Below the pieces are notes generated by a model. The model saw only the letters and a list, made by a program, of their open reading frames with translations. It did no database searches and had not been told where the DNA came from. This document shows, piece after piece, positions 1-64,000 of a stretch of DNA of 64,000 nt; within the stretch, counting starts at the first letter, position 1; every line of letters begins with the position of its first letter. The stretch comes from Candidatus Bathyarchaeia archaeon (GTDB lineage: Archaea > Thermoproteota > Bathyarchaeia > Bathyarchaeales > Bathycorpusculaceae), in NCBI GenBank assembly GCA_050010755.1, contig JBEKKK010000001.1, positions 896,001 to 960,000 of the forward strand, in the 5' to 3' direction. Position numbers and translations under genes: made by a program.

Positions 1-261
1 AAAACACGTTAGCAACACGAAAACTCAGGAATTGCTCTATTAACTCGTTTTTGTCTGTTTGTCTGCCTACCTGTCTGCTTCTGGGTATATGTCTGCCCTG
101 TGGGTCTTGCCATGTAGAAAGGGATAGAGCATAAGAGAAGGTAGCAGATAAATGCAAAAATGTGGAGAGATAAAGTTCTGTTCCAAACTGCATTGTAATC
201 ATTTCAGCGTAGCCAATCCTCAAAATCGAAACGCAGCTTACAGCATATCCATGCTCAATGC

Positions 262-414
262 TCATCCGTATTGCTGCCTTTCAAGTCTGGCAAGCTTTTT
301 CTTCTTCCGCTTTTCTTTTCTTTCTCTTTTTTTCTCAGGCGTAGGTTTTTTCAGTTCCTCTCTCTTCTTTCTTCGAGGGTAACCCAAGAGACCGCCTTTT
401 CTACTGAGAAACAT
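262..414 (-). CDS. small Lys/Arg-rich protein (41-50 aa)
   Basis: Manually read ORF (MFLSRKGGL)LGYPRRKKREELKKPTPEKKRERKEKRKKKKLARLERQQYG*. A GGCGGT SD-like motif precedes the alternative TTG start at 387. Confidence 0.45.
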   Translation of the reverse strand: MFLSRKGGLLGYPRRKKREELKKPTPEKKRERKEKRKKKKLARLERQQYG

Positions 415-602
415 GGACTGCCACCTTTTCTCTCTTGCGCTTTCCCCGTTGATGCCTTTTGATTCTAGTAATTGTGCTCAAGATTTCCTGAATAAGCAAC
501 AAACAGCGAGAACATCCCTGAATGTCAACGAAAAAACTAGGTAATGGCAAGATAGAAATGATTGGAATACACTCAGGGTAAGTGTAAAACCATTACTCTC
601 TT

Positions 603-1949
603 ATGCGCCTGGCACCAGTACTCACATGTTTAGACATGGTCTTAGATAATCAGAACATTTACGTGTTTGTTCCAGGAAAGAATTGGAAGCTGTCCCTAGC
701 GGAGCTTGTAGCATATTTTAAAGGTAGAAACCGCGGGTTTGAGTTTTCCGAGGTCACACCAGCTTTCTTCACGGTTAAAGTAGAAGGGGCTCTGAGTACC
801 TCGACTGCCGCTGATATGGGTGGATTCATAAAGATAGGGAAGGTTGTCACGAACCTTGCCACTTGGACGGTAAAAGAAGCTTTTCTTCAAGAGAGCAAGC
901 AGGCTCAGGCACAAATCAGGATGAGCTTTTCCACAAGCGGCATAGTTGATGAAATGGTTGACGCTACTTCTGGAAAATCTGTTTTTGGCGTGAGCGTATA
1001 CTTTCTGGAGCGGTCTTTTCGTCCAGTTGCACGAGCGATGCAACGGTTTGTCGGAAGCTCTCTGAAGCATGAGTTGGCGGCTCACGGTAGAAGATCGGGG
1101 TTCATCGGCTTTCCCAGGAACAGACCGCAGCCTCAGCTGAGTCACGTTGAAGTGTTGAAGAAAGGCTTGGTTGAGAGGAAGGCGGAAGTGCTGTTTTGTG
1201 TTGGTAAAGAACAGACGTTTGTGTCCACAACTGTCGCAGTGCATGACCCGTTCGAATTTCAGAAACGCGACATAGGCAGACCCTTTCAGCGCAAGATATT
1301 TGGTATGCCGCCGCGATTGGCAAGAATCATGATAAACTTGGCCTTCTGCACGGCTGGAAAATCTCTGCTCGATCCGTTCTGCGGTGTCGGCACAATCCTT
1401 CAGGAAGCGCTTCTGGCCAAGGCAAGAGTAATCGGACTGGACGTGAACCCATGGTGTGTTGAAGCTTCCAAGGAAAATCTTGAGTGGCTCAAGAAACAGT
1501 ACTCGTTGGAAGATGCAGCATACGCGGTTCTGCCGGGAGATTCACGCAGATTGACGGAGAAAATTCGACAGAATGTAGATTGCATAGCAACAGAACCCGA
1601 TCTGGGCCCGCCGCTGAGGCACGTTGCCACCACAACATACGCGACAAAGATAATCAGCAAGCTGACACCGTTATACTATGATTTCTTGGAAAGCGCGCAC
1701 CAGACCCTCACAAAAGATGGGCGGCTGGTGCTGATAACGCCTCACATAAAAACTCGTTCAGGAGAACCGGTCACCATGAACATTGAAGAAAAAGCGGTGA
1801 ATATTGGTTTCAAGAAAGTCGCCCTATTTCCTAAAGACGTTCGTGCCAGAGATAACACTGCATATGAGAATTTGATCGAAACGGCATCCCTCATTGACGA
1901 GGAAGAAAGACACAAGATCGGGCGGGAAATTCACATTTTCCAGAAATAG
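603..1949 (+). CDS. Trm11/TrmG10-like tRNA (guanine-N2) methyltransferase
   Basis: Contains MPPRLAR, the SAM-binding LDPFCGVGT motif and ATEPDLG (motif IV-like), with an N-terminal RNA-binding region. Confidence 0.75.
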   Translation: MRLAPVLTCLDMVLDNQNIYVFVPGKNWKLSLAELVAYFKGRNRGFEFSEVTPAFFTVKVEGALSTSTAADMGGFIKIGKVVTNLATWTVKEAFLQESKQAQAQIRMSFSTSGIVDEMVDATSGKSVFGVSVYFLERSFRPVARAMQRFVGSSLKHELAAHGRRSGFIGFPRNRPQPQLSHVEVLKKGLVERKAEVLFCVGKEQTFVSTTVAVHDPFEFQKRDIGRPFQRKIFGMPPRLARIMINLAFCTAGKSLLDPFCGVGTILQEALLAKARVIGLDVNPWCVEASKENLEWLKKQYSLEDAAYAVLPGDSRRLTEKIRQNVDCIATEPDLGPPLRHVATTTYATKIISKLTPLYYDFLESAHQTLTKDGRLVLITPHIKTRSGEPVTMNIEEKAVNIGFKKVALFPKDVRARDNTAYENLIETASLIDEEERHKIGREIHIFQK

Positions 1950-2521
1950 AAACACATCAAAAGCGCGCGTCAAATGTTTCAGCAGAACTTCTAGATATTA
2001 GGGCAGCAAGCGTCGCATAGACGCGCGCGTGAATTAAATAATTGGGGAAAGTGTTGAATGAACTTTTTGAAACTGGGACGTGAAGTGGCAAGGAGTGCTT
2101 AACTTGGTCTGGTGGTGTTTACGGCAATCATCTTCTCGGCTCCTGTAGGCGTGTTGATGAGTCTGGAGGGTTTTAGCAGTTCTGAGCGCAGACTTGGACC
2201 GAAGCCGTTACTATGTCTTAACATCGTTAAACGGGTTAATCCTGAAATCATCCTGCAGGTTAGCAACTGTACAGTGAGTTTGTATGTTGTTATGAGTGAC
2301 TTTGGGGTCTGAACAGAGCCTGCTGGGAGCTTCATTCGCAAAACGCAGTCTCCGTTCAGCTTAGTTCTGAAAAACTTTTTCTGGCATCAAAACCCCGCGT
2401 CCAAATTCAACGCTTCTCTTCTCTGATTTTCTCAGTATCCTAAACAACGCGCTCTAATTATTTAACTAGCCTGCGCGACTGGCACTCTTGTCCAGTCAAA
2501 TGGGTGTGCTTGGTTTGGGTT

Positions 2522-3043
2522 CTAGGCGAGTAGACGTTTGTTCTTTAGCCACGTTTTTGCCAGTTCTTCGTAGTTTGGGAAGACGCGCTTAAGAATTGGG
2601 ATGTACATTTGCATTTCTTCTTCTGAAAGGTATTGGAATTGGAATTCTCCCATGTATGGGGAGGGTTCTCCTTCTCTGGTTACAAATTCTACGTGCATGA
2701 ACGGGTCTCCGCGTTTGATTGTGATGGGGCGGCGGTCGTTGCTGAGGTTTACAAGCTCCAGGGCGAGTCTTCCGATGAATCCGCTGTGAACTTTTGCGGC
2801 GTTCAGGAACGAGAGTCCCATTCTGCCGTACTTGCTTTTGGCGGTCAAGTGGGCTACGTTTGTGGGCAGCGTGAAGACGATTTCATGGGTGATGAGGTTC
2901 TTGTGTTCTAGGTAGTTGAGAGTTGTTTCCTCCCTCACCGTCAAGATGTACCCGTCTCCGTCGAGCAGGTTGTAATCGTATGGGTAAACGCACTTGTAAT
3001 TGTCAATAAGTTCTTTCAGCTTGTCTTTGCCTAGGACACTCAT
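2522..3043 (-). CDS. dcd: dCTP deaminase / trimeric dUTPase family protein
   Basis: AKSKYGRMGL and VHSGFIGRLALEL motifs, plus C-terminal PYMGEFQFQ. Confidence 0.7.
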   Translation of the reverse strand: MSVLGKDKLKELIDNYKCVYPYDYNLLDGDGYILTVREETTLNYLEHKNLITHEIVFTLPTNVAHLTAKSKYGRMGLSFLNAAKVHSGFIGRLALELVNLSNDRRPITIKRGDPFMHVEFVTREGEPSPYMGEFQFQYLSEEEMQMYIPILKRVFPNYEELAKTWLKNKRLLA

Positions 3044-3262
3044 GTACGGAAAACCTCGCTGTTTTCTAGCAGTACTAAACCTTTGAAGTTATATAGTTTT
3101 TTGCGCGGGGCTGAGAAGATAGTATTTCGCGGAACTGGATATTTTCTGTTAGTGCAAGATTCGATTCGCAGTCGCGCTGTCTCGGATGTTTTGGGGTGAG
3201 CTAGTATTTTATACGTTGAATACCACTTGCTTTTCATTCCTAAAAAGGGACAGAGTGATGAG

Positions 3263-3862
3263 ATGGGCTGCAAGCAATGTGTGAAAGACGCAGTTTATAG
3301 GTGCGGGGTTTGTGGCAAGCTGCTTTGTGCGGAGCATGCGGAGTTGACAACTGTGTGCGCTTCTCACTTGACGAAGTCGGAACTGGAGTTCGCGGTGCAC
3401 AAGATTGTAAGAGGAGAGGAAAGATCTGCTGTTCGAGAATTCGTGAGGAGGTTTTGGGGAGAGGAGGAACAGTTGACTTTTGACGGAAAATTCAGAGTTG
3501 CAGAACTGCCAGGCTTTGTTGCCAAAGCGCAAGAAAGGGTAATCGGGTTTATTTCATTTTCACCGACAAGCGATGCCCTCTTAGTTGTTGCTTTAGGCGT
3601 CCTGCCGAGATACCAATGCTGCGGAATCGGGAGAAGATTGATTAGGAAGGTTGAGGTTGAAGCGAGAAAGCTCGGAAAAATCAAAGTGCTTGTTTCAACT
3701 TCAAACGACGATTTGCCCGCTTTAGGCTTCTACCAGTCGCGTGGCTTCCAGATTTTCGAAGTAAAACCTAACGTCATCGCCGAGAAACATGCAAAGATCC
3801 TACGGGGAATAGGCGGACTGCCAGTGAGGGATGAGTTGAGGCTTCAGAAAATGCTCAATTAG
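3263..3862 (+). CDS. GNAT acetyltransferase with N-terminal zinc finger
   Basis: CKQC..CGVC..LCAEH..C..H is followed by GNAT motif A (QCCGIGRRL) and TSNDDLPALGFYQSRGF. ATG at 3263 chosen as start. Confidence 0.75.
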   Translation: MGCKQCVKDAVYRCGVCGKLLCAEHAELTTVCASHLTKSELEFAVHKIVRGEERSAVREFVRRFWGEEEQLTFDGKFRVAELPGFVAKAQERVIGFISFSPTSDALLVVALGVLPRYQCCGIGRRLIRKVEVEARKLGKIKVLVSTSNDDLPALGFYQSRGFQIFEVKPNVIAEKHAKILRGIGGLPVRDELRLQKMLN

Positions 3863-3935
3863 ACTGGCACTTCTTTGCAGGTTAAGAATTTTCATATCAA
3901 AAACGGGTGATTTTCTCCTTGACGCTTTTGTGTCT

Positions 3936-4439
3936 CTAGAGAATTCTGGACACCATTTCGCTTACCCTCTTGAGGAAGGCTTCGTCTTGGTTAGTAAACG
4001 GTGAGAGAGCATGAGAGTCTATGTCGAGTTCGCCGATTACTTTCTTGTTTTTGAAGATGGGAACGACGATTTCAGACTTCACGTTTGTGCTGCATGAGAG
4101 ATAGTTCTTCTCTTTTGAAACGTCCTGCACGAGAAACGTTCGTCCAATCTGGGCGGCCTGACCGCATATGCCCCTTCCGAAGGCTATCCTGGTGTGCTCC
4201 GTGCGTTCCCCCTCAAAGGGACCTAGAACGAGCTCATTCCTCCTCTTTTCGTCCACGATGTAGAAACCCACCCAATTGTAATAGGGAACATTGTCTTTGA
4301 GCAGTCTGCAGACTTTTCTTAGTTTTCCATCCCTGTCTTCCTCGCCTTTGAGGGCTTCATCTATTCTTTTCGTGAGAAACTCGAACGATTCCCTACGATC
4401 CGCCAAACTTTGCCACCGGCAACAGTCACGTTTCAACAT
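3936..4439 (-). CDS. msrC: GAF-domain protein, free methionine-R-sulfoxide reductase-like
   Basis: NWVGFY, LGPFEG, GRGICG, YLSC, SEIVVP and LDIDS motifs. Confidence 0.7.
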   Translation of the reverse strand: MLKRDCCRWQSLADRRESFEFLTKRIDEALKGEEDRDGKLRKVCRLLKDNVPYYNWVGFYIVDEKRRNELVLGPFEGERTEHTRIAFGRGICGQAAQIGRTFLVQDVSKEKNYLSCSTNVKSEIVVPIFKNKKVIGELDIDSHALSPFTNQDEAFLKRVSEMVSRIL

Positions 4440-4500
4440 GTAAACTCGGACGGTAAATATGTTACCATCAACAGCGCATCCGGTTACGAGATAAGAGCAT

Positions 4501-7011
4501 TTGATGCCGCGCTTCTGGGCCTACAAGCGAACGATTTTTTCAGTTTTTCCCGCTTTCCTTAAGAAGTGGAACGCTCTGTCAAGACCAGAAGGTAAGCATG
4601 TTTTGGAACAATCGTCTAGAGACATATCTGGCCTGTCTGCAGCTGAAGCTGAAAAGCGTCTGAAAGAATTTGGGCCGAATGAAATTCCTGAAAAGAAGAC
4701 GAGCCTTCCAGTCAAGTTTTTTGGTTATCTCTGGGGTCCCATTCCGTGGATGATAGAAGTTGCTGTAGTCTTGTCTGCGGTCATCGGACATTGGGATGAC
4801 TTCGCAATCATTCTCGTCTTACTCTTCGTAAACGCAGTCGTGGGATTCTGGCAGGAATACAAGGCGGACAATGCCATTGAATTGCTAAAGCAGAGACTTG
4901 CTTTGAAAGCTAGGGTTCTGCGAGATGGAAGATGGAGTGAAATACCCGCTCGCGAGCTTGTGCCCGAAGATGTTGTCCGAGTACGTTTGGGTGATGTTGC
5001 GCCGGCTGACGTCAAACTAACGGAAGGGGATTATCTTCTCGTAGACCAGTCGGCGCTGACGGGTGAATCCTTGCCCGTTGAAAAACACGTTTCCGACGTT
5101 GCCTACGCTGGATCAGTGATTCGCCAGGGCGAAATGAACGGGCTCGTGGTCGGAACTGGCGTCAACAGTTATTTCGGAAGGACCGCGAAACTCGTTGGAG
5201 AGGCCAAGACCAGAAGCCACTTTCAGAAAGCCGTGATAAGAATCGGCAACTATCTCATAATTCTCGCCACAAGCTTGGTCATCACCATTCTTGTTGCAGC
5301 TCTAATCCGTCACCAGAGCATCCTCAGCACTGGACAGTTTGCGCTCGTCCTGCTCGTGGCAGCCATACCAGTAGCCATGCCGGCCGTTCTGACGGTCACC
5401 ATGGCTGTGGGCGCCTTGGCATTGGCCAAGAAAGAGGCCATAGTCAGCAAGCTCGTCTCAATTGAGGAAATGGCCGGAATGGACATTCTGTGTTCAGACA
5501 AAACTGGCACAATAACAAAGAATGAGTTAATCGTTACAGAACTCGAGACTTTCGCAGATTTCACTCATGAAGACGCGCTTCTTTTTGGATCCTTAGCCTC
5601 CAGACGAGAAGACAATGATCCAATCGACATGGCTATCCTCTCCAAAGCTGGAGCGTCTTCGACAGTTGCTGCAACCATAGGCAGTTACAAGATAGTGGGG
5701 TTCAAGCCTTTCGATCCGACGTCAAAGCGAACGGAAGCTACAGTAGAGGATACGGCTGGTAACCGATTCAAGGTGACAAAAGGAGCGCCGCAAGTCGTTC
5801 TGTCCCTCGTGACAAACAACAAAACGATTGGTTCAAAGGTCAATAGTTTCGTGGAAGCATTCGCAAGAAAAGGATACCGCGCATTGGGAGTTGCAAAGAC
5901 TGACAAGCAAGGAGAATGGCAGTTTGCGGGTCTGTTTGCGATATATGATCCGCCACGTGAGGATTCTGCATCGACCGTGAAGACGGCGCAGAGTATGGGT
6001 GTAAACGTGAAGATGGTGACAGGCGACCACATCGCAATCGCAAGGGAAATCGCCAGCGAGGTCAGATTGGGAACCAACATCGTTTCAGCTGATTCATTCT
6101 TGGAAAAGAATGACAATGAAGCTCAAAGCGTCGTGGAGGAAGCAGACGGCTTTGCACAGGTCTTTCCCGAACACAAGTATCGCATCGTTGAGCTCCTTCA
6201 AGAGCGCGGACACATCATAGGCATGACAGGAGACGGAGTTAACGATGCGCCCGCCCTGAAAAAAGCCGATTCAGGAATTGCCGTCGCTGGGGCCACGGAT
6301 GCGGCAAAATCTGCAGCGTCCATAGTCCTGACAAGACCAGGGCTCTCAGTCATTATTGACGGGATAAAAGAGAGCCGAAAGATATTCCAGCGCATGAGCA
6401 ATTACGCGATTTACCGAATCGCGGAAACAACACGTGTTTTAATATTCTTGACACTGGCGATTCTTGTTTTCAGCTTTCAACCGATAACCGCCTTGATGCT
6501 GGTCATTCTTGCGATGCTGAATGACCTTCCAATAATGATGATCGCGTACGACAACGCAAAAATCTCCAAAGGCCCGGTTCGCTGGGACATGCGCCAGGTT
6601 CTCACGATTGCCACAGTGCTAGGTCTTGCAGGGGTGGTTTCGAGTTTTCTTTTGCTATGGATCGGTTTAGACGTGCTCCACCTCAGTCTACTAACCCTGA
6701 ACACTCTGATCTTTCTGAAATTGGCTGTAGCTGGGCACATGACACTCTACCTCGCCCGCACAGGTGAACAGCATTTCTGGGCTCGTCCTCTTCCGTCGAT
6801 TTGGTTGTTCTTGGCGACTGAACTCACCCAGGCAGGAGGTACGGTTCTGGCTGTGTACGGCATCCTGATGCAACCCCTTGGTTGGGCCCTCGCTGGTTTC
6901 GTCTGGGGGTATGCCATACTGTTCTTTCTGATTAACGATTCTGTGAAAGTGAACGTAGTCAAAATGCTGAATCACAACGACGAAAATCCACGCGTGGGTA
7001 GTCCGCACTAG
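4501..7011 (+). CDS. P-type (P3A) plasma-membrane H+-ATPase
   Basis: TGES, AIPVAMP, DKTGT, KGAP, MVTGD, GDGVNDAP and TM6 AMLND. The true start may be about 100 nt downstream. Confidence 0.9.
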   Translation: MMPRFWAYKRTIFSVFPAFLKKWNALSRPEGKHVLEQSSRDISGLSAAEAEKRLKEFGPNEIPEKKTSLPVKFFGYLWGPIPWMIEVAVVLSAVIGHWDDFAIILVLLFVNAVVGFWQEYKADNAIELLKQRLALKARVLRDGRWSEIPARELVPEDVVRVRLGDVAPADVKLTEGDYLLVDQSALTGESLPVEKHVSDVAYAGSVIRQGEMNGLVVGTGVNSYFGRTAKLVGEAKTRSHFQKAVIRIGNYLIILATSLVITILVAALIRHQSILSTGQFALVLLVAAIPVAMPAVLTVTMAVGALALAKKEAIVSKLVSIEEMAGMDILCSDKTGTITKNELIVTELETFADFTHEDALLFGSLASRREDNDPIDMAILSKAGASSTVAATIGSYKIVGFKPFDPTSKRTEATVEDTAGNRFKVTKGAPQVVLSLVTNNKTIGSKVNSFVEAFARKGYRALGVAKTDKQGEWQFAGLFAIYDPPREDSASTVKTAQSMGVNVKMVTGDHIAIAREIASEVRLGTNIVSADSFLEKNDNEAQSVVEEADGFAQVFPEHKYRIVELLQERGHIIGMTGDGVNDAPALKKADSGIAVAGATDAAKSAASIVLTRPGLSVIIDGIKESRKIFQRMSNYAIYRIAETTRVLIFLTLAILVFSFQPITALMLVILAMLNDLPIMMIAYDNAKISKGPVRWDMRQVLTIATVLGLAGVVSSFLLLWIGLDVLHLSLLTLNTLIFLKLAVAGHMTLYLARTGEQHFWARPLPSIWLFLATELTQAGGTVLAVYGILMQPLGWALAGFVWGYAILFFLINDSVKVNVVKMLNHNDENPRVGSPH

Positions 7012-7085
7012 CTGATGAGAAAAAGATTAAAGGGGTTGTTGTTAGTCTGGTGTGAGTATTCAGTCTAGTTTGGGGTTCTTCAGAG

Positions 7086-8765
7086 ATGAGCAGAATCGCA
7101 AGCCGCAACAGGTACTACTATTTGCTCATCGCTGGCATCGGAATTGCGGCGTCTGCTTCAACTTCTGGAGTGTACCTTCTTTACACTAGTCTTTGGAATC
7201 CAATTCTTAACCTCCTGAGGAAAACGAGCTGGTACTACTTTCTGTTTGCTATTGTCGCACTCGTAGTGCCGTATGCCATTGTGAAAGTCTTTGCTGATAC
7301 CAAGACAACCGGTAGCGGTACTCATCTAGTTCTGGAGAGGTATCACCTGAGCAACGGAGAGGTAAGTGTCCGAGACACGGTTGTCAAGACGTTTGCTTCA
7401 ATAGTGACTCTGGGTTTTGGAGGCAGTGCTGGCCCGGAAGGCCCAAGTTTGCTCATTGGAGGAGGGATTGCCTCAAACGTTTCAAGGCGTCTCAAAGTTC
7501 GCATATACAACGTTAGGAGAATATTCATCGCGGGAGCAGCCGCGGGCCTGGCCGCGGTGTTCAGAACGCCCTTGACGGGTATTCTCTTTGCGTTGGAGAT
7601 CCCTTATCGAAACGATTTAGACATGGAGACCTTCATCGAGGCAATGGTGGCCTCGATACCTTCGTATCTGATTGCTGTACTCATTCTCGGTAGTGAAAGA
7701 ATATTCGGAAACGCCGTAGAGGCACAACTCACACTGACCGGAATATTCCTCTCTCTCGTACTGGGTTTGATATGCGGCGGGTACGCCATATTTTTCACCA
7801 AGGTCTTCAACGGTGCCGAACGTTTCAGAGGGTCAATCAGGAAGAAAGCGGGAACAGTCGGCGTAGTCGCCTTTGGCGCGGTTCTTTTGGGATTAATGGG
7901 CTATTTCTCAATCTACTCGATTGGAGTCGGAACGCAATTCATGGACGCAATAATCAACGGGACAAGCTTCACGATTGCTCTGATAATAGCGATAATCTTG
8001 CTCAAAACATTTGCCACCGTCCTGACGCTGAATTTCGGAGGAAGCGGAGGCCTATTCTTCCCAACAATCATAATCGGCGCTGGCATCGGCTTTCTCTTTT
8101 CCAGCCTAACCGACGCGAACTTCAAAATTTTGTTTGTAGCGGTCGGCATGGCTGCCCTGCTCGCTGGGACCCACAAGATTCTTTTGACTCCAATCGCCTT
8201 CGTGGTCGAAACGCTAGGCGGAATATACGCGATACCCGCTCTTCTTGCAAGCGGAGTCAGCTATCTAGTCTCGGGGAACGCGTCCTTCTATTCGATCCAA
8301 CCGCGCACCAGGCTAAAAGCAGAAGAGTTAGCTTTGGAAAAATTCTATGCAAGGGCAAAGGCCTCCTATCCTGAAGGGCTCAAGGCAACGTTGGCCGAGA
8401 GTTTCATGACCCAGCAACCAGTTTCAGTATCTGAAACTGCAACGGTCAAGGAGGCCTTGGAAGCATTCGAGAAAACGCGTTTCCGCGTCATGCCAGTGTT
8501 GGATGATACTCAAAGAGTCGTGGGTGCTGTGACCATGGAAGACCTTGGAAATATCGACCCTCGACAAATGAAAGACCACCTCTCGGAGAGACTCATGCAC
8601 AAACCGCTTTTGATAGCCAAGGACACAAGCTTGGAGGCGACAGCAGATATGCTGATAAAACGCGAAGAAGATCACGCGTTCGTCGTCGATGAAAACGATC
8701 ACGTCATAGGGGTGATTGCAGTTATCGACGTGGTTAGAAAGATAATGGAGCTGTCAACCGTCTAA
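7086..8765 (+). CDS. CLC chloride channel / Cl-/H+ antiporter with CBS pair
   Basis: GSGT, GPEGP and GGLFFP signature motifs, with C-terminal CBS domains. Confidence 0.9.
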   Translation: MSRIASRNRYYYLLIAGIGIAASASTSGVYLLYTSLWNPILNLLRKTSWYYFLFAIVALVVPYAIVKVFADTKTTGSGTHLVLERYHLSNGEVSVRDTVVKTFASIVTLGFGGSAGPEGPSLLIGGGIASNVSRRLKVRIYNVRRIFIAGAAAGLAAVFRTPLTGILFALEIPYRNDLDMETFIEAMVASIPSYLIAVLILGSERIFGNAVEAQLTLTGIFLSLVLGLICGGYAIFFTKVFNGAERFRGSIRKKAGTVGVVAFGAVLLGLMGYFSIYSIGVGTQFMDAIINGTSFTIALIIAIILLKTFATVLTLNFGGSGGLFFPTIIIGAGIGFLFSSLTDANFKILFVAVGMAALLAGTHKILLTPIAFVVETLGGIYAIPALLASGVSYLVSGNASFYSIQPRTRLKAEELALEKFYARAKASYPEGLKATLAESFMTQQPVSVSETATVKEALEAFEKTRFRVMPVLDDTQRVVGAVTMEDLGNIDPRQMKDHLSERLMHKPLLIAKDTSLEATADMLIKREEDHAFVVDENDHVIGVIAVIDVVRKIMELSTV

Positions 8766-8877
8766 CACACGCTTGCACGGTTAAGGATCTTGCAGACAGG
8801 AAACGCAGGGCCAATCCGCCCTCTTTTTATATTTGCTTAACAGATGATTATTCTTCACGTTTAAGATTGGCAAATAA

Positions 8878-11331
8878 ATGTTCGAGGAGAAACCCCAGCT
8901 GACAGAAAAAGGGTCGCCTTTTGATCAGATGAAAGTTGACGAGGTGCTTAGTTCACTGGGTTCAGACTCAAACAAAGGGCTCAAAACGTCCGATGTCGAG
9001 GCCAAGCTAAGACAGTATGGGTATAATGAAGTTCCTGAAAAGAAGATTAGCCCTTGGGTGACGTTTGCAAAGAAGTTCTGGGGTCTTACTGCTTGGATGC
9101 TTGAGTTCATAATAATCTTTTCGTTGATTCTGGGCAACTACGCGGACCTTTACATTGTGACGGGGCTTCTGGTATTCAATTCGATTTTGGGTTTTGTAGA
9201 GGAGCAGAGAGCATCCGGCGTAGTGGAAGCATTGAAGCAGAAACTGCAGGTCACCGCTAGAGTTCTTAGAGATGGCACGTGGAGAAACTTGCCCGCGAGA
9301 GAATTGGTTCCCGGCGACATACTTCGGACGCGTTCCGGCGACTTCGTTCCAGCTGATGTGAAGATAATGGAAGGCGAGCTTGAAGTCGACCAATCAGCTT
9401 TGACAGGAGAATCGCTCCTTGCCGAAAAGAAGCCAGATGGCATTCTCTATTCGGGCTCGGTTGTGAAGAGGGGCGAGGCCAACGGAATCGTAATCTCGAC
9501 AGGAGTTAAGACCTATTTTGGGAGAACCGCTCAACTCGTTCAGCTTGCACGGCCAAAACTGCATCTGGAAGACGTCATCTCGAACGTTGTCAAGTGGTTA
9601 TTGGTGATAGTCATCACGTTGATAGCCGTACTCGTTGTTTTTTCTTTGGCAGAGGCAAAAGATCCGACGAAATTGTTGCCCATAGTCTTGGTCCTCTTGT
9701 TGTCCGCGATACCTGTCGCTTTGCCTGCGATGTTCACGGTCAGCATGGCTTTGGGCTCCATGGAACTCGCCAAGAAGGGCGTTTTGGTGACTCGCCTGAG
9801 CGCTTCAGAGGACGCGGCCACTATGAACGTTCTCTGCGCAGACAAGACGGGCACGATAACCATGAATAGGCTGTCGGTCGCGAAAATAATTCCGCTGAAC
9901 AAATTTGCTGAACAACAGGTCATCCTCTACGGAGCTCTGGCCTCTCAGGAGGCAAATCAGGACCCGATAGACATGGCGTTTATAAACGTGGCAAAACAGC
10001 AGAATCTCTTGGATCCGTCATTTAAACAGAAAAGTTTCACTCCTTTTGATCCGAAGACGCGCAGAACCGAAGCTTCGCTTGAGGAAAACGGTCGGGAACT
10101 GCGGGTAATGAAGGGAGCAGTGGATGTGATTGCCGCGGCTTGCAGACTTGAGAAGAGTGCTATCGCTCAGCTCGAGACGAGCATGAATGAATTTGCTGAA
10201 AAGGGCTACAGAACGCTCGCCGTCGCCAAGACCGACGATGAGAAGGGGGCTGAGCTCGTGGGTTTAGTGGCGCTTCGAGACACGCCTAGGCCTGATTCAA
10301 AACGCCTGATAGGAGAACTCAGAGAATTGAGCATCTCGGTCAAAATGCTGACAGGCGACGCTCTTCCAATCGCGAAAGAAATCGCGGCCGACGTTGGACT
10401 GGGAGATAGGGTCATCAAAGCAGCAGACCTGAAAGAATCCATAAAAGAAAACCCCATAGAAGCCACGCTTGCAGCAGACAAGAGTGACGGGTTCGCTGAA
10501 GTTTATCCTGAAGATAAATACACGATTGTCAGGAGCCTTCAAGCCACAAGACACGTGGTAGGTATGACTGGCGACGGAGTGAACGATGCGCCGGCGCTCA
10601 GACAGGCAGAAGTGGGCATAGCCGTCAGCAACGCGACAGACGTGGCAAAAGGTGCGGCCAGCGTCGTGCTAACAAACGAAGGGCTAACGGGCATCGTGGA
10701 TCTTATCAAGCATGGAAGAATCATCTACGAGAGGATAACCGCGTGGATACTCAGCAAAATAGTCCGAACCCTGCAAATAGCTACATTCGTGGTCATAGCC
10801 TTCCTCCTGACAGGAGACTACGTCGTCTCGGCATTCGTGATAATACTCTATTTCTTCATGACGGACTTCGTGAAGATAGCGCTGTCCACAGATAACCAGA
10901 AATCGTCCAAAAAACCCGATGCTTGGAATGTAGCCAGTTTAGTGAAGGTTTCCACAATTCTTAGCTCGCTCGTCATCGGGGAATCGTTTGCCCTGCTCTA
11001 TGCCGGACTGAACATTTTCCATCTTACCGTGGCCGATCAGACTCTCTACACGTTCACATTCGAGATCCTGTTCTACTCCGCGATGTTCCTAATATTCAAC
11101 GTCAGAGAAAGAGGACACTTCTGGAACTCCAGACCCAGCAGAACCCTGTTCATCGCAATAATACTGAGCATGATCGCAGCAACCATAGTAACGACAACTG
11201 GGCTTCCAGGACTCGTACCAATACCCATCGGCGAGACTCTCTTCGTATTATCCAGCTCCGCAGCCTTCTCACTGATACTGAATGATGCAGTCAAATACCT
11301 CATAGTGGAAAAAACAGAAATCAGATGGTAA
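8878..11331 (+). CDS. second P-type (P3A) H+-ATPase
   Basis: TGES, AIPVALP, DKTGT, MLTGD, GDGVNDAP and TM6 FMTD. Confidence 0.9.
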   Translation: MFEEKPQLTEKGSPFDQMKVDEVLSSLGSDSNKGLKTSDVEAKLRQYGYNEVPEKKISPWVTFAKKFWGLTAWMLEFIIIFSLILGNYADLYIVTGLLVFNSILGFVEEQRASGVVEALKQKLQVTARVLRDGTWRNLPARELVPGDILRTRSGDFVPADVKIMEGELEVDQSALTGESLLAEKKPDGILYSGSVVKRGEANGIVISTGVKTYFGRTAQLVQLARPKLHLEDVISNVVKWLLVIVITLIAVLVVFSLAEAKDPTKLLPIVLVLLLSAIPVALPAMFTVSMALGSMELAKKGVLVTRLSASEDAATMNVLCADKTGTITMNRLSVAKIIPLNKFAEQQVILYGALASQEANQDPIDMAFINVAKQQNLLDPSFKQKSFTPFDPKTRRTEASLEENGRELRVMKGAVDVIAAACRLEKSAIAQLETSMNEFAEKGYRTLAVAKTDDEKGAELVGLVALRDTPRPDSKRLIGELRELSISVKMLTGDALPIAKEIAADVGLGDRVIKAADLKESIKENPIEATLAADKSDGFAEVYPEDKYTIVRSLQATRHVVGMTGDGVNDAPALRQAEVGIAVSNATDVAKGAASVVLTNEGLTGIVDLIKHGRIIYERITAWILSKIVRTLQIATFVVIAFLLTGDYVVSAFVIILYFFMTDFVKIALSTDNQKSSKKPDAWNVASLVKVSTILSSLVIGESFALLYAGLNIFHLTVADQTLYTFTFEILFYSAMFLIFNVRERGHFWNSRPSRTLFIAIILSMIAATIVTTTGLPGLVPIPIGETLFVLSSSAAFSLILNDAVKYLIVEKTEIRW

Positions 11332-11481
11332 ATCTCATGATAACGGCCCAACAGAAGCGGTGCGCACAATAACCTTGAGAAACAAACTCGCCAAAGGCAT
11401 AAATTTCGCCGAACCGCTGCTGTCTCCGAAAAAGGAAAAGTTCATCTACAAGATGGCAAGTAACGGTTCAGGGGAAAATTT

Positions 11482-11931
11482 TTGAAACAAGGCAAGAAAA
11501 CGGTTCTCGTGGTCGACGATGACGAAACAGTTCTGAAAAGCATAAGCAAGTATCTAGCCTCCAAGGGTTATGGCGTAGAAACTGCCACGACTGGACGCGA
11601 AGCAGTGGAAAAGTCTAACAAATGTTTCATCAACCTGGCAATCTTGGACATCAGACTTCCGGACATGGATGGAACGGAACTTCTGACGAGGATGATTGAA
11701 ACTGAGCCTAAGATGAAGAAGATTATGCTCACCGGGTACCCGAGCGTGGAAAACGCGGCTGAATCCGTCAACAAACAGGCGGACGCTTACATTCTCAAGC
11801 CTGTTGATCTGAAGAAACTCTTCAGAGTCATAGAACAGAAGCTAGTGGAACAGGAACAAGAATTGAAAATGGACCGTAAGCGACTTATAACCTACATAAA
11901 GAGCCGAGACAAAGAACAGGGCGACACTTAA
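11482..11931 (+). CDS. response regulator receiver protein
   Basis: VVDDD, LDIRLPDMDG, LTG and KP motifs. Confidence 0.9.
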   Translation: MKQGKKTVLVVDDDETVLKSISKYLASKGYGVETATTGREAVEKSNKCFINLAILDIRLPDMDGTELLTRMIETEPKMKKIMLTGYPSVENAAESVNKQADAYILKPVDLKKLFRVIEQKLVEQEQELKMDRKRLITYIKSRDKEQGDT

Positions 11932-12066
11932 ACTGCCTCTCAGTAGAAGAAATGCGATGCTTGGTCTTATGACGCCCGAACAATTCAATGTCACATGTCG
12001 CACAAGAATGTCTCTTTTTCAAATCTGCAAGGTTTAAATTTTAAACAAATCAACCAAAATTCTACT

Positions 12067-12212
12067 GCGGTCACCAACCCTGCGCTGTGACGCTCAATCC
12101 TTCTCCCTCTCTTCAACATCCATCCTTCTACACAACCTCACACGCGTGCAGGAACATACGCGCACATGGACTGGGATGTGAGAGGGTGAAGAAGGACAAA
12201 GCCAGCGCGCTA
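12067..12212 (+). ncRNA. candidate structured non-coding RNA (long interrupted hairpin)
   Basis: Nested complementary blocks GCGCTG/CAGCGC, TCCTTCT/AGAAGGA, CCCTCTC/GAGAGGG and ACATCC/GGATGT. A TATA-like TTTAAA lies at about 12033. Confidence 0.4.
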
Positions 12213-12244
12213 GCTAATTTTCCGTAAAACTTGACAGGTCATCT

Positions 12245-15200
12245 TTATCCTTTTAGCCAGCCCTTGATTCCAAGTTCGCTGACCTTGAGGGTCAGTGGCT
12301 CAGGCTGGTGCGATTTGTAATTTCCGTTTTCGTCGAGATACAGTACCGTGGGTTTAAGTGAGAACTCGCCTTGAACTTTCGGCTTGAGTTTAAGCTTCAC
12401 TTCTTCGGTTTTCAAGGGGTCAAGTCGTTTTCCTTTCATGTTCAAATAGCTGTCTTCCACCCTGTAGACTTCGGGTTTTTCTGCCAGTTCGAAGCCTTTC
12501 GGGATGAGCTCGGTGATTTTCATCAACAGCGCAGGGCCTTTTCCTGCATTGACAAGCTCTATTTCCAAGTCCAAATTTTCACCCACGTTTAGCTGTTTTT
12601 GGCGGGAAATGATGTTTGCCTGTATGTTAGCGTTCTCAAACTTCTCAATACCCACAGCATTCTCATGACTCGGAGCAGGCGTACTGAACGCCGTCGTTGT
12701 AGAGACAATTGTAGGAGTGTGTAACACCTCACTGAGGGACATAGCCAGCTCTTGTTCTTCTTTCACTTTGTCAAGGAGTCTCAGAACCTGTTCTCTCTTT
12801 TCTGGGTGTTCAGCTTTCATGAAAGAGCCCGCGGAAGTTTGCAGGATTTTTTGGGCCATTGCAAACAGTTTTGTTTTTCTTTCAGGGTCAGCTTCTTTCT
12901 TTGCGTTGTTGATGTTTGAGTAGGCGTCTAGAAGCAGTTCGGTTGCTTTGGCGTATTCCGAAGCGCTCTGAATGCCAGCTTTCACGTAGTATCTTGCGGC
13001 GCTTTCCAATTGCTGAATGGCGATGTTGTGGAGTTTTTCGTCCGCCGTGTCGGAAAATTCCATTCCAGCTTCAAGTGCTCTGCAGAAGCGACTGTGCCCC
13101 AGTGCTAGCGTCTTTGCTTTCTCGTTGGGGCTAAGCTCTTTGGCCTTCTCAAATAGCTGAGATGCTTCCGCGTATAAACCTGGCGATTCCTCGGCTTCAG
13201 CCTTGGTCATTTTTGCCCAAGCTTGAGAGAGAGTTGCGATAAGTTTGAACTCCTTCTTGTCCTGCTCTGTTTCTACAGCTTCCTGTATGCCTTCGAGGAT
13301 TTCAGCTGCTGAACTGTACTTCTCGGAGCTTGAAAAGTGATCTCCCTTCTTGTCAAAGATTTTGGCTTCTTCAACTGCGACTCGTGCTATGCAGTATTTA
13401 TGTCTCAGGTCGGTAGCCTTCAACATTTCTTCTGCCATCTCTTTTTCATCGGCGTCCTCGATCGTTGGCAACTGGTTTTCCAGAGACTTTCTGGTTTCCT
13501 CTAGAAGTGTGGAAGCTGTCTCAAAGGCTTGAAGAGCTTCTTCACTGTTCTCTTTCCTGCTCAGTTCTTCTGCTTTGTCAAGCTTTGCCCATGCTGAATA
13601 GTTAGGTGCGAGATAGTTCCATCGTTTCAATGATTTGTGAAGACCTGCGGCTTTGTCAAAATGCTCTTCTGCCATTTTATATTCTTGTTTCTGATGATGA
13701 AATCTTGCTTTTTCAATTTCGCTCCAAGCTTGCATGTACAGCGCATGGTCGCCGTAGAAGCCTTTGAGCTGTGGGAACTTCTCTAATGCCGAAGCGTAGC
13801 TCCGTGATGCACACTCAAAATCCTGAGCGGCTGCCAAATGGTCTCCAAGCTTGTCATATACTTGTGCTCTTCTCCAACAATTCTCCGCTATTCTACTCAC
13901 CAAGCTGAGCTTTTGATAGGATTCGGTTGAAGCGTCATAACTCTGTACCGCTTTTTTCAGATGCTCCTTCTCGCCCGTTAATTCGTACAAACGAACAAGC
14001 GCGCGTGCATATCCATGTTGCAGTGCTCCCACGGTTACGAAGAGAGAGGTCCCCGAGCCTTTCTTAATCATGTACGTCAATTCTCTGATGCACAACTCGA
14101 TTGCTTTCTGCTTGTCGGCCACTGCAGCCACGAGCAAAGCCTTCTTTTTCTCCGAGTCCTCGGTCACTTCAGCAAGTTCATATTCAACGTTTCCCAACGA
14201 ACTTCGCATGACACCAATATTCCAGTATTGAAAAGGGACAAGGCACTCTTGAATTCCCTTGGCTTTATTTATGTAAACGAGGGCTTCTTCAAGACCTTTT
14301 TTTCTTTCCACAAGCTCTGCTTCGAATTTGGTGAGCCTGTGGCAAAGCCAGCCTCCCCCACCATACCAAGCCATCATGATTTCCGGATAACCAGATTCTT
14401 CCCACACCTTTCGATTGCGCAGACCCCACTGGAAAGCCTCTTCAAGTAAGGCTCTTTTTTTCTTCGGATCAGTCTCAACGTCAACTTGAAAATAGAGACG
14501 GCTCTGTTCAATTCCTGCTCTAGTCCAGGCAAGATCGCCGCGGGGGCTTACGAAAGGCACCTTGCTGAACTCGCACAGTGATTCCTCTGCATATTTTAGA
14601 CACCTTTCAATGGCGCGCTCTTTCTCAGCTGGATCATCGGTTCCCTCAAGCTTCCATGCAGTGTGGTAGACGAGCCAATCTAATGCGCAACCGATAATGA
14701 ACTTGTCATTCATCTTTTTGCCGTATTCTAACGCTTTCGTACAGTTTTCAAACGCTTGATCGGAGCCTTCCAAGCCGAAGAAAACTTGGCCTCCAAAAAC
14801 GGGATACACAGACTCGGTCATCGCTATTTGTTCAGAAAGCTGTTTGGCTTTGCCCCAATAGTTGAGGCCTTCCAGTCGATACTTCTCCCTTTCATTAATG
14901 TCTCTGAAGTTGTAGCTGAAAACTCCTAGAAAAACGACGGTTCGGGCGTAGGCCATCGCAAGTTGGCAAGCATCCCCAGAGGTTGAGAGGAATTCTATTG
15001 CCATCTCGCCCGACTTCACTGCCTCTTGTATTACCTCTTCGCGGGATTTGAAATCGGGTTCACGGGTAAATAGAAAAATCGCTGCGTCTGAAAGTTGGAG
15101 GTATGTCTTCACAAATTCACTTCGTTCCTCTATCTTTTCGAATGCTCGCATACTCCCAGTTGCGAGCTTCCAGCATTCATCCAACCATTTCTTCTTTTCA

Positions 15201-15556
15201 GAACTGTCAGACGCCAACCAATGCTCAATGTATGCGTTGGTAGCATTGCATCGAAGACCTTTGGCATTCGCCTTCTCAGAGCCATTGATCCTTTCGTAAG
15301 CCTCAAGAGCCTTTCCATAGTGAGCAGCAGCCTTGTTCATCCTGTTCGTGAACTCGTTCACATTTTCGGCCTGCATCGCAGCTTTGCGGAAGGCATAACC
15401 TAAGCGCTCGTGGAGATCGCCTGAGCTTGAGAAATTCTGTGCCGATATTGAGTCCAATACTTTCGCGTAATTCTCAGCCGCGCCTAGCCAATCATACTCT
15501 TTTTCCTTTATTTTGGCCTGAGTCAGGATTGCATCGGCGCTAGATGTGTTTGACAT
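12245..15556 (-). CDS. large TPR/alpha-solenoid protein with C-terminal Ig-like (BatD/CARDB-like) domain
   Basis: About 1000 aa of A..Y..A helical repeats, then a beta-rich VGENLDLEIELVNAGKGPA... domain. The ORF extends to 15622. Confidence 0.75.
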   Translation of the reverse strand: MSNTSSADAILTQAKIKEKEYDWLGAAENYAKVLDSISAQNFSSSGDLHERLGYAFRKAAMQAENVNEFTNRMNKAAAHYGKALEAYERINGSEKANAKGLRCNATNAYIEHWLASDSSEKKKWLDECWKLATGSMRAFEKIEERSEFVKTYLQLSDAAIFLFTREPDFKSREEVIQEAVKSGEMAIEFLSTSGDACQLAMAYARTVVFLGVFSYNFRDINEREKYRLEGLNYWGKAKQLSEQIAMTESVYPVFGGQVFFGLEGSDQAFENCTKALEYGKKMNDKFIIGCALDWLVYHTAWKLEGTDDPAEKERAIERCLKYAEESLCEFSKVPFVSPRGDLAWTRAGIEQSRLYFQVDVETDPKKKRALLEEAFQWGLRNRKVWEESGYPEIMMAWYGGGGWLCHRLTKFEAELVERKKGLEEALVYINKAKGIQECLVPFQYWNIGVMRSSLGNVEYELAEVTEDSEKKKALLVAAVADKQKAIELCIRELTYMIKKGSGTSLFVTVGALQHGYARALVRLYELTGEKEHLKKAVQSYDASTESYQKLSLVSRIAENCWRRAQVYDKLGDHLAAAQDFECASRSYASALEKFPQLKGFYGDHALYMQAWSEIEKARFHHQKQEYKMAEEHFDKAAGLHKSLKRWNYLAPNYSAWAKLDKAEELSRKENSEEALQAFETASTLLEETRKSLENQLPTIEDADEKEMAEEMLKATDLRHKYCIARVAVEEAKIFDKKGDHFSSSEKYSSAAEILEGIQEAVETEQDKKEFKLIATLSQAWAKMTKAEAEESPGLYAEASQLFEKAKELSPNEKAKTLALGHSRFCRALEAGMEFSDTADEKLHNIAIQQLESAARYYVKAGIQSASEYAKATELLLDAYSNINNAKKEADPERKTKLFAMAQKILQTSAGSFMKAEHPEKREQVLRLLDKVKEEQELAMSLSEVLHTPTIVSTTTAFSTPAPSHENAVGIEKFENANIQANIISRQKQLNVGENLDLEIELVNAGKGPALLMKITELIPKGFELAEKPEVYRVEDSYLNMKGKRLDPLKTEEVKLKLKPKVQGEFSLKPTVLYLDENGNYKSHQPEPLTLKVSELGIKGWLKG

Positions 15557-15731
15557 GTTATCAGACTGAAATCTAGGTACCATTAAGTATCTGAAAAGCC
15601 TTTTCATGAATGACGTTTTCAATGGATACGCACGGGGACTTTTGAAGCGTGGTTTTTCGCATAACTAAGTAGCGACGCGGTGCCATAAGTCAGAGCGCTC
15701 GCTTTCTTGGAAGTACGCGCCTTAATTGTCG

Positions 15732-15760
15732 CTCATTAGTGAGAATTCATACAGTTTAAA
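15732..15760 (+). promoter_or_regulatory. palindromic operator (CTCATTAGTGAG) plus TATA box of the fibre operon
   Basis: Near-perfect palindrome just upstream of CAGTTTAAA, homologous to the promoter at 24321-24401. Confidence 0.5.
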
Positions 15761-15825
15761 ACAAAACGTCCTGTCTTCTATCATTAGATATCCGAGTCTG
15801 ATTTGAACTCTGCGGGTCGTAATAA

Positions 15826-16344
15826 ATGACATATCCTGCACAGATACCACCAGAACTCTTTGCTCTCGTAGGCGTTTTCCTATTCCTAGCGCTTAGCCTG
15901 TTGACCTACCTCGGCGAGGATAGATTTCCGAAGAAGCTTCCTTACATCTATCAGGTGGCGGCTTTCTTTGGTCTTCTTTCTCTTGTGGCAAGCAGGTTTG
16001 TTTTTCCAGGGCTCGGGGAATCCACGCGGCTTTGGTATTGCTATGGTTACCTCATCGCGGTATTGGTGAATGTTATAGGTACAAACATCTACCTCACAGT
16101 GCCCAAACGACAGTATAAAACATCGAGAAAGTGGTCAGCAGTTGTCACTTTCCCTTCAATTCTGATCAGCTCATATCTTGTTGCTCAGTATGGCCTTTCG
16201 CAAGCTTCCTTGGTGTCTTCAATTGAGCAAATAACCGTGGTGGTTTCCTGTGTTGCTATGGCAACGTGCGCTGGCATTCTTGTTTTCAAGCGAATTTCGC
16301 ACGCACTATTTCATAACGTCCACGTAGGGGAGGTGACAAAGTGA
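15826..16344 (+). CDS. membrane protein (about 5 TM)
   Basis: Hydrophobic segments; the stop codon overlaps the next start (GTGA). Confidence 0.7.
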   Translation: MTYPAQIPPELFALVGVFLFLALSLLTYLGEDRFPKKLPYIYQVAAFFGLLSLVASRFVFPGLGESTRLWYCYGYLIAVLVNVIGTNIYLTVPKRQYKTSRKWSAVVTFPSILISSYLVAQYGLSQASLVSSIEQITVVVSCVAMATCAGILVFKRISHALFHNVHVGEVTK

Positions 16345-16910
16345 ATCTGAGAAAAGCATTGTCTAAGAAGTATGTCAAATTCATTATTCTTGTTGCATTG
16401 GCTGCACTCATTGGCACTGCAAGTGCTGCTGTCTATTACTCGGTATTAATGCAGCCAAGTGTGACGATAACTGGCGCGACAGTGATTTTTGTTTCGGGAA
16501 ACGACTTTCCCACAGGATCTACCATGGGAACCAACTCAACGTGGGTCTACCTTGCCCTAAAGGCATATCCTAACGCTACTCTAACTTATGATCAACCGCT
16601 CAACATCAGCAATACGGATGCTGCATCTCACAATTTCAGACTACGCAACGTTTCGATCACGCCCGCTTCAGGAACCGCTTCAGTCAGTAACTTCACGGCC
16701 ATCAACTTCTTTGTCGAAAACACAGCCGGAGCCGTACAAGCTAACTTCTACTACAACACCACAGGCACCACTTGGAACACTCCAGCCACAACGGGGTATA
16801 TGACATTACCTGCAAGCACCACATGGATAGTCATGGTGCAGACGACGGCGGCCCCTGGTGCTAGTAGCACAGTCGCAGCAAGCCTAGTGATATCAGTAGA
16901 CGTGCAGTAG
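16341..16910 (+). CDS. secreted beta-rich fibre/pilin-like subunit (copy 1)
   Basis: Basic N-terminus, hydrophobic helix and GTASA|AVYY cleavage-like site. Thr/Ser-rich with many N-x-S/T sequons. GGAGGTGA SD. Confidence 0.7.
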   Translation: MNLRKALSKKYVKFIILVALAALIGTASAAVYYSVLMQPSVTITGATVIFVSGNDFPTGSTMGTNSTWVYLALKAYPNATLTYDQPLNISNTDAASHNFRLRNVSITPASGTASVSNFTAINFFVENTAGAVQANFYYNTTGTTWNTPATTGYMTLPASTTWIVMVQTTAAPGASSTVAASLVISVDVQ

Positions 16911-16953
16911 TTCACCTTCCATTTTTCCTCTAGTCTGATACGGAAGATCGAAT

Positions 16954-18969
16954 ATGGAAACGCGTCGCAAGCGGAAGCGTTTCTCATTTGTCGTTTTCAT
17001 AGTGCTAACTTTGTTTCTTGTCACGGGTCTTTTTAGCTCGGATGTTTTTGCTGCAGCTCACGATTCATTCCTAAACCAGCCCAGCACAACAATTGCTGCA
17101 CCTCCTGTTCTTTTGTATGCTGGCACAGCTGGCACCAGCACCATTTACGCGAACAGTACGAGCGCAATGGTCAACGTTGCGGCTCCAGAAAATCAGTATG
17201 TCACTCAGCAAAGCAACGTTGACGGAGTAGGAGACGTGGGCACTCACTCGAACTTTACTGCTCAACAGTATGGTCCCGACAATATTTACGACAACCTAAC
17301 CGAAGCAAACACAAATGCAGCAGCTCCTTACATCCCTATCACGTTCAATAACACCGTATCATCAGCTACTCCGAACCCGTTCCAAGAAGAGATAACCTGG
17401 AATCCCTCCAGCTACACGAGTTACGAAGCATCCAACTTGGGCAACATCCGATTCTATAATGACAGCGGCTTTACTACACCTCTGTACGCGTGGCTCGAAT
17501 CCTGCACCCCTTCACTGTCTAATGCAGCTACCAATGCCACAGCATGGATCAAACTGACCACCCAAATAGCTGGAAACGGAGGCACCCAAACGATTTACAT
17601 GGCGTTTCTCTCCACAGCTACGAGTTTTGACGGCAGTTACTGGGGAGTCGCGCCCAACCTGTCAAGCCCCTACGGCCAATACGACAACGGAGCAAACGTA
17701 TTCAGCTTCTACGACAACTTTACTGGGACAAGCCTTAACTCCCGATGGACAATATTCGGTTCGTCACAAGGAACGGTATCAGTCAACAACGGCGTCACCC
17801 TCACATCGTCTTCTTCGACTCTTTCCATAGGCATATTTGCATCATACACACCACCAACAACGGGTATAGTCACAGAAACATACTTCAATGCCACAAGCCC
17901 CACGGCGGGATACAGAATCTTTGACGGATACGGCATGACAAGCACATCAACAGCAGAACAGAACGGGTATATAGGCATCCTTCAAGCGGGTGGCGGAAGC
18001 ACCCTCAGACTGAGTAAGATGGTATCTGGAACCCAGACCACCCTCGTCTCCGCTACAGACGCTTTGACCGCGGGCAACAACTACACAAGCAGTCTTCTGT
18101 GGCAAAGTAGCACTCTAACTATGGCTGATTTAACCAATAGCCATTCATCATCTACCACCGACACTACCTACAGTCTTTCCACAATGACTCAAGTCGCAAT
18201 GGCACTAGGCGCCACCAGCGGAACCAAGTATGTCACCTTCTGGTTCAGGGTGAGGCAAAGCCCTCCAAGCGGAGTGATGCCGACCACCTCTTTCGGCAGC
18301 GTGGCTTCCTCGAGTCCAAACTACAAGCTTGACATTGAAGAACAATGGACAAACACAAACACAACAGCCACGAACGAGGAACTTGACATTTACACTGGAG
18401 CCTTCAGCACTCCAGCATCAATCCTGTCAGTTCAATGGTATAACACCACCAGCAGCTCTTGGCTCACAATAATCAGTTCACTAAATGCAAGCACTTGGAA
18501 CAATGTTACCGTGGTCAATTATCTCACGTCTTCAACGTTCACAATACAGTTTGTGAACACCACAACTGGAGCGACTCAAAGTTGGTGGCAAATAGATTGC
18601 GCACTTCTGCACATTTGGACAACTTCAACTTATGACCCTGTTCTCAATGTTGTCAACCAAGTGACAACTGCTTGGAATGTGAGCTTGCAAGTCTACGGCA
18701 GCTCAAACATTGCCCGCCTATCAAGCGCGGCCATAAGTTTGCACGACGGCACCTCGAGCCAGCAAATAGTCGTCAACGGCGGAAGTATAGTTCAGTCGCA
18801 AGGAGCATTGTTCAACCTTCTGGGAGGCTCAGGCACCACTATATACGTGAGCATCAGCAACCTCTTAGCAAACTCGACCGGAACGTCGTATCTGTATGCC
18901 TATCTGGAAATCCTTACGCCAAACACGTCCACCTTCTTAGCCTACGCAGTAACCTTCGCAATTACTTGA
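16954..18969 (+). CDS. secreted adhesin-like protein: pilin-like scaffold with inserted jelly-roll and DUF2341/ConA-like domains
   Basis: Signal peptide and DUF2341-type motifs (NIRFY..PLYAWLES..WIKL, YDNGANVFSFYDNF). N- and C-terminal parts resemble 16341..16910. Confidence 0.7.
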   Translation: METRRKRKRFSFVVFIVLTLFLVTGLFSSDVFAAAHDSFLNQPSTTIAAPPVLLYAGTAGTSTIYANSTSAMVNVAAPENQYVTQQSNVDGVGDVGTHSNFTAQQYGPDNIYDNLTEANTNAAAPYIPITFNNTVSSATPNPFQEEITWNPSSYTSYEASNLGNIRFYNDSGFTTPLYAWLESCTPSLSNAATNATAWIKLTTQIAGNGGTQTIYMAFLSTATSFDGSYWGVAPNLSSPYGQYDNGANVFSFYDNFTGTSLNSRWTIFGSSQGTVSVNNGVTLTSSSSTLSIGIFASYTPPTTGIVTETYFNATSPTAGYRIFDGYGMTSTSTAEQNGYIGILQAGGGSTLRLSKMVSGTQTTLVSATDALTAGNNYTSSLLWQSSTLTMADLTNSHSSSTTDTTYSLSTMTQVAMALGATSGTKYVTFWFRVRQSPPSGVMPTTSFGSVASSSPNYKLDIEEQWTNTNTTATNEELDIYTGAFSTPASILSVQWYNTTSSSWLTIISSLNASTWNNVTVVNYLTSSTFTIQFVNTTTGATQSWWQIDCALLHIWTTSTYDPVLNVVNQVTTAWNVSLQVYGSSNIARLSSAAISLHDGTSSQQIVVNGGSIVQSQGALFNLLGGSGTTIYVSISNLLANSTGTSYLYAYLEILTPNTSTFLAYAVTFAIT

Positions 18970-19066
18970 GCGCACACGTGCTCAGGTTTAGAAAGAATCG
19001 CCATTTTGAATTCATAACGTTTTTCAACTTTGCATGCATCGATTGAATAGTGGAGCGTGATTATTT

Positions 19067-19516
19067 ATGAAGTTACGGGAACTGATGACCAAGAACGTAA
19101 TCACGATAGACAAAAACATGACGGTGCAACTGGCTGCGGGAACCATGAACAAGAAGAGAATAGGCTGCTTGGTGACCGTTGACAAAGAGGGAATCAAAGG
19201 AATCGTAACAGAGAGAGATCTACTCACGAGAGTCTTGGAAGCATGCAAAGACCCCAAGACAACCAAGGTCTCAGACGTTATGACCCAGAGCATTATTTTC
19301 GGGAATCCTGAAATGCAACTGGTTGAAGCTACACGCCTAATGTTTGAAAACGGAATCAAGAAACTGCCAATACTAGAAGACAACCAACTGGTCGGCTTGG
19401 TCACACTTACCGACATAGCTCGTGCGACAAGCTCTGACAGGAAGACTATGGATCTCATCGAAGCACTCTCAAACATGCACAAGGTCAGCTCATTACAAGC
19501 ACACACAACAACGTAG
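19067..19516 (+). CDS. CBS-pair protein
   Basis: Two CBS repeats (GIVTERD, GLVTLTDI). Confidence 0.9.
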   Translation: MKLRELMTKNVITIDKNMTVQLAAGTMNKKRIGCLVTVDKEGIKGIVTERDLLTRVLEACKDPKTTKVSDVMTQSIIFGNPEMQLVEATRLMFENGIKKLPILEDNQLVGLVTLTDIARATSSDRKTMDLIEALSNMHKVSSLQAHTTT

Positions 19517-19704
19517 CCCGCGTGCACCATGGAAAATTCATGATAAAATCTTTTTGCTAGCGCCTCTCGCAACTTGCTGAAACACTATTTGGGGTGCATG
19601 CGTCAACTTGGCTAAAGGCCTGCCGGGGAGTAAAGCATCACGTCTGGAAACCTTGTTTCAATCCTGGCTCGTGCTTTCTCAACATCGATGTCCAGAACGT
19701 CCTA

Positions 19705-20010
19705 CTAGCCCAGCATATTGGCGACTTCTTCGAAAATGTGCAGAAAACTCTTTCCTTTCTTAGTCGTCCTGTAAACGATTCCTTTCTTCTCTCTTGATTC
19801 TTGCAACAGTTCTGATTTGGAAAGCAACGGCAGGTACTTTTGCGCCTGTTCAGAACTCAAGCCGACTTTGCACATCAGTTCCGTCTTCTTAACCCCACTC
19901 GTGGCAAGCAGCAAAATATCTGAGATTATGATAAACGGGTCTCTGCGACTGCGGGCACCGTCGACTCTCCAGGGAGGGAAAACGCTGCGTGTCAGCATCA
20001 CATCTATCAA
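19705..20010 (-). CDS. winged-helix transcriptional regulator (archaeal HTH_45-like)
   Basis: RR...IISDIL...KKTELM...L....YL..L.....LL...YRTTKKG pattern. Start position uncertain. Confidence 0.75.
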   Translation of the reverse strand: MIDVMLTRSVFPPWRVDGARSRRDPFIIISDILLLATSGVKKTELMCKVGLSSEQAQKYLPLLSKSELLQESREKKGIVYRTTKKGKSFLHIFEEVANMLG

Positions 20011-20345
20011 ACGATACGCGACGTTTATACCTTGCCGCTAAACCCAAACTAGGTTTTGAATCGATCAATTCATCAATCCACCACACAAATCTATCAATAA
20101 CGCAAGAAACAACGTTCAACTTACACGACTGCAATAGTCGTGCCCGTGTCTTGCAAGCTGACGAAGCCTTGAATCAATACGCCTTTGACGTAGAACCCGC
20201 AAAACCATCTCTGTTCAACTGTAACCCTCAAATTGTGTCTAAAAAATCGCAAATTGGTTCAAGTGCGAGTGCTCTCTCTTATTTTCTGTTTCTATTTCTA
20301 CCAACATAAGAACAAACAAAAAAAGCGCGCGCTTTTCGGCCGGTC

Positions 20346-20675
20346 TCAGAGAAGTTCTGGAAAATACTTGAGCCAATCCCGACAGGATGCTCTGGTCGTC
20401 ATCTCAGTTGTGCGGAGAGCTAGAGCGACTTCTCGCTGAGTTTTCAAATTCCCCATATTTGATCCGAGGTGATAGAATAGTCCTGAGAGGATCCCTTTCT
20501 CGCTTTTTCCACTGAAAAAGGCAGGTCTTTTTTCGTAGGCTTTTTGAATTATCTTTGAAGCTCTGGTCGAAACAGTTGCTGCGATTGAAGGTTGATTCTG
20601 CCATGTTTTAGCTGCAAGGACCATCACTTTTTCAGGCGACAATCGTTTTGGAAGATAGCTTTCGGTTTTTTTCAT
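20346..20675 (-). CDS. stand-alone TFIIB/TFB cyclin-fold repeat protein
   Basis: SGKSEKGILSGLFY...KTQREVALALRTTEMTTR matches the TFB C-terminal repeat (GKxP..aAa.lY..TQxEvA...vTEvTiR). Confidence 0.6.
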   Translation of the reverse strand: MKKTESYLPKRLSPEKVMVLAAKTWQNQPSIAATVSTRASKIIQKAYEKRPAFFSGKSEKGILSGLFYHLGSNMGNLKTQREVALALRTTEMTTRASCRDWLKYFPELL

Positions 20676-21000
20676 CTTTATTGTAGACCTCTCTGAGTTT
20701 CTTGACATGATTTTCAAACGATGATTTATCCTGCTTGTCAAACTTGATTTTCATCTCGGCGCATAAGGCTGCAAGTATAGTCTCTTCTAAAACTGCCGCG
20801 GCACCAAGAAGCTGTCCCCTTCCAGGGCCGAGGATCTTTCTGAGCTCTATGGAAAATGCGCTTGGTTTTGTTGGGATTTCATAGAAGGCGCACCCGTTTT
20901 TTTGCAGATAGTCGTAGATTATGCCCGCGTTTATGTCTCCGAAAACGTATCTGACGGTCTTGTCAATGACCTGTAATAAAAGGTCATCAAATTTGTCCAA
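20632..21000 (-). CDS. NitrOD5/DUF3227-like signalling output-domain protein
   Basis: LLQVIDKTV..VFG....IIYDYL...EIP.KP..FS.EL..ILG...LE..I pattern typical of TACK output domains. Confidence 0.55.
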   Translation of the reverse strand: MDKFDDLLLQVIDKTVRYVFGDINAGIIYDYLQKNGCAFYEIPTKPSAFSIELRKILGPGRGQLLGAAAVLEETILAALCAEMKIKFDKQDKSSFENHVKKLREVYNKDEKNRKLSSKTIVA

Positions 21001-21301
21001 TCTTCAAGCCTCCTTCTGATCACTCGGCGCGTGCTAAGAACTCCAACTTGCATAACAAAATAGCTCAGAAAGCCAAATTTCGTTAAAGGAATGCATAAAG
21101 TCATACCTTCTCATCCCTGCCCTGTTCCCAGGTTCTTTCAATGCCACGATGTCCGTGAGACTTTTGATAAAATGTTCAGACAAATCTTTAGAAATCTTCG
21201 ACCACATGCCATCCTACTCCGAACAGGACTATGGACTGTCTTCCAGGTTTTATTTGACTTTCGGTCAAAAAAAATGCATAAGTATGATTGAAAGTGAAGA
21301 A

Positions 21302-22435
21302 TTACGCCGCTTTCAGGAAACGATTCACTGTAGACTGCAGCTTTTCTAAATGTGCCGCATGATCATACAGCCACTTGTTCTCCTTGAACAGTTGATAAGG
21401 AATCGTGTCTCTTTGTGCCTTAGCCATGTCCTGAATGACGTATTCGTAAGTGTTCAGGAATCCCGCCCTCACTAGCTTTGAAAGCGCTTGAACTAGATTC
21501 CTTAACTGTTGTCTTGGCAAATACACTTGGACAAGTAGCTGATTTCTGCCGTACACTTTCCCCACTGTTCTGACGAATGGTTTGTCCAGTAATGAGGAAG
21601 CGAATTTGGCAAGGTTGTCATAGTTGCTGAATACAAAACGGAAGAAATAGGTGTCTGGGGACAATCCTTTAAAATGGTCTGCTAGTATTTGGGGGCCTTC
21701 AAACATTTTCTCCTTCGTGATGTGGTTATCTATATGATACTTCACTCTTTGCAAGCTTATCCCAAGCATCCTGGCTATATCTTTCAACTTGATGGCACAA
21801 TTCTTTTCAAGTTCTTTCAGTATCATGATGTCTATCCAATCTGCCCTCTGTGGGTAATCGTCGGGATCTTTGAGTGTGTAAGGGAGCTCTTTCTTATTCA
21901 TAATCGCTTCTTTTAGCCATGAATCCCAGGAAAAGGTCCATTCTTCAGAGGTGTTGTCAAACCATGTGCTTGTCACATTTACATTTTGGAAGCAGGTGGA
22001 AAAGTAAAATTTGACGCTGCACATCGAATCTATCTGTTGAAGCTTTTCCAAAAACCCTTCAAATTCTTTTTCTCTTCCTGCGGGGATTCCGTATACCGCC
22101 AAGCATTTTGGGGACCCGACGCATTGACTCAAGTATAGCCAATAATCATTACATTTTAGGCATTCGTAAAGGAGTTCTTCATAACCTGGCTTTGACTCTG
22201 CAAAGACTGCGACTTTTCTGAGTCCGATGTTAGTATGGTAGATGTTTCCTTGGAGAAATAGGGAAAACTGAGAGCGCAGGTGGTTGATTCTGCGGCGGAG
22301 TGTCGCGTTCGGCATGTTAAGTTTGGCTGCGACTTTTGATGTGTTTTTTGGGCCGCATAGTGCCAATCCTTCGAGTACCTCTACATCGATGCTGCGGACC
22401 TTATTTTGCTCGTTGGATTGCACGCGTTTGATCAA
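21302..22435 (-). CDS. tandem Lrp/AsnC-like transcriptional regulator (two wHTH units)
   Basis: N-terminal HTH (KVAAKLNMPNATLRRRI) and a second internal HTH (DIARMLGISLQRVKYH). Confidence 0.75.
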   Translation of the reverse strand: MIKRVQSNEQNKVRSIDVEVLEGLALCGPKNTSKVAAKLNMPNATLRRRINHLRSQFSLFLQGNIYHTNIGLRKVAVFAESKPGYEELLYECLKCNDYWLYLSQCVGSPKCLAVYGIPAGREKEFEGFLEKLQQIDSMCSVKFYFSTCFQNVNVTSTWFDNTSEEWTFSWDSWLKEAIMNKKELPYTLKDPDDYPQRADWIDIMILKELEKNCAIKLKDIARMLGISLQRVKYHIDNHITKEKMFEGPQILADHFKGLSPDTYFFRFVFSNYDNLAKFASSLLDKPFVRTVGKVYGRNQLLVQVYLPRQQLRNLVQALSKLVRAGFLNTYEYVIQDMAKAQRDTIPYQLFKENKWLYDHAAHLEKLQSTVNRFLKAA

Positions 22436-22499
22436 GGACGGTCTGACTACTTGTTGTCACAATGGATTTTTAGCCCTTTCCCTTGATGCTTTGATGGTT

Positions 22500-22742
22500 C
22501 TATGGGAAGCCTCCACCGCCCACTGGGTCGCCGCCGTTAGGATTTGTGCCGTTCACTGGGTCGTCGACGAATGTCAGGGTTGGACTGTTTCCGTTATGAC
22601 TGTGACCTGCAGAATCGCTGCCCAATGCGCGAGTTGCATGCGAAGCTGTGGAAATCATCGTAACGGCAAAAATCGCTAAGAACAGCAAAACGGAAAGCAA
22701 TAAGAACTTACCAAAATTCAGTTTCATGTTTTTCACCTCCAT
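22500..22742 (-). CDS. small secreted peptide precursor
   Basis: Signal peptide plus polar tail ending DDPVNGTNPNGGDPVGGGGFP. GGAGGTGA SD precedes the ATG of MKLNF. Confidence 0.65.
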   Translation of the reverse strand: MEVKNMKLNFGKFLLLSVLLFLAIFAVTMISTASHATRALGSDSAGHSHNGNSPTLTFVDDPVNGTNPNGGDPVGGGGFP

Positions 22743-22875
22743 TCACTTTTGGTCAAAAAACTGGTTGAGTTCGATTGAAAATAAAAGTTGTGTGAAAGCA
22801 GCATTCAGAATTTGAAATCACCGCTCGCGCTAATCATAAATACGAGTTGTTGGGGCAGTTTGTTCTTGACGTGGG

Positions 22876-23493
22876 GTGACTGCAATTTCTGTTCGAGGAT
22901 TTAGGCCGAGGGCGCATCTTGCAACAATCGCTTTGTTGTCCTTCATTTTCTCCTTCATTGCAGCGAGAACATTCACGACGTTTTACCCGTCCACAGTTCT
23001 GGTCAGTGGCGGCATTCACGTTCATCATTTTTGGTATGGTATAGCCTTGCTAGCCATTGGGGGTTGGCTAGGAATCGGCTATGAGAATAGAGAAACTGGC
23101 CGGGTGGCAGCGATTCTTTACGGGGCTGGCGGCGGGCTGATCGTTGATGAGGTAGGACTGTTGCTCACTTTCGGAAACTACTGGACAGGTTTAACATACA
23201 CTTTCCTCATCATTCTCCTGGCTTTCGTCACCATCTTAATGCTTTTCAACAGATACCGACTGCTAATAGTGACAGAGCTCGGCGAATTAGTCGGCAACAA
23301 GGCGAGCCTTTATCTGGGCGTTTTCCTTGCCGCAGCTTCTGTGGCTTTCATAACGCAGACCAACAATGCTTTGGTCACGGGGATGGCGAGTGGATTAACA
23401 ATCATCGGAATAATCCTCATAACGACTTACCTGATTCGCCGAGCAAAGATAATCCCAAAAAGAAACTCTTGGAGCATGAGGAGGATAAACTGA
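22876..23493 (+). CDS. membrane protein (HVHHFWYG motif)
   Basis: About 6 TM helices with conserved-looking HHFWYG and LIVDE motifs. Confidence 0.75.
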   Translation: MTAISVRGFRPRAHLATIALLSFIFSFIAARTFTTFYPSTVLVSGGIHVHHFWYGIALLAIGGWLGIGYENRETGRVAAILYGAGGGLIVDEVGLLLTFGNYWTGLTYTFLIILLAFVTILMLFNRYRLLIVTELGELVGNKASLYLGVFLAAASVAFITQTNNALVTGMASGLTIIGIILITTYLIRRAKIIPKRNSWSMRRIN

Positions 23494-23561
23494 AAAGCGG
23501 ATCTAAAACGCACAAGAAAGGGCTTTCTAGAATCAAAACATTTTAAGACTCCAAGAAGTTA

Positions 23562-24089
23562 TTGACTGAAGAACCAAGTTCTAAGCTGGTCTCGTATATG
23601 GCTTCAACTTCAAGCGGTGACCAAAAAGTCGACGAAATTACTCAAAGAATCATGACAGAAATTGAGAACAAAAACTCAAAAGAGCTTACAGAGTCCGACG
23701 AAATGATAAAGATCCTGCATTTGACGAATATGCATCACGCGAAAACTTTGCTGCAGCATGCGGATGAGGCGCCCACTAAGACCGAACGTGACGCCGGGAA
23801 ACAGGCAGTTGTACAGGCACTGCTGCTTTCTATGTGGCATCAGAGGCTATATTTCATTGTGCGCTCATTCATCATGGGCATAATTGGGGCCATGCTTACG
23901 CTTGTTTTCGTTCTGATTTTTGGCCCCATAAAACTCACTCTGGAAATCCCCTTGGGCATATTCTCTTTCGTGTTCACGCTCGCCACCTCGCGACTGCTCG
24001 ATGTGCAGATTGTCAAAGCTGCAAGAATCATAGTTAACTTTTTAGCAAGCCATAAGAGTCTGAGGGATTTCGTCCTAAGCCACTTCTAA
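23562..24089 (+). CDS. hypothetical membrane protein
   Basis: Helical N-terminus plus two TM segments. Confidence 0.6.
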   Translation: MTEEPSSKLVSYMASTSSGDQKVDEITQRIMTEIENKNSKELTESDEMIKILHLTNMHHAKTLLQHADEAPTKTERDAGKQAVVQALLLSMWHQRLYFIVRSFIMGIIGAMLTLVFVLIFGPIKLTLEIPLGIFSFVFTLATSRLLDVQIVKAARIIVNFLASHKSLRDFVLSHF

Positions 24090-24320
24090 CGTCAGAATTC
24101 ACTGCGATGGACCATCAGGGATATTTTCCTTACAATCAATCTGCATAAGAAAAAACCAGAAACCTTAGCTGTGCTCTGAACGCAAAGTTGAGTGAAGGCG
24201 TCGTCAAAGGACCAAGTGACTTAATTTTGAAAACATGGATTTTTTACAGGTTGATGACTAGATAGAATAGCAGGATAACGGCGCGCGAGCGCACCTGCTC
24301 AATATGTGCCTTCATTACCG

Positions 24321-24399
24321 CTCACTAGTCGGGATCCAACAGTTTACTCACTAGTTGAGATCCAACAGTTTACTCACTAGTAGAAATGCACAGAGTTTA
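24321..24399 (+). repeat. 26-bp tandem repeat x3 (CTCACTAGT-n-GATCCAACAGTTTA) in the promoter
   Basis: CTCACTAGT at 24321, 24347 and 24373. The third unit is more divergent and runs into the TATA-like GTTTAAA. Confidence 0.85.
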
Positions 24400-24463
24400 A
24401 ACAAGGGTTCTGCCACTTACCATTAAACAGAGAGCGCCGATGGACATATGCTGAGGTGAAAAC

Positions 24464-25033
24464 GTGAATCTAAGAAAAGCATTGTCTAAGAAATATTTCA
24501 AATTCGTTATTCTTGTTGCAATGGCCGCACTTATTGGCACTGCAAGTGCTGCTGTCTATTACTCGGTATTAATGCAACCAAGCGTGACGATAACTGGCGC
24601 GACAGTAATTTTTGTTTCAGGAGACGACTGGCCCATCGGATCTATCTTGGGTACCAACTCAACGTGGGTCAGCTTAGCCCTACAGGCGTATCCTAACGCG
24701 ACTCTGACATATGATCAACCGCTCAACATCAGCAACACGGATACTTCATCCCACCTTTTCAGATTGCGCAACATTTCGATTTTACCCGCTTCAGGAATGT
24801 CATCAGTTAGTAACTTCACGGCAATCAACTTCATTGTTGAAGACACGGCCGGAACCGAACAAGCTGAATTCTTCTACAACACCACAGGCACCACTTGGAA
24901 CACTCCAGCCACAACGGGATACATGACATTGCCGGCGAGTACCACATGGATAATCAGTGTTCAGACAACCGCGGCCCCAGGTGCCAGCAGCACCGCCGCA
25001 GCAAACCTAGTGATATCAGTCGACGTGCAGTAG
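24464..25033 (+). CDS. secreted fibre/pilin-like subunit (copy 2, paralog of 16341..16910)
   Basis: Same length (189 aa), highly similar and gap-free. Both copies are followed by TAGTTCACCTTCCATTTT. Confidence 0.75.
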   Translation: MNLRKALSKKYFKFVILVAMAALIGTASAAVYYSVLMQPSVTITGATVIFVSGDDWPIGSILGTNSTWVSLALQAYPNATLTYDQPLNISNTDTSSHLFRLRNISILPASGMSSVSNFTAINFIVEDTAGTEQAEFFYNTTGTTWNTPATTGYMTLPASTTWIISVQTTAAPGASSTAAANLVISVDVQ

Positions 25034-25109
25034 TTCACCTTCCATTTTCTTTAGCTGGCGCTAGGCCATTTGCTTAAACAACACTGAAAATGATGGTAAT
25101 GTTGGTGTG

Positions 25110-25187
25110 TGGTGGGCCGGACCGGACTCGAACCGGCGACCTTCTGCACGTCAAGCAGATGTCCTAACCGAGCTAGACTACCGGCCC
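25110..25187 (-). tRNA. tRNA-Val(GAC), CCA encoded
   Basis: GGGCCGG acceptor stem, CTGC-TTGACGT-GCAG anticodon arm, GGTTCGAGTCC T-arm and ACCA end. Confidence 0.95.
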
Positions 25188-25894
25188 TCTTATTTTCATT
25201 AAGGCAACTTGCATTTAAGAGATTTGGGTCAATGGTTGGGTCAATTGGGTCAGTGTTCTTTTTCTCTTCGCGCCCGAACGATGGGCAACTTGACCATCAG
25301 ATATATTGGCAAGAAGACAAGGATAGAGAGTAGTGAATAGATGATTGGAATGGTAACTCATAAACAGAAAGAAAAGATACAGGCTCAGAACAAACCCAAG
25401 AAACTGAGGAAAGAAACACAACGCAAAAAGAAGTGACTATCGTTTTGCCAAGCTTGGCTCTTTTCTTGAATTGATAGAGATTTCAGGGATTCCATAGAAG
25501 TTTTTCATCGCAGGAAGGCTAGTCTACACACAAAGAAGAAATCACAAACTGAAGAAGGATAGCCTGTTCTACAGTTTAGAACAACTTGTACAAAAGCATA
25601 GAATAATGAGGCTGTTTTCCCAGTAGTTCTTCGTTGGTGAGGAAAGAGCGGAACTCCCTTCTCCTTTCTCATTCTACTCTTCCTCACAAATAGAAACTTA
25701 TCCTGCAAGACGATTTTCATTGACAGAGAGCTCTGGAACCGCGGACACTTATGTTGGCCGTTCAGTCTTGGTGAGAAAAGGGAATCTAGGACTCTTTTCC
25801 ATAGAGAATACCTCTTCTGTTTGCGGCAGGTGTTTGTTTATTGATTCTTCCACAAATCATAAGAACTACAAAAAGGACTAGTTGATGACGTGCC

Positions 25895-26401
25895 ATGGAG
25901 AAAATGAAAACCATCGATAACAGACTCTTGGGTGAGCTACTGAAGAATAGTCGCAGGAGTGACAGAGAATTGGCCAAGGTTCTCGGAGTGTCTCAACCCA
26001 CTGTCACCAGGAGAAGGACAGCTCTTGAAAAGGACTTCATTGATGGGTACACGGCGATACCAAAATGGGAAAAAGTCGGTTTTGAATTAATTGCGTTCAC
26101 CTTTGTAAAAACCAAGCTCAAGTATGCCAAGCCTGAAGTGAGGAAAGCAGGTTTCAAGAGAGTGGAAGAGTGGATGATGAACCACGCCAATGTTATCTTA
26201 ACCATAGACGGACAGGGAATGGGGTGGGATGCAGTCTTTGTTTCATTCCACAAGAACTATTCAGCCTTTGCAGAGTTCATGAGAGAGCATGACAGTGAGC
26301 TTTCAGATAATTTGATTGAAAGCTCAAGCTTCATCGCAGACATTAACCCGATAACTATTAGAAAAGCATTTCACCTGAAGTATCTGGCAGATGCGAAATA
26401 G
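25895..26401 (+). CDS. Lrp/AsnC family regulator
   Basis: NSRRSDRELAKVLGVSQPTVTRRR HTH. Confidence 0.85.
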   Translation: MEKMKTIDNRLLGELLKNSRRSDRELAKVLGVSQPTVTRRRTALEKDFIDGYTAIPKWEKVGFELIAFTFVKTKLKYAKPEVRKAGFKRVEEWMMNHANVILTIDGQGMGWDAVFVSFHKNYSAFAEFMREHDSELSDNLIESSSFIADINPITIRKAFHLKYLADAK

Positions 26402-26724
26402 TACTGTAGAAACGAAAGGCAGAAAGATCTATCGGAAGGATGTACAAAAGTTATAAGAACTGAAACAAAAGGACAGATTCGCTAATAGAGAAAAAAATGC
26501 GTTGATTGGATTGGGTTTATTTCAGTGCGATCTTCACGGTTCTTGCTGTTTTCTTCAGAGGGAGTTTAGGGCCTAAAACTCCATCTTTGAACTGCTCAAC
26601 CTTTTTTAGGTCCGCTCATGGGCTAGATTGTAGCAAGCTGAATACACGCACGCGTTGAGTATGGTTAGCGGAAAAGCGTATACCACAGGTTCCCTTGACA
26701 CATGATGAAGAATTGTATCGGTGA

Positions 26725-27186
26725 GTGCTTGTGATCAAATCTAATATCAGGCTTTACGTAAAAAGCGTCAAAACAGTAACAGGGAATATTGAACTGGATC
26801 TTGGGTATGAGCATGTTGAAGGCGCTTATGACCGTCAAGTACTGGATGAAAGCGGTGGTTACCCGTATGGACCGTATGGACAAACCATTGGTATTGATAG
26901 CGCCGATCGACCGAGCCATCCGCCGAACGTGAGGACAGGACCCAAAGAAGAGTACGTGCTTCCTGATGATCAAAAGGAAACTGTCAAACTGGTTCGAAGA
27001 GTGGCTTCCAAGCTTGGTTTGGGAGTTGAAGTAGTCGATGTGGCCAGAGAGAATGTTATCAGCAGAGAAATCCAGAAACAACGAGAAAAGATAAGAGTTT
27101 TCCCAACTCTGATTGTGAGTTCTGGAGAGAGAATCGAAGGCGCCCTAACTGAGGAACAAGTCAAGTCCCTCCTGTCAAGAAGTTGA
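26725..27186 (+). CDS. hypothetical protein, C-terminal thioredoxin/glutaredoxin-like fold without CxxC
   Basis: VEVVDV...FPTLIV..GERIEG pattern. Confidence 0.5.
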   Translation: MLVIKSNIRLYVKSVKTVTGNIELDLGYEHVEGAYDRQVLDESGGYPYGPYGQTIGIDSADRPSHPPNVRTGPKEEYVLPDDQKETVKLVRRVASKLGLGVEVVDVARENVISREIQKQREKIRVFPTLIVSSGERIEGALTEEQVKSLLSRS

Positions 27187-27291
27187 AAAACACGAAAAAC
27201 GCAAATCTCGCCAGAGCCGCGCTAATTCAATTGACTATTCAGCGGTTGCGCTGAGGATTCAACGTCTTCCACCCACTCATCTATCTGAGTT

Positions 27292-27552
27292 TTAATCCTC
27301 TCTATCCGCTTTATCTGGATTTGGCTCGCGCTGGCGGGAATAGATTTTTTTGGCACCCAAAGCTATCATAGTGGATAGAACAACTGCTGCAATCACATAA
27401 CCAACGGCTAGGACACGGTTGTTTCCAATAATTCCAGTAGCCCAGCCTATGGTATAGAATAATAAGAATAGCACAGTGATGATTATTCCGACAACGCTAT
27501 GCGGACCGCGCGACGGCCACCATTGCCCTGATTCTCTTCCTTCATCATCCAT
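27292..27552 (-). CDS. small 2-TM membrane protein
   Basis: Two hydrophobic helices. Confidence 0.55.
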   Translation of the reverse strand: MDDEGRESGQWWPSRGPHSVVGIIITVLFLLFYTIGWATGIIGNNRVLAVGYVIAAVVLSTMIALGAKKIYSRQREPNPDKADRED

Positions 27553-29398
27553 AATGCGAACACCATAATTTCTTTTGGAAAAGCGCGCGCGTTAGGCTCC
27601 TCCTCTTTTTTTGTAGTATGGCTAAAGCTGAACTGATAATCAGCGCAATTGCTAAGATTGGTGTCAAGATTCCAGTGTTTGGAAATTCTGGTATTTGATT
27701 GTTGGCTACGGTGAAGGAAATCGTGTTTGAAGCTCCGACGAGGCCTAGCTTGTCTGCTGCGTAGACTGTTAGCGTGTGCGTGCCTGGGGTTAGCCCGGTC
27801 AGGGTGATGCTCTGGTTTGCAGTGGTGTTTGTTTGCCCGTCTAGGCTGTAAGCGGCCCACGAGACAGGTTTGTTCACTGTAAAGTTCAAAAGTACACTGT
27901 TGGTGTTAAACGTACTATTCTGTTTTGATTGGATGGAAACGTCTACCGGTACGGTGTCAACTGCAAAGCTTCCAAAGTACACGGTGTTTGAGGCTCCGGT
28001 GTTAAATGCTGGGTCGGTGGCGTACACGGTTATGTTGTGGAATCCGTCTGGAAGTTGGGGCAGGGTGGTGTTTCCAGTTATGGTGACGTTTAATCCGTTG
28101 TCTACGGCGTAGCCCATCCACTGAACGGGCTGGTTACTGTAGAAAGTCAAGGGAACACTGCTTGAAACGTATGTGCTGTTTTCAGGGGATAAGACTGTGA
28201 TGGTTGGAGGCGTAACGTCAGTTTTCAGCGTGACCATCGTGAGGTCAACGTAAAGCCCGCCCTGACCGAAGGTGTTTGATGCACCTGCCAATGCAAAATT
28301 GTCAGAGCTCATCTCAACTAGAGAATATGCTCGAGTGAACCATTCTTGCGGTTCTGTTACCGAGTCGTAGGTTTCGTTCCACAGTATGCCACCTGATGGA
28401 TCGGTTATTAGCAGGCATGCTCGGTCGCCGGTCATTGCATAGTTTCCATCACTGGTCTGGATCAATGAATACACTCCGAGTCCGGGGTAAGTCTGGCTCC
28501 ACATGACGTTGCCAGACGAGTCTGACTTTATCAGCCAAGCTCCGCGCGAGCCTGTGCTGTTTGTCATTGTCCAGCCCGCTAGGGCGTAGCCGCCGTCGCT
28601 TGTTTTGATAACCGATTCCGTCGTAGCCTCGTCGCTTGGTCCAGCATAAGTCTGATTCCACTGGATGTTGCCAACGGAGTCAACTTTCACGAGTCCAAAA
28701 GCGTTAGGATACGCTGTTGCCAAGGCGTAGCCGCCATCGCTTGTTTGAACCATGGAATTTGCCTCTTGCCCAGGGAGGGTTTGACTCCATATCATGTTTC
28801 CAGCGGAGTCTGTTTTGACCAGCCAGGTGCTTTGGCCAGCCCCATCGGAAGAGTTCACGTAGCCTGCTAGGAGGTATCCACCGTCGTTCGTTTGAATTAC
28901 GGAGTTTGCCCCATCGTCTAGGAGACCACCGTATGTCGCGTTCCATAGCATCGTACCGTTTGAATCAGTTTTAACCAGCCACATGTCAGTTCCGCCTGCG
29001 CCAAAAGAACTCGTATAGCCTGCCAACGCATAACCGCCGTCGCTGGTTTGAACCGCACACCTTGCCACATCATCCTGTAATCCACCATAAGTTTCGCTCC
29101 ACTGTAGCGAGGAAGTATTGGGCGCGATCTTCAAGAGCCACATGTCTGAGCCGCCCGCACCATAAGATCTGGTGTAGCCTGCTAATGCACAGCCGCCATC
29201 ACTAGTCTTTATTATTGAATAAGCCACGTTGTCCTGTGATCCGCCAAAACTGGTGCTAGATTCGAATAATGGTCCATAAGCCGCTTTAACTGGAACGCAA
29301 AAACAGGAAAAACTCACCATCAGGAATATCAAAAACATACAAACAAGAATTATGTGATGTCTTAAAGAGTGAACGTCCATAGGCCAACCCCCTCGCAC
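27545..29398 (-). CDS. cell-surface beta-propeller + Ig-like protein with PEF-CTERM sorting signal
   Basis: Repeated (I/V)xTSDGGYALAG..WL(V/I)KTDSxGN blades, two Ig-like domains, then IPEF + TM + KKRR. Confidence 0.85.
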   Translation of the reverse strand: MRGGWPMDVHSLRHHIILVCMFLIFLMVSFSCFCVPVKAAYGPLFESSTSFGGSQDNVAYSIIKTSDGGCALAGYTRSYGAGGSDMWLLKIAPNTSSLQWSETYGGLQDDVARCAVQTSDGGYALAGYTSSFGAGGTDMWLVKTDSNGTMLWNATYGGLLDDGANSVIQTNDGGYLLAGYVNSSDGAGQSTWLVKTDSAGNMIWSQTLPGQEANSMVQTSDGGYALATAYPNAFGLVKVDSVGNIQWNQTYAGPSDEATTESVIKTSDGGYALAGWTMTNSTGSRGAWLIKSDSSGNVMWSQTYPGLGVYSLIQTSDGNYAMTGDRACLLITDPSGGILWNETYDSVTEPQEWFTRAYSLVEMSSDNFALAGASNTFGQGGLYVDLTMVTLKTDVTPPTITVLSPENSTYVSSSVPLTFYSNQPVQWMGYAVDNGLNVTITGNTTLPQLPDGFHNITVYATDPAFNTGASNTVYFGSFAVDTVPVDVSIQSKQNSTFNTNSVLLNFTVNKPVSWAAYSLDGQTNTTANQSITLTGLTPGTHTLTVYAADKLGLVGASNTISFTVANNQIPEFPNTGILTPILAIALIISSALAILQKKRRSLTRALFQKKLWCSHYG

Positions 29399-29596
29399 AT
29401 TTATGTTCTCTTGCGCGCTTATATTTCTAATGTTTAGAATGCTTGCGCGCGAGAGTTTGAGGGGTGTGGCGATATCTTCACTTATCGTGAGTTCAAACCT
29501 GCCTCACGACAATATAGGCTAAAGAGGCTTAGCGCGCGCCAAGAAGAAAACTTATAATTCGACATTTTCGATAATGTATTATTTGATGGTCATTGC

Positions 29597-30241
29597 ATGA
29601 GAACCCAGCTGTTGAAGGAAGAATTTATTCTGAAACAAATGGAGGGGTCTTTGGACATCGAGGGCAAATGTTCGAGAGGTGAATGTTACTTAACTGATCG
29701 CAGACTAATCTTTGAGGAATCTGACAGCAGGACTCATCAAAAGAGAATTCCAGACGAGGAAAAGTTCGTAAAAGATGCTGCTGTAGGATATGCGCTCATG
29801 GGCGGCTTCGGAGCATTATACGGAGCTGTTAGGAACACAGAAAGTAACAAGGGAGAAGTGATTCCTGGAAGCGATATCAGTACATGGTTTGAGGAAGTGA
29901 CCGACCTAAAAGTGACAGACAGTGCGGTCGAGATGACAATTCAAAAAGACACGAGCAAACCTAAATTGGTCAGGTTTGAGGCAGCACCGCACGCAGGAAA
30001 ATTCACGGCGAGCGAACAGGAAAAGTTGAAAGAACTGCTGAAGAGCGGCAAACTGAATACGAAAAATCCTGAGAAACAAGCACTTGATCTGGAAGCAAAA
30101 CTTTCGCTTCTCATAGAGTTCAACGCAAAGAAAGGTTTTCTGAGGCCCGAGCAAAAAGTTGAATACGACATTTCCAGAAAAATGAATTCGGGCAAGACGA
30201 GGGAAGAGGCAATCAAAGAACTCTACGATGAAACAAGCTGA
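29597..30241 (+). CDS. hypothetical protein (possible PH/GRAM-like N-terminus)
   Basis: GECYLTDRRLIF motif; long ORF preceded by a TATA-like sequence. Confidence 0.55.
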   Translation: MRTQLLKEEFILKQMEGSLDIEGKCSRGECYLTDRRLIFEESDSRTHQKRIPDEEKFVKDAAVGYALMGGFGALYGAVRNTESNKGEVIPGSDISTWFEEVTDLKVTDSAVEMTIQKDTSKPKLVRFEAAPHAGKFTASEQEKLKELLKSGKLNTKNPEKQALDLEAKLSLLIEFNAKKGFLRPEQKVEYDISRKMNSGKTREEAIKELYDETS

Positions 30242-30271
30242 AATAATCACGCAAGGGCGCTACACAAATCT

Positions 30272-30781
30272 CTAGGGAGTTTTCAGGGTCAAAAGAAATT
30301 CGCAATATGGGTCTCCATGTCCTATACATTTCGTTTCCTTAACTTTTGGAGATACGTGTAGTATCCCTTCGTATATGCCTGAAAGCAAACCTATGATGTA
30401 AGTGCAATAGGTTGATTCTTTATCGCGCATCTCGGCGAAAATGTTATTCCAAACTCGGACTGTCATCCTCGCTTCTTCAAGCTTCAGTTCAGAAACTTCA
30501 AGTCTTCCTAAGCCGTTCTGAGAGAACCTCTTTGCGTAAAGACTCAATGAACTCTTGATATCAGTCTTTGCTTCTTTTCCAATCGAATCTACTATATTTC
30601 TGCCGGCCGCTCGGCTCGATTCTAGGAGAAGAACCTCAATCCCTGCCTTGAAAATCTCTGAGAGTCCTTTGAATACGCTTTCTAATCCCTTTTGATAAAC
30701 TACAAGAACCCTTTCCCCAGTCAATTTGTCTCTGATAATTCCGTTATCCTCATCAAAATCAAAATTTGCCAATGCGAACAC
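30272..30781 (-). CDS. V4R domain protein
   Basis: GLG...C...G...G...ETKCIGHGDPYCEF signature. Confidence 0.85.
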   Translation of the reverse strand: MFALANFDFDEDNGIIRDKLTGERVLVVYQKGLESVFKGLSEIFKAGIEVLLLESSRAAGRNIVDSIGKEAKTDIKSSLSLYAKRFSQNGLGRLEVSELKLEEARMTVRVWNNIFAEMRDKESTYCTYIIGLLSGIYEGILHVSPKVKETKCIGHGDPYCEFLLTLKTP

Positions 30782-30896
30782 TATATGCTACTTTGATGTT
30801 CCAGAAATAAAAGTTTTTAGCACGTACTTCAAACATTGCATTCATTCTTGTTTATGCTATTCGTACTGCCGAGGAGTGCGCGCGCTACGCGCCGTC

Positions 30897-31298
30897 TTAA
30901 TCACTCTTGCTTTCAGATATTAGCTTCTGTACCAGCCGCTCAATATCGTCTCTGATTTCTCTCACTTTCTCGATGGGCTTTCCCTTCGGGTCTTCCAGTT
31001 TCCAATCGATTGTTGGTTTAAAGAACGGTCCAGGGCAGATTCCTTGGTCATTGCATCCCATCGTAACAATCAAGTCAGAATCTTGTGCCATCTGAAAAGT
31101 GAGCAACTTGGGCTTATTCGTTGAGATGTCGATGCCTTTCTCCTTTAAGACTTCAACCACTACGGGATTAACTTTTTCGGCAGGTTTGTTGCCAGCGCTA
31201 GAGACGATAAATTTGTCTTTTCCGTACTTTTTAGCAAAAGCTTCTGCCATCTGGCTTCGGCCAGCATTCTCAACACAAACAAAAAGTATCCGCTTCAA
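30897..31298 (-). CDS. arsC: arsenate reductase (LMW-PTP/thioredoxin type)
   Basis: CVENAGRSQMAE, TMGC...CP and WKLEDP motifs. Confidence 0.85.
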   Translation of the reverse strand: MKRILFVCVENAGRSQMAEAFAKKYGKDKFIVSSAGNKPAEKVNPVVVEVLKEKGIDISTNKPKLLTFQMAQDSDLIVTMGCNDQGICPGPFFKPTIDWKLEDPKGKPIEKVREIRDDIERLVQKLISESKSD

Positions 31299-31367
31299 CT
31301 TGGTCCCTTAACAAGAGAATAAAAAACATATTTAAATGTGTTGTTATCATATCTTATTTGAAAAGAC

Positions 31368-31754
31368 ATGGCTATATCGAAGATTGACAAGAGGTTACAA
31401 CGGTTAGCAGCCTCTGGAATTTGCTCTGGCGAAACTGCCTCAGAATATGCTGAAAAGCTAAAGGAACAAGCAGACAAAAACCAAAGTTTGGAAAAAAGTG
31501 AAGCCCAGAGCAAAGTCCTCAAGGCTCTTGCAGACGCCATCAGATTGAGAATTCTAGGTTTGCTATCGTCCAAAGAGATGTGTGTTTGTGAAGTCATGGT
31601 TGCTCTCGATCTAACACAACCTACTGCTTCTCATCATCTGAGGATTCTAGAGAATGTTGGGCTGGTCAAGGACAGGAAAGAAGGAAAATGGGTTTTCTAC
31701 AGCATAGCAAACCCTGAGCTTCTTGAAGGCATGCGCAAACTGAAAATCCTTTGA
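31368..31754 (+). CDS. arsR: ArsR/SmtB metalloregulator
   Basis: KALAD..RL.IL..L...EMCVCE...QPTASHHL; divergent from arsC. Confidence 0.85.
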   Translation: MAISKIDKRLQRLAASGICSGETASEYAEKLKEQADKNQSLEKSEAQSKVLKALADAIRLRILGLLSSKEMCVCEVMVALDLTQPTASHHLRILENVGLVKDRKEGKWVFYSIANPELLEGMRKLKIL

Positions 31755-31841
31755 TTCTTTCAAGATGTAATCGTTGCAAAGCAATATGTTGTAACGATAG
31801 ATTTAAATTCTTGAATATGACTATTCGCCCTTTGTGAGCCA

Positions 31842-32099
31842 ATGAATATTGAGAAAGTTGTCCTGAAGTCTTCAAAAAAAGATTGTAATACATGTAGCAC
31901 ATGTGCAATTTTCAAGGCAGACAACCTCCGACACGCACTATCCAGGTTAAGCGGAGTATCAAAAGCTAAAGTTGACGAGATAACCGGTAAGGTCACGATA
32001 GAATACGATACACAAAAAATCATTCTTTCCAAGATCACTGAACGCATTGAAAAACTCGGCTACCAAGTTGAGATATTATCAAGAGAGGAACTTCAATGA
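31842..32099 (+). CDS. HMA-fold metallochaperone
   Basis: CNTCSTC motif and LSGVSKAKVD...IEKLGY HMA fold. Confidence 0.75.
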   Translation: MNIEKVVLKSSKKDCNTCSTCAIFKADNLRHALSRLSGVSKAKVDEITGKVTIEYDTQKIILSKITERIEKLGYQVEILSREELQ

Positions 32100-34048
32100 A
32101 AAGTCATATCGGGGGCCTTATTTTAGTAATTTTACTTGGGCTATTCGCTTTAGCAGGTGCCCTAATTCCTCGAACTCAAGTAGCTTATGCGCATGAAATT
32201 AGCATTATTTTGACTTTGATCGCCGTTGCGCTGGGCTACCGCATCTATTTGCATGGCATTCGATCTCTGCGGCATGGGAACGTTACCGCCCAGTTGTTTG
32301 CAACTATCGCCATCTTTATTTCAGTAGTAGCTGGTCTCATGTTACCCTCGGCATCAGCCACTGGCACTGCAGAAGCAGTCGGTTACCTCACAGCATCAGC
32401 AATAGTGGCATTCATAATACTCGCAGGTATGACGCTTGAGGACTACATCATCCATAGAACAAGAGGTGCACTTGAGGCTCTCACAAAGATGAGTCCCACT
32501 ACAGCTCGCATACGTCGAGACGGTGTAGAAGTTGAAGTACCTATAGACGAGGTCAAGTTAGGCGAAATCGTCTTAGTCAAACCAGGCGACAAAATACCCG
32601 TTGACGGAACAGTAATTTCCGGACACAGCACCGTTAACCAAGCAACCATAACGGGTGAATCAATTCCTGCGGAAAAGACGGCGGGGGATCGCACATTTGC
32701 TGGTACACTCAATGAACATGGAGCATTGGAAATTAAGGTTGAAAAAATCGCTGAGGACACTACCCTTGCCCACCTCATCCAACTAGTTGAAGAAGCTCAA
32801 GAGAAAAAAGCACCGATACAGAACGTTGCAGATCGGTTTACTACTTACTTCTTGCCAATCATGGCAATTTTATCTTCTTCTGTCTTTGCCGTCAGTTACT
32901 TCGCGCTCGGTTTTGACGTGGCACTAGCTAGAACCGTAACCGTGCTCTTGGTCGCATGCCCCTGCGCGCTTTCAATAGCTGTTCCAGTCGCTGTTGCCAG
33001 TACTATCGGTAATGCCAGCATGAACGGCATAATAATCAAGGGTGGTACACACATTGAGAAACTGAAGGACGTTAAGCTGGTCGCCTTCGACAAAACTGGC
33101 ACGTTGACCGTCGGCGAACCCAAAGTTGTTGAGATAAAAACCTTCGGTAATTACTCTGAGGCAGACGTAATAAAGTATGCAGCAGTTGCTGAGAAATTCT
33201 CAGAACATCCCCTGTCCAAAGCCATCATCGCCAAGGCAACTGAGATGGGCATGAAAATTCCTGACCCTACAGAATTCAAAACTATTCCGGGACACGGCGT
33301 GGACGCCTATTATGGAAACAAGCATATCCTAATTGGAACTAAGATGATGGAAACGGAGATTTCAGAAGAAGCGAATAAGTTGATGAATCGGGTTGAAAGC
33401 GAGGGGAGGACAGCTATTCCAGTAGCACTTGACAAAAATGTCATTGGTGTCATTGTTGTGGCTGACACAGTCAGGGAGAATTCTTTGGAAGCTATACATA
33501 GGCTCAAGCGGTTGGGAGTCAAGACTGCCATGATAACTGGCGACAATACGCGGACTGCCAAATCTATCGCTGAGCAGACCGGAGTTGATGAGTACCATGC
33601 TGAGCTTTTACCTGAACAGAAAGTTGCGGTCATTCGGGAAATGAAAAAAGGCAATGTTGTTGCGATGGTTGGTGACGGCGTGAATGATGCTCCTGCGTTG
33701 GCTAATGCGGACGTTGGGTTTGCGATGGGTGCCGCTGGTAGCGATGTGGCGGTTGAGACTGCGGACGTGGCTCTGCTTGGAGACGACTTGACAAAGGTTG
33801 AATATGCGATAAGCCTGAGTCGGAAGGCGTTTACCAGAATGAGGGGAAACATAGTTTACGCTTTCATCTGGAACATAGTCGCATTGAGTTTGGCCGCCCT
33901 AGGCATCCTAAATCCAGTCCTAGCCGTTGTTCTTGCAGAAGCCGGATGCATATCAGTGGTAATCAATTCCGCTTTACTGCTGCTGAGTAAGCCAAAGCCT
34001 CTACCGCACGCGATAACCGTTGGTACTGAAGCTCATCCTGTCACGTAA
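32096..34048 (+). CDS. P1B heavy-metal(loid) translocating ATPase
   Basis: TGES, CPC, DKTGT, SEHP and GDGVND motifs; no N-terminal metal-binding domain. Confidence 0.9.
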   Translation: MKSHIGGLILVILLGLFALAGALIPRTQVAYAHEISIILTLIAVALGYRIYLHGIRSLRHGNVTAQLFATIAIFISVVAGLMLPSASATGTAEAVGYLTASAIVAFIILAGMTLEDYIIHRTRGALEALTKMSPTTARIRRDGVEVEVPIDEVKLGEIVLVKPGDKIPVDGTVISGHSTVNQATITGESIPAEKTAGDRTFAGTLNEHGALEIKVEKIAEDTTLAHLIQLVEEAQEKKAPIQNVADRFTTYFLPIMAILSSSVFAVSYFALGFDVALARTVTVLLVACPCALSIAVPVAVASTIGNASMNGIIIKGGTHIEKLKDVKLVAFDKTGTLTVGEPKVVEIKTFGNYSEADVIKYAAVAEKFSEHPLSKAIIAKATEMGMKIPDPTEFKTIPGHGVDAYYGNKHILIGTKMMETEISEEANKLMNRVESEGRTAIPVALDKNVIGVIVVADTVRENSLEAIHRLKRLGVKTAMITGDNTRTAKSIAEQTGVDEYHAELLPEQKVAVIREMKKGNVVAMVGDGVNDAPALANADVGFAMGAAGSDVAVETADVALLGDDLTKVEYAISLSRKAFTRMRGNIVYAFIWNIVALSLAALGILNPVLAVVLAEAGCISVVINSALLLLSKPKPLPHAITVGTEAHPVT

Positions 34049-34057
34049 ATAGTGCGC

Positions 34058-34624
34058 TCATATCTTTTTTCCGATTGAGAACGTTTTTCCTATGGGTTTC
34101 CCAACTTTATGATATGTCATTTGTGCAGGATTCCACAGGATCGGTTTCACTTTTTCAATGTCTGGAAGGTTCTTTTCATTAAGCACAAGAGAATCAGCTT
34201 TGACATCCATGACTTCACCTATGAACTCCGTGTGTAGCCCAATTTTAACTATCTGAATAACCTTGCACTCTATTATCAGAGGAAATTCTTTCACATAGGG
34301 TGCATCAACAAGATCGCTTTTCACAGGAGTGAGTCCAGTTGCTGAGAATTTATCCACCGTTTTCCCCGAAGTGATGCCAAAATAATCAGCCTCCTTGGCA
34401 TGGGTTTCGGATGGAATCTTCACTGTGAACGATTTCCGTTCCATAATATTTCTATAGGTATACGTAGCTTTTCTCAGAGATACATAGATACACGGCGGCT
34501 GGGAACAACAAATTCCTCCCCAAGCAGCAGTCATAACATTTGGTTTTCCCTCTCGATCATAAGTTCCCACAACCCAGACGGGTGTCGTGGGAACGATAGT
34601 CTCTGCACCCAAAGATATTTTCAT
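34058..34624 (-). CDS. flavin reductase-like (flavoredoxin) protein
   Basis: [20 protein letters not shown] and H..FIGEV motifs. Confidence 0.85.
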
Positions 34625-34704
34625 AAGAAACCTCCTAACGCGCGTTCTTCGAAATCGTCCATATTAAGATGTCTAGTGTATTTGATCTGCTTTCATTGTC
34701 TCTG

Positions 34705-35541
34705 TCAGTTTTTGGGTTTGATGGCTGAGACTTTCACGCTTGCAACAGTGGTGGCGATCTTTCTGATTTCTTGTTGCGGTATCTTCGAAGTTTTAACTAT
34801 TGCTTGTGCGGTGGGGTCGTTTGCCATGTTTTCGACTGGGAACTGGTTTTCTTCGGTTATCTTGACTTCCTTGAAACCAGCATCTTCTATCATCTGCAGA
34901 TATTTGCCTTTCATCTCTGCGCCTGAGATGCATCCGACGTATGCTTGAACGTTCCTTTTTATGATTTCAGGTAGTTTTTTTGACAGCACGATGTCCGAAA
35001 CCATAAGTCTTCCACCTGGTTTCAGTGTTCTGAAGGCTTCTTGGAATACACGTTTCTTGTCTGTTGACAGGTTTATGACGCAGTTCGAGATTAAGACGTC
35101 TACTGTGCTGTCGGCCACTGGCAGGTTTTCTATTTCCCCCAGCCTGAACTCCACGTTATCGTATTTGCCCTTCCTCGCGTTCTCCCTTGCCTTGTCAAGC
35201 ATCTCAGGCGTCATGTCCACGCCAATGATTTTGCCCGTCTTTCCGACCTTGTTTGCCGCCAGGAAACAGTCAAATCCTCCGCCAGAGCCCAAGTCCAGAA
35301 CGGTTTCTCCTTTCTTGAGAGAAGCCAACGCGACAGGGTTGCCGCATCCGAGACCAAGATTCGCGCCTTCTGGAACAGAACTCATTTCCTCTTCACTGTA
35401 GCCTACTCTCCTGCTGATGTCCTTGCTCACACTAGAAGCATTAGAGTCACATGGATTTGAGGTGCCGCAGCAGGATCTGTTGCTTTTGGCAGCCTTCGCG
35501 TATCCCTCGCGGACTACTTTTCTGACATTTTCTTCTTTCAT
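34705..35541 (-). CDS. arsM: arsenite S-adenosylmethionine methyltransferase
   Basis: SCC, LGLGCGNP, LDLGSGGGFDC, ISNCVINL and GCISGA motifs. Confidence 0.9.
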   Translation of the reverse strand: MKEENVRKVVREGYAKAAKSNRSCCGTSNPCDSNASSVSKDISRRVGYSEEEMSSVPEGANLGLGCGNPVALASLKKGETVLDLGSGGGFDCFLAANKVGKTGKIIGVDMTPEMLDKARENARKGKYDNVEFRLGEIENLPVADSTVDVLISNCVINLSTDKKRVFQEAFRTLKPGGRLMVSDIVLSKKLPEIIKRNVQAYVGCISGAEMKGKYLQMIEDAGFKEVKITEENQFPVENMANDPTAQAIVKTSKIPQQEIRKIATTVASVKVSAIKPKN

Positions 35542-35573
35542 GTTTTCATGTCCTGTTTGTTAGATCGTAAAGC

Positions 35574-35879
35574 TCAAACCTGGGTGCAACCACATTGGTC
35601 GTCATGATCTACCCATTCTTTGACTTCTTCTTCTGTCGAGCCGAATGGGCATTCATCCGAGTTGTTCGCGATATCTTTTCCAGTAAGGGTTGAGGCGAGT
35701 TTGTCCATTTTGCCGAATGCCCCCTTCCTGACGACTCTTCCTATGGCGAGTGCTTCGAGAATTTCCTTTTTGTCTGCTCCTGCTGACTTGGCTTGTGTGA
35801 GAGCGGTTTTGAGGCAAGGTTGGCAATTGGCGGTTACGGAAGCTCCGACTGCTATCAGCAACTTCGTTTTGTTTTCCAT
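35574..35879 (-). CDS. carboxymuconolactone decarboxylase/AhpD-like protein
   Basis: LIAVGAS..ANCQPC....AKSAGA...EI motif, with a Cys-containing tail. Confidence 0.75.
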   Translation of the reverse strand: MENKTKLLIAVGASVTANCQPCLKTALTQAKSAGADKKEILEALAIGRVVRKGAFGKMDKLASTLTGKDIANNSDECPFGSTEEEVKEWVDHDDQCGCTQV

Positions 35880-35976
35880 TTTAATCCTCCTGTTTCATTT
35901 AACTACTAAGTGAGAGTAGTAGAAAACTATTTAAGGCTTTTCTGACTCCTACTTACTGGAAGTAGGAGAAAACAGA

Positions 35977-36777
35977 GTGAGCATTAACGAAACAGTCGCT
36001 CGAGACCGGTTAGTTTCGAGGCTTAGAGAATTGGAATTGTCAACACATGAAGCGTTGATTTATCTCGCGCTTCTAGCGCATCCCAGAACAACGGCGAGCG
36101 CCCTGTGCAAGGAAACAGGCATTCCCGACTCAAAAATCTACTACGCACTCGACGGGCTCGCCAAGAAAAACATGCTAATTGTTCAGAAAGGCAACCCAAA
36201 CATCTACGTGCCTGTGTCGCCAAAGGAAGCTGTCGCTAACCTGAAACAGCAATTGACAGAGAGACTCAATGAAAGAATGAAAGAGGCGGACGTTCTGGTC
36301 GACATTTTGATGCCAATGTATGAAAGCACAGGAGAGCGGGAGGAACTAGAATTGGCCTACATCATCCGAGGACAAAAGAACATCATCAACAGAATGAAAG
36401 CACTAATCGAAACAGCACGGAAGGAAATCACAATTTTCATCTCTTACCCAGCAGTTATCAGAGCTGTTAAACAGTCATTGACAGATTCAAAGGAGAAACG
36501 CAGAGTCAAACTGAACATAGCAATGACTCAGGAGGTTTTCGAAAAAGAAAAACCGTCAGACCTCGGCGAAATCCGATTGCTATGTTGCTCGGTCGACTCG
36601 CTTGGATTGATAATCTCGGACATGAAAACGCTCTTAACAGTGTCAGACTGGATGGACGGGGCCGCGTTGCTCACACAAGATCAAAACTTGATTAGGGTCA
36701 CCAAAGACTATTTTGACAGCCCTGCGTGCTGCACAAAGATACGTTCTGAGAAAACGAAAAACCTGTCCCAGGTTTAA
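35977..36777 (+). CDS. TrmB family transcriptional regulator
   Basis: L....EA.IY.ALL...TASAL...GIP.SKIY..L..L N-terminal wHTH plus effector domain. Confidence 0.85.
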   Translation: MSINETVARDRLVSRLRELELSTHEALIYLALLAHPRTTASALCKETGIPDSKIYYALDGLAKKNMLIVQKGNPNIYVPVSPKEAVANLKQQLTERLNERMKEADVLVDILMPMYESTGEREELELAYIIRGQKNIINRMKALIETARKEITIFISYPAVIRAVKQSLTDSKEKRRVKLNIAMTQEVFEKEKPSDLGEIRLLCCSVDSLGLIISDMKTLLTVSDWMDGAALLTQDQNLIRVTKDYFDSPACCTKIRSEKTKNLSQV

Positions 36778-36891
36778 CACATTAACAACCTCCATACGGA
36801 CCTGTCCGTCCGCGACTTCACCTCACGCAGGTCTAAACTCTCCGTGTCGCACTCTTCAGAAATTAGCCGATTGCATGCGCTTCGAATGCGT

Positions 36892-37621
36892 TTATAGAGG
36901 TTTGGTCTGTGGTAGCGATCTTTCCTTTCTGCGTCGAGCAGTAGCTCCGGCAACTCCGACTAGAGCCGTCATGATGATCACAATGACCAAGGGCGAAAAC
37001 TCTGGCACCACAGTCGTCCAAGCGTTCGTGGCCACAAGAACGTAGCTCATGTTCAACGTGACACCTTCACCCGTCACATTGTCGACTTCGGAAACGCTAA
37101 CCGGCACGCCCGTCGCTACATCCCAATACGCATTCAAAGTATCGTTCTCCGCTCCTGTCACATTGCTCTGGATAGAGTGATCCGTCGGTCTCCCACCCAT
37201 AGTAACGGTTTCGTTCGCCCACGATCCCGAGTTCGGATAGGTCGGCTCGTCAACACTCAGGTTAGCGGCAACTAAATTCCAATTTATCGCTGTATTCGCC
37301 TTGTTCTCCGCCTCGCCGGTCGATACGTCCACAGACACCGTCGTTTTTTTTATCAGTTCCATTCTGGTACTGTCCCTCCAGCGAGTAAGTGACATTCGAA
37401 CCAGTCACGTCCGTAACAGTCGCCGTAACGTTAGTAACGCCGTACGCCCGCAAACCGACAATTTGAGCCTGAGAGCCAGACAGTGAAACATCATACTCAA
37501 AATAGTTCCCCATCTGAACACCTACACTCGAGTTCTGCGCACTTACCAGAGCCAACTGAGCTGAAAAAGCAAACGTCATCAAGAGAACAAGCATCCCCAT
37601 CAGCACAAATTCCCTTCTCAA
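36892..37621 (-). pseudogene. PEF-CTERM surface protein split by a +1 frameshift in an A8 tract
   Basis: The signal-peptide half (37262..37621) and the VPEF+TM+RRRK half (36892..37395) join as ...NGTDKKTTVSVDV if the T8 run at 37344-37351 is T7. Confidence 0.75.
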
Positions 37622-37893
37622 AGTCTCAATCCCTAAACAGTTCTCCGGGTTATCGCACTTAATTTGCCTAGACTTATTTAAGCGTTGGTGCCCGCGCTCA
37701 GTTTTCTGAGAATGTTCAGGAAATTCTCAGTTTCTTTCCTCTCCTAGTGCGCGCTATCGATTACGAAGTTACTACTACCAATTTAACGGGCGCCTAGGCG
37801 TGTGTGCTAGTCATTTCTCTTTTTTGACATATTAAGATGGCTGCAACTTCGCTTATATTACATCTTGACTAACTTTTCCTGAGGCTTAGGGAG

Positions 37894-38295
37894 ATGTGGG
37901 GAAGGAGAAGGCCATTACCGGAGAAATCCTTGAACATGACTGAGAAACTGTCGAATGAGGAGTTCTGGAAACTCATGGGCATTCTGAAAAGTTCTGGTGG
38001 GGAGTGGCCTGGGGATAGAACACAGGCACCTGGAGAAGTGGCGAAATCACTGACGTGGAGAAGGAAAGAGTTTTGGAACAAGAAGAACTGTGAACCAAGG
38101 CGCAAGAAAAGCATAGAAGAAGCGATTAATACGAACGTAGCCAGAGAACAAAAGTCGCAAAAGCAACTGCTCACACTATGGAAGGATGGGCCCACGCGGA
38201 CTAAGGAAGAAATACCTGACAAAGTTTTTCAGATATTGCAGAAGCAGCACGGTGTAGGAGAAGACGATAGTCAAGGGGCTGAGGCTAACCGATGA
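37894..38295 (+). CDS. hypothetical protein
   Basis: 133-aa ORF with a GGGAG SD-like motif and protein-like composition. Confidence 0.5.
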   Translation: MWGRRRPLPEKSLNMTEKLSNEEFWKLMGILKSSGGEWPGDRTQAPGEVAKSLTWRRKEFWNKKNCEPRRKKSIEEAINTNVAREQKSQKQLLTLWKDGPTRTKEEIPDKVFQILQKQHGVGEDDSQGAEANR

Positions 38296-38390
38296 CTAAG
38301 ACTAAAACAAGATTGGTGGTAAGAGCCGTATACAGCAATGGTAGGACAAGGATAGTTAGTCAGTATAAATTCTTAGATAACATGGGTTAG

Positions 38391-38613
38391 AGCGCGCTTC
38401 ATGTTAACCGCAAAGTCTTTGAGCAAACTTCTAAATTCAAGATAATCCCTAACCTACTGCCCCTAACGTAGACATAAAGGATTCTAGGAGAAAGCTTCTC
38501 TCCTTTACAGTTCAATTTTGAACTGCTGAAATGCTTGAGGCATTGTTGAAGAAACCAAGCAATCAAACCCTTATTACCTGACTCTATGGTGCCTTAACGT
38601 CTAGCGCGCACGG
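38391..38613. repeat. about 220-bp dispersed repeat, copy 1
   Basis: Aligns along its length with 51628-51860 and is bounded by GCGCGC motifs. Confidence 0.85.
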
Positions 38614-38836
38614 AAGGATTTTAGTGAACATTCGAGCCAAGCTAGTGAAGAAAGGCATGTTCGGTGCAGCAGGAATAGTGCGCGCGAACCAGGCGAAAAC
38701 ACCCTCAGGCTGCTCAGTTGTTTTTCCACTTTATAAGTAAGTGTGCGTAGTATAGGGCAGTAGCGTTTTGTTGTTGAACGACGATAAGCACGGCAACTTC
38801 ACACGTTACACTCAATAATAAGAAGGATGATGGAAA

Positions 38837-39124
38837 ATGTCGGAAAAATCAGGAATCGTTTTCATAGGAAGCAAAACATCAATGGACTATGTTCTCGCGG
38901 TTATCACCAGACTATCTGCTGGCGATGCAAAGGAAGTAACCTTGAAAGCACGAGGACGAGCAATCGCAACAGCTGTTGACGTAGCTGAAATAACCAGAAG
39001 ACGCTTTCTAAAAGACCTAAAAATAGGCAGAATTGCTATCGGGACAGAGGAGATGCCGGCAAGGGAAGGCGAAAACAGATCACGGATGGTTTCAACGCTG
39101 GAAATAACTCTTGTAAAAGAGTAG
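38837..39124 (+). CDS. albA: Alba chromatin/RNA-binding protein
   Basis: VFIGSK..MDYVLAV, KARGRAI.TAVDVAE and VS.LEI.L motifs. Confidence 0.9.
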   Translation: MSEKSGIVFIGSKTSMDYVLAVITRLSAGDAKEVTLKARGRAIATAVDVAEITRRRFLKDLKIGRIAIGTEEMPAREGENRSRMVSTLEITLVKE

Positions 39125-39199
39125 GAAAACCTTGCGAAGCAAATGCGCTAACGCAATAAGAGTGAGGGACTATTTAGAAACGGGCACCGATGAAAAACA

Positions 39200-40462
39200 A
39201 TGAAGCTTGCTGTTCTGGTCTACGAGTATCCCCCAAAGATTGTCGGTGGCTTGGGAACTTATTCGGCTGAGATAACTCGTCAATTTGTTCTCATGGGCAA
39301 TGACGTTACAGTTTTCACTATGAATGATGATGCAGGTAGCCTACCGACGCGTGATATTTGGCACGGTATCGAAATTCATCGGCCGCAACACGTCGACATT
39401 TCTCAATCGTTGCCCGATGTGGTTGCAGAAGACATAAAGGGATGGGGCAGTGGGATACAGTGGTTCTCAAGAATTCTTATGTACAATTATCTGAGCGCCG
39501 CAAAACTCGTTAATGAGTTGATAAGAAAAGAAGGCGAGAAGTTTGACATTATCGTTGCTCATGACTGGCTTTCAGCCATAGGAGGAATGACTGTCAAGCA
39601 AGAGGCAGCATTGCCTTTTGCGTTCCACGTTCACTCGACAGAGAAAGGAAGAACGTTTGGAAAAGGCTCAGTTACGGTGAGCAACATTGAACTCCATGCC
39701 GGCAAGGCGGCTGACCTCATCGTGACAGTTTCTCACGCGATGAAGGATGAGCTGGTAGGCCTCGAATTTCCGAAAGAGAAAATCGAAGTCGCCTACAACG
39801 GCGTCGACCCAAAGAAATACGATCCAGCAACAGTGACTTCTGCGCAGATCAAGAATGTTAGAGCTATGTATGGTATCAAAGACGATGACTACATGATTCT
39901 TTTCATAGGCAGACTCGTTAGCGTCAAAGGCGTTGACAAGCTTATCTTGGCGCTGCCCCACATTCTGCAGAAAAATCCAAAGGCGAAGCTTGTGATTGTG
40001 GGTCAGGGCGAATTGCAAGAGTACCTGATGAATTTGGTCAAAACCACGAAAATGAGCGATTTCGTGAAGTTCCGTTTCGAGTTCATCTCAGAAGAGGAAC
40101 GCATTCTCCACTACGCAGCGTGCGACGTCGCAGTTTTCCCAAGCTTCTATGAACCCTTCGGAATAGTGGTTCTCGAGGCAATGAGTATGGAGCGACCGGT
40201 TGTCATCGGCGCAGCCGGCATCAGCGGTATGCGGGAGATAGTCCTTTATCACGGCGAGGAACAGTGCGGTTATCACGTAGATCCAAGCAACCCTTCAGAC
40301 ATAGCCTGGGGCATAAACTGCGTCTTGGAAAACGATGAGAAAAGAAAGTGGCTGGGCAAAAACGGCAGACGCAGAGTCCTGAAAGAGTTCACGTGGGAAA
40401 AAATAGCTGAAAAAACACTGGGGCTCTATGAACACATCATCAAACGCGCGCCCAAAAGCTAA
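39200..40462 (+). CDS. GT4 family glycosyltransferase (glycogen synthase-like)
   Basis: EYPP..VGGLG, AHDW, GRL...KG and YEPFGIVVLEAM motifs. Confidence 0.9.
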   Translation: MKLAVLVYEYPPKIVGGLGTYSAEITRQFVLMGNDVTVFTMNDDAGSLPTRDIWHGIEIHRPQHVDISQSLPDVVAEDIKGWGSGIQWFSRILMYNYLSAAKLVNELIRKEGEKFDIIVAHDWLSAIGGMTVKQEAALPFAFHVHSTEKGRTFGKGSVTVSNIELHAGKAADLIVTVSHAMKDELVGLEFPKEKIEVAYNGVDPKKYDPATVTSAQIKNVRAMYGIKDDDYMILFIGRLVSVKGVDKLILALPHILQKNPKAKLVIVGQGELQEYLMNLVKTTKMSDFVKFRFEFISEEERILHYAACDVAVFPSFYEPFGIVVLEAMSMERPVVIGAAGISGMREIVLYHGEEQCGYHVDPSNPSDIAWGINCVLENDEKRKWLGKNGRRRVLKEFTWEKIAEKTLGLYEHIIKRAPKS

Positions 40463-40557
40463 AAGCCAAGTGTTCAGAGCGCGCGCAACACTGCTGGTTG
40501 GATTTAGCTTTGCCTATGGAGTGTTCCTGGAAAACCGGTTGAACTAGAGGATGACAA

Positions 40558-40677
40558 ATGGCGTCAAGAGGATACATAGATTTCAACTTAGATTACTGGT
40601 GCGCGTTCTGTGGACGCAGAGTTCCTAAAGGACAGGAAAAACACGACGTTCTAGGCCGACCGATAGACTGGAAATGA
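40558..40677 (+). pseudogene. 5' part of a zinc-ribbon microprotein gene, truncated
   Basis: MASRGYIDFNLDYWCAFCGRRVPKGQEKHDVLGRPIDWK*. 40597-40676 is identical to the reverse complement of 47775-47854. Confidence 0.6.
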
Positions 40678-40743
40678 AACGCGCGCTAATATGAAAATAT
40701 CATTCTTTTCAGAAAACGCAAATGAAAGACAATCTTTGTAGGG

Positions 40744-41457
40744 GTGCAGGCTCTCTTTAGCGGCAACCCGCTTGGATTTCGAATTCATAAATTCTTTATC
40801 ACTTTGCGATTATATTTGTTGGATGGAAGTCTTGAAATGGCAAAGATGAAACAGGAAAGCATTGCAGACTTTCTGCATTGTGCTAGCCTTTTAGAAGAAA
40901 GAGCATATTCACTTTACAAGAATCTCGCCGACAAAGTGAATCTTCCATTAGTCAATGCCTTGCTGCTTCATATAGCGTACGATAGTCGCAAACATTCAGT
41001 ACTCCTCAAGGGAATAACCGGAAGCATTGCTAAACCCAAAAAGCAACCAAAAAACTACGAGAAGAAGCTCTTTTTTGGCAAAACATGGACTTTAATCGAG
41101 AATCTCGCAGAAGAGATTGCCAAAGAACAGAGGATACCCAAAAAGAGCTTGGCGTCATTGGTGAAGAAACTGATGCTCCTGGAGAGCACTGTTGGCCAAG
41201 AATATTACATCTTGGTTCAGCTGAAGACGCTTCAATACATGACTAGAGAAATACGTGAGACCTACAATGTGGATATAAAAGACCTGAGGGATATTCTTGC
41301 AACCATAATCAAGGACGAAGAGATCCACAGAAAACTTCTGTCAAAAATGAAGAAAATTCTTTTAGGAAAAGAAAAACAGACAGAAGATGAAGCACCACAG
41401 GTCAAGTACAAGAGCCCCGATTCATGGACAGCACACATACCAGCCGGGATAACATAG
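40744..41457 (+). CDS. ferritin-like / rubrerythrin-fold protein
   Basis: EE.A...Y, DSRKH and DEEIH motifs. Probable start near 40837. Confidence 0.7.
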   Translation: MQALFSGNPLGFRIHKFFITLRLYLLDGSLEMAKMKQESIADFLHCASLLEERAYSLYKNLADKVNLPLVNALLLHIAYDSRKHSVLLKGITGSIAKPKKQPKNYEKKLFFGKTWTLIENLAEEIAKEQRIPKKSLASLVKKLMLLESTVGQEYYILVQLKTLQYMTREIRETYNVDIKDLRDILATIIKDEEIHRKLLSKMKKILLGKEKQTEDEAPQVKYKSPDSWTAHIPAGIT

Positions 41458-41722
41458 CGCGCTAACGTAGTTACAAGTTCAACTTATAAGATGGGCCACT
41501 GACAAAGCACTCCCGCAAGCTCACATCAACATTGGACAAGGATTCACAGTTTTTCTTGGTTTTGGTTTTTCAACATCTCTTGGGTCATTGAGGGTTTTAT
41601 TTTGAAGCCATCCCACAAGCTGATTGTTATTTGTGTAAGGCTGTTTCCATGCTGTTGTTCACGTCTAAAACAGAACCATTTTTAATATTCAGAAAATAAT
41701 CTTATTGTAGGTAGTTAAGAAA

Positions 41723-42079
41723 ATGAACTCAAAGGCTATTCCATTCCAAGTCATAGATTGGAAATCGAAACCAAAAACAGAATATAGGGGGGATAAGGGG
41801 CTTGCTTTTTGGCAAACGCTTCAATTAGAAGGGTTACGAATCAGAATTGTTGAGTATTCTCCCGGTTATCTTGCTGACCATTGGTGCAAGAAAGGCCACA
41901 TCGTTCATTGTTTGGAAGGAGAGTTTGTCAGCGAACTTGAAAATGGAAAGAAATTTCCTATCGAGAAGGGAATGACCTATGTTGTTTCCGATGATGAAAG
42001 TTCACATCGTTCATCAACGAAAAACGGTGCCAAATTGTTGATCATTGATGGTGACTTTTTACATTTGAAATCTGAATGA
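41723..42079 (+). CDS. DHCW-motif cupin protein
   Basis: YLADHWCKKGH motif. Confidence 0.85.
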   Translation: MNSKAIPFQVIDWKSKPKTEYRGDKGLAFWQTLQLEGLRIRIVEYSPGYLADHWCKKGHIVHCLEGEFVSELENGKKFPIEKGMTYVVSDDESSHRSSTKNGAKLLIIDGDFLHLKSE

Positions 42080-42197
42080 AAAAGATGACACGCGCACTTT
42101 TATTCGAAAAACCCTAGGAAATCGGTTGATGCTGGTGCAACTATTTTGAAAGAATTAATAGGAAAGAACGCGCCTCCTGTGTTCGGAGACCGCTCCT

Positions 42198-42545
42198 ATG
42201 ATCAAGAAACCAGAGTGGAAGCTTAACACTACTGTCACAAAGAAGATTCGGGTCCTAGACAAGGTTGAGGAGGAACGAGAGATCAATGCGTTTGACTCAG
42301 AAATGAATATGCCCTTTATTCTGGATGTTCCAGAAGGAGTTTCAATGGAGGAAATAGAAATCGGCAGATGGTATCGTGCGACATTTAAGGTCTACACGTC
42401 CAAATTGGTCCCCGAAATAGAAGAAGAATGGTCTAAGGTTGCGAAGCCAACTGGAGGTATCCGCGAAGGGATTGAACGAATGAAGCAACCGGGAGGGCAC
42501 GGGACCTTATATCTGTTCGAATTAGTTTCACTAAAATCGACATAG
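42198..42545 (+). CDS. hypothetical protein
   Basis: 115-aa ORF with GGAG SD; its TAG stop begins a TAGCGCACGC motif. Confidence 0.6.
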   Translation: MIKKPEWKLNTTVTKKIRVLDKVEEEREINAFDSEMNMPFILDVPEGVSMEEIEIGRWYRATFKVYTSKLVPEIEEEWSKVAKPTGGIREGIERMKQPGGHGTLYLFELVSLKST

Positions 42546-42735
42546 CGCACGCAGATTCTTCCGTTTGAAACTGATTTCAGACAAATTTCACGCTGGCGCG
42601 CGCTTTTTGAATTTTGAAGTTTCCGATGCTTCTTTTTACGCCTAAGGTGTGAATTCGGCTTGGGTCGAAAAACAGTGGGTTCGCGCAAGGCTTTAATTCA
42701 AACGGGTTCAAACAATAAAGTGGAGGGACGGGCTT

Positions 42736-43554
42736 ATGTGGTGGAGAAAGAAAGAAGCGAAGAAAGAAACGAAGAAAGAAACGAAGAAAGAAACGAAGAA
42801 AGAAACGAAAGAGGAGTTTTTGTTGAAGCAGCTATGCGGCGACGATGCAGAATTGTATGATGTTCTGGGACTTTACTTGTATGAAGACCCTGTTGGGGCT
42901 ATATCAAGACAGGATCTTGATATCCTCATCGGGGAGGCAGAGAAAAGTTTCAAGGATGAAGATTATCGAGAAGCAAGGCAGAGATATATGAGGGCCATGG
43001 ATAAAGCGATTTTCGAGGCCACTCAAAATCCAGGGGAAAAAGGTAGGTACAACGTAGTCATCCAGGACCTCGCGTCGAAGACCGTAAAAGCGACGGAGAA
43101 AGTGAAAGAGATCGCAGAGAAGGAAGGATCCGCTGACTATGCCTCTAGCGCGCGTTCTCTGCTCGAAGGAAGCATTAAGAGATTTGAATTTTTGAGCAAG
43201 AGAAGTGAAGATGTTACAAGAATAGCTTCTCTCTTTTACAACGAGAGATTGGAAGAGTTGGGATCAATGGGAAGGAGAGAAGCCAGGAGACAAGAGAGAA
43301 GAGATGCTGATGTCAGAGAGGAAATAGAGGATAAGGAAGCAAGCAAGAGGCGAGAGGAAAGAGGAGAGGAAAGAAAAGAGATGGGAAGAGGAGAGAGAAG
43401 AGGAGCTCAGAAAGAAGACAAAGAAGAAGAGAAGAAACAAAGGGAGAGGCGGAACGCAAGAAAAAAAGAAGGAACAGAAGCTGAGAAAGAAGAGAAGAGA
43501 ACGGAGGAAGAAGAAAATGAGAGACGAGACGCGAGGAGAAAAGAATTCAGATGA
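42736..43554 (+). CDS. hypothetical protein with KKET repeats and highly charged coiled-coil tail
   Basis: 272-aa ORF with an E/R/K-rich C-terminus. Confidence 0.65.
   Translation: MWWRKKEAKKETKKETKKETKKETKEEFLLKQLCGDDAELYDVLGLYLYEDPVGAISRQDLDILIGEAEKSFKDEDYREARQRYMRAMDKAIFEATQNPGEKGRYNVVIQDLASKTVKATEKVKEIAEKEGSADYASSARSLLEGSIKRFEFLSKRSEDVTRIASLFYNERLEELGSMGRREARRQERRDADVREEIEDKEASKRREERGEERKEMGRGERRGAQKEDKEEEKKQRERRNARKKEGTEAEKEEKRTEEEENERRDARRKEFR
42748..42807 (+). repeat. 12-bp in-frame tandem repeat x5 (AAGAAAGAAACG)
   Basis: Encodes KKEA(KKET)4. Confidence 0.9.
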
Positions 43555-43741
43555 GTCGTGCGGTCGCGCGATTTTTTTATATGTCGGCTTCCAGAGCTAA
43601 AAAGACGTGCTTGATTGGCATTGGTGTGTTGGCATTCATCTAAGACTCGAATTCGGAAATCTCTAGGCCTTTTTATCTGTTTGAAAACGCACGCTCGTCT
43701 AGTTTTGTCAGCGATGATCGAGTGAAGAGGGAGTACGTTTT

Positions 43742-43966
43742 TCAGTAGTTGCCTTGAGCGCGGGCAAGTTTGTATTTTCTATCTGACTCCTCAACCTTTC
43801 GATCGCGATCTACCGATGCTTGCTTGATATAGTTGTGTTCGCTCAGATAGGCTATGACTATCGACCGGACAATCGCGGCGTCTTCTGTTCCAAAACCTTT
43901 CAGCGATCGAATTATTTCTATTTGATCTTTATCAAAAGTGACTAGTAGTTGCTGAACCTCTGTCAT
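43742..43966 (-). CDS. CopG/ribbon-helix-helix-like small protein
   Basis: QLLVTFDKDQIEII..L...G...AAIVRSIVIAYL pattern. Confidence 0.6.
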   Translation of the reverse strand: MTEVQQLLVTFDKDQIEIIRSLKGFGTEDAAIVRSIVIAYLSEHNYIKQASVDRDRKVEESDRKYKLARAQGNY

Positions 43967-44277
43967 GTTTTATCATGAGTCTATGTATAATTAGAAATAC
44001 TTAAGATTATTTGGCACACGCTTTAGCACATAACGAGCGTAAACGCGTTTTAACGCGCGTTGAGTGTGCGCTTATACGCTGAAGCAATTAAGCCGATATC
44101 CTTATAAGCGCGTATGCGCTTTATATCTTATGAGGATAAGCAAAGAGGATGGATGTACATTGATGACAGAAATAGGAACGATGCTTGGTATTTGGCAATT
44201 TGCTTATTGGAAGAACTTCTGACACGTGGGAATCGTGCATTAAAAACTGATAGATATACAAAAGGTTGGTGATTCAA

Positions 44278-44421
44278 ATGGGGCGAATTTGCGTGGAGCT
44301 TCCGGATGAGCTGGAGAAGAAGCTTAGGTTCAAGAGTATCGAGAGATTTGGCGGCAAGAAAGGCGACCTCTCAAAGGCTGTCGCAGAATCTGTGAGAACA
44401 TGGGTTGCCTTAGACAGATAG
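44278..44421 (+). CDS. ribbon-helix-helix microprotein (47 aa), copy 1
   Basis: Manually read MGRICVELPDELEKKLRFKSIERFGGKKGDLSKAVAESVRTWVALDR*, with GGTGA SD. Paralog at 48494-48733. Confidence 0.75.
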   Translation: MGRICVELPDELEKKLRFKSIERFGGKKGDLSKAVAESVRTWVALDR

Positions 44422-44671
44422 ACGCACGAGCAAACCGCACATCATGAAACGTCCCCCCCAACAAAAAGATCCACGCTTCGAGTTGCATTCACAACCACCA
44501 GAACAACTTTCTTGGGAGAAAGGATTTAGTGGCGAAGGGCTCTTTTTCGGCTTCCTTTCGCCTTAACCACCGGCGAATTCAATGTTCTTTGCACCCATCA
44601 CGCAAGCTTTGTATGATTAGCGCGCGCAACTTTGATATCGCATTGTTTATCCATCTAGCGTGCTTTTGTGG

Positions 44672-44953
44672 CTAATCTCTGTGTTCGTGGGATTCCTCTT
44701 CCGATTCTTCTTCCGTTTCTTCTTCTTCCTCGCTAGCTTCTTCTCCTGCGTCGCTTGCTTCTTCCTCAGCTTGTCCCTTTGGGGGGTAAGCCCCGTCTAG
44801 CCAGACCATAAACTGCTCTTTGCTTTCCGAATCGGAAAAAACCCACTCACACAGTTCACTGACGACGATGTTGACATCAATTTCGTGATCGTCGGCCAGA
44901 TGCTTCAGCAACTGCGTCCACTTTTCAGGCAGAGATACTGCTAACCCAACCAT
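44672..44953 (-). CDS. RHH-like protein with acidic tail
   Basis: LAVSLPEKWTQLLKHLA......VVSEL pattern and E-rich C-terminus. Confidence 0.6.
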   Translation of the reverse strand: MVGLAVSLPEKWTQLLKHLADDHEIDVNIVVSELCEWVFSDSESKEQFMVWLDGAYPPKGQAEEEASDAGEEASEEEEETEEESEEESHEHRD

Positions 44954-45080
44954 CTTGCCTTTTCACCATGGTCATGTACCAATCAAACCCGTATTTAAGC
45001 TAGCGCACGCGAGCACTGGGCACACTGGAAAGAAGCGCAGGGTAGCTTCCGAAAGCTGAAAAGAGAGAATGTTGCGGGTT

Positions 45081-45233
45081 TTACCTTTGTTCTTTCGTCA
45101 ATAACAGTCTCTTCGCGATCTCTTTGGAGATCTTTTCGAGGCCTTCAGCAAGTTCTACACGGGTAACCTCATCTATCGGATACGCTTTTCCATTCTTATC
45201 GACGAATGCGAGTTCCAACTTCCTTTTTTCCAT
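45081..45233 (-). CDS. hypothetical microprotein (50 aa)
   Basis: Manually read MEKRKLELAFVDKNGKAYPIDEVTRVELAEGLEKISKEIAKRLLLTKEQR*, with AGGTGA SD. Confidence 0.55.
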   Translation of the reverse strand: MEKRKLELAFVDKNGKAYPIDEVTRVELAEGLEKISKEIAKRLLLTKEQR

Positions 45234-45348
45234 TCTTTCACCTCTTTCAAATCCTATTGTTCACTCTTAGTCTCTTGCTGGAGCCAGCCTGGCTCGACGG
45301 AGAGAGCATCCTTTTTTTGTCAATTAATCCGCTCTTTCTGTTTCTTGA

Positions 45349-45549
45349 CTAGCGCGTGTGCGCTGACCCTGAATGGAACGTTTGTCCCGAATGTTTGGGT
45401 ATAGTGTGACTTAACCTTCCTTTGCGGTAATATGCCTTGAATGTTTTCTTGCATTTGGAGCAAACAAAAAGCTTGATGTGGAAATCCGCAAATTCCCACT
45501 CCGTCGATGAATCTGAGGCTTCGTTTCCACACCTAGGACACAGCACCAT
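45349..45549 (-). CDS. zinc-ribbon microprotein (possibly Cren7-like)
   Basis: MVLCPRCG....W....FHIKLFVCSKCKKTF pattern. Confidence 0.6.
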   Translation of the reverse strand: MVLCPRCGNEASDSSTEWEFADFHIKLFVCSKCKKTFKAYYRKGRLSHTIPKHSGQTFHSGSAHTR

Positions 45550-45719
45550 TGTGTGATCTAGTTTCAGTATCAGCAAAACCGAAGATAAAAGTTTCGAAAG
45601 TGAAGCTCATTGTTATTTTCAGTTGGGTCTGGGCAAGCTTCCATAAATATTTCATAGTTTGCACTAAATGCTAACCTAAGAAAATTCTTGCAACGAAAAA
45701 AGAAGTGGTTCTGTTTGGC

Positions 45720-46028
45720 CTATCTCAGTAATTTCATGCTTTCTTCGAGACTCATTGCTAATTTGATTTCGCTCGTGTTCCAAGCCATCCATTTTACCAT
45801 TTCTGGTTCCATTGAGAATTCTTGCAGAGCATCTGAGCTTGGGGCTTCATAAACCCAGATTAATAGATGTTCCGGGACGACAGTCCAAGCTCCAATCCTT
45901 TTGACTCTATGTTTCTTCTCGAGTCCGACCAATTTGGCCGGTAATTCCAGGGTCATGTTCTTCATTTTCTCATTGTTAAGCGGACAGTTTTCTGCGGAAT
46001 GTCTGGAGATTATCAGGAATATCGGCAC
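45720..46028 (-). CDS. small dimeric alpha/beta-barrel-like protein (DUF3303/GYD-like)
   Basis: H..ENCP...W...PEH.....EAPS pattern. Confidence 0.55.
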   Translation of the reverse strand: MPIFLIISRHSAENCPLNNEKMKNMTLELPAKLVGLEKKHRVKRIGAWTVVPEHLLIWVYEAPSSDALQEFSMEPEMVKWMAWNTSEIKLAMSLEESMKLLR

Positions 46029-46452
46029 ACAAGCACTCCTAAAAGTAAGAGTCTAGGAAAGTCGGATATAAGCTATTTGTGTGCATAAACTCGAGTCTAA
46101 GCCTTTGAGCGTAGTCTAAAAAGTGTTTACGCTCGTTATGTGCAATACGTGTGGAAACCAATTTAGAGAATATTTCATGGGAAGCACGTTGCGATTTGTT
46201 TTGAGCGCGCACAACGGCGGTTTGGGAAAGATTAGAGTGAGTAAAGAAACGACAGACAGGCATAAAACCTATCAATGACACTTCTCTCTGGCACACGCTT
46301 TTTTCTTTGAGCCCAACCCTTTTCAAGCATCAGAAGGGCCAGAGACCCACATTCTTACTTGCATTAACAAGCGCACCAATTCAAGTCCTAGCTAGCTGCA
46401 CACAGAAAAAATATAAGATAAATCCTGCATATAGGACTGTGGAGGAGTAGCT

Positions 46453-46971
46453 GTGCCTGAAAAAAAAGGAACGCTCGCGATTAAGAAGGCAAAGAAGCCT
46501 GTGCTTGCCGTTAGGAAACCTCAGCCCAGCGAGATTCGGAACTTCAACGAATTGTTGGACACTTTTCGGAATGAGTTTGGAGGTTACTTGTGGGATCCTT
46601 ACAGGGGATTCGAGTGGCCAGTCGAATATGAACTGCCAACGCGAATACCATATGTTGACGTTATCGACTCTGCCCACGAGTACGTCGTGAAAGCGGAGCT
46701 TCCAGGGTTGAAAAAGGAAAACGTGCAGATTGAAGTCTGGACGAACGAGTTGTCAATCACCGCTAGGTCTGACGTGGAGACGGAGGAGAAGGGAAAAACC
46801 TATCTGCACAGGGAACGGGCATTTTCCACGTTCCGCAGACGCATAGGATTTGGGCAAAGCATAGACACAGAAAAAGCGTCAGCAAACATGGCAGAAGGCA
46901 TCCTCGAAATAAAACTTCCCAAACTCGAGCCCAAAACTGAAAAGAAAACCAAAAAGCTAACACCCCAATAA
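46453..46971 (+). CDS. small heat-shock protein Hsp20
   Basis: P.VDV....Y.V.AELPG, ER....F.R and A...GILEI.LPK motifs. Confidence 0.9.
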   Translation: MPEKKGTLAIKKAKKPVLAVRKPQPSEIRNFNELLDTFRNEFGGYLWDPYRGFEWPVEYELPTRIPYVDVIDSAHEYVVKAELPGLKKENVQIEVWTNELSITARSDVETEEKGKTYLHRERAFSTFRRRIGFGQSIDTEKASANMAEGILEIKLPKLEPKTEKKTKKLTPQ

Positions 46972-47165
46972 ACCCCTTTTTTTCCATCTAGCGCGCACGC
47001 TACGGCGTGATAGCCTCAACCAAACCCAAAGAAGACTGGGAGAAGACAAGCCACCCAGCGGCGAAATGCCAAAAAAGCGAGGATTAGTATGGTTTCCCGT
47101 TCTTCTTCTTTTCCAACTCTATTTTTGCATACCCAAGAACTCAATGTGATTGAATAGCGATTTAA

Positions 47166-47273
47166 TGCGCGTGCGCTTGCTCAAATATAAAAGAAGCACA
47201 AGAATTGATTGAAGCTGGATTTGAATACGTTTGCACTCATGAGAATACAATGCTATTCAGAAAAAGAAAATAG
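47166..47273 (+). pseudogene. C-terminal remnant of an archaeal tyrosine integrase
   Basis: Reads ..SNIKEAQELIEAGFEYVCTHENTMLFRKRK*, matching the EA..LIEAGFEYV.......FRKRK tail of TACK site-specific integrases. No start codon or catalytic domain upstream. Confidence 0.65.
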
Positions 47274-47368
47274 GCGCGTGCTATGTCAGATAGTTGGGAT
47301 GAGATAGACTGATAGAAGAAATTTACATACTTAAGCTGCATTTTTCTAGTTTTGATAACGATAATGTC

Positions 47369-47698
47369 ATGCGTGCTGCTCGAACGTTGAGTGATAAACC
47401 AGTAACTTTCAATGAACACAAACTGGAATATCCTAAGAATAGGGTCTTTCGCGCAGAATATGATGAGAGAACCAATGAAATTCAAGTGGTTTTAATATCA
47501 TCAGAAGCAGAAATAGGCAAGATTTTTGACGAAAATGGGCAGATATATGCTTCGGCTTCTGTTTTGAAGAACTACTTACCGACGTTGTTTTTTTCCGATC
47601 TTGTCCTAAAGATTGAGCCTCTTAAGTCGGGTTGCAAAACAAGTCTGACTCGAGTCCCAGATTTAGAAACAGCTATAAGGCTAATATTTTCCCGGTAG
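47369..47698 (+). CDS. hypothetical protein
   Basis: 109-aa ORF with no recognised motif. Confidence 0.4.
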   Translation: MRAARTLSDKPVTFNEHKLEYPKNRVFRAEYDERTNEIQVVLISSEAEIGKIFDENGQIYASASVLKNYLPTLFFSDLVLKIEPLKSGCKTSLTRVPDLETAIRLIFSR

Positions 47699-47854
47699 TT
47701 TCTTTGGGTTTGGGGGTAAAGTTTTGTCTTTCCCCTGATTCTTGTTTCTTACTGTGTAACGGAGCAGGTGTCCGCATTTCCAGTCTATCGGTCGGCCTAG
47801 AACGTCGTGTTTTTCCTGTCCTTTAGGAACTCTGCGTCCACAGAACGCGCACCA
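47681..47854 (-). pseudogene. 3' part of the zinc-ribbon gene also seen at 40558
   Basis: WCAFCGRRVPKGQEKHDVLGRPIDWKCGHLLRY...; the N-terminus is replaced by unrelated sequence. Confidence 0.55.
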
Positions 47855-47895
47855 AGACGCCTTATATTGAGGGCGTGCTGTGCCAAGAGAAGGAA

Positions 47896-48075
47896 TCAAG
47901 AGCCCCGCACTTCCTTTTTCCTCGTCTCCCAGTATTCTTTTGCTTCCCCATACTCCTTTTCTTTTTCGTCTGCTCCCGATTTTCCCCTACATTCTGGGCA
48001 TAGGCACTTGCCCGCGTATTGCACATACCGGGTGTAGAACATCTTCCCGCAATTCTCGCATCGGTGATCGCCCAT
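47896..48075 (-). CDS. zinc-finger microprotein
   Basis: MGDHRCENCGKMFY......KCLCPECR, with GGAGG SD. Confidence 0.6.
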   Translation of the reverse strand: MGDHRCENCGKMFYTRYVQYAGKCLCPECRGKSGADEKEKEYGEAKEYWETRKKEVRGS

Positions 48076-48174
48076 GATTTCGCCCTCCGCATAATAGTTA
48101 TCTTCCAAGCAAGGATTTAACAAGTTCTACATTAGTCAGCCTCAAAGAAATCGGCTAGTTAGCGTGCGCGCTTA

Positions 48175-48243
48175 CTACTCTTCAGCGTCTTCTTCCTCTT
48201 CGAAGTCTTCATCTTCGTCAGACTCTTCCTCCTCTTCAAACAT
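48175..48243 (-). CDS. polyacidic micropeptide (22 aa)
   Basis: MFEEEEESDEDEDFEEEEDAEE**, with GGCGGTGA SD and TATA-like TTTAAG upstream. Confidence 0.45.
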   Translation of the reverse strand: MFEEEEESDEDEDFEEEEDAEE

Positions 48244-48493
48244 CGTTTGGACTCACCGCCTTCGTCCTCAAAATTCAATTCCTCTTCTTTGGGTCTTAAA
48301 TAATTAGCGCGTACAGTTTTTCATTGAACAGTTCAGAAACAGAGTCTTCGAGTCAGTCTGCAGCGTTCATCCTTAGAGAAGACCGGACAAGATAAAAAAC
48401 TTGAAGTACGCTGGAATAAAGAGCATAAATATCACTCGTGCTTGAAGCGAAAGAAAGCCGAAAAAGGGTCTTTCGCGGAAACAGCTCTTATCC

Positions 48494-48733
48494 TCAGAAA
48501 ATTGCGTGTTGGTGGGGGGAAACGCAAATTCGAAGCGTGGAGTTTATGTTGAAAGGCCAATCGTAATTCATGGCTTCGTCCGTGTGTTCCTTGTCATTGG
48601 CAACCCATGTTGGTATGGATTCTTCAACGGCTTTCGATAGGTCGCATGTTATGCCGCCGAATCTTTCGATGGCGTTGAATCTGAGCTTCTTTTCAAGCTC
48701 ATCTGGAGGAGGCTCCACGCAAATTCGCCCCAT
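48494..48733 (-). CDS. ribbon-helix-helix protein, copy 2 (diverged, extended)
   Basis: MGRICVEPPPDELEKKLRFNAIERFGG; the upstream ~200 nt are also homologous to 44080-44277. Confidence 0.6.
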   Translation of the reverse strand: MGRICVEPPPDELEKKLRFNAIERFGGITCDLSKAVEESIPTWVANDKEHTDEAMNYDWPFNINSTLRICVSPHQHAIF

Positions 48734-49288
48734 TTGAATTACCAACTTTTTTGTATGACTTCAAAAGATGTGCACGATTCGCACGTGTCAGATCTTCTTC
48801 CAATAAGCAAATTGCCAAATACCAAGCATCGTTCCTATTTCTCTTATCATTGTACATCAATCCTATTTACTTATCCTCATAGTATATTATACGCATACGC
48901 GCTTATAAGGATATCGGCTTAATTGCTTAAGTGTGTAAGTCATCATCATAGCGCGCGTGCTTTAATCGATGGATGGAGAAGAATAGGTCGCAAGACAGAT
49001 ACCATCTACGCGAAGAAAGTATAACAATCACCAAGCCGACATGGAGATTTCCACCACCCTTTTTTATTTAACAGAAGCGCGGGCTAATAGGCGTTGAAGG
49101 TCTGTTTCTGTTCTAACCGGTGCCAGCCGCGGTTCTGATTCGTGAAGCCGAGGTTAGCTTGATTAGCGCGCGTGTAACTCGTTACTTGGGAACGTTTTAT
49201 CTCCTCGGATGGTGGTTGGGTTGGGGTAAAATCTTTGCGCGCGGTAAAGCCATTAGTAACAGTTTGCAATTGGTGGCTTGACCAATAA

Positions 49289-49450
49289 ATGATAATTGGA
49301 TGGTTGCTTATCATCGTAGGAATCTTATTCGCAATTTCTGGCATCGGTGAAACTGCAAGAATTCGAACACGTGGGAGAGGGGATTTCGTTTTTGCCTTGG
49401 CAGGTGCGGCTGGAATTTTGTTGATAGTCGTGGGTGCAATATTAGTTTAA
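49289..49450 (+). CDS. 2-TM microprotein (53 aa)
   Basis: Manually read MIIGWLLIIVGILFAISGIGETARIRTRGRGDFVFALAGAAGILLIVVGAILV*. Confidence 0.55.
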   Translation: MIIGWLLIIVGILFAISGIGETARIRTRGRGDFVFALAGAAGILLIVVGAILV

Positions 49451-49581
49451 GTGCCTGTTCCTTAGTGAAACTCAGAGAATCATACGACAGAAATCTTGAT
49501 CGGCACGGCAACACAAGACAAACTAGAGGTTCAAGAAGACTTATAGTCAAAGCCAAACGAAAGGAATAATGAGTCAAGAAT

Positions 49582-49800
49582 ATGGAAGGAAGAAAGAAAG
49601 TATTGATAATTTTCGGAATGATTCTTTTTATAATAGGCGTGGTCGTTTCATTCTATCCGACGGTCGCTCCATATAAAAGTGTAGGCATAGTTCTGGCTTT
49701 GGCTGGAAGCGTGTGTGTGGTATTGGGGTTACTTTACTCGCGCGCGCTACAGAAGATACGACCATCGCGTACTAACCCACAGCAACCTAGTTCAACTTAG
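49582..49800 (+). CDS. 2-TM small membrane protein
   Basis: Two hydrophobic helices. Confidence 0.55.
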   Translation: MEGRKKVLIIFGMILFIIGVVVSFYPTVAPYKSVGIVLALAGSVCVVLGLLYSRALQKIRPSRTNPQQPSST

Positions 49801-49955
49801 ACCATTTTTCAAGAAGACAGAAATCTTTAATCTGTACGGCAAGAGAAGACAAACTGGGGATTCAAAATGAGTTGGAAAGCGCGTGCGCTTTTTCTTGATG
49901 TTGTCTGTTGACGTTCTGTGAAGTCTGCTGTTGGCTGTGCTCTTCTGCGGGGTTG

Positions 49956-50219
49956 TTACCTTTGGGTTGATGAATCACTTCTCATACGCGCATGAGGCTC
50001 AGAGGTTTCTCGCTCTAACAAAGCCCAGAATATGATGTCTCTTTCTGAGTTGACAGTTCCGCTATGTCTTACTGTCCATCCATCTCCAGCGTACTTGTTA
50101 AGAGCCTCAGTCCAATCACCTGCTTCTTCTTCTCCGTATGCGCCACCCTTACCACGCGCGCGCTGTCCAGTAAGGCGAGAGAAATCATAGGACATGTAAA
50201 TTACTTTGTATTGCAGCAT
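49956..50219 (-). CDS. DUF4177-like small protein
   Basis: QYKVI...LNKYAGDGW......LER pattern. Confidence 0.55.
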   Translation of the reverse strand: MLQYKVIYMSYDFSRLTGQRARGKGGAYGEEEAGDWTEALNKYAGDGWTVRHSGTVNSERDIIFWALLERETSEPHARMRSDSSTQR

Positions 50220-51082
50220 AACCTATGATTACCTCTAGTCGTATTTAATGCTTGACGAACTCTGGTTATGCGTAGCGTGCGCGGGAGCAGCGGTGGGTTA
50301 CCCCTACCGAAAAAGACGATGAGTAAGACGGGCAGGCCCCAAAAGGCTATACTAGTTTAACCCGTTAGGGGTCTTTTATTTTAAAAAAATTACTCCTCGT
50401 GCTAATACGTGGTGTTTGGGGTAAAAAGGTTAAGGAAGTGCCTGTGCAATACGGATGAGTATTGACTCTACTTGGGTGCACAATCCTTATGATAGCTTTT
50501 CTTTGCAAAGAACCCTTTCGTCACTTCTTGTCCTGCAGGAATTTCGTTTCCACATTTCGCGCATTTGACCATACTGAACTCCTCACAGCATATCAGAAGT
50601 CTGCATATTTACGCTTATCGCAAATCCTTCAATTTCAAGGACACGGTTCAACGGGTAGGAGTTTGGGGGCGAAGTTTTTTCAATGTTCTTTTTGTGAGAA
50701 ATTGCCACAATTGCCTATAGCGCAGTCCGTCTTTGGGTGGCGAGCTTTAACTCAACGGTTTCTCATAGACTTAGCTGGTGAAAGTCGAAATTATAATGGC
50801 GTCTATGATGATATCACGTCAGTATGAAGGGATTTAAGTTCGGTTCTTTTTTCCCAGGATGATTTGACATTAAATCGATTCTGAGGCACCACAACACCAT
50901 CTTCTAAAGCAGGCTCACAATGAGCTTGCAGAGCAACTGAAGAAAAGCTGTAACGTGGAGACATGAAGTTGTCATTGTGAAAGGTAGCTCTCAAGACCGA
51001 TACAGAGACCTTAGGACGGGTCGTTTCGTTAGGAAGCCTTAGAAAAAGCGCGCTGGGAGGGGGTTAGAATTCAATGCTTTAC

Positions 51083-51493
51083 TTACTCGTTTCTTTTCTG
51101 CTCCTTCCACTTTGCGTATTCTTCCCGCAATTGACGGTCCATAGCAGGGTCTGCATTCACATTTATTTGAAAGATTGTTTGCCCTGTCAAGTTCTTAACG
51201 TGCCTCAACCACATTTCAAAATCCAAAGTGCCTTTCTTTCTTTCCCTGTCCATATCCTTTTGATAGTCATTTTCCTGCGGCGCGGGCTTGGTTTCAATAA
51301 TGACTAGGTCTTTCCTTGGGTCAACAATTATTATAGCCTCAGTCATCGTGCGGAAAAGCTCTGATGTCTCCTCGTCCGATAAGTGAACTTTTGCCGTGTC
51401 AAGAATCTTCTGTAAAGTGTTATTCAAGTCTTTCATGAGGTTTGGATTGCTCTTCAGAGTCTTCAAAACGACCTCAACATTCTTAGAAACCAT
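51083..51493 (-). CDS. hypothetical protein
   Basis: 136-aa ORF with protein-like composition. Confidence 0.55.
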   Translation of the reverse strand: MVSKNVEVVLKTLKSNPNLMKDLNNTLQKILDTAKVHLSDEETSELFRTMTEAIIIVDPRKDLVIIETKPAPQENDYQKDMDRERKKGTLDFEMWLRHVKNLTGQTIFQINVNADPAMDRQLREEYAKWKEQKRNE

Positions 51494-51627
51494 GCTTCAA
51501 ATCCTACGGGTCGACTCCTGCCATCTACATTCTGGTCCACTAGCTATTTAATTCTTGCTGGCTTGACAAAACGATCAGAAATTCCAATCTGGTTAATGGT
51601 GGTTAAACAAAATCTCCCCCACACACA

Positions 51628-51860
51628 AAGCGCGCGCTTCATGCTAACTACAAAAGTCCTTGAACAAACTTCTAAATTCAAGATAACCCATAAGCTGACT
51701 ATCCGTTCTAACCGTAGACATGAACGATTCTAGGAGAAAGCTTCTCTCCTTTACAGTTCGATTTCAAACTTCTGAAATGTTTGAGGCATTGTTGAAGAAA
51801 CCAGGCAATCAAACCCTTTTTACGTGACTGTATGGTGCATTAACGTCTAGCGTGCACGGG
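51628..51860. repeat. about 220-bp dispersed repeat, copy 2
   Basis: Aligns with 38391-38613 and supplies the last codons and stop of the DinB gene. Confidence 0.85.
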
Positions 51861-52319
51861 GTATCCTATGAGTGGTGGTTCAATACCCATTTGCCAGAAT
51901 AGAGCTATCAGCTCGCCTTGATGATGAACTTCCTCTTCGAAAACATGAACCAAAATGTCCTCGGCAGTCAGCGTTTCGGGTTTGCCATTTCTAGTGTCAT
52001 GATATTTCTTCTTTAGGCCTTCAGGAGACAGCGTTTCAAGGTAGTCGTGCATACGTTTTTCCACTTGTTTCATGTAGGTCTCCATTTCTTTCAGGTTCTT
52101 GTATTCCTCGAATTTCTTCTTTGAACGTTGGTTTTCATTTTGGAGGAAATCTAGCCAGTAGTCTGTTGCGTTTAGTGTGTGGATGAAGATGTTTCTAATC
52201 GAGTGGAAACTGGCTTCTCTATTCTTAATGAATTCACGCCACGACAGTTTGGCGAATGCCCCGAAGAAAGCGTGTCTCTCATTATCATTATATGCAAGAA
52301 GTTCTCTTACGTCAACCAT
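51840..52319 (-). CDS. DinB/YfiT family protein
   Basis: SIRNIFIH....W and H...E.HHQGEL motifs. Confidence 0.85.
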   Translation of the reverse strand: MVDVRELLAYNDNERHAFFGAFAKLSWREFIKNREASFHSIRNIFIHTLNATDYWLDFLQNENQRSKKKFEEYKNLKEMETYMKQVEKRMHDYLETLSPEGLKKKYHDTRNGKPETLTAEDILVHVFEEEVHHQGELIALFWQMGIEPPLIGYPVHARR

Positions 52320-52631
52320 TACAAGCGCCTATTGTATGATAATCTTCGTTCGGCTATAACTTTTCCGTAAAACCAAAAACTTGCCTAAAGGACTGATAGA
52401 GATTACTTCTAGTGATAAGCTAGTCAAACTGGGCACTTGCTGAATATGTGAGAAACGAAAAATAAACATGGATTCCTGGAATAGTCAATTTAGGTTAGCG
52501 CGCGCTATTTTTACAGTAGCTTGCTTCAAGCGATTTGAAAATGAGGGTAGCGGGCGGGTTTAAACCAAAGTGGCGTTGACAGAATATAAGCAAAGGTTTA
52601 GGCTTGTCTTTGAGGGCGCGTTTAACCACAC

Positions 52632-52772
52632 TCATTCATGAATGCCGATGAAACTTCCTGGGATGAAAACTGCTTTGCATTTTGGGCAAGTACATTTGCC
52701 GTCTGGGTTTTTGGTCATTTGCGTGCCACACTGAGGACATTTCGGGCATCGTGGGCTAGACTTGTCAGACGT
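52632..52772 (-). CDS. zinc-ribbon microprotein (46 aa) with ACG at the expected start
   Basis: GGAGGTGA-taaa-ACG, then SDKSSPRCPKCPQCGTQMTKNPDGKCTCPKCKAVF...*. Confidence 0.5.
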   Translation of the reverse strand, partial: TSDKSSPRCPKCPQCGTQMTKNPDGKCTCPKCKAVFIPGSFIGIHE

Positions 52773-53050
52773 TTTATCACCTCCAGTGCCCCAATGGTTG
52801 TCCCTTACGGTTTCGTAATTTGTTGTATTTAAGGTTGGGCACTCGCGCGCGCTCTGTCTCCGTCTGTGTGTGTTTTTTTGTTTGTGTCAAGGTGTAGAAA
52901 GTAAGAGAGATATCTAATAGTCTGTAGAAGCAGTAGTAGAAGAAGAAAAAGGGTAAAGTTTTATCCCATACACACTTTTTGACAAGATTCTTCTTCGTTA
53001 GAGGAATAATTATATGTGTGAAAAAGAAGTTTTTTCCGAGGAGTTAAGCT

Positions 53051-53503
53051 GTGTTGCATTTGGATCATGTGAGACTGTTGGTTGTCGATTTTGGGGCCTG
53101 CTTTCGCTTCTACAGAGACGCCATGGGCTTGAGGGTAACGTGGGGAGAAGAAAAGGATGCATACGCAAGTTACGTTTCAGAAGGAGGAGCCCAACTTTCT
53201 CTCTTTAAGAGAGAAGTTCAAGCAAAAGCCTTGGGCACGTCCAACCTTCCTGAGAGTGCAGTTGTCCAGGACAGAATGGCTTTGATATTTGCCGTGGATG
53301 ACCTTGACACTACCGTCAAGAGATTGAAAGAAAGGAATATTGGATTCATTACTGAGCCTCAAGAACGTCCAGATTGGGGTATACGAGTGGTTTACCTGAG
53401 AGACCCTGATGGAAACCTTATCGAAATCAACAGTCCGATATCTACTAAGAATTGGACGAAAGAACTTCAGGAAGAGTCAGAGAAATACACGACGAAAAAG
53501 TGA
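53051..53503 (+). CDS. VOC/glyoxalase family protein
   Basis: HVRLLV.D....RFY...G and PDWG....LRDPDGNLIEI motifs. Confidence 0.9.
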   Translation: MLHLDHVRLLVVDFGACFRFYRDAMGLRVTWGEEKDAYASYVSEGGAQLSLFKREVQAKALGTSNLPESAVVQDRMALIFAVDDLDTTVKRLKERNIGFITEPQERPDWGIRVVYLRDPDGNLIEINSPISTKNWTKELQEESEKYTTKK

Positions 53504-53867
53504 GGAGACGAAGCTTCTATTAAAACCTAGTGCGTTCTCAAAATCATGTTTGTGAAATGTACGTCTTAAGAAGAGCTTAAGGCATACATTTCTTAACGTT
53601 GAAACACACTTTTGTTCCTTCCTTCCTCAATCGTCCGTTCACGGTTTCCGTTGTCCGTCGTGGTCCTCGTTGGTTAAGGTCGTCGTCCGTTTGGTTGGTT
53701 GGGTAAAGTTTTATTGTGTGTGTGGGGATAAACTAGCGCGCGCGCTAACCGTTCAACGTGAAAAAATGTAGGGAAATGATAAATTCTCTAAGATCTTATG
53801 AGGAGTGGATTGTTTGAAAGGCTACTCTTTTCAATGATTAAGATAACCTGGACAAGAGGTTGAAAAA

Positions 53868-55055
53868 GTGAGTGAGTTGAAGATGCCTGAAAGGATCAAA
53901 TTCTTGGCTTTTGAAGCCAGAGAGATTGGTGGAATGAATGTCAAGAACAGGTTAGTTAGATCTGCTACATATGAGCATATGGCTTCTGAAGGTGGTAGCG
54001 TTACAGACGAACTCATAAACTTGTATAGGACTCTGGCTGAAGGTGGAGTTGGATTGATAATCACAGGTGCTGCTTATGTGCAACTTAGTGGTAAGTCTGT
54101 TCCTTGCCTGACGGGGATATACAGAGACGATCTGATTCCAGGATTGAGAAAAATCGCAGAAACAGTCCATGAACATGGCGATGGTTGCAAAGTTGCGATA
54201 CAGCTGCTTCATTGTGGTCGTCAGTCGTTTGTGTTAGAAAACACTGTAGCCCCTTCTGCCGTTTTTGAACCTGTGGTTAAAAAAATGCCACGAGAAATGA
54301 CGATTGAAGAAATAGAAGAGACAATAGAAGCTTTTGCAAAAGCAGCGAGGAGGGCAAAGGAGGCAGGGTTCGACGCCGTTCAACTCCACGCTGCCCATGG
54401 ATACCTCTTGAGTGAGTTCCTGTCCCCTTACACTAACAGAAGGACAGATGAATACGGGGGCAGCACAGGAAACAGGACCAAAATCGTTGAAGATATTTAC
54501 AAAAGGATCGTGGAAAATGTTGGAACGGATTTTCCCATTTTGATAAAGATTAACGTGGACGATTTTTTGGAAGGCGGAATAGACCTCAGCGAGTCCAAAA
54601 AGGTTGCAGAAAGGCTTTCAAAAACGGGGTTTGCAGCCATTGAAACCAGCGGGTGCATGTGGGAAGTCACGACACGTAGTAAAGAAGAACTTGGCTGGGT
54701 ACCGGCTATGTTACCTGAAAGCCGAATAAACATCAGGTGTAAAGATAAGGAAGCCTACTTTTTACCTTACGCCAGAGAAATCAGGAAAGTGATCGCTGCG
54801 CCATTAATTCTGGTCGGTGGAATCAGATCCCTTGACGTGATTGAAAACATACTGGCTGAAGGAAGCGTGGATTTCGTTGCCCTATGCCGACCCTTGATTC
54901 GACAACCAGACCTTCCGAATAAATGGCTAAAGGAAATTGGAGCATTAACCGCTGACTGCATTTCATGTAACGGCTGTGTTCGCAGCACAATGGTTGGCGG
55001 CATAAGGTGTATCCCAGAGGAAAAAAGAAATAGAATACGAATCGAAGTTTCTTGA
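53868..55055 (+). CDS. NADH:flavin oxidoreductase (Old Yellow Enzyme family)
   Basis: KNRLVRSAT, HAAHGYLLSEFLSP..NRRTDEYGGS..NR and C-terminal CISCNGC. Confidence 0.9.
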   Translation: MSELKMPERIKFLAFEAREIGGMNVKNRLVRSATYEHMASEGGSVTDELINLYRTLAEGGVGLIITGAAYVQLSGKSVPCLTGIYRDDLIPGLRKIAETVHEHGDGCKVAIQLLHCGRQSFVLENTVAPSAVFEPVVKKMPREMTIEEIEETIEAFAKAARRAKEAGFDAVQLHAAHGYLLSEFLSPYTNRRTDEYGGSTGNRTKIVEDIYKRIVENVGTDFPILIKINVDDFLEGGIDLSESKKVAERLSKTGFAAIETSGCMWEVTTRSKEELGWVPAMLPESRINIRCKDKEAYFLPYAREIRKVIAAPLILVGGIRSLDVIENILAEGSVDFVALCRPLIRQPDLPNKWLKEIGALTADCISCNGCVRSTMVGGIRCIPEEKRNRIRIEVS

Positions 55056-55247
55056 AAATCTTAACAGAGAATGGCTCGAACTTTGCAGATGGAGAATTAG
55101 TGAAAAGAAATTCGTTGTTAGCATATAGATGCTTGAAAGCAACTGTAAACCCTTGTCCTGATATCTGTTCATTTCGGCTATAACTTTTCCCCCAAACCCA
55201 AAATAAGTCGAAAGAATGGAACAAAAAGACTAATAGTTGAAGAGGCT

Positions 55248-55704
55248 ATGTCATTTATTAGAAAAAGACAGGAGAATAATGTGAAAAGAAGCTATTTTCA
55301 TCTAATTGCTATCATAGGAATAATCTTAGGTGTGGCACTCTTAGAAGGCGGAATATACGCAAGCACTTACTCTACACGGTCTGGTTCGCCTCCTGCTATG
55401 GTCAGGCTCGTTTACCCTTATGCCGTATATTCGAGTGTCCTATTTGGTGCAGGGGCTGTCTCGATATTCGTAGGAATAGTCGCTGTCTCGCTTGCCCCCC
55501 CAGAGGAAACAAGCGGTCATAAGAGTTCTGATATTTCTTGCCTTCCTCTTCGCTGAAACTGTGGCAGCATTTCTCACAGTTCATAATGGATTCAATTATC
55601 TTGGATTTCTTGCTATTACTCTAATAATTCTGGTGCTCTGCATTTATTCAGTACTCAACTATCCAACAAAGTTAAAAACCAAAAATACCCTTAGCGCGCG
55701 CTGA
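55248..55704 (+). pseudogene. 4-TM membrane protein split by a frameshift in a C7 tract
   Basis: ORFs 55248..55556 and 55492..55704 fuse as ..VSLAPQRKQAVIRVLIF if the C7 run at 55495-55501 is C6. Confidence 0.55.
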
Positions 55705-55839
55705 GTGTGTGAGTGTAAGTAAGTGAGCGACTGAAGGAGCAAGTAATTGAATGAGTGATTATGTGGTTAAGAACGTATGAGAGAATTTGGGTTTGGGTTT
55801 GGGCTATAACTTTTCCGCAAAACCAAAAACTGTTTCTGT

Positions 55840-56373
55840 TCATGCAGTCTTTGTTAGTATTTTTGGTTCTTTCCATTCTTCTCTGAGGATGCTGTATAAG
55901 GTTATGTCTGTCCATTCTCCTCGAATAAAGCTACGTTTCCGCATTATGCCCTCTCTTCTGAAGCCTATTTTTTCTAGGGCTCTCTGTGACGGGTTCTTGA
56001 TATGAGTTGTTGCTTGAATACAGGGAGCCTCTTTGCTGAGAAACAGGTAGTCTATCATTATTTGTGTGGCTTCGGTGCCGTAGCCTTTTCTCCTCTCGTT
56101 TGGAATTAGGGAAGCGCCTATTTCCAACGTTTTGCCCATCGGGTGTAATACGTGGAAGTGAGTAATCAACCCAATCTTCGTTCCGTCTTTCTTCTCTATT
56201 ATGAAGTCCTTGAACTCGTAGGGACTAGGTTCTGACAATGCTTTTTCCATTTCTGCTTTAGACCTTTGACTCGGCAAGAAATATTCCGAATCCACATTGT
56301 TAGCCCATTTATGCCAGAACGACACGTCTTCCTTCTCCATAGCCCTCAGATTCACGGTCTTACCTTCAAGCAA
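55840..56373 (-). CDS. RimJ/RimL-type GNAT acetyltransferase
   Basis: RRKGYGTEA and N.SQRALEKIGF.REG..R motifs. Confidence 0.85.
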   Translation of the reverse strand: MLEGKTVNLRAMEKEDVSFWHKWANNVDSEYFLPSQRSKAEMEKALSEPSPYEFKDFIIEKKDGTKIGLITHFHVLHPMGKTLEIGASLIPNERRKGYGTEATQIMIDYLFLSKEAPCIQATTHIKNPSQRALEKIGFRREGIMRKRSFIRGEWTDITLYSILREEWKEPKILTKTA

Positions 56374-56743
56374 CTCGATTCACCAGCCCAGCTGTTGCTC
56401 TGGGGTCAGCTATAACTTTTCCCATTGACCGACCGCTACGCAGGCCACAACTCCCGATGGTCGGTCGGTAAAGTTTTATCCAATTCAAACTTGCGGCGTG
56501 GCTTGCTGTGGAAAAAGAGAGCTACTGCGGGTGCAGTATACTGGATTCAGAATACACGGCATTCCCATTGTAAAAAGAGCTATTGCTGGAAATCAGGTCG
56601 TAATAGGGTAGGGATGGGTAGTACCGGAATCGAGTATAGGCCCTATCTCTATGTTGCGGGATAGTTGTAGCTGAACCGAAAATCAGTTTAGAGCAGATAG
56701 TGGAGGAATTGTATTATTAAATAGGTGTTCGGCAAGAAGTTTC

Positions 56744-57832
56744 TTGAGTGAAGAGGGACGATCTTTGAGTGATACGGTTTATGAGCGTCTTGCTGATGCT
56801 TTGGATCGGCTACCGAACGGTTTTCCCAGAACACCTTCATATGTTGAGATTCGAATTCTGAAGAAGATATTCTCGCCCGAGGAGGCGAAGCTTGCGTGTC
56901 AGTTGAGCGGATGCTTGGAATCCATCGATGTCATAGGCAATAGGGCCGGTTTTTCCGCTAAGAAGACAGAAACAGGGTTAACGAAATTGGCTAAGCGTGG
57001 ACTCGTTTGGTACGATGATGAAAAGGGAAAACCGTTGTTCAGACTTGCGCCCTTCATAGTTGGCATTTACGAGGCTCAGTTGGAGAGCATGGATCACGAG
57101 TTAGCTCACCTCGTCGAAGATTATTTGATGAATGGGGGCGCGGTTGGCATCATGAAGCCTCAGCCAGCTCTGCACCGTGTTATCCCCGCACAAAAGGCAG
57201 TCAAATCGGAGTTGATACTTCCGTATGACGATGTCAAGGTGATACTTCTGAACTCCAAATCGTTCGGCCTACGCGAGTGCATCTGCAGAGTACAACGGAA
57301 GACGCTCGGCCACAAATGCGACTTTCCAGTCAAAACCTGCCTGTTCTTCTCAGAATACGAACGTCCTCCACACAGATACACAATCTCTCAACAAGAAGCC
57401 CTGGCCTTTCTCGATAAAGCCGAAGAAATAGGCCTAGTCCACACGGTCAGCAACGTCATGAGAGGTGTAGGGTACGTCTGCAACTGCTGCGGCTGCTGCT
57501 GCGGCATACTCAGAGGCATCAACGACTGGGGCATAGAAAATAGCGTCGCCCACGCTAACTACACCGCCACAATCGACCCAGACGCCTGCCTAAACTGCGG
57601 AACCTGCAGAACCAGATGCCAAGTACACGCCATAACCGAACAAAACGGCACATCCGTCGTTGACACAAAAAGATGCATCGGCTGCGGACTCTGCGCCACC
57701 GGCTGCCCAAACAACGCAGCCCAACTCAAACGCAAACCTCCAAGCCAAATCATCAACCCCCCAGAAAACTTCGCAGCATGGGAACACGAACGCCTTCACA
57801 ACCGAGGACTAACCAAACAACAAACAAAGTGA
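56744..57832 (+). CDS. 4Fe-4S binding protein with N-terminal helical/HTH region
   Basis: CICR, CNCCGCCC and two CxxCxxCxxxC ferredoxin motifs. Confidence 0.85.
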   Translation: MSEEGRSLSDTVYERLADALDRLPNGFPRTPSYVEIRILKKIFSPEEAKLACQLSGCLESIDVIGNRAGFSAKKTETGLTKLAKRGLVWYDDEKGKPLFRLAPFIVGIYEAQLESMDHELAHLVEDYLMNGGAVGIMKPQPALHRVIPAQKAVKSELILPYDDVKVILLNSKSFGLRECICRVQRKTLGHKCDFPVKTCLFFSEYERPPHRYTISQQEALAFLDKAEEIGLVHTVSNVMRGVGYVCNCCGCCCGILRGINDWGIENSVAHANYTATIDPDACLNCGTCRTRCQVHAITEQNGTSVVDTKRCIGCGLCATGCPNNAAQLKRKPPSQIINPPENFAAWEHERLHNRGLTKQQTK

Positions 57833-57941
57833 AGGCGACGTTTGGGTTTGGGATAAAACTTTACCCTTTTCTCTCTCATGCGTTTAAGATGCCGCGATAA
57901 AGCGCGCGCTATCGTTAGATGGGTGGAAGAACACATTAAAC

Positions 57942-59099
57942 TTATTGTGCTATATCAAAACGCATTACACTTAAAATAGCGCGCGCTTTTTTCGATGTCA
58001 ACACAACAACTATTGAAACGGCCAAGAACAACACTAGGATAAGTGCTGCACTGCTGAACTCCGGTATAGGGGATTCTGATATTACCGAGACCGTGCTGTC
58101 GCCAGCATTGGTCACGAATATCTCGCCCTTGCCAGAATCATAAGCTACGGCAAAGGGACCGTTTCCCACGGTCATGTTTGCAACCACAGTATTGTTGGTG
58201 TCCGATATAATCGAGACCGTGCCGTCAACAGTATTGGCCACGAAGATATCGCCCGTGCTGGAATCATAAGCTAATTCTTCTGGAGTGAGTCCCAAGGTTA
58301 TGTTTGCAACCACGGCATTGGTACTGTCCGATATGACCGAGACTGCGTTGACGCCAGCATTGGTCACGAATATCTCGCCCTTGCCAGAATCATAAGCTAC
58401 GCCGTAAGCTACGCCTCGGCCAGCGCCGTTTCCCAAGGTTATGTTTGCAACCACGGCATTGGTGCTGTCCGATATAACTGAGACCGTGTCGGGATTCTGA
58501 TTGGCCACAAATATCTCGCCTTTGCCGGAATCATAAGCTATGCCTTCGGGCTCGGTGTACCCTGTTCCCAAAATTATGGTTGCAACCACAGTATTATTAC
58601 TGTCCGATATGACCGAGACCGTGGGAGGGTTGTCGTCCTGATTTGTTACGAATATCTCGCCTTTGCCGGAATCATAAGCTATGCCATTGGGACTGGCTCC
58701 CACGGTTATGTTTGCAACCACAGCGTTAGTAGTATCCGAGATAGCCTGGACCGTCTTGACGCCGTAAAAATTGGATACGAATATCTCGCCTTTTCCAGAA
58801 TCATAAGCTATAGCGCGGGGAGTGGGTCCTGTGGTTATGTTTGCAACCACGGCATTAGTGCTGTCCGATATAACTGAGACCGTGCTTGGAGCATAATTGG
58901 CGCCCTCATTGGTTACGAATATTTCGCCTTTTCCAGAATCATAAGCTATGCCATAATCATAGGGAGGAGAGGCGGTGGGGTTACCCACTGGTATCGTGGC
59001 AATTACTCCAATTGCATAGACCGAATGGGCAATTGACAAGGCAAAAATCGCAATGAATATTAGACCCAAAAGCTTCCAAACTTTGACTTTCATATGCAT
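57942..59099 (-). CDS. YncE/YVTN 7-bladed beta-propeller surface protein with PEF-CTERM
   Basis: Seven AYDS(G/S)(K/T)G(E/D)IFV repeats, signal peptide, IPEF + TM + KK. Confidence 0.9.
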   Translation of the reverse strand: MHMKVKVWKLLGLIFIAIFALSIAHSVYAIGVIATIPVGNPTASPPYDYGIAYDSGKGEIFVTNEGANYAPSTVSVISDSTNAVVANITTGPTPRAIAYDSGKGEIFVSNFYGVKTVQAISDTTNAVVANITVGASPNGIAYDSGKGEIFVTNQDDNPPTVSVISDSNNTVVATIILGTGYTEPEGIAYDSGKGEIFVANQNPDTVSVISDSTNAVVANITLGNGAGRGVAYGVAYDSGKGEIFVTNAGVNAVSVISDSTNAVVANITLGLTPEELAYDSSTGDIFVANTVDGTVSIISDTNNTVVANMTVGNGPFAVAYDSGKGEIFVTNAGDSTVSVISESPIPEFSSAALILVLFLAVSIVVVLTSKKARAILSVMRFDIAQ

Positions 59100-59300
59100 T
59101 CCCCAACCTTTCCATCTAAAGCGCGAAAGTCGAATCTTCTTCTTGTCTTAAAAGGATTACTCATCAAAGTTTCTGGATGAGACATCATCGCTTGACACAT
59201 GGAAAGCATGGCGAGGTTCCCGTCCGAGGCGAACTTGACAAACGTTTCCGACGCTTTTTTGGGCTTGGTCATTTTCATTCTCACTTGAATCAGCCATACG

Positions 59301-60272
59301 TTGCTAATCAATTTCTATTTTGCCGTGCAGGCAAACAGCGCGCGCTTAGTATTTATGGGAGTCGTGGTCTTCCAGAGGTTGAGGATCATGATGACAGGCT
59401 TGGTCTTCTATTTGGTCGACGTGTTTGCTGAAGAAAAATACGCTGGAAATCAGCTTGCGGTGGTCAGGAATGCCGGTGCACTCTCTAGCGCTCAGATGCA
59501 GAGGATCGCAAACGAGATGCACTTTTCTGAAACGACCTTCATACTTTCAGATGAGAAGCGAGATGGTGGATACGATGTTCGCATCTTCACGCCGGCAAGG
59601 GAGATGCCTTTCGCTGGACACCCGACATTAGGCACTGCTTACGTGATAAGACGCTGTTTAGTCAACGAAAACATCGACAAGGTAGTTCTTAACCTGGAAG
59701 TGGGGCAGATCCCCGTTACCTTCGAAAGAGAAGAGGACCAAGAGGTGCTGTGGATGAAACAGATTCAGCCGGTCTTCGGTGAGACCTTTGATGCCGCGGA
59801 CATCGCGCAGATGTTGAACCTTGACCTCGAAGAGATAGACAACAACTATCCTGTTCAGGAAGTGTCCACGGGCGTTCCCTTCGTCATAGTTCCCCTGAAA
59901 ACTCTCCAAGGGGTAAAACGTGTCAGAATAGACAAAGACAAACACCTTGAACTGGTAAAAGAAACACAGGCAGAAACTCTTGTTTTCTCCCCTGAAACTT
60001 ACAACAAAGAAAACAATCTGAACGCACGAGTCTTCGTGGACTTGCACGGGATTCCCGAGGATCCGGCTGCCGGCTCGGCCAACGGCTGTTTGGCAGCTTA
60101 CCTTTCCCGGTACCGCTATTTTGGCGATGGCTCAGTCAGTGCCAGAGTGGAGCAGGGCTACGAAATAGGCAGGCCCTCTTTACTGCGTATCAAAGCGGAA
60201 AAGAGAGAAGGACAAATACTTGTTCACGTAGGAGGAAAGGTAGTGATGGTTGCCAACGGAGAACTCACATGA
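59301..60272 (+). CDS. PhzF family epimerase/isomerase
   Basis: VDVF....GN, SETTF, RIFTP..E.PFAGHPT and EDPAAGSANG motifs. Likely start about 59388. Confidence 0.9.
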   Translation: MLINFYFAVQANSARLVFMGVVVFQRLRIMMTGLVFYLVDVFAEEKYAGNQLAVVRNAGALSSAQMQRIANEMHFSETTFILSDEKRDGGYDVRIFTPAREMPFAGHPTLGTAYVIRRCLVNENIDKVVLNLEVGQIPVTFEREEDQEVLWMKQIQPVFGETFDAADIAQMLNLDLEEIDNNYPVQEVSTGVPFVIVPLKTLQGVKRVRIDKDKHLELVKETQAETLVFSPETYNKENNLNARVFVDLHGIPEDPAAGSANGCLAAYLSRYRYFGDGSVSARVEQGYEIGRPSLLRIKAEKREGQILVHVGGKVVMVANGELT

Positions 60273-60588
60273 TAACCCGCGCTGAGGATAACCTGTCACA
60301 AGAACCGCGACAGCATGTCTGCATATATTTTGAACCGCAACTCGAGGGCAAAGCATTCTTCGAGAAGTGTGCGCCCTCCATTGGAAACACAACCTAGAAG
60401 GTATTCGAGCGCGCCTTCGCACTTCACGCTGGGACTTATTGTTGCTGCGATCTTTGTGTTCACCCTAAGTCTTTCACAAGAAGTAAAGACCTCAAATCGT
60501 TAGCGCGCGCTTACCATTGCAGACTCGCTTTCTTAGAAAAACTTTTCTAATGCGCGCGATTCGCTTGCGATTAAACACTAAAGATAAG

Positions 60589-62424
60589 CTAGAAAGACCT
60601 AGATTCGCGCAAGTTCTGGAAGTGTTCTTTCAAGTATTCCTCAATCAAGCCATAAACAAAATCCAGCATGGGCGTGTCCTCAAAGATGAAATCTAGTGCA
60701 CATTGACGGGCACTAGTCATAGTGTAGCTTTTTCCCTTAAAGACAACAGTCTTTCCAAAATCACGAAAAGAGATATTCGCAAGCTCTCCAGCCGATTCCT
60801 TCCTACTGAGAAATATTCTCTGTTCGTTATCGGTTGGGCAGGACAAACCAAAGAATTCAACAGTTGGCCTGTCTGTAAATGCTTTTACTTCTTTTTTTGC
60901 ACTAAACAGTACTGCTTCAAGTGTAGCATTATCAAACAAGCTCAAATCTTTAACATTAGGGAAATTCGTGGAAATTATCTGATTGTAGACTGTTGGTAAA
61001 TTATCAAAGAATATTCCTAGATTCCTTTCAAGCGCCTCTGGTGAAAACACGTTCCAGACCCAATTTCCCAATTCTCGCGCTCTAGAAAAGTCTTTTCGCT
61101 CATAAGGCCTAGCGATTTTGCGATTTTCGTTCAATTTTAGCAATGAGAATAACTCATAGAAAATGCGAAAAGACAAAGCCCTGCTTCCGATTGGTATTAC
61201 GGGGATGGGTAAGTTCTTTTGAATCGATTCTTGCGTTTTTGTGGATATGTTTTTCCTCTCCTCTTCCGTCAAAGAATGAGATAGAAAGTCAGGGTCAAAA
61301 TAAGGTCTTCCAAAAAGAGCTTTAGAAAATGAATTGATGCCATTTCTCTTGACATCAATTATAAACTTAATAGTTTCGAAAGTCCACATCGGCAAGTACT
61401 GGAAAAATGCCTTACCGATTTCATCAATCGAATACTCATCTTTTTCGTCCAAACCCATCTGAACGTGAAACTTGTCAATGAAAGCAAAAACGAATTCTTT
61501 GGCAATGAATTCACTGCCCTGATGGTTTAACAATTTATGCTGTACCACTTCATTTACCATTTTTTCAATTTCTTCCATTGCAAATTGGCTGGGCCTTTTT
61601 CGAACAGGGTTTTCTGTGAAGTATCCAAAAGTGCTCAGGCCGTTCTTTTTCAACTCTTCATGAAGTCCTTCATCAACTTCTTTAATCAGAACGTCATTTT
61701 TTCCGTAAGGAATAGGATATAAAGCGTATCGAACGCTGTTTTCTTTATAGGAAAAGTAAGCCAAGCCGAGCTTCCAAGCAGTAGGATAAAATACCTTCTT
61801 GACAATAGAATATCGTCCGTCCAAGTATCTGTTAAGGCAGTCAAGGAAAACTTGAATTTCAGCGAATTCTCTCCTTTCAACGCCGACTACTGGATTGGTT
61901 TTCTCTAACAGTTTGATATAAACTTCATTTGCTCGCATAAGGTTGAAGAAGGATTGAACGATAGCTTTCCACTCTTCTATATACTTTGAATCACTTCCGT
62001 CAATGACATTTGAAGCTGGAAAATGGATAACTACAGATGCTTGTTGAAGCTTATCAAGAGGTTGTGTCAAGAGCTTACTGCTCACATGAACCCAAAACGC
62101 TTTCTTGCTCTCTGTGTCTACACCAACAAGTATGACAGGATTACAAGTGGCTTTCTCGCTGTAAGCAAAAAGTGAAGTAGGACATTGAATCTTGGGCAAT
62201 TTATCAGGTAGCTTCTTGATTTGAACCTCAAGCTTGCCGTAGGGCGAACCGCTATTGTCAACCAACTCCATATAGCCATCAATATTTGGAAATTTATCTC
62301 TCTCTTTGATGTCGAGCTTCACTCTGCTTTGGTCAACTAGCCCTTTGAAAATTGTTACCGACACTACTTCAGTAGTGTCGGTGGGAGAATAGGGGGCAGG
62401 TTTGACTTGTTTTTCCTCAGCCAT
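60589..62424 (-). CDS. DUF4365-like PD-(D/E)xK nuclease-domain protein
   Basis: N-terminal DKFPNIDGYMEL...VQIK motif; AT-rich coding sequence. Confidence 0.65.
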   Translation of the reverse strand: MAEEKQVKPAPYSPTDTTEVVSVTIFKGLVDQSRVKLDIKERDKFPNIDGYMELVDNSGSPYGKLEVQIKKLPDKLPKIQCPTSLFAYSEKATCNPVILVGVDTESKKAFWVHVSSKLLTQPLDKLQQASVVIHFPASNVIDGSDSKYIEEWKAIVQSFFNLMRANEVYIKLLEKTNPVVGVERREFAEIQVFLDCLNRYLDGRYSIVKKVFYPTAWKLGLAYFSYKENSVRYALYPIPYGKNDVLIKEVDEGLHEELKKNGLSTFGYFTENPVRKRPSQFAMEEIEKMVNEVVQHKLLNHQGSEFIAKEFVFAFIDKFHVQMGLDEKDEYSIDEIGKAFFQYLPMWTFETIKFIIDVKRNGINSFSKALFGRPYFDPDFLSHSLTEEERKNISTKTQESIQKNLPIPVIPIGSRALSFRIFYELFSLLKLNENRKIARPYERKDFSRARELGNWVWNVFSPEALERNLGIFFDNLPTVYNQIISTNFPNVKDLSLFDNATLEAVLFSAKKEVKAFTDRPTVEFFGLSCPTDNEQRIFLSRKESAGELANISFRDFGKTVVFKGKSYTMTSARQCALDFIFEDTPMLDFVYGLIEEYLKEHFQNLRESRSF

Positions 62425-62508
62425 TTAACATTTCCTTTCAAGCTTAGGCAAACATCTCTGTTTAAATGGATATAGGCTTTGCTGCACTTGACTTGGATTG
62501 ATAAGCAA

Positions 62509-62583
62509 CGGGTGGGGTGGGATTTGAACCCACGACCACTGGCTTAGAAGGCCAGTGCTCTATCCATGCTGAGCTACTCACCC
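62509..62583 (-). tRNA. tRNA-Arg(TCT), no intron, CCA not encoded
   Basis: CTGGC-CTTCTAA-GCCAG anticodon arm and GTGGG-TTCAAAT-CCCAC T-arm; one A-C mismatch in the acceptor stem. Confidence 0.9.
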
Positions 62584-62648
62584 TTTCTAGCTAGGCCAAC
62601 AACGATATAGAAACTATTATAACAGTTTTGCAGAGAAAACTGAAGGAC

Positions 62649-63398
62649 ATGGAATACTCCGAATTTCTCACTCGTATCAGAGAAGTAAAGAAAATGGGCT
62701 ATGTCAAATCGCATCGAGAGGGACCTACAGGTATAGGAAAGACTCTTGAAGACTTGTTGGGGCTGAAAGAAAACAATATCCAAGGTCCAGATTTTTCAAA
62801 CTATGAACTAAAGGCTTCTAGAAAAGGGTCTAACTCAATGATAACTTTATTCACCAAGAAATTAGAACCTGATAGCGGAGAAAAGTTGTGGGAGACTTAC
62901 GGTAACCGAGGAAAAGGAAGTACTTCAAGCAAGTCTAAACAGACACTGCTTGTTGGTTCGGTGGGAGATGATGAGTACATCCCACCAAGTGAAAGGAGAC
63001 TGCATTCGACAGTTATAACTCAAGCTGAAAACCCTGACAGTTTCATTCTTGTGGTTGATGAAAACAGAATTACAATAAAAAACAAGAAGAACGTTGAATG
63101 TTACTATAGTCTTTCTATACTAAAGGAAACTCTGGAAAAGAAGTATGCTAGTCTGATTCATGTCTTAGCCGACCACAAGAAAGACAAAGGACAAGAATAT
63201 TTTTGGTTTAATGAAGCGTACCTCTATAGTGGGTTCGATTTTCCAACTCTTATGAAGGTCGTAAGAGAAGGAAGAATTAAAGTCGATGTCAGAATTGGAC
63301 ATTACCCTGATGGTAGAGTTCACGACCACGGAACTGGATTGAGAATTTCGCCAATCTATCTCCCAGAATGTTTTCAGTCGAAATCAAAGATTCTGTGA
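62649..63398 (+). CDS. MvaI/BcnI family restriction endonuclease
   Basis: GIGKTLEDLLG.KENN..GPDF..YELKA, ITLFT and HDHGTGLRI motifs. Confidence 0.85.
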   Translation: MEYSEFLTRIREVKKMGYVKSHREGPTGIGKTLEDLLGLKENNIQGPDFSNYELKASRKGSNSMITLFTKKLEPDSGEKLWETYGNRGKGSTSSKSKQTLLVGSVGDDEYIPPSERRLHSTVITQAENPDSFILVVDENRITIKNKKNVECYYSLSILKETLEKKYASLIHVLADHKKDKGQEYFWFNEAYLYSGFDFPTLMKVVREGRIKVDVRIGHYPDGRVHDHGTGLRISPIYLPECFQSKSKIL

Positions 63399-63431
63399 TT
63401 TCATGCTCCCTATGAGGAACACATATCTCTT

Positions 63432-64000
63432 TTAGTTAGGTGGTTTCCAGAAATCAAGCATAAATTCCATCGTCGCCCCCAAAGAGATAAAATTGTTTGG
63501 CCAGCCAAAAATCCCAACTTTGTTTACGAGGTTACGTTTGTCCCAAATGAAAGTGTTCCTAAACTCGAAACCAGCTTTTTGTAATGCTTCCATTACGTAG
63601 ACATGAGTCGGGATGCGCTTGTTATTTTCCCACACATCATTAACATTTATGACGCAATGAGCTTTTGTTCTCATCAGCGGAAGAATTCCAGAGTAAATCT
63701 CTTCAAGAGCCTTGCCATACTGATCGTGATTCATCGTGCCAAGGTCTCGCGCATCATTAGAATACTGTTGGACCTTTAGATAGTGGCTGTTCTTCCTTAG
63801 GTCTCCCCTGATGCTCTTGTTCAGGCGCTGGTGAGCGAGCATGTTGGCGTAGGGCGGCGAGGTTATACACAAAGAAACCGTATTATTTTCCAAGTATTGA
63901 GGGATTTTGTGCGCGTCGTCAAGGATGGCAATCTGTTGCGTGTTATCGTCTACAATCCTTTTTTGCGCAAGCCTCTTCTTGCTTATCTCTATGTATTCCT
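63432..64000 (-). CDS. N4-cytosine/N6-adenine DNA methyltransferase (5' part outside window)
   Basis: TSPPY catalytic motif. The frame stays open to the window edge (EYIEISKKRL...) and is convergent with the endonuclease. Confidence 0.85.
   Translation of the reverse strand, partial: EYIEISKKRLAQKRIVDDNTQQIAILDDAHKIPQYLENNTVSLCITSPPYANMLAHQRLNKSIRGDLRKNSHYLKVQQYSNDARDLGTMNHDQYGKALEEIYSGILPLMRTKAHCVINVNDVWENNKRIPTHVYVMEALQKAGFEFRNTFIWDKRNLVNKVGIFGWPNNFISLGATMEFMLDFWKPPN

Follow-up and report, generated by a model that had tools for sequence, protein, structure and literature searches.

The window analysed here, a 64,000-nucleotide stretch of the genome of an uncultured peat archaeon (G000), carries many copies of a short alternating G-C palindrome that this host repeats hundreds of times between its genes. 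After merging, exactly 45 tracts of (GC)3 to (GC)5 were counted, in line with the manual count of about 45 made in an earlier sequence-only reading; 14 lie in the first 37 kb, 31 between 37 and 61 kb, the stretch that this reading had already named as the densest, and none in 61-64 kb. The hexamer GCGCGC occurs 64 times against 11.47 ± 3.51 expected (100 dinucleotide shuffles; largest value 19), and WAGCGCGCGCTW, with at most one mismatch, 17 times against 0.46 expected. Gene calls were crude (longest ORF plus codon score), and 9 of the 45 tracts lie well within them.

In the first 37 kb, a (GC)3 lies within a called gene (1693..1698, gene 603-1949), a second 14 nt past the stop of the same gene, where G002 and G004 also carry the motif (1963..1968), and a third forms the left-hand border of a multi-copy, roughly 450-nt unit (2023..2028; unit 2021-2474). 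This third tract is also the left junction of a stretch that is replaced in comparison with G002 and G004. The (GC)3 at 12205..12210 is found 35 nt past the stop of a minus-strand gene (12245-15622) and at the same place in G003; those at 13999..14004 and 14613..14618 fall within called genes. Intergenic copies are a (GC)4 with A4/T4 flanks (20325..20332), a (GC)3 (24281..24286) and a (GC)4 (29532..29539). The minus-strand gene 27545-29398 has a (GC)4 at its 3' edge (27583..27590), where homology to G002 and G004 begins, and a (GC)3 between its TATA-like box and its start (29413..29418) that both relatives keep; homology stops at a further (GC)3 present in the window only (29445..29450). A 3.1-kb G002-G004 syntenic block begins at the (GC)4 of 30878..30885, 11 nt past the stop of gene 30897-31298 (minus strand), and a (GC)3 lies within the P-type ATPase gene (32964..32969).

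From 37000 to 61000 lies a variable island made up of single-gene units (GT4, rubrerythrin-like, Hsp20-like, DinB, glyoxalase, OYE, GNAT, Fer4, NHL and PhzF, together with small Zn-ribbon and RHH-like ORFs), which in G001-G004 are scattered, reordered and inverted. The dense zone begins with an intergenic (GC)3 (37749..37754). Both edges of a duplicated, roughly 220-nt piece are marked by a (GC)3 (left 38392..38397, right 38604..38609), and the second copy of the piece starts at a (GC)4 (51630..51637). The unit of an Alba paralogue is flanked on the left by a (GC)3 (38680..38685), with homology blocks beginning at 38686-38696. The GT4 gene has a (GC)3 at its 3' end (40446..40451), where the junction falls within a CGC microhomology and the TAA stop carried by G002 and G001 has been replaced. 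A truncated, non-coding piece of 190 nt (40485-40676) has its left junction at a (GC)4 (40479..40486), where the relatives lack the motif at the matching point, and its right junction at a (GC)3 (40681..40686) 5' of the rubrerythrin-like gene. Several stop codons had been placed inside the motif: the (GC)3 at 41457..41462 overlaps the TAG stop of gene 40744-41457, a degenerate copy (42545-42552) overlaps the stop of gene 42198-42545, and the overlap at 51840 also holds; the site at 45349 is a 12-nt alternating tract. A (GC)4 follows 50 nt past gene 42198-42545 (42596..42603), a (GC)3 lies within called gene 42736-43554 (43148..43153), and a (GC)4 separates small units (44620..44627).

Farther along, tracts in gene-poor DNA (46205..46210 and 49166..49171, (GC)3; 49740..49747 and 50156..50163, (GC)4) are interspersed with tracts at homology boundaries. 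Homology blocks stop at a (GC)3 plus ACGC (46991..46996) 20 nt past the stop of the Hsp20-like gene 46453-46971; one begins at 48174, beside the (GC)3 of 48166..48171, and another stops at 51047, beside that of 51048..51053. The (GC)3 at 48951..48956 marks the edge of an inverted duplicate (48592-48939) and of block 48961-49065, and the one at 49237..49242 coincides with a weak metagenome-contig joint at 49235. The full TA..TA palindrome appears as a (GC)4 5' of the minus-strand DinB-like gene (52498..52505) and as a (GC)5 between the glyoxalase-like and OYE-like genes (53736..53745). Other (GC)4 copies lie 5' of the glyoxalase-like gene (52845..52852), between OYE-side ORFs and the GNAT gene (55694..55701), between convergent genes (57902..57909, the first of two, the second of which, 57979..57986, occupies the last codons of the minus-strand NHL-repeat gene), at the point from which the PhzF-like unit is homologous to G002 and G004 (59338..59345, homology from 59342), and in an intergenic position (60503..60510). 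A (GC)3 is likewise intergenic (60409..60414), and the last copy, also (GC)3, lies 30 nt from the end of the minus-strand gene 60589-62424 (60552..60557). The sites reported at 20321, 41455, 46989, 52496 and 53734 are as described; among five quoted as a 14-mer with (GC)5, only 53734 qualifies, those at 55692, 57901, 57977 and 60501 being (GC)4 with other flanks, and the bracketing copies named at 48305 and 52615 are weak, each reading just GCGCG.

Across the whole genome, no intergenic 8-mer is more over-represented than GCGCGCGC (203 copies where 4.2 are expected, z about 80). The enrichment is intergenic only: in coding DNA the octamer is near expectation (37 against 22.9), and GCGCGC reaches 268 against 223 ± 10 under synonymous shuffling. 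Runs of 6, 7, 8, 9, 10 and 11 nt number 178, 99, 135, 55, 16 and 1 in G000, so that 8 bp is the preferred length of the palindrome and runs stop at 10-11 nt. Octamers in GC phase outnumber those in CG phase (203 against 94), an A 5' and a T 3' of the core are favoured, and other dinucleotide repeats are barely enriched. The two flanks behave independently of each other, and flank analysis found no palindromy beyond the core. We regard the motif as an extragenic palindrome, lineage-specific and highly iterated, with the core GCGCGCGC; it also ranks first among the 10-mers of this genome, and the earlier description of a HIP1-like iterated palindrome is apt.

The motif sits between transcription units in G000, behind stops and 5' of TATA-like boxes. 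A tract falls within -6 to +80 of the stop in 214 of 1970 called genes, and 324 of 1490 spacers carry one; counted by orientation, tracts stand in 84/286 convergent, 170/848 tandem and 68/356 divergent spacers. With about a fifth of spacers marked, it therefore cannot be a general boundary signal in this genome. In tandem spacers, 27 of 109 tracts lie at most 25 nt from the stop and 4 of 109 at most 25 nt from the start. Within arrays, the motif precedes the next start by 27-215 nt, with TATA-like boxes 6-30 nt behind it. It also stands behind conserved genes outside islands, and whether a given gene has it past its stop is correlated across species (odds ratio 12, p 0.001; found in both species 9 times, in G000 alone 3, in the relative alone 7 and in neither 28) among 47 non-independent pairs from loci hand-chosen in and around islands. 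Behind the same gene, the copy of the other species often has a different offset and lies within downstream DNA that is unrelated, and tract length differs between orthologous sites.

All five genomes of this Bathyarchaeia genus have the motif in abundance, as do two further families of the class, while it is nearly absent from most others; the distribution is patchy and copy numbers are very different between lineages. In a genome of a distant family (G080), all eight tracts of one locus (L145) lie between long ORFs, with 19 hexamer matches against 1.67 expected; the gene, motif, gene layout is thus seen there too, with the motif between transcription units, past stops and 5' of TATA-like boxes. 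Across G080 the motif is spread fairly evenly.

The variable islands are built as mosaics of single-gene units whose order and orientation change from species to species, and the island arrays run gene, motif, gene, motif; the units include GNAT, glyoxalase, DinB, small RHH-like ORFs and TIR-domain genes. Duplicated pieces in the window begin and finish at motif copies, as had been noticed from the sequence. In self-BLAST, 46 of 580 alignment ends fall at most 4 nt from a run, against 5.5 ± 2.3 in a shifted control (maximum 16 of 1000); of 20 HSPs with at least 90% identity, 9 have an end at the motif (0.25 in the control), and 12 of 868 HSPs have both ends at it (none in the control). Of 86 cross-genome breakpoints, 17 map to the motif, against 8.4 ± 2.8; the remaining 69 lie elsewhere. 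Among 65 motif-bearing junction windows, one partner only carries the motif in 46 and both partners in 19.

We tentatively favour the reading that the motif is a REP/HIP-like boundary site for a putative DNA-binding factor and, secondarily, a hotspot of illegitimate recombination. An abundant dimeric factor would bind the 8-bp site and punctuate gene units, the site lying past one gene's stop and, at a distance that varies from 5 to 30 nt, 5' of the next gene's TATA-like box. Such a factor could keep read-through in check, as a roadblock or insulator, or could organise the nucleoid; the chromatin-protein signal listed in the sequence-only reading fits both the 8-bp length and the between-unit position. 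As a secondary consequence, forks might break on one side at a tightly bound barrier, or the self-complementary, all-G+C 8-mer at hundreds of gene edges may be the best available microhomology, usable in either orientation. By either route, single-gene units would be joined, duplicated, inverted and swapped at the motif. The patchy family distribution argues against a boundary factor; a transferable enzyme or element would be expected to produce such a pattern, which favours the rival explanations.

The first of these, possible but unlikely, is a dedicated cassette system, one of the three options offered in the sequence-only reading: the palindrome would be the core site or duplicated target of a putative recombinase or integrase, and promoter-plus-gene units would be captured, excised, inverted and re-inserted, with orientation free because the core is palindromic. 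The outcome would be integron-like without attC hairpins, and indeed no attC-like hairpin was found at the motif. The island arrays, the reordering and inversion of units shared with G001-G004, the pieces and HSPs bracketed at both ends, the cassette-like cargo and the patchy lineages all fit this explanation, as does a tyrosine integrase gene at the edge of the densest array. However, this gene overlaps the RNase P RNA gene in the manner of an ordinary integrative element, and the distribution of its homologues does not follow that of the motif. A co-distributed recombinase, transposase or C5 methylase was looked for and none was found; resolvase, TnpB and Y1 transposase were not found in G000, and Y1 does not track the motif class-wide (0/5 in family f35). 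The association of breakpoints and shuffled units with the motif is real, but it does not establish a dedicated site-specific system, because in 46 of 65 junctions just one partner carries the motif, the one inspected of these 46 (the GT4 gene end) lies in 3-4 nt of microhomology inside the coding end and replaces the stop codon, only 17 of 86 breakpoints lie at the motif, and no recombinase is co-distributed with it. Copies behind conserved off-island genes and the fairly even spread in G080 also speak against it. The observation that prompted the cassette idea is confirmed and its interpretation partly supported.

Somewhat less probable again is a selfish mini-element, modelled on REP/REPIN and the yeast mitochondrial GC clusters, that a trans-acting enzyme inserts into spacers where it is then tolerated, gene boundaries being where insertions are harmless. 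Confinement to spacers, patchiness with very different copy numbers and variable tract length agree with this, and the different offsets behind the same gene suggest turnover. Yet no TA..TA target duplication was seen around the motif (12 against 13.8 expected), there is no stem-loop, and no Y1/RAYT was found in G000, G003 or five genomes of family f35. In no inspected junction was the motif a clean insertion into continuous DNA; one flank was always replaced.

It is improbable that the motif acts as non-B DNA, that is, that alternating G-C adopts Z-DNA or extrudes under transcription-driven negative supercoiling and serves as a supercoil sink between units and a fragile site. The location between transcription units and the association with breakpoints would suit it, as would the purine/pyrimidine alternation kept by variants, although these variants are simply transitions. 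Stable Z-DNA needs tracts longer than 8-11 bp, and the Z-DNA signal proposed earlier fits the 8-bp peak and the cut-off at 10-11 nt poorly. Phase and flank preferences point instead to sequence recognition, and the enrichment of (CA/TG)n tracts is no more than mild.

It is very unlikely that the motif acts at the RNA level, whether as an intrinsic terminator, as a processing site or as a 3' hairpin that stabilises mRNA: proximity to stops and the frequency in convergent spacers, the highest of the three classes, would agree with such a role, but T-runs 3' of the motif are absent (31/214 downstream against 21 upstream), no hairpin beyond a 2-4 bp stem was found, the flanks being without complementarity, and divergent spacers carry the motif as well. 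Least credible is a HIP1-type site maintained by an orphan cytosine methyltransferase or biased repair, despite the hyper-abundant, lineage-specific 8-bp palindrome: the C5 methylase family PF00145 exceeds the cut-off in 0/5 genus genomes (a single G002 match lies below it), the sole clear N4/N6 methylase gene in G000 adjoins an MvaI/BcnI-type nuclease gene that occurs in 3/121 genomes and does not track the motif, and the unenriched coding DNA argues against a genome-wide repair bias. Two reports tie HIP1 to methyltransferases (PMC4390886; PMC5861425). The present motif differs from HIP1 in two central bases only and, unlike HIP1, is almost purely intergenic.

The window contains 64 copies of GCGCGC, where 11.5 ± 3.5 are expected, and 45 tracts of (GC)3–5, 31 of them in the variable region at 37–61 kb. 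This agrees with the roughly 45 tracts, densest at 37–61 kb, reported by the sequence-only reading. DNA of the window was also matched in peat and wetland metagenome runs, with no RNA run among the matches listed. The whole genome (2.19 Mb in 8 contigs, 47.7% G+C) holds 668 tracts, comprising 435 (GC)3, 213 (GC)4 and 20 (GC)5, and its most frequent 10-mer is GCGCGCGCTA, with 129 copies. To separate coding DNA from spacers we used our own, crude gene calls (longest ORFs with a codon-use score; 1970 genes, 81% coding). On these calls, 194 of the 233 tracts of at least (GC)4 are intergenic, 35 are coding and 4 lie at contig edges. The 8-bp core, GCGCGCGC, occurs 203 times in spacers against 4.2 expected from dinucleotides and is the highest-ranking intergenic 8-mer by a wide margin (z about 80). 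Coding DNA has 37 copies of it against 22.9 expected, and 268 of GCGCGC against 223 ± 10 after synonymous-codon shuffling. The comparison with a null model that had been suggested, split by coding and intergenic DNA, thus places the enrichment in spacers. Because coding counts are near expectation, a genome-wide mutation or repair bias is unlikely to account for the abundance of the motif.

Bacteria are known to carry highly iterated short palindromes (REPs, HIP1, uptake sequences), the functions of which are still under debate. In full-text literature searches we found none described for Bathyarchaeia, and no archaeal record of this motif. The 10-mer TAGCGCGCGC is present in 48–231 copies in all five genomes of the genus, against 6–22 for a reversed control. 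Of 26 other relatives searched, 24 have 0–3 copies; genomes G018 (56 versus 27 for the control) and G013 (11 versus 2) depart from this. Across 121 genomes sampled from the class, families f35 (5/5; e.g. 337 versus 17 for the control) and f26 (4/5; e.g. 203 versus 14) again show high abundance, and genomes G065 (21 versus 0) and G094 (45 versus 7) also have the 10-mer. Most sampled members of families f1, f11, f17, f24 and f34 are negative. The single-contig genome G080, of family f35, carries the full 10-nt palindrome 94 times (control, 0), distributed around the genome, and all eight tracts of one 15-kb locus lie between long ORFs. DNA matches of the window to distant motif-rich genomes reach only 65–85%; recent DNA sharing was therefore rejected as the way the motif spread. 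Viral contigs with two nearby motif copies (11 loci, mostly 55–69% G+C) were set aside as unrelated. The profile of the motif is unusually clean, with a length of 8 bp, a near-complete restriction to spacers, and presence in certain lineages of the class but not in their sisters; this pattern should make the factor responsible findable by phyletic profiling.

A tract lies between −6 and +80 nt of the stop codon in 214 of the 1970 genes. In tandem spacers, a distance of 25 nt or less separates 27 of 109 tracts from the stop and 4 of 109 from the start that follows. Convergent spacers bear a tract in 84 of 286 cases, tandem spacers in 170 of 848 and divergent ones in 68 of 356. Two arrays (contig 1, C1:1350.6–1363 kb, and the window at 52–60 kb) repeat the order motif, TATA-like box (at a variable 6–30 nt), gene, motif. 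We also compared 3' ends in 47 same-gene pairs between this genome and a relative, drawn from loci in or near islands after four redundant loci had been dropped. A motif stood within 80 nt of the stop in both members of 9 pairs; 3 pairs had it in this genome alone, 7 in the relative alone and 28 in neither member (odds ratio 12, Fisher p 0.001, the 47 pairs being non-independent). In the relatives it often stands at a different offset with unrelated downstream DNA; the motifs after genes 603–1949 and 12245–15622 are in the same place in relatives.

Our leading reading, held tentatively, is that the motif is a REP/HIP-like boundary site of a putative DNA-binding factor and, secondarily, a hotspot of illegitimate recombination. 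The factor would bind the motif at unit edges, and the bound or palindromic site would then become prone to such recombination. A factor that does bind it would make the motif a candidate boundary or insulator element of archaea. Bacterial REPs are sites of protein binding and rearrangement, and they are mobilised by RAYT in the BIME/REPIN context. By one account they are extragenic, located for the most part downstream of coding regions and in the spacers of unidirectional or convergent genes, and they form stem-loops of 20–40 bp that have stems of 5–13 bp and carry a GTAG or CGTC tag (PMC3733652). The motif shares with REP, BIME and REPIN elements the high copy number, the lineage-specificity and the extragenic location behind genes. 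However, it is a bare 8–10 bp palindrome in an archaeal host, and we found neither a tagged stem-loop of 20–40 nt nor GTAG beside it. Protein roadblocks such as yeast Reb1-type termination and the Tus-Ter and Fob1-RFB barriers are also recombination hotspots. The motif may resemble these as a short, orientation-independent site between the end of a unit and the next promoter; among the paper titles searched, none reports roadblock termination in an archaeon. Alba paralogues were rejected as a candidate partner, since they number 2–7 copies everywhere and show no co-distribution with the motif. Alba-family matches number four in this genome (window 38837–39124 and three other places) and up to seven in two relatives, G003 and G004; some lie in variable islands, and each of these has a conserved promoter block of its own.

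Where single-gene units have been reshuffled, the motif coincides with the joints. One duplicated stretch of about 220 nt (38392–38611 and 51630–51851, 91% identical) begins exactly at a motif and ends just past one, and the ends of two inverted duplicates in the window adjoin motifs. Self-BLAST matches of at least 100 nt and at least 80% identity gave 580 unique ends, 46 of which lay within 4 nt of an alternating run, against 5.5 ± 2.3 after shifts of 25–250 nt (maximum 16 in 1000 trials). Among matches of at least 90% identity, 9 of 20 had an end at the motif, compared with 0.25 in the control. Against the four other genomes of the genus, region 38–61 kb of the window resolved into short blocks over many contigs, differing in order and orientation. 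From 81 hand-typed HSP rows of at least 80% identity we obtained 86 distinct breakpoints, a set that omits weaker rows, rows cut at the query end and repeat rows of the 44–46 kb overlap. Nine of these are at a called stop and three at a called start. The sequence-only reading had suggested checking whether breakpoints against close relatives map to the motif: 17 of the 86 lie within 10 nt of one, against 8.4 ± 2.8 for random spacer positions, and the remaining 69 lie elsewhere. The association is therefore real but partial. Metagenome contigs from four DNA runs (at least 90% likeness), with sides of 20–34 letters and mixed populations, showed motif-coincident joints at 42544 and 49235 and many others (55797–55805) away from motifs, and we give these joints no weight.

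In relatives G001 and G002, the GT4 gene finishes with CGC followed by TAA at its 3' end; in the window, CGC continues into the motif and the stop is replaced. This junction, the one inspected in detail, lies within 3–4 nt of microhomology. A 190-nt piece (40485–40676) corresponds to part of a longer unit found in the relatives; it is cut short at either end, with a motif at each new joint and none there in the relatives. At 1990–2486, an MFS-type gene present in G002 and G004 has given way to a multi-copy unit, whose left joint is at GCGC. Across 328 junction windows, the motif was present in both copies in 19, in one copy only in 46 and in neither in 263, which departs from the site-to-site recombination of integrons, where both partners carry the site. 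These junctions fit one-sided breaks at the motif or microhomology joining; they do not match what recombination between two full sites would produce.

A further possibility, which we consider unlikely, is that several Bathyarchaeia lineages possess a cassette system without attC. In it, GCGCGCGC would be the joint cut and joined by a putative enzyme, and single promoter-plus-gene units would thereby be captured (also at secondary sites offering just GC microhomology), duplicated, inverted and shuffled in defence and accessory islands. If this is true, Archaea would have gene-shuffling machinery of a new, short-site kind, and an enzyme cutting at the motif would open a new gene-capture route in a globally abundant, uncultured archaeal group. 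Like integron cassette arrays, the motif arrays consist of single, mostly promoter-carrying accessory genes with a repeated site between them, similar in cargo types and varying in content among close relatives. Integron attC sites are imperfect inverted repeats of 55–140 nt that fold into hairpins at each cassette end. The site here is 8 bp, and the predicted lack of attC hairpins held: outer positions around the 668 tracts are not complementary above chance, and a scan of 37 kb of arrays returned the motif alone, with no attC-like inverted repeats. Junctions also differ from those of integrons in being mostly one-sided and, in the one detailed case, microhomologous.

Among matches to tyrosine recombinases (PF00589), of which the genome has three and the window none, no IntI-type enzyme with attI adjoining an array was recognised, and none stands by the array of the window. 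Resolvase, TnpB and Ku have no matches in the genome. One tyrosine integrase (C1:1348836) adjoins the densest array; its homologues do not follow the motif and viral relatives were not found. The first ~45 codons of its gene (C1:1348651–1350134; locus L024:17651–19134) overlap the RNase P RNA gene at its 3' end, a stretch conserved across the family also where the integrase is missing. We rejected this integrase as the motif enzyme; seated on the RNase P RNA gene, it is in our view that of an ordinary integrative element. The island behind it holds two TIR-domain (CAP12/Pycsar-type) genes and a lactonase-like gene.

The motif might instead be a selfish mini-palindrome, which we hold to be distinctly unlikely. 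Yeast mitochondrial GC clusters measure tens of bp and come in sequence classes with target duplications. They are described in one source as short, G+C-rich, mobile palindromes tied to recombination and rearrangement (PMC4478555). The motif is similar in being a short G+C-rich palindrome in A+T-richer spacers but has neither the greater length nor the sequence classes with target duplications. Unlike REPs and REPINs, it occurs where Y1/RAYT (PF01797) was not found, namely in this genome (93% complete), in relative G003 and in the five f35 genomes. PF01797 is present in the other three genomes of the genus, mostly at contig ends, so copies may have been lost from the assemblies that lack it; class-wide, it occurs in 0/5 of f35, 3/5 of f26 and several motif-poor genomes. 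As it was not found in two genomes of the genus and its class-wide distribution does not follow the motif, we rejected Y1/RAYT as partner. Simple filled-versus-empty sites numbered zero among 26 loci of relatives, and eight in this genome were assigned to another repeat family. We also noted a second repeat family of about 35 copies by 12-mer counts (C1:195210–195370, C1:472986–473227, C1:822810–823066, C7:2568–2730, C3:126041–126311 and others, including the left flanks of loci L019 and L020). One half ends in a poly-A and G-rich stretch and the other begins CAACATGG, at a spacing of 7–20 nt in some copies and 100–3095 nt in others; the family also occurs at synteny breaks in G002 and G004 and resembles a pair of target or att-like sites around variable inserts.

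Very unlikely, in our estimate, is a role as a non-B DNA element. Z-DNA forms in alternating purine-pyrimidine tracts long enough to flip under supercoiling, and the motif tracts have this alternation. A (GC)7 tract at L145:9264–9277 in G080, with a second (GC)4 copy 40 nt away, is longer than any spacer tract of our genome. There, alternating G/C runs of 6 to 11 nt in spacers number 178, 99, 135, 55, 16 and 1, peaking at 8 and stopping abruptly at 10–11 nt, and other dinucleotide repeats are scarcely enriched. The flanks show a preference only for A at −1 and for T at +1 (each in 275 of the 668 tracts) and are independent (TA..TA seen 12 times, 13.8 expected). With this sharp peak, independent flanks and scarcely enriched other repeats, the motif looks, from sequence, like a recognised site rather than a microsatellite or generic Z-DNA tract.

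Its place behind stop codons would suit an RNA-level signal, which we judge highly improbable. An intrinsic terminator pairs a G+C-rich hairpin or tract with an oligo-T run behind it. T4 or longer occurred within 15 nt downstream of the motif in 31 of 214 cases and upstream in 21 of 214; with neither T-run nor hairpin, the terminator reading was rejected.

A methylation-linked HIP-type site is the least credible of the alternatives. Published accounts present HIP1 (GCGATCGC) as an 8-bp G+C-rich cyanobacterial palindrome, hyper-abundant and kept between genomes, with a proposed role in chromosome structure or recombination, lying within and between ORFs and accompanied by two methyltransferases (PMC5861425; PMC4390886). 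The motif is likewise a G+C-rich octameric palindrome, many-fold over-represented in the genome and kept between genomes. However, it is not abundant inside ORFs and no HIP1-type orphan methyltransferase was found: C5 methylase (PF00145) is above cut-off in 0/5 genomes of the genus, and PF01555 is clear only beside a nuclease gene. That MvaI/BcnI-type nuclease (62628–63398) was itself rejected, since its presence in just 3 of 121 class genomes makes it unrelated to the motif. The co-distributed recombinase or methylase that the sequence-only reading had proposed looking for was not found among the candidates tested (C5 methylase, Y1, resolvase, TnpB, Ku, integrase and nuclease).

Several features were recorded in passing. 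The MvaI/BcnI-family restriction nuclease gene (62628–63398, + strand) adjoins an N4/N6 DNA methylase gene (63408 to past the window end; C1:959408–960373, − strand), whose match carries an internal TAA; the pair adjoins tRNA-Arg (62509–62583) and a 611-aa DUF4365 protein (60589–62424). A complete type I restriction-modification operon (R, M, S) lies at C1:1904–7082 (locus L027), within the opening 20 kb of contig 1, a motif-dense stretch. Tandem repeats of 126–141 nt (58084–58956; 5–7 copies, 64–90% identical) lie inside an NHL-repeat gene (57942–59099, − strand), and a 300-nt direct duplicate (16330–16629 and 24453–24752, 89% identical) spans the starts of two ORFs of 189 aa each, separated by 8 kb. 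A unit of about 450 nt at 2021–2474 has five copies of 380–450 nt, about 84–88% identical, the others being C1:317912–318367, C1:578433–578826 (−), C1:1361838–1362200 (−) and C7:6232–6690 (−). It had no match in Rfam, and 3 of 111 predicted pairs covary. Beginning at a motif and TATA-like box and terminating at a T-run, it may be a small RNA gene or a small ORF unit.
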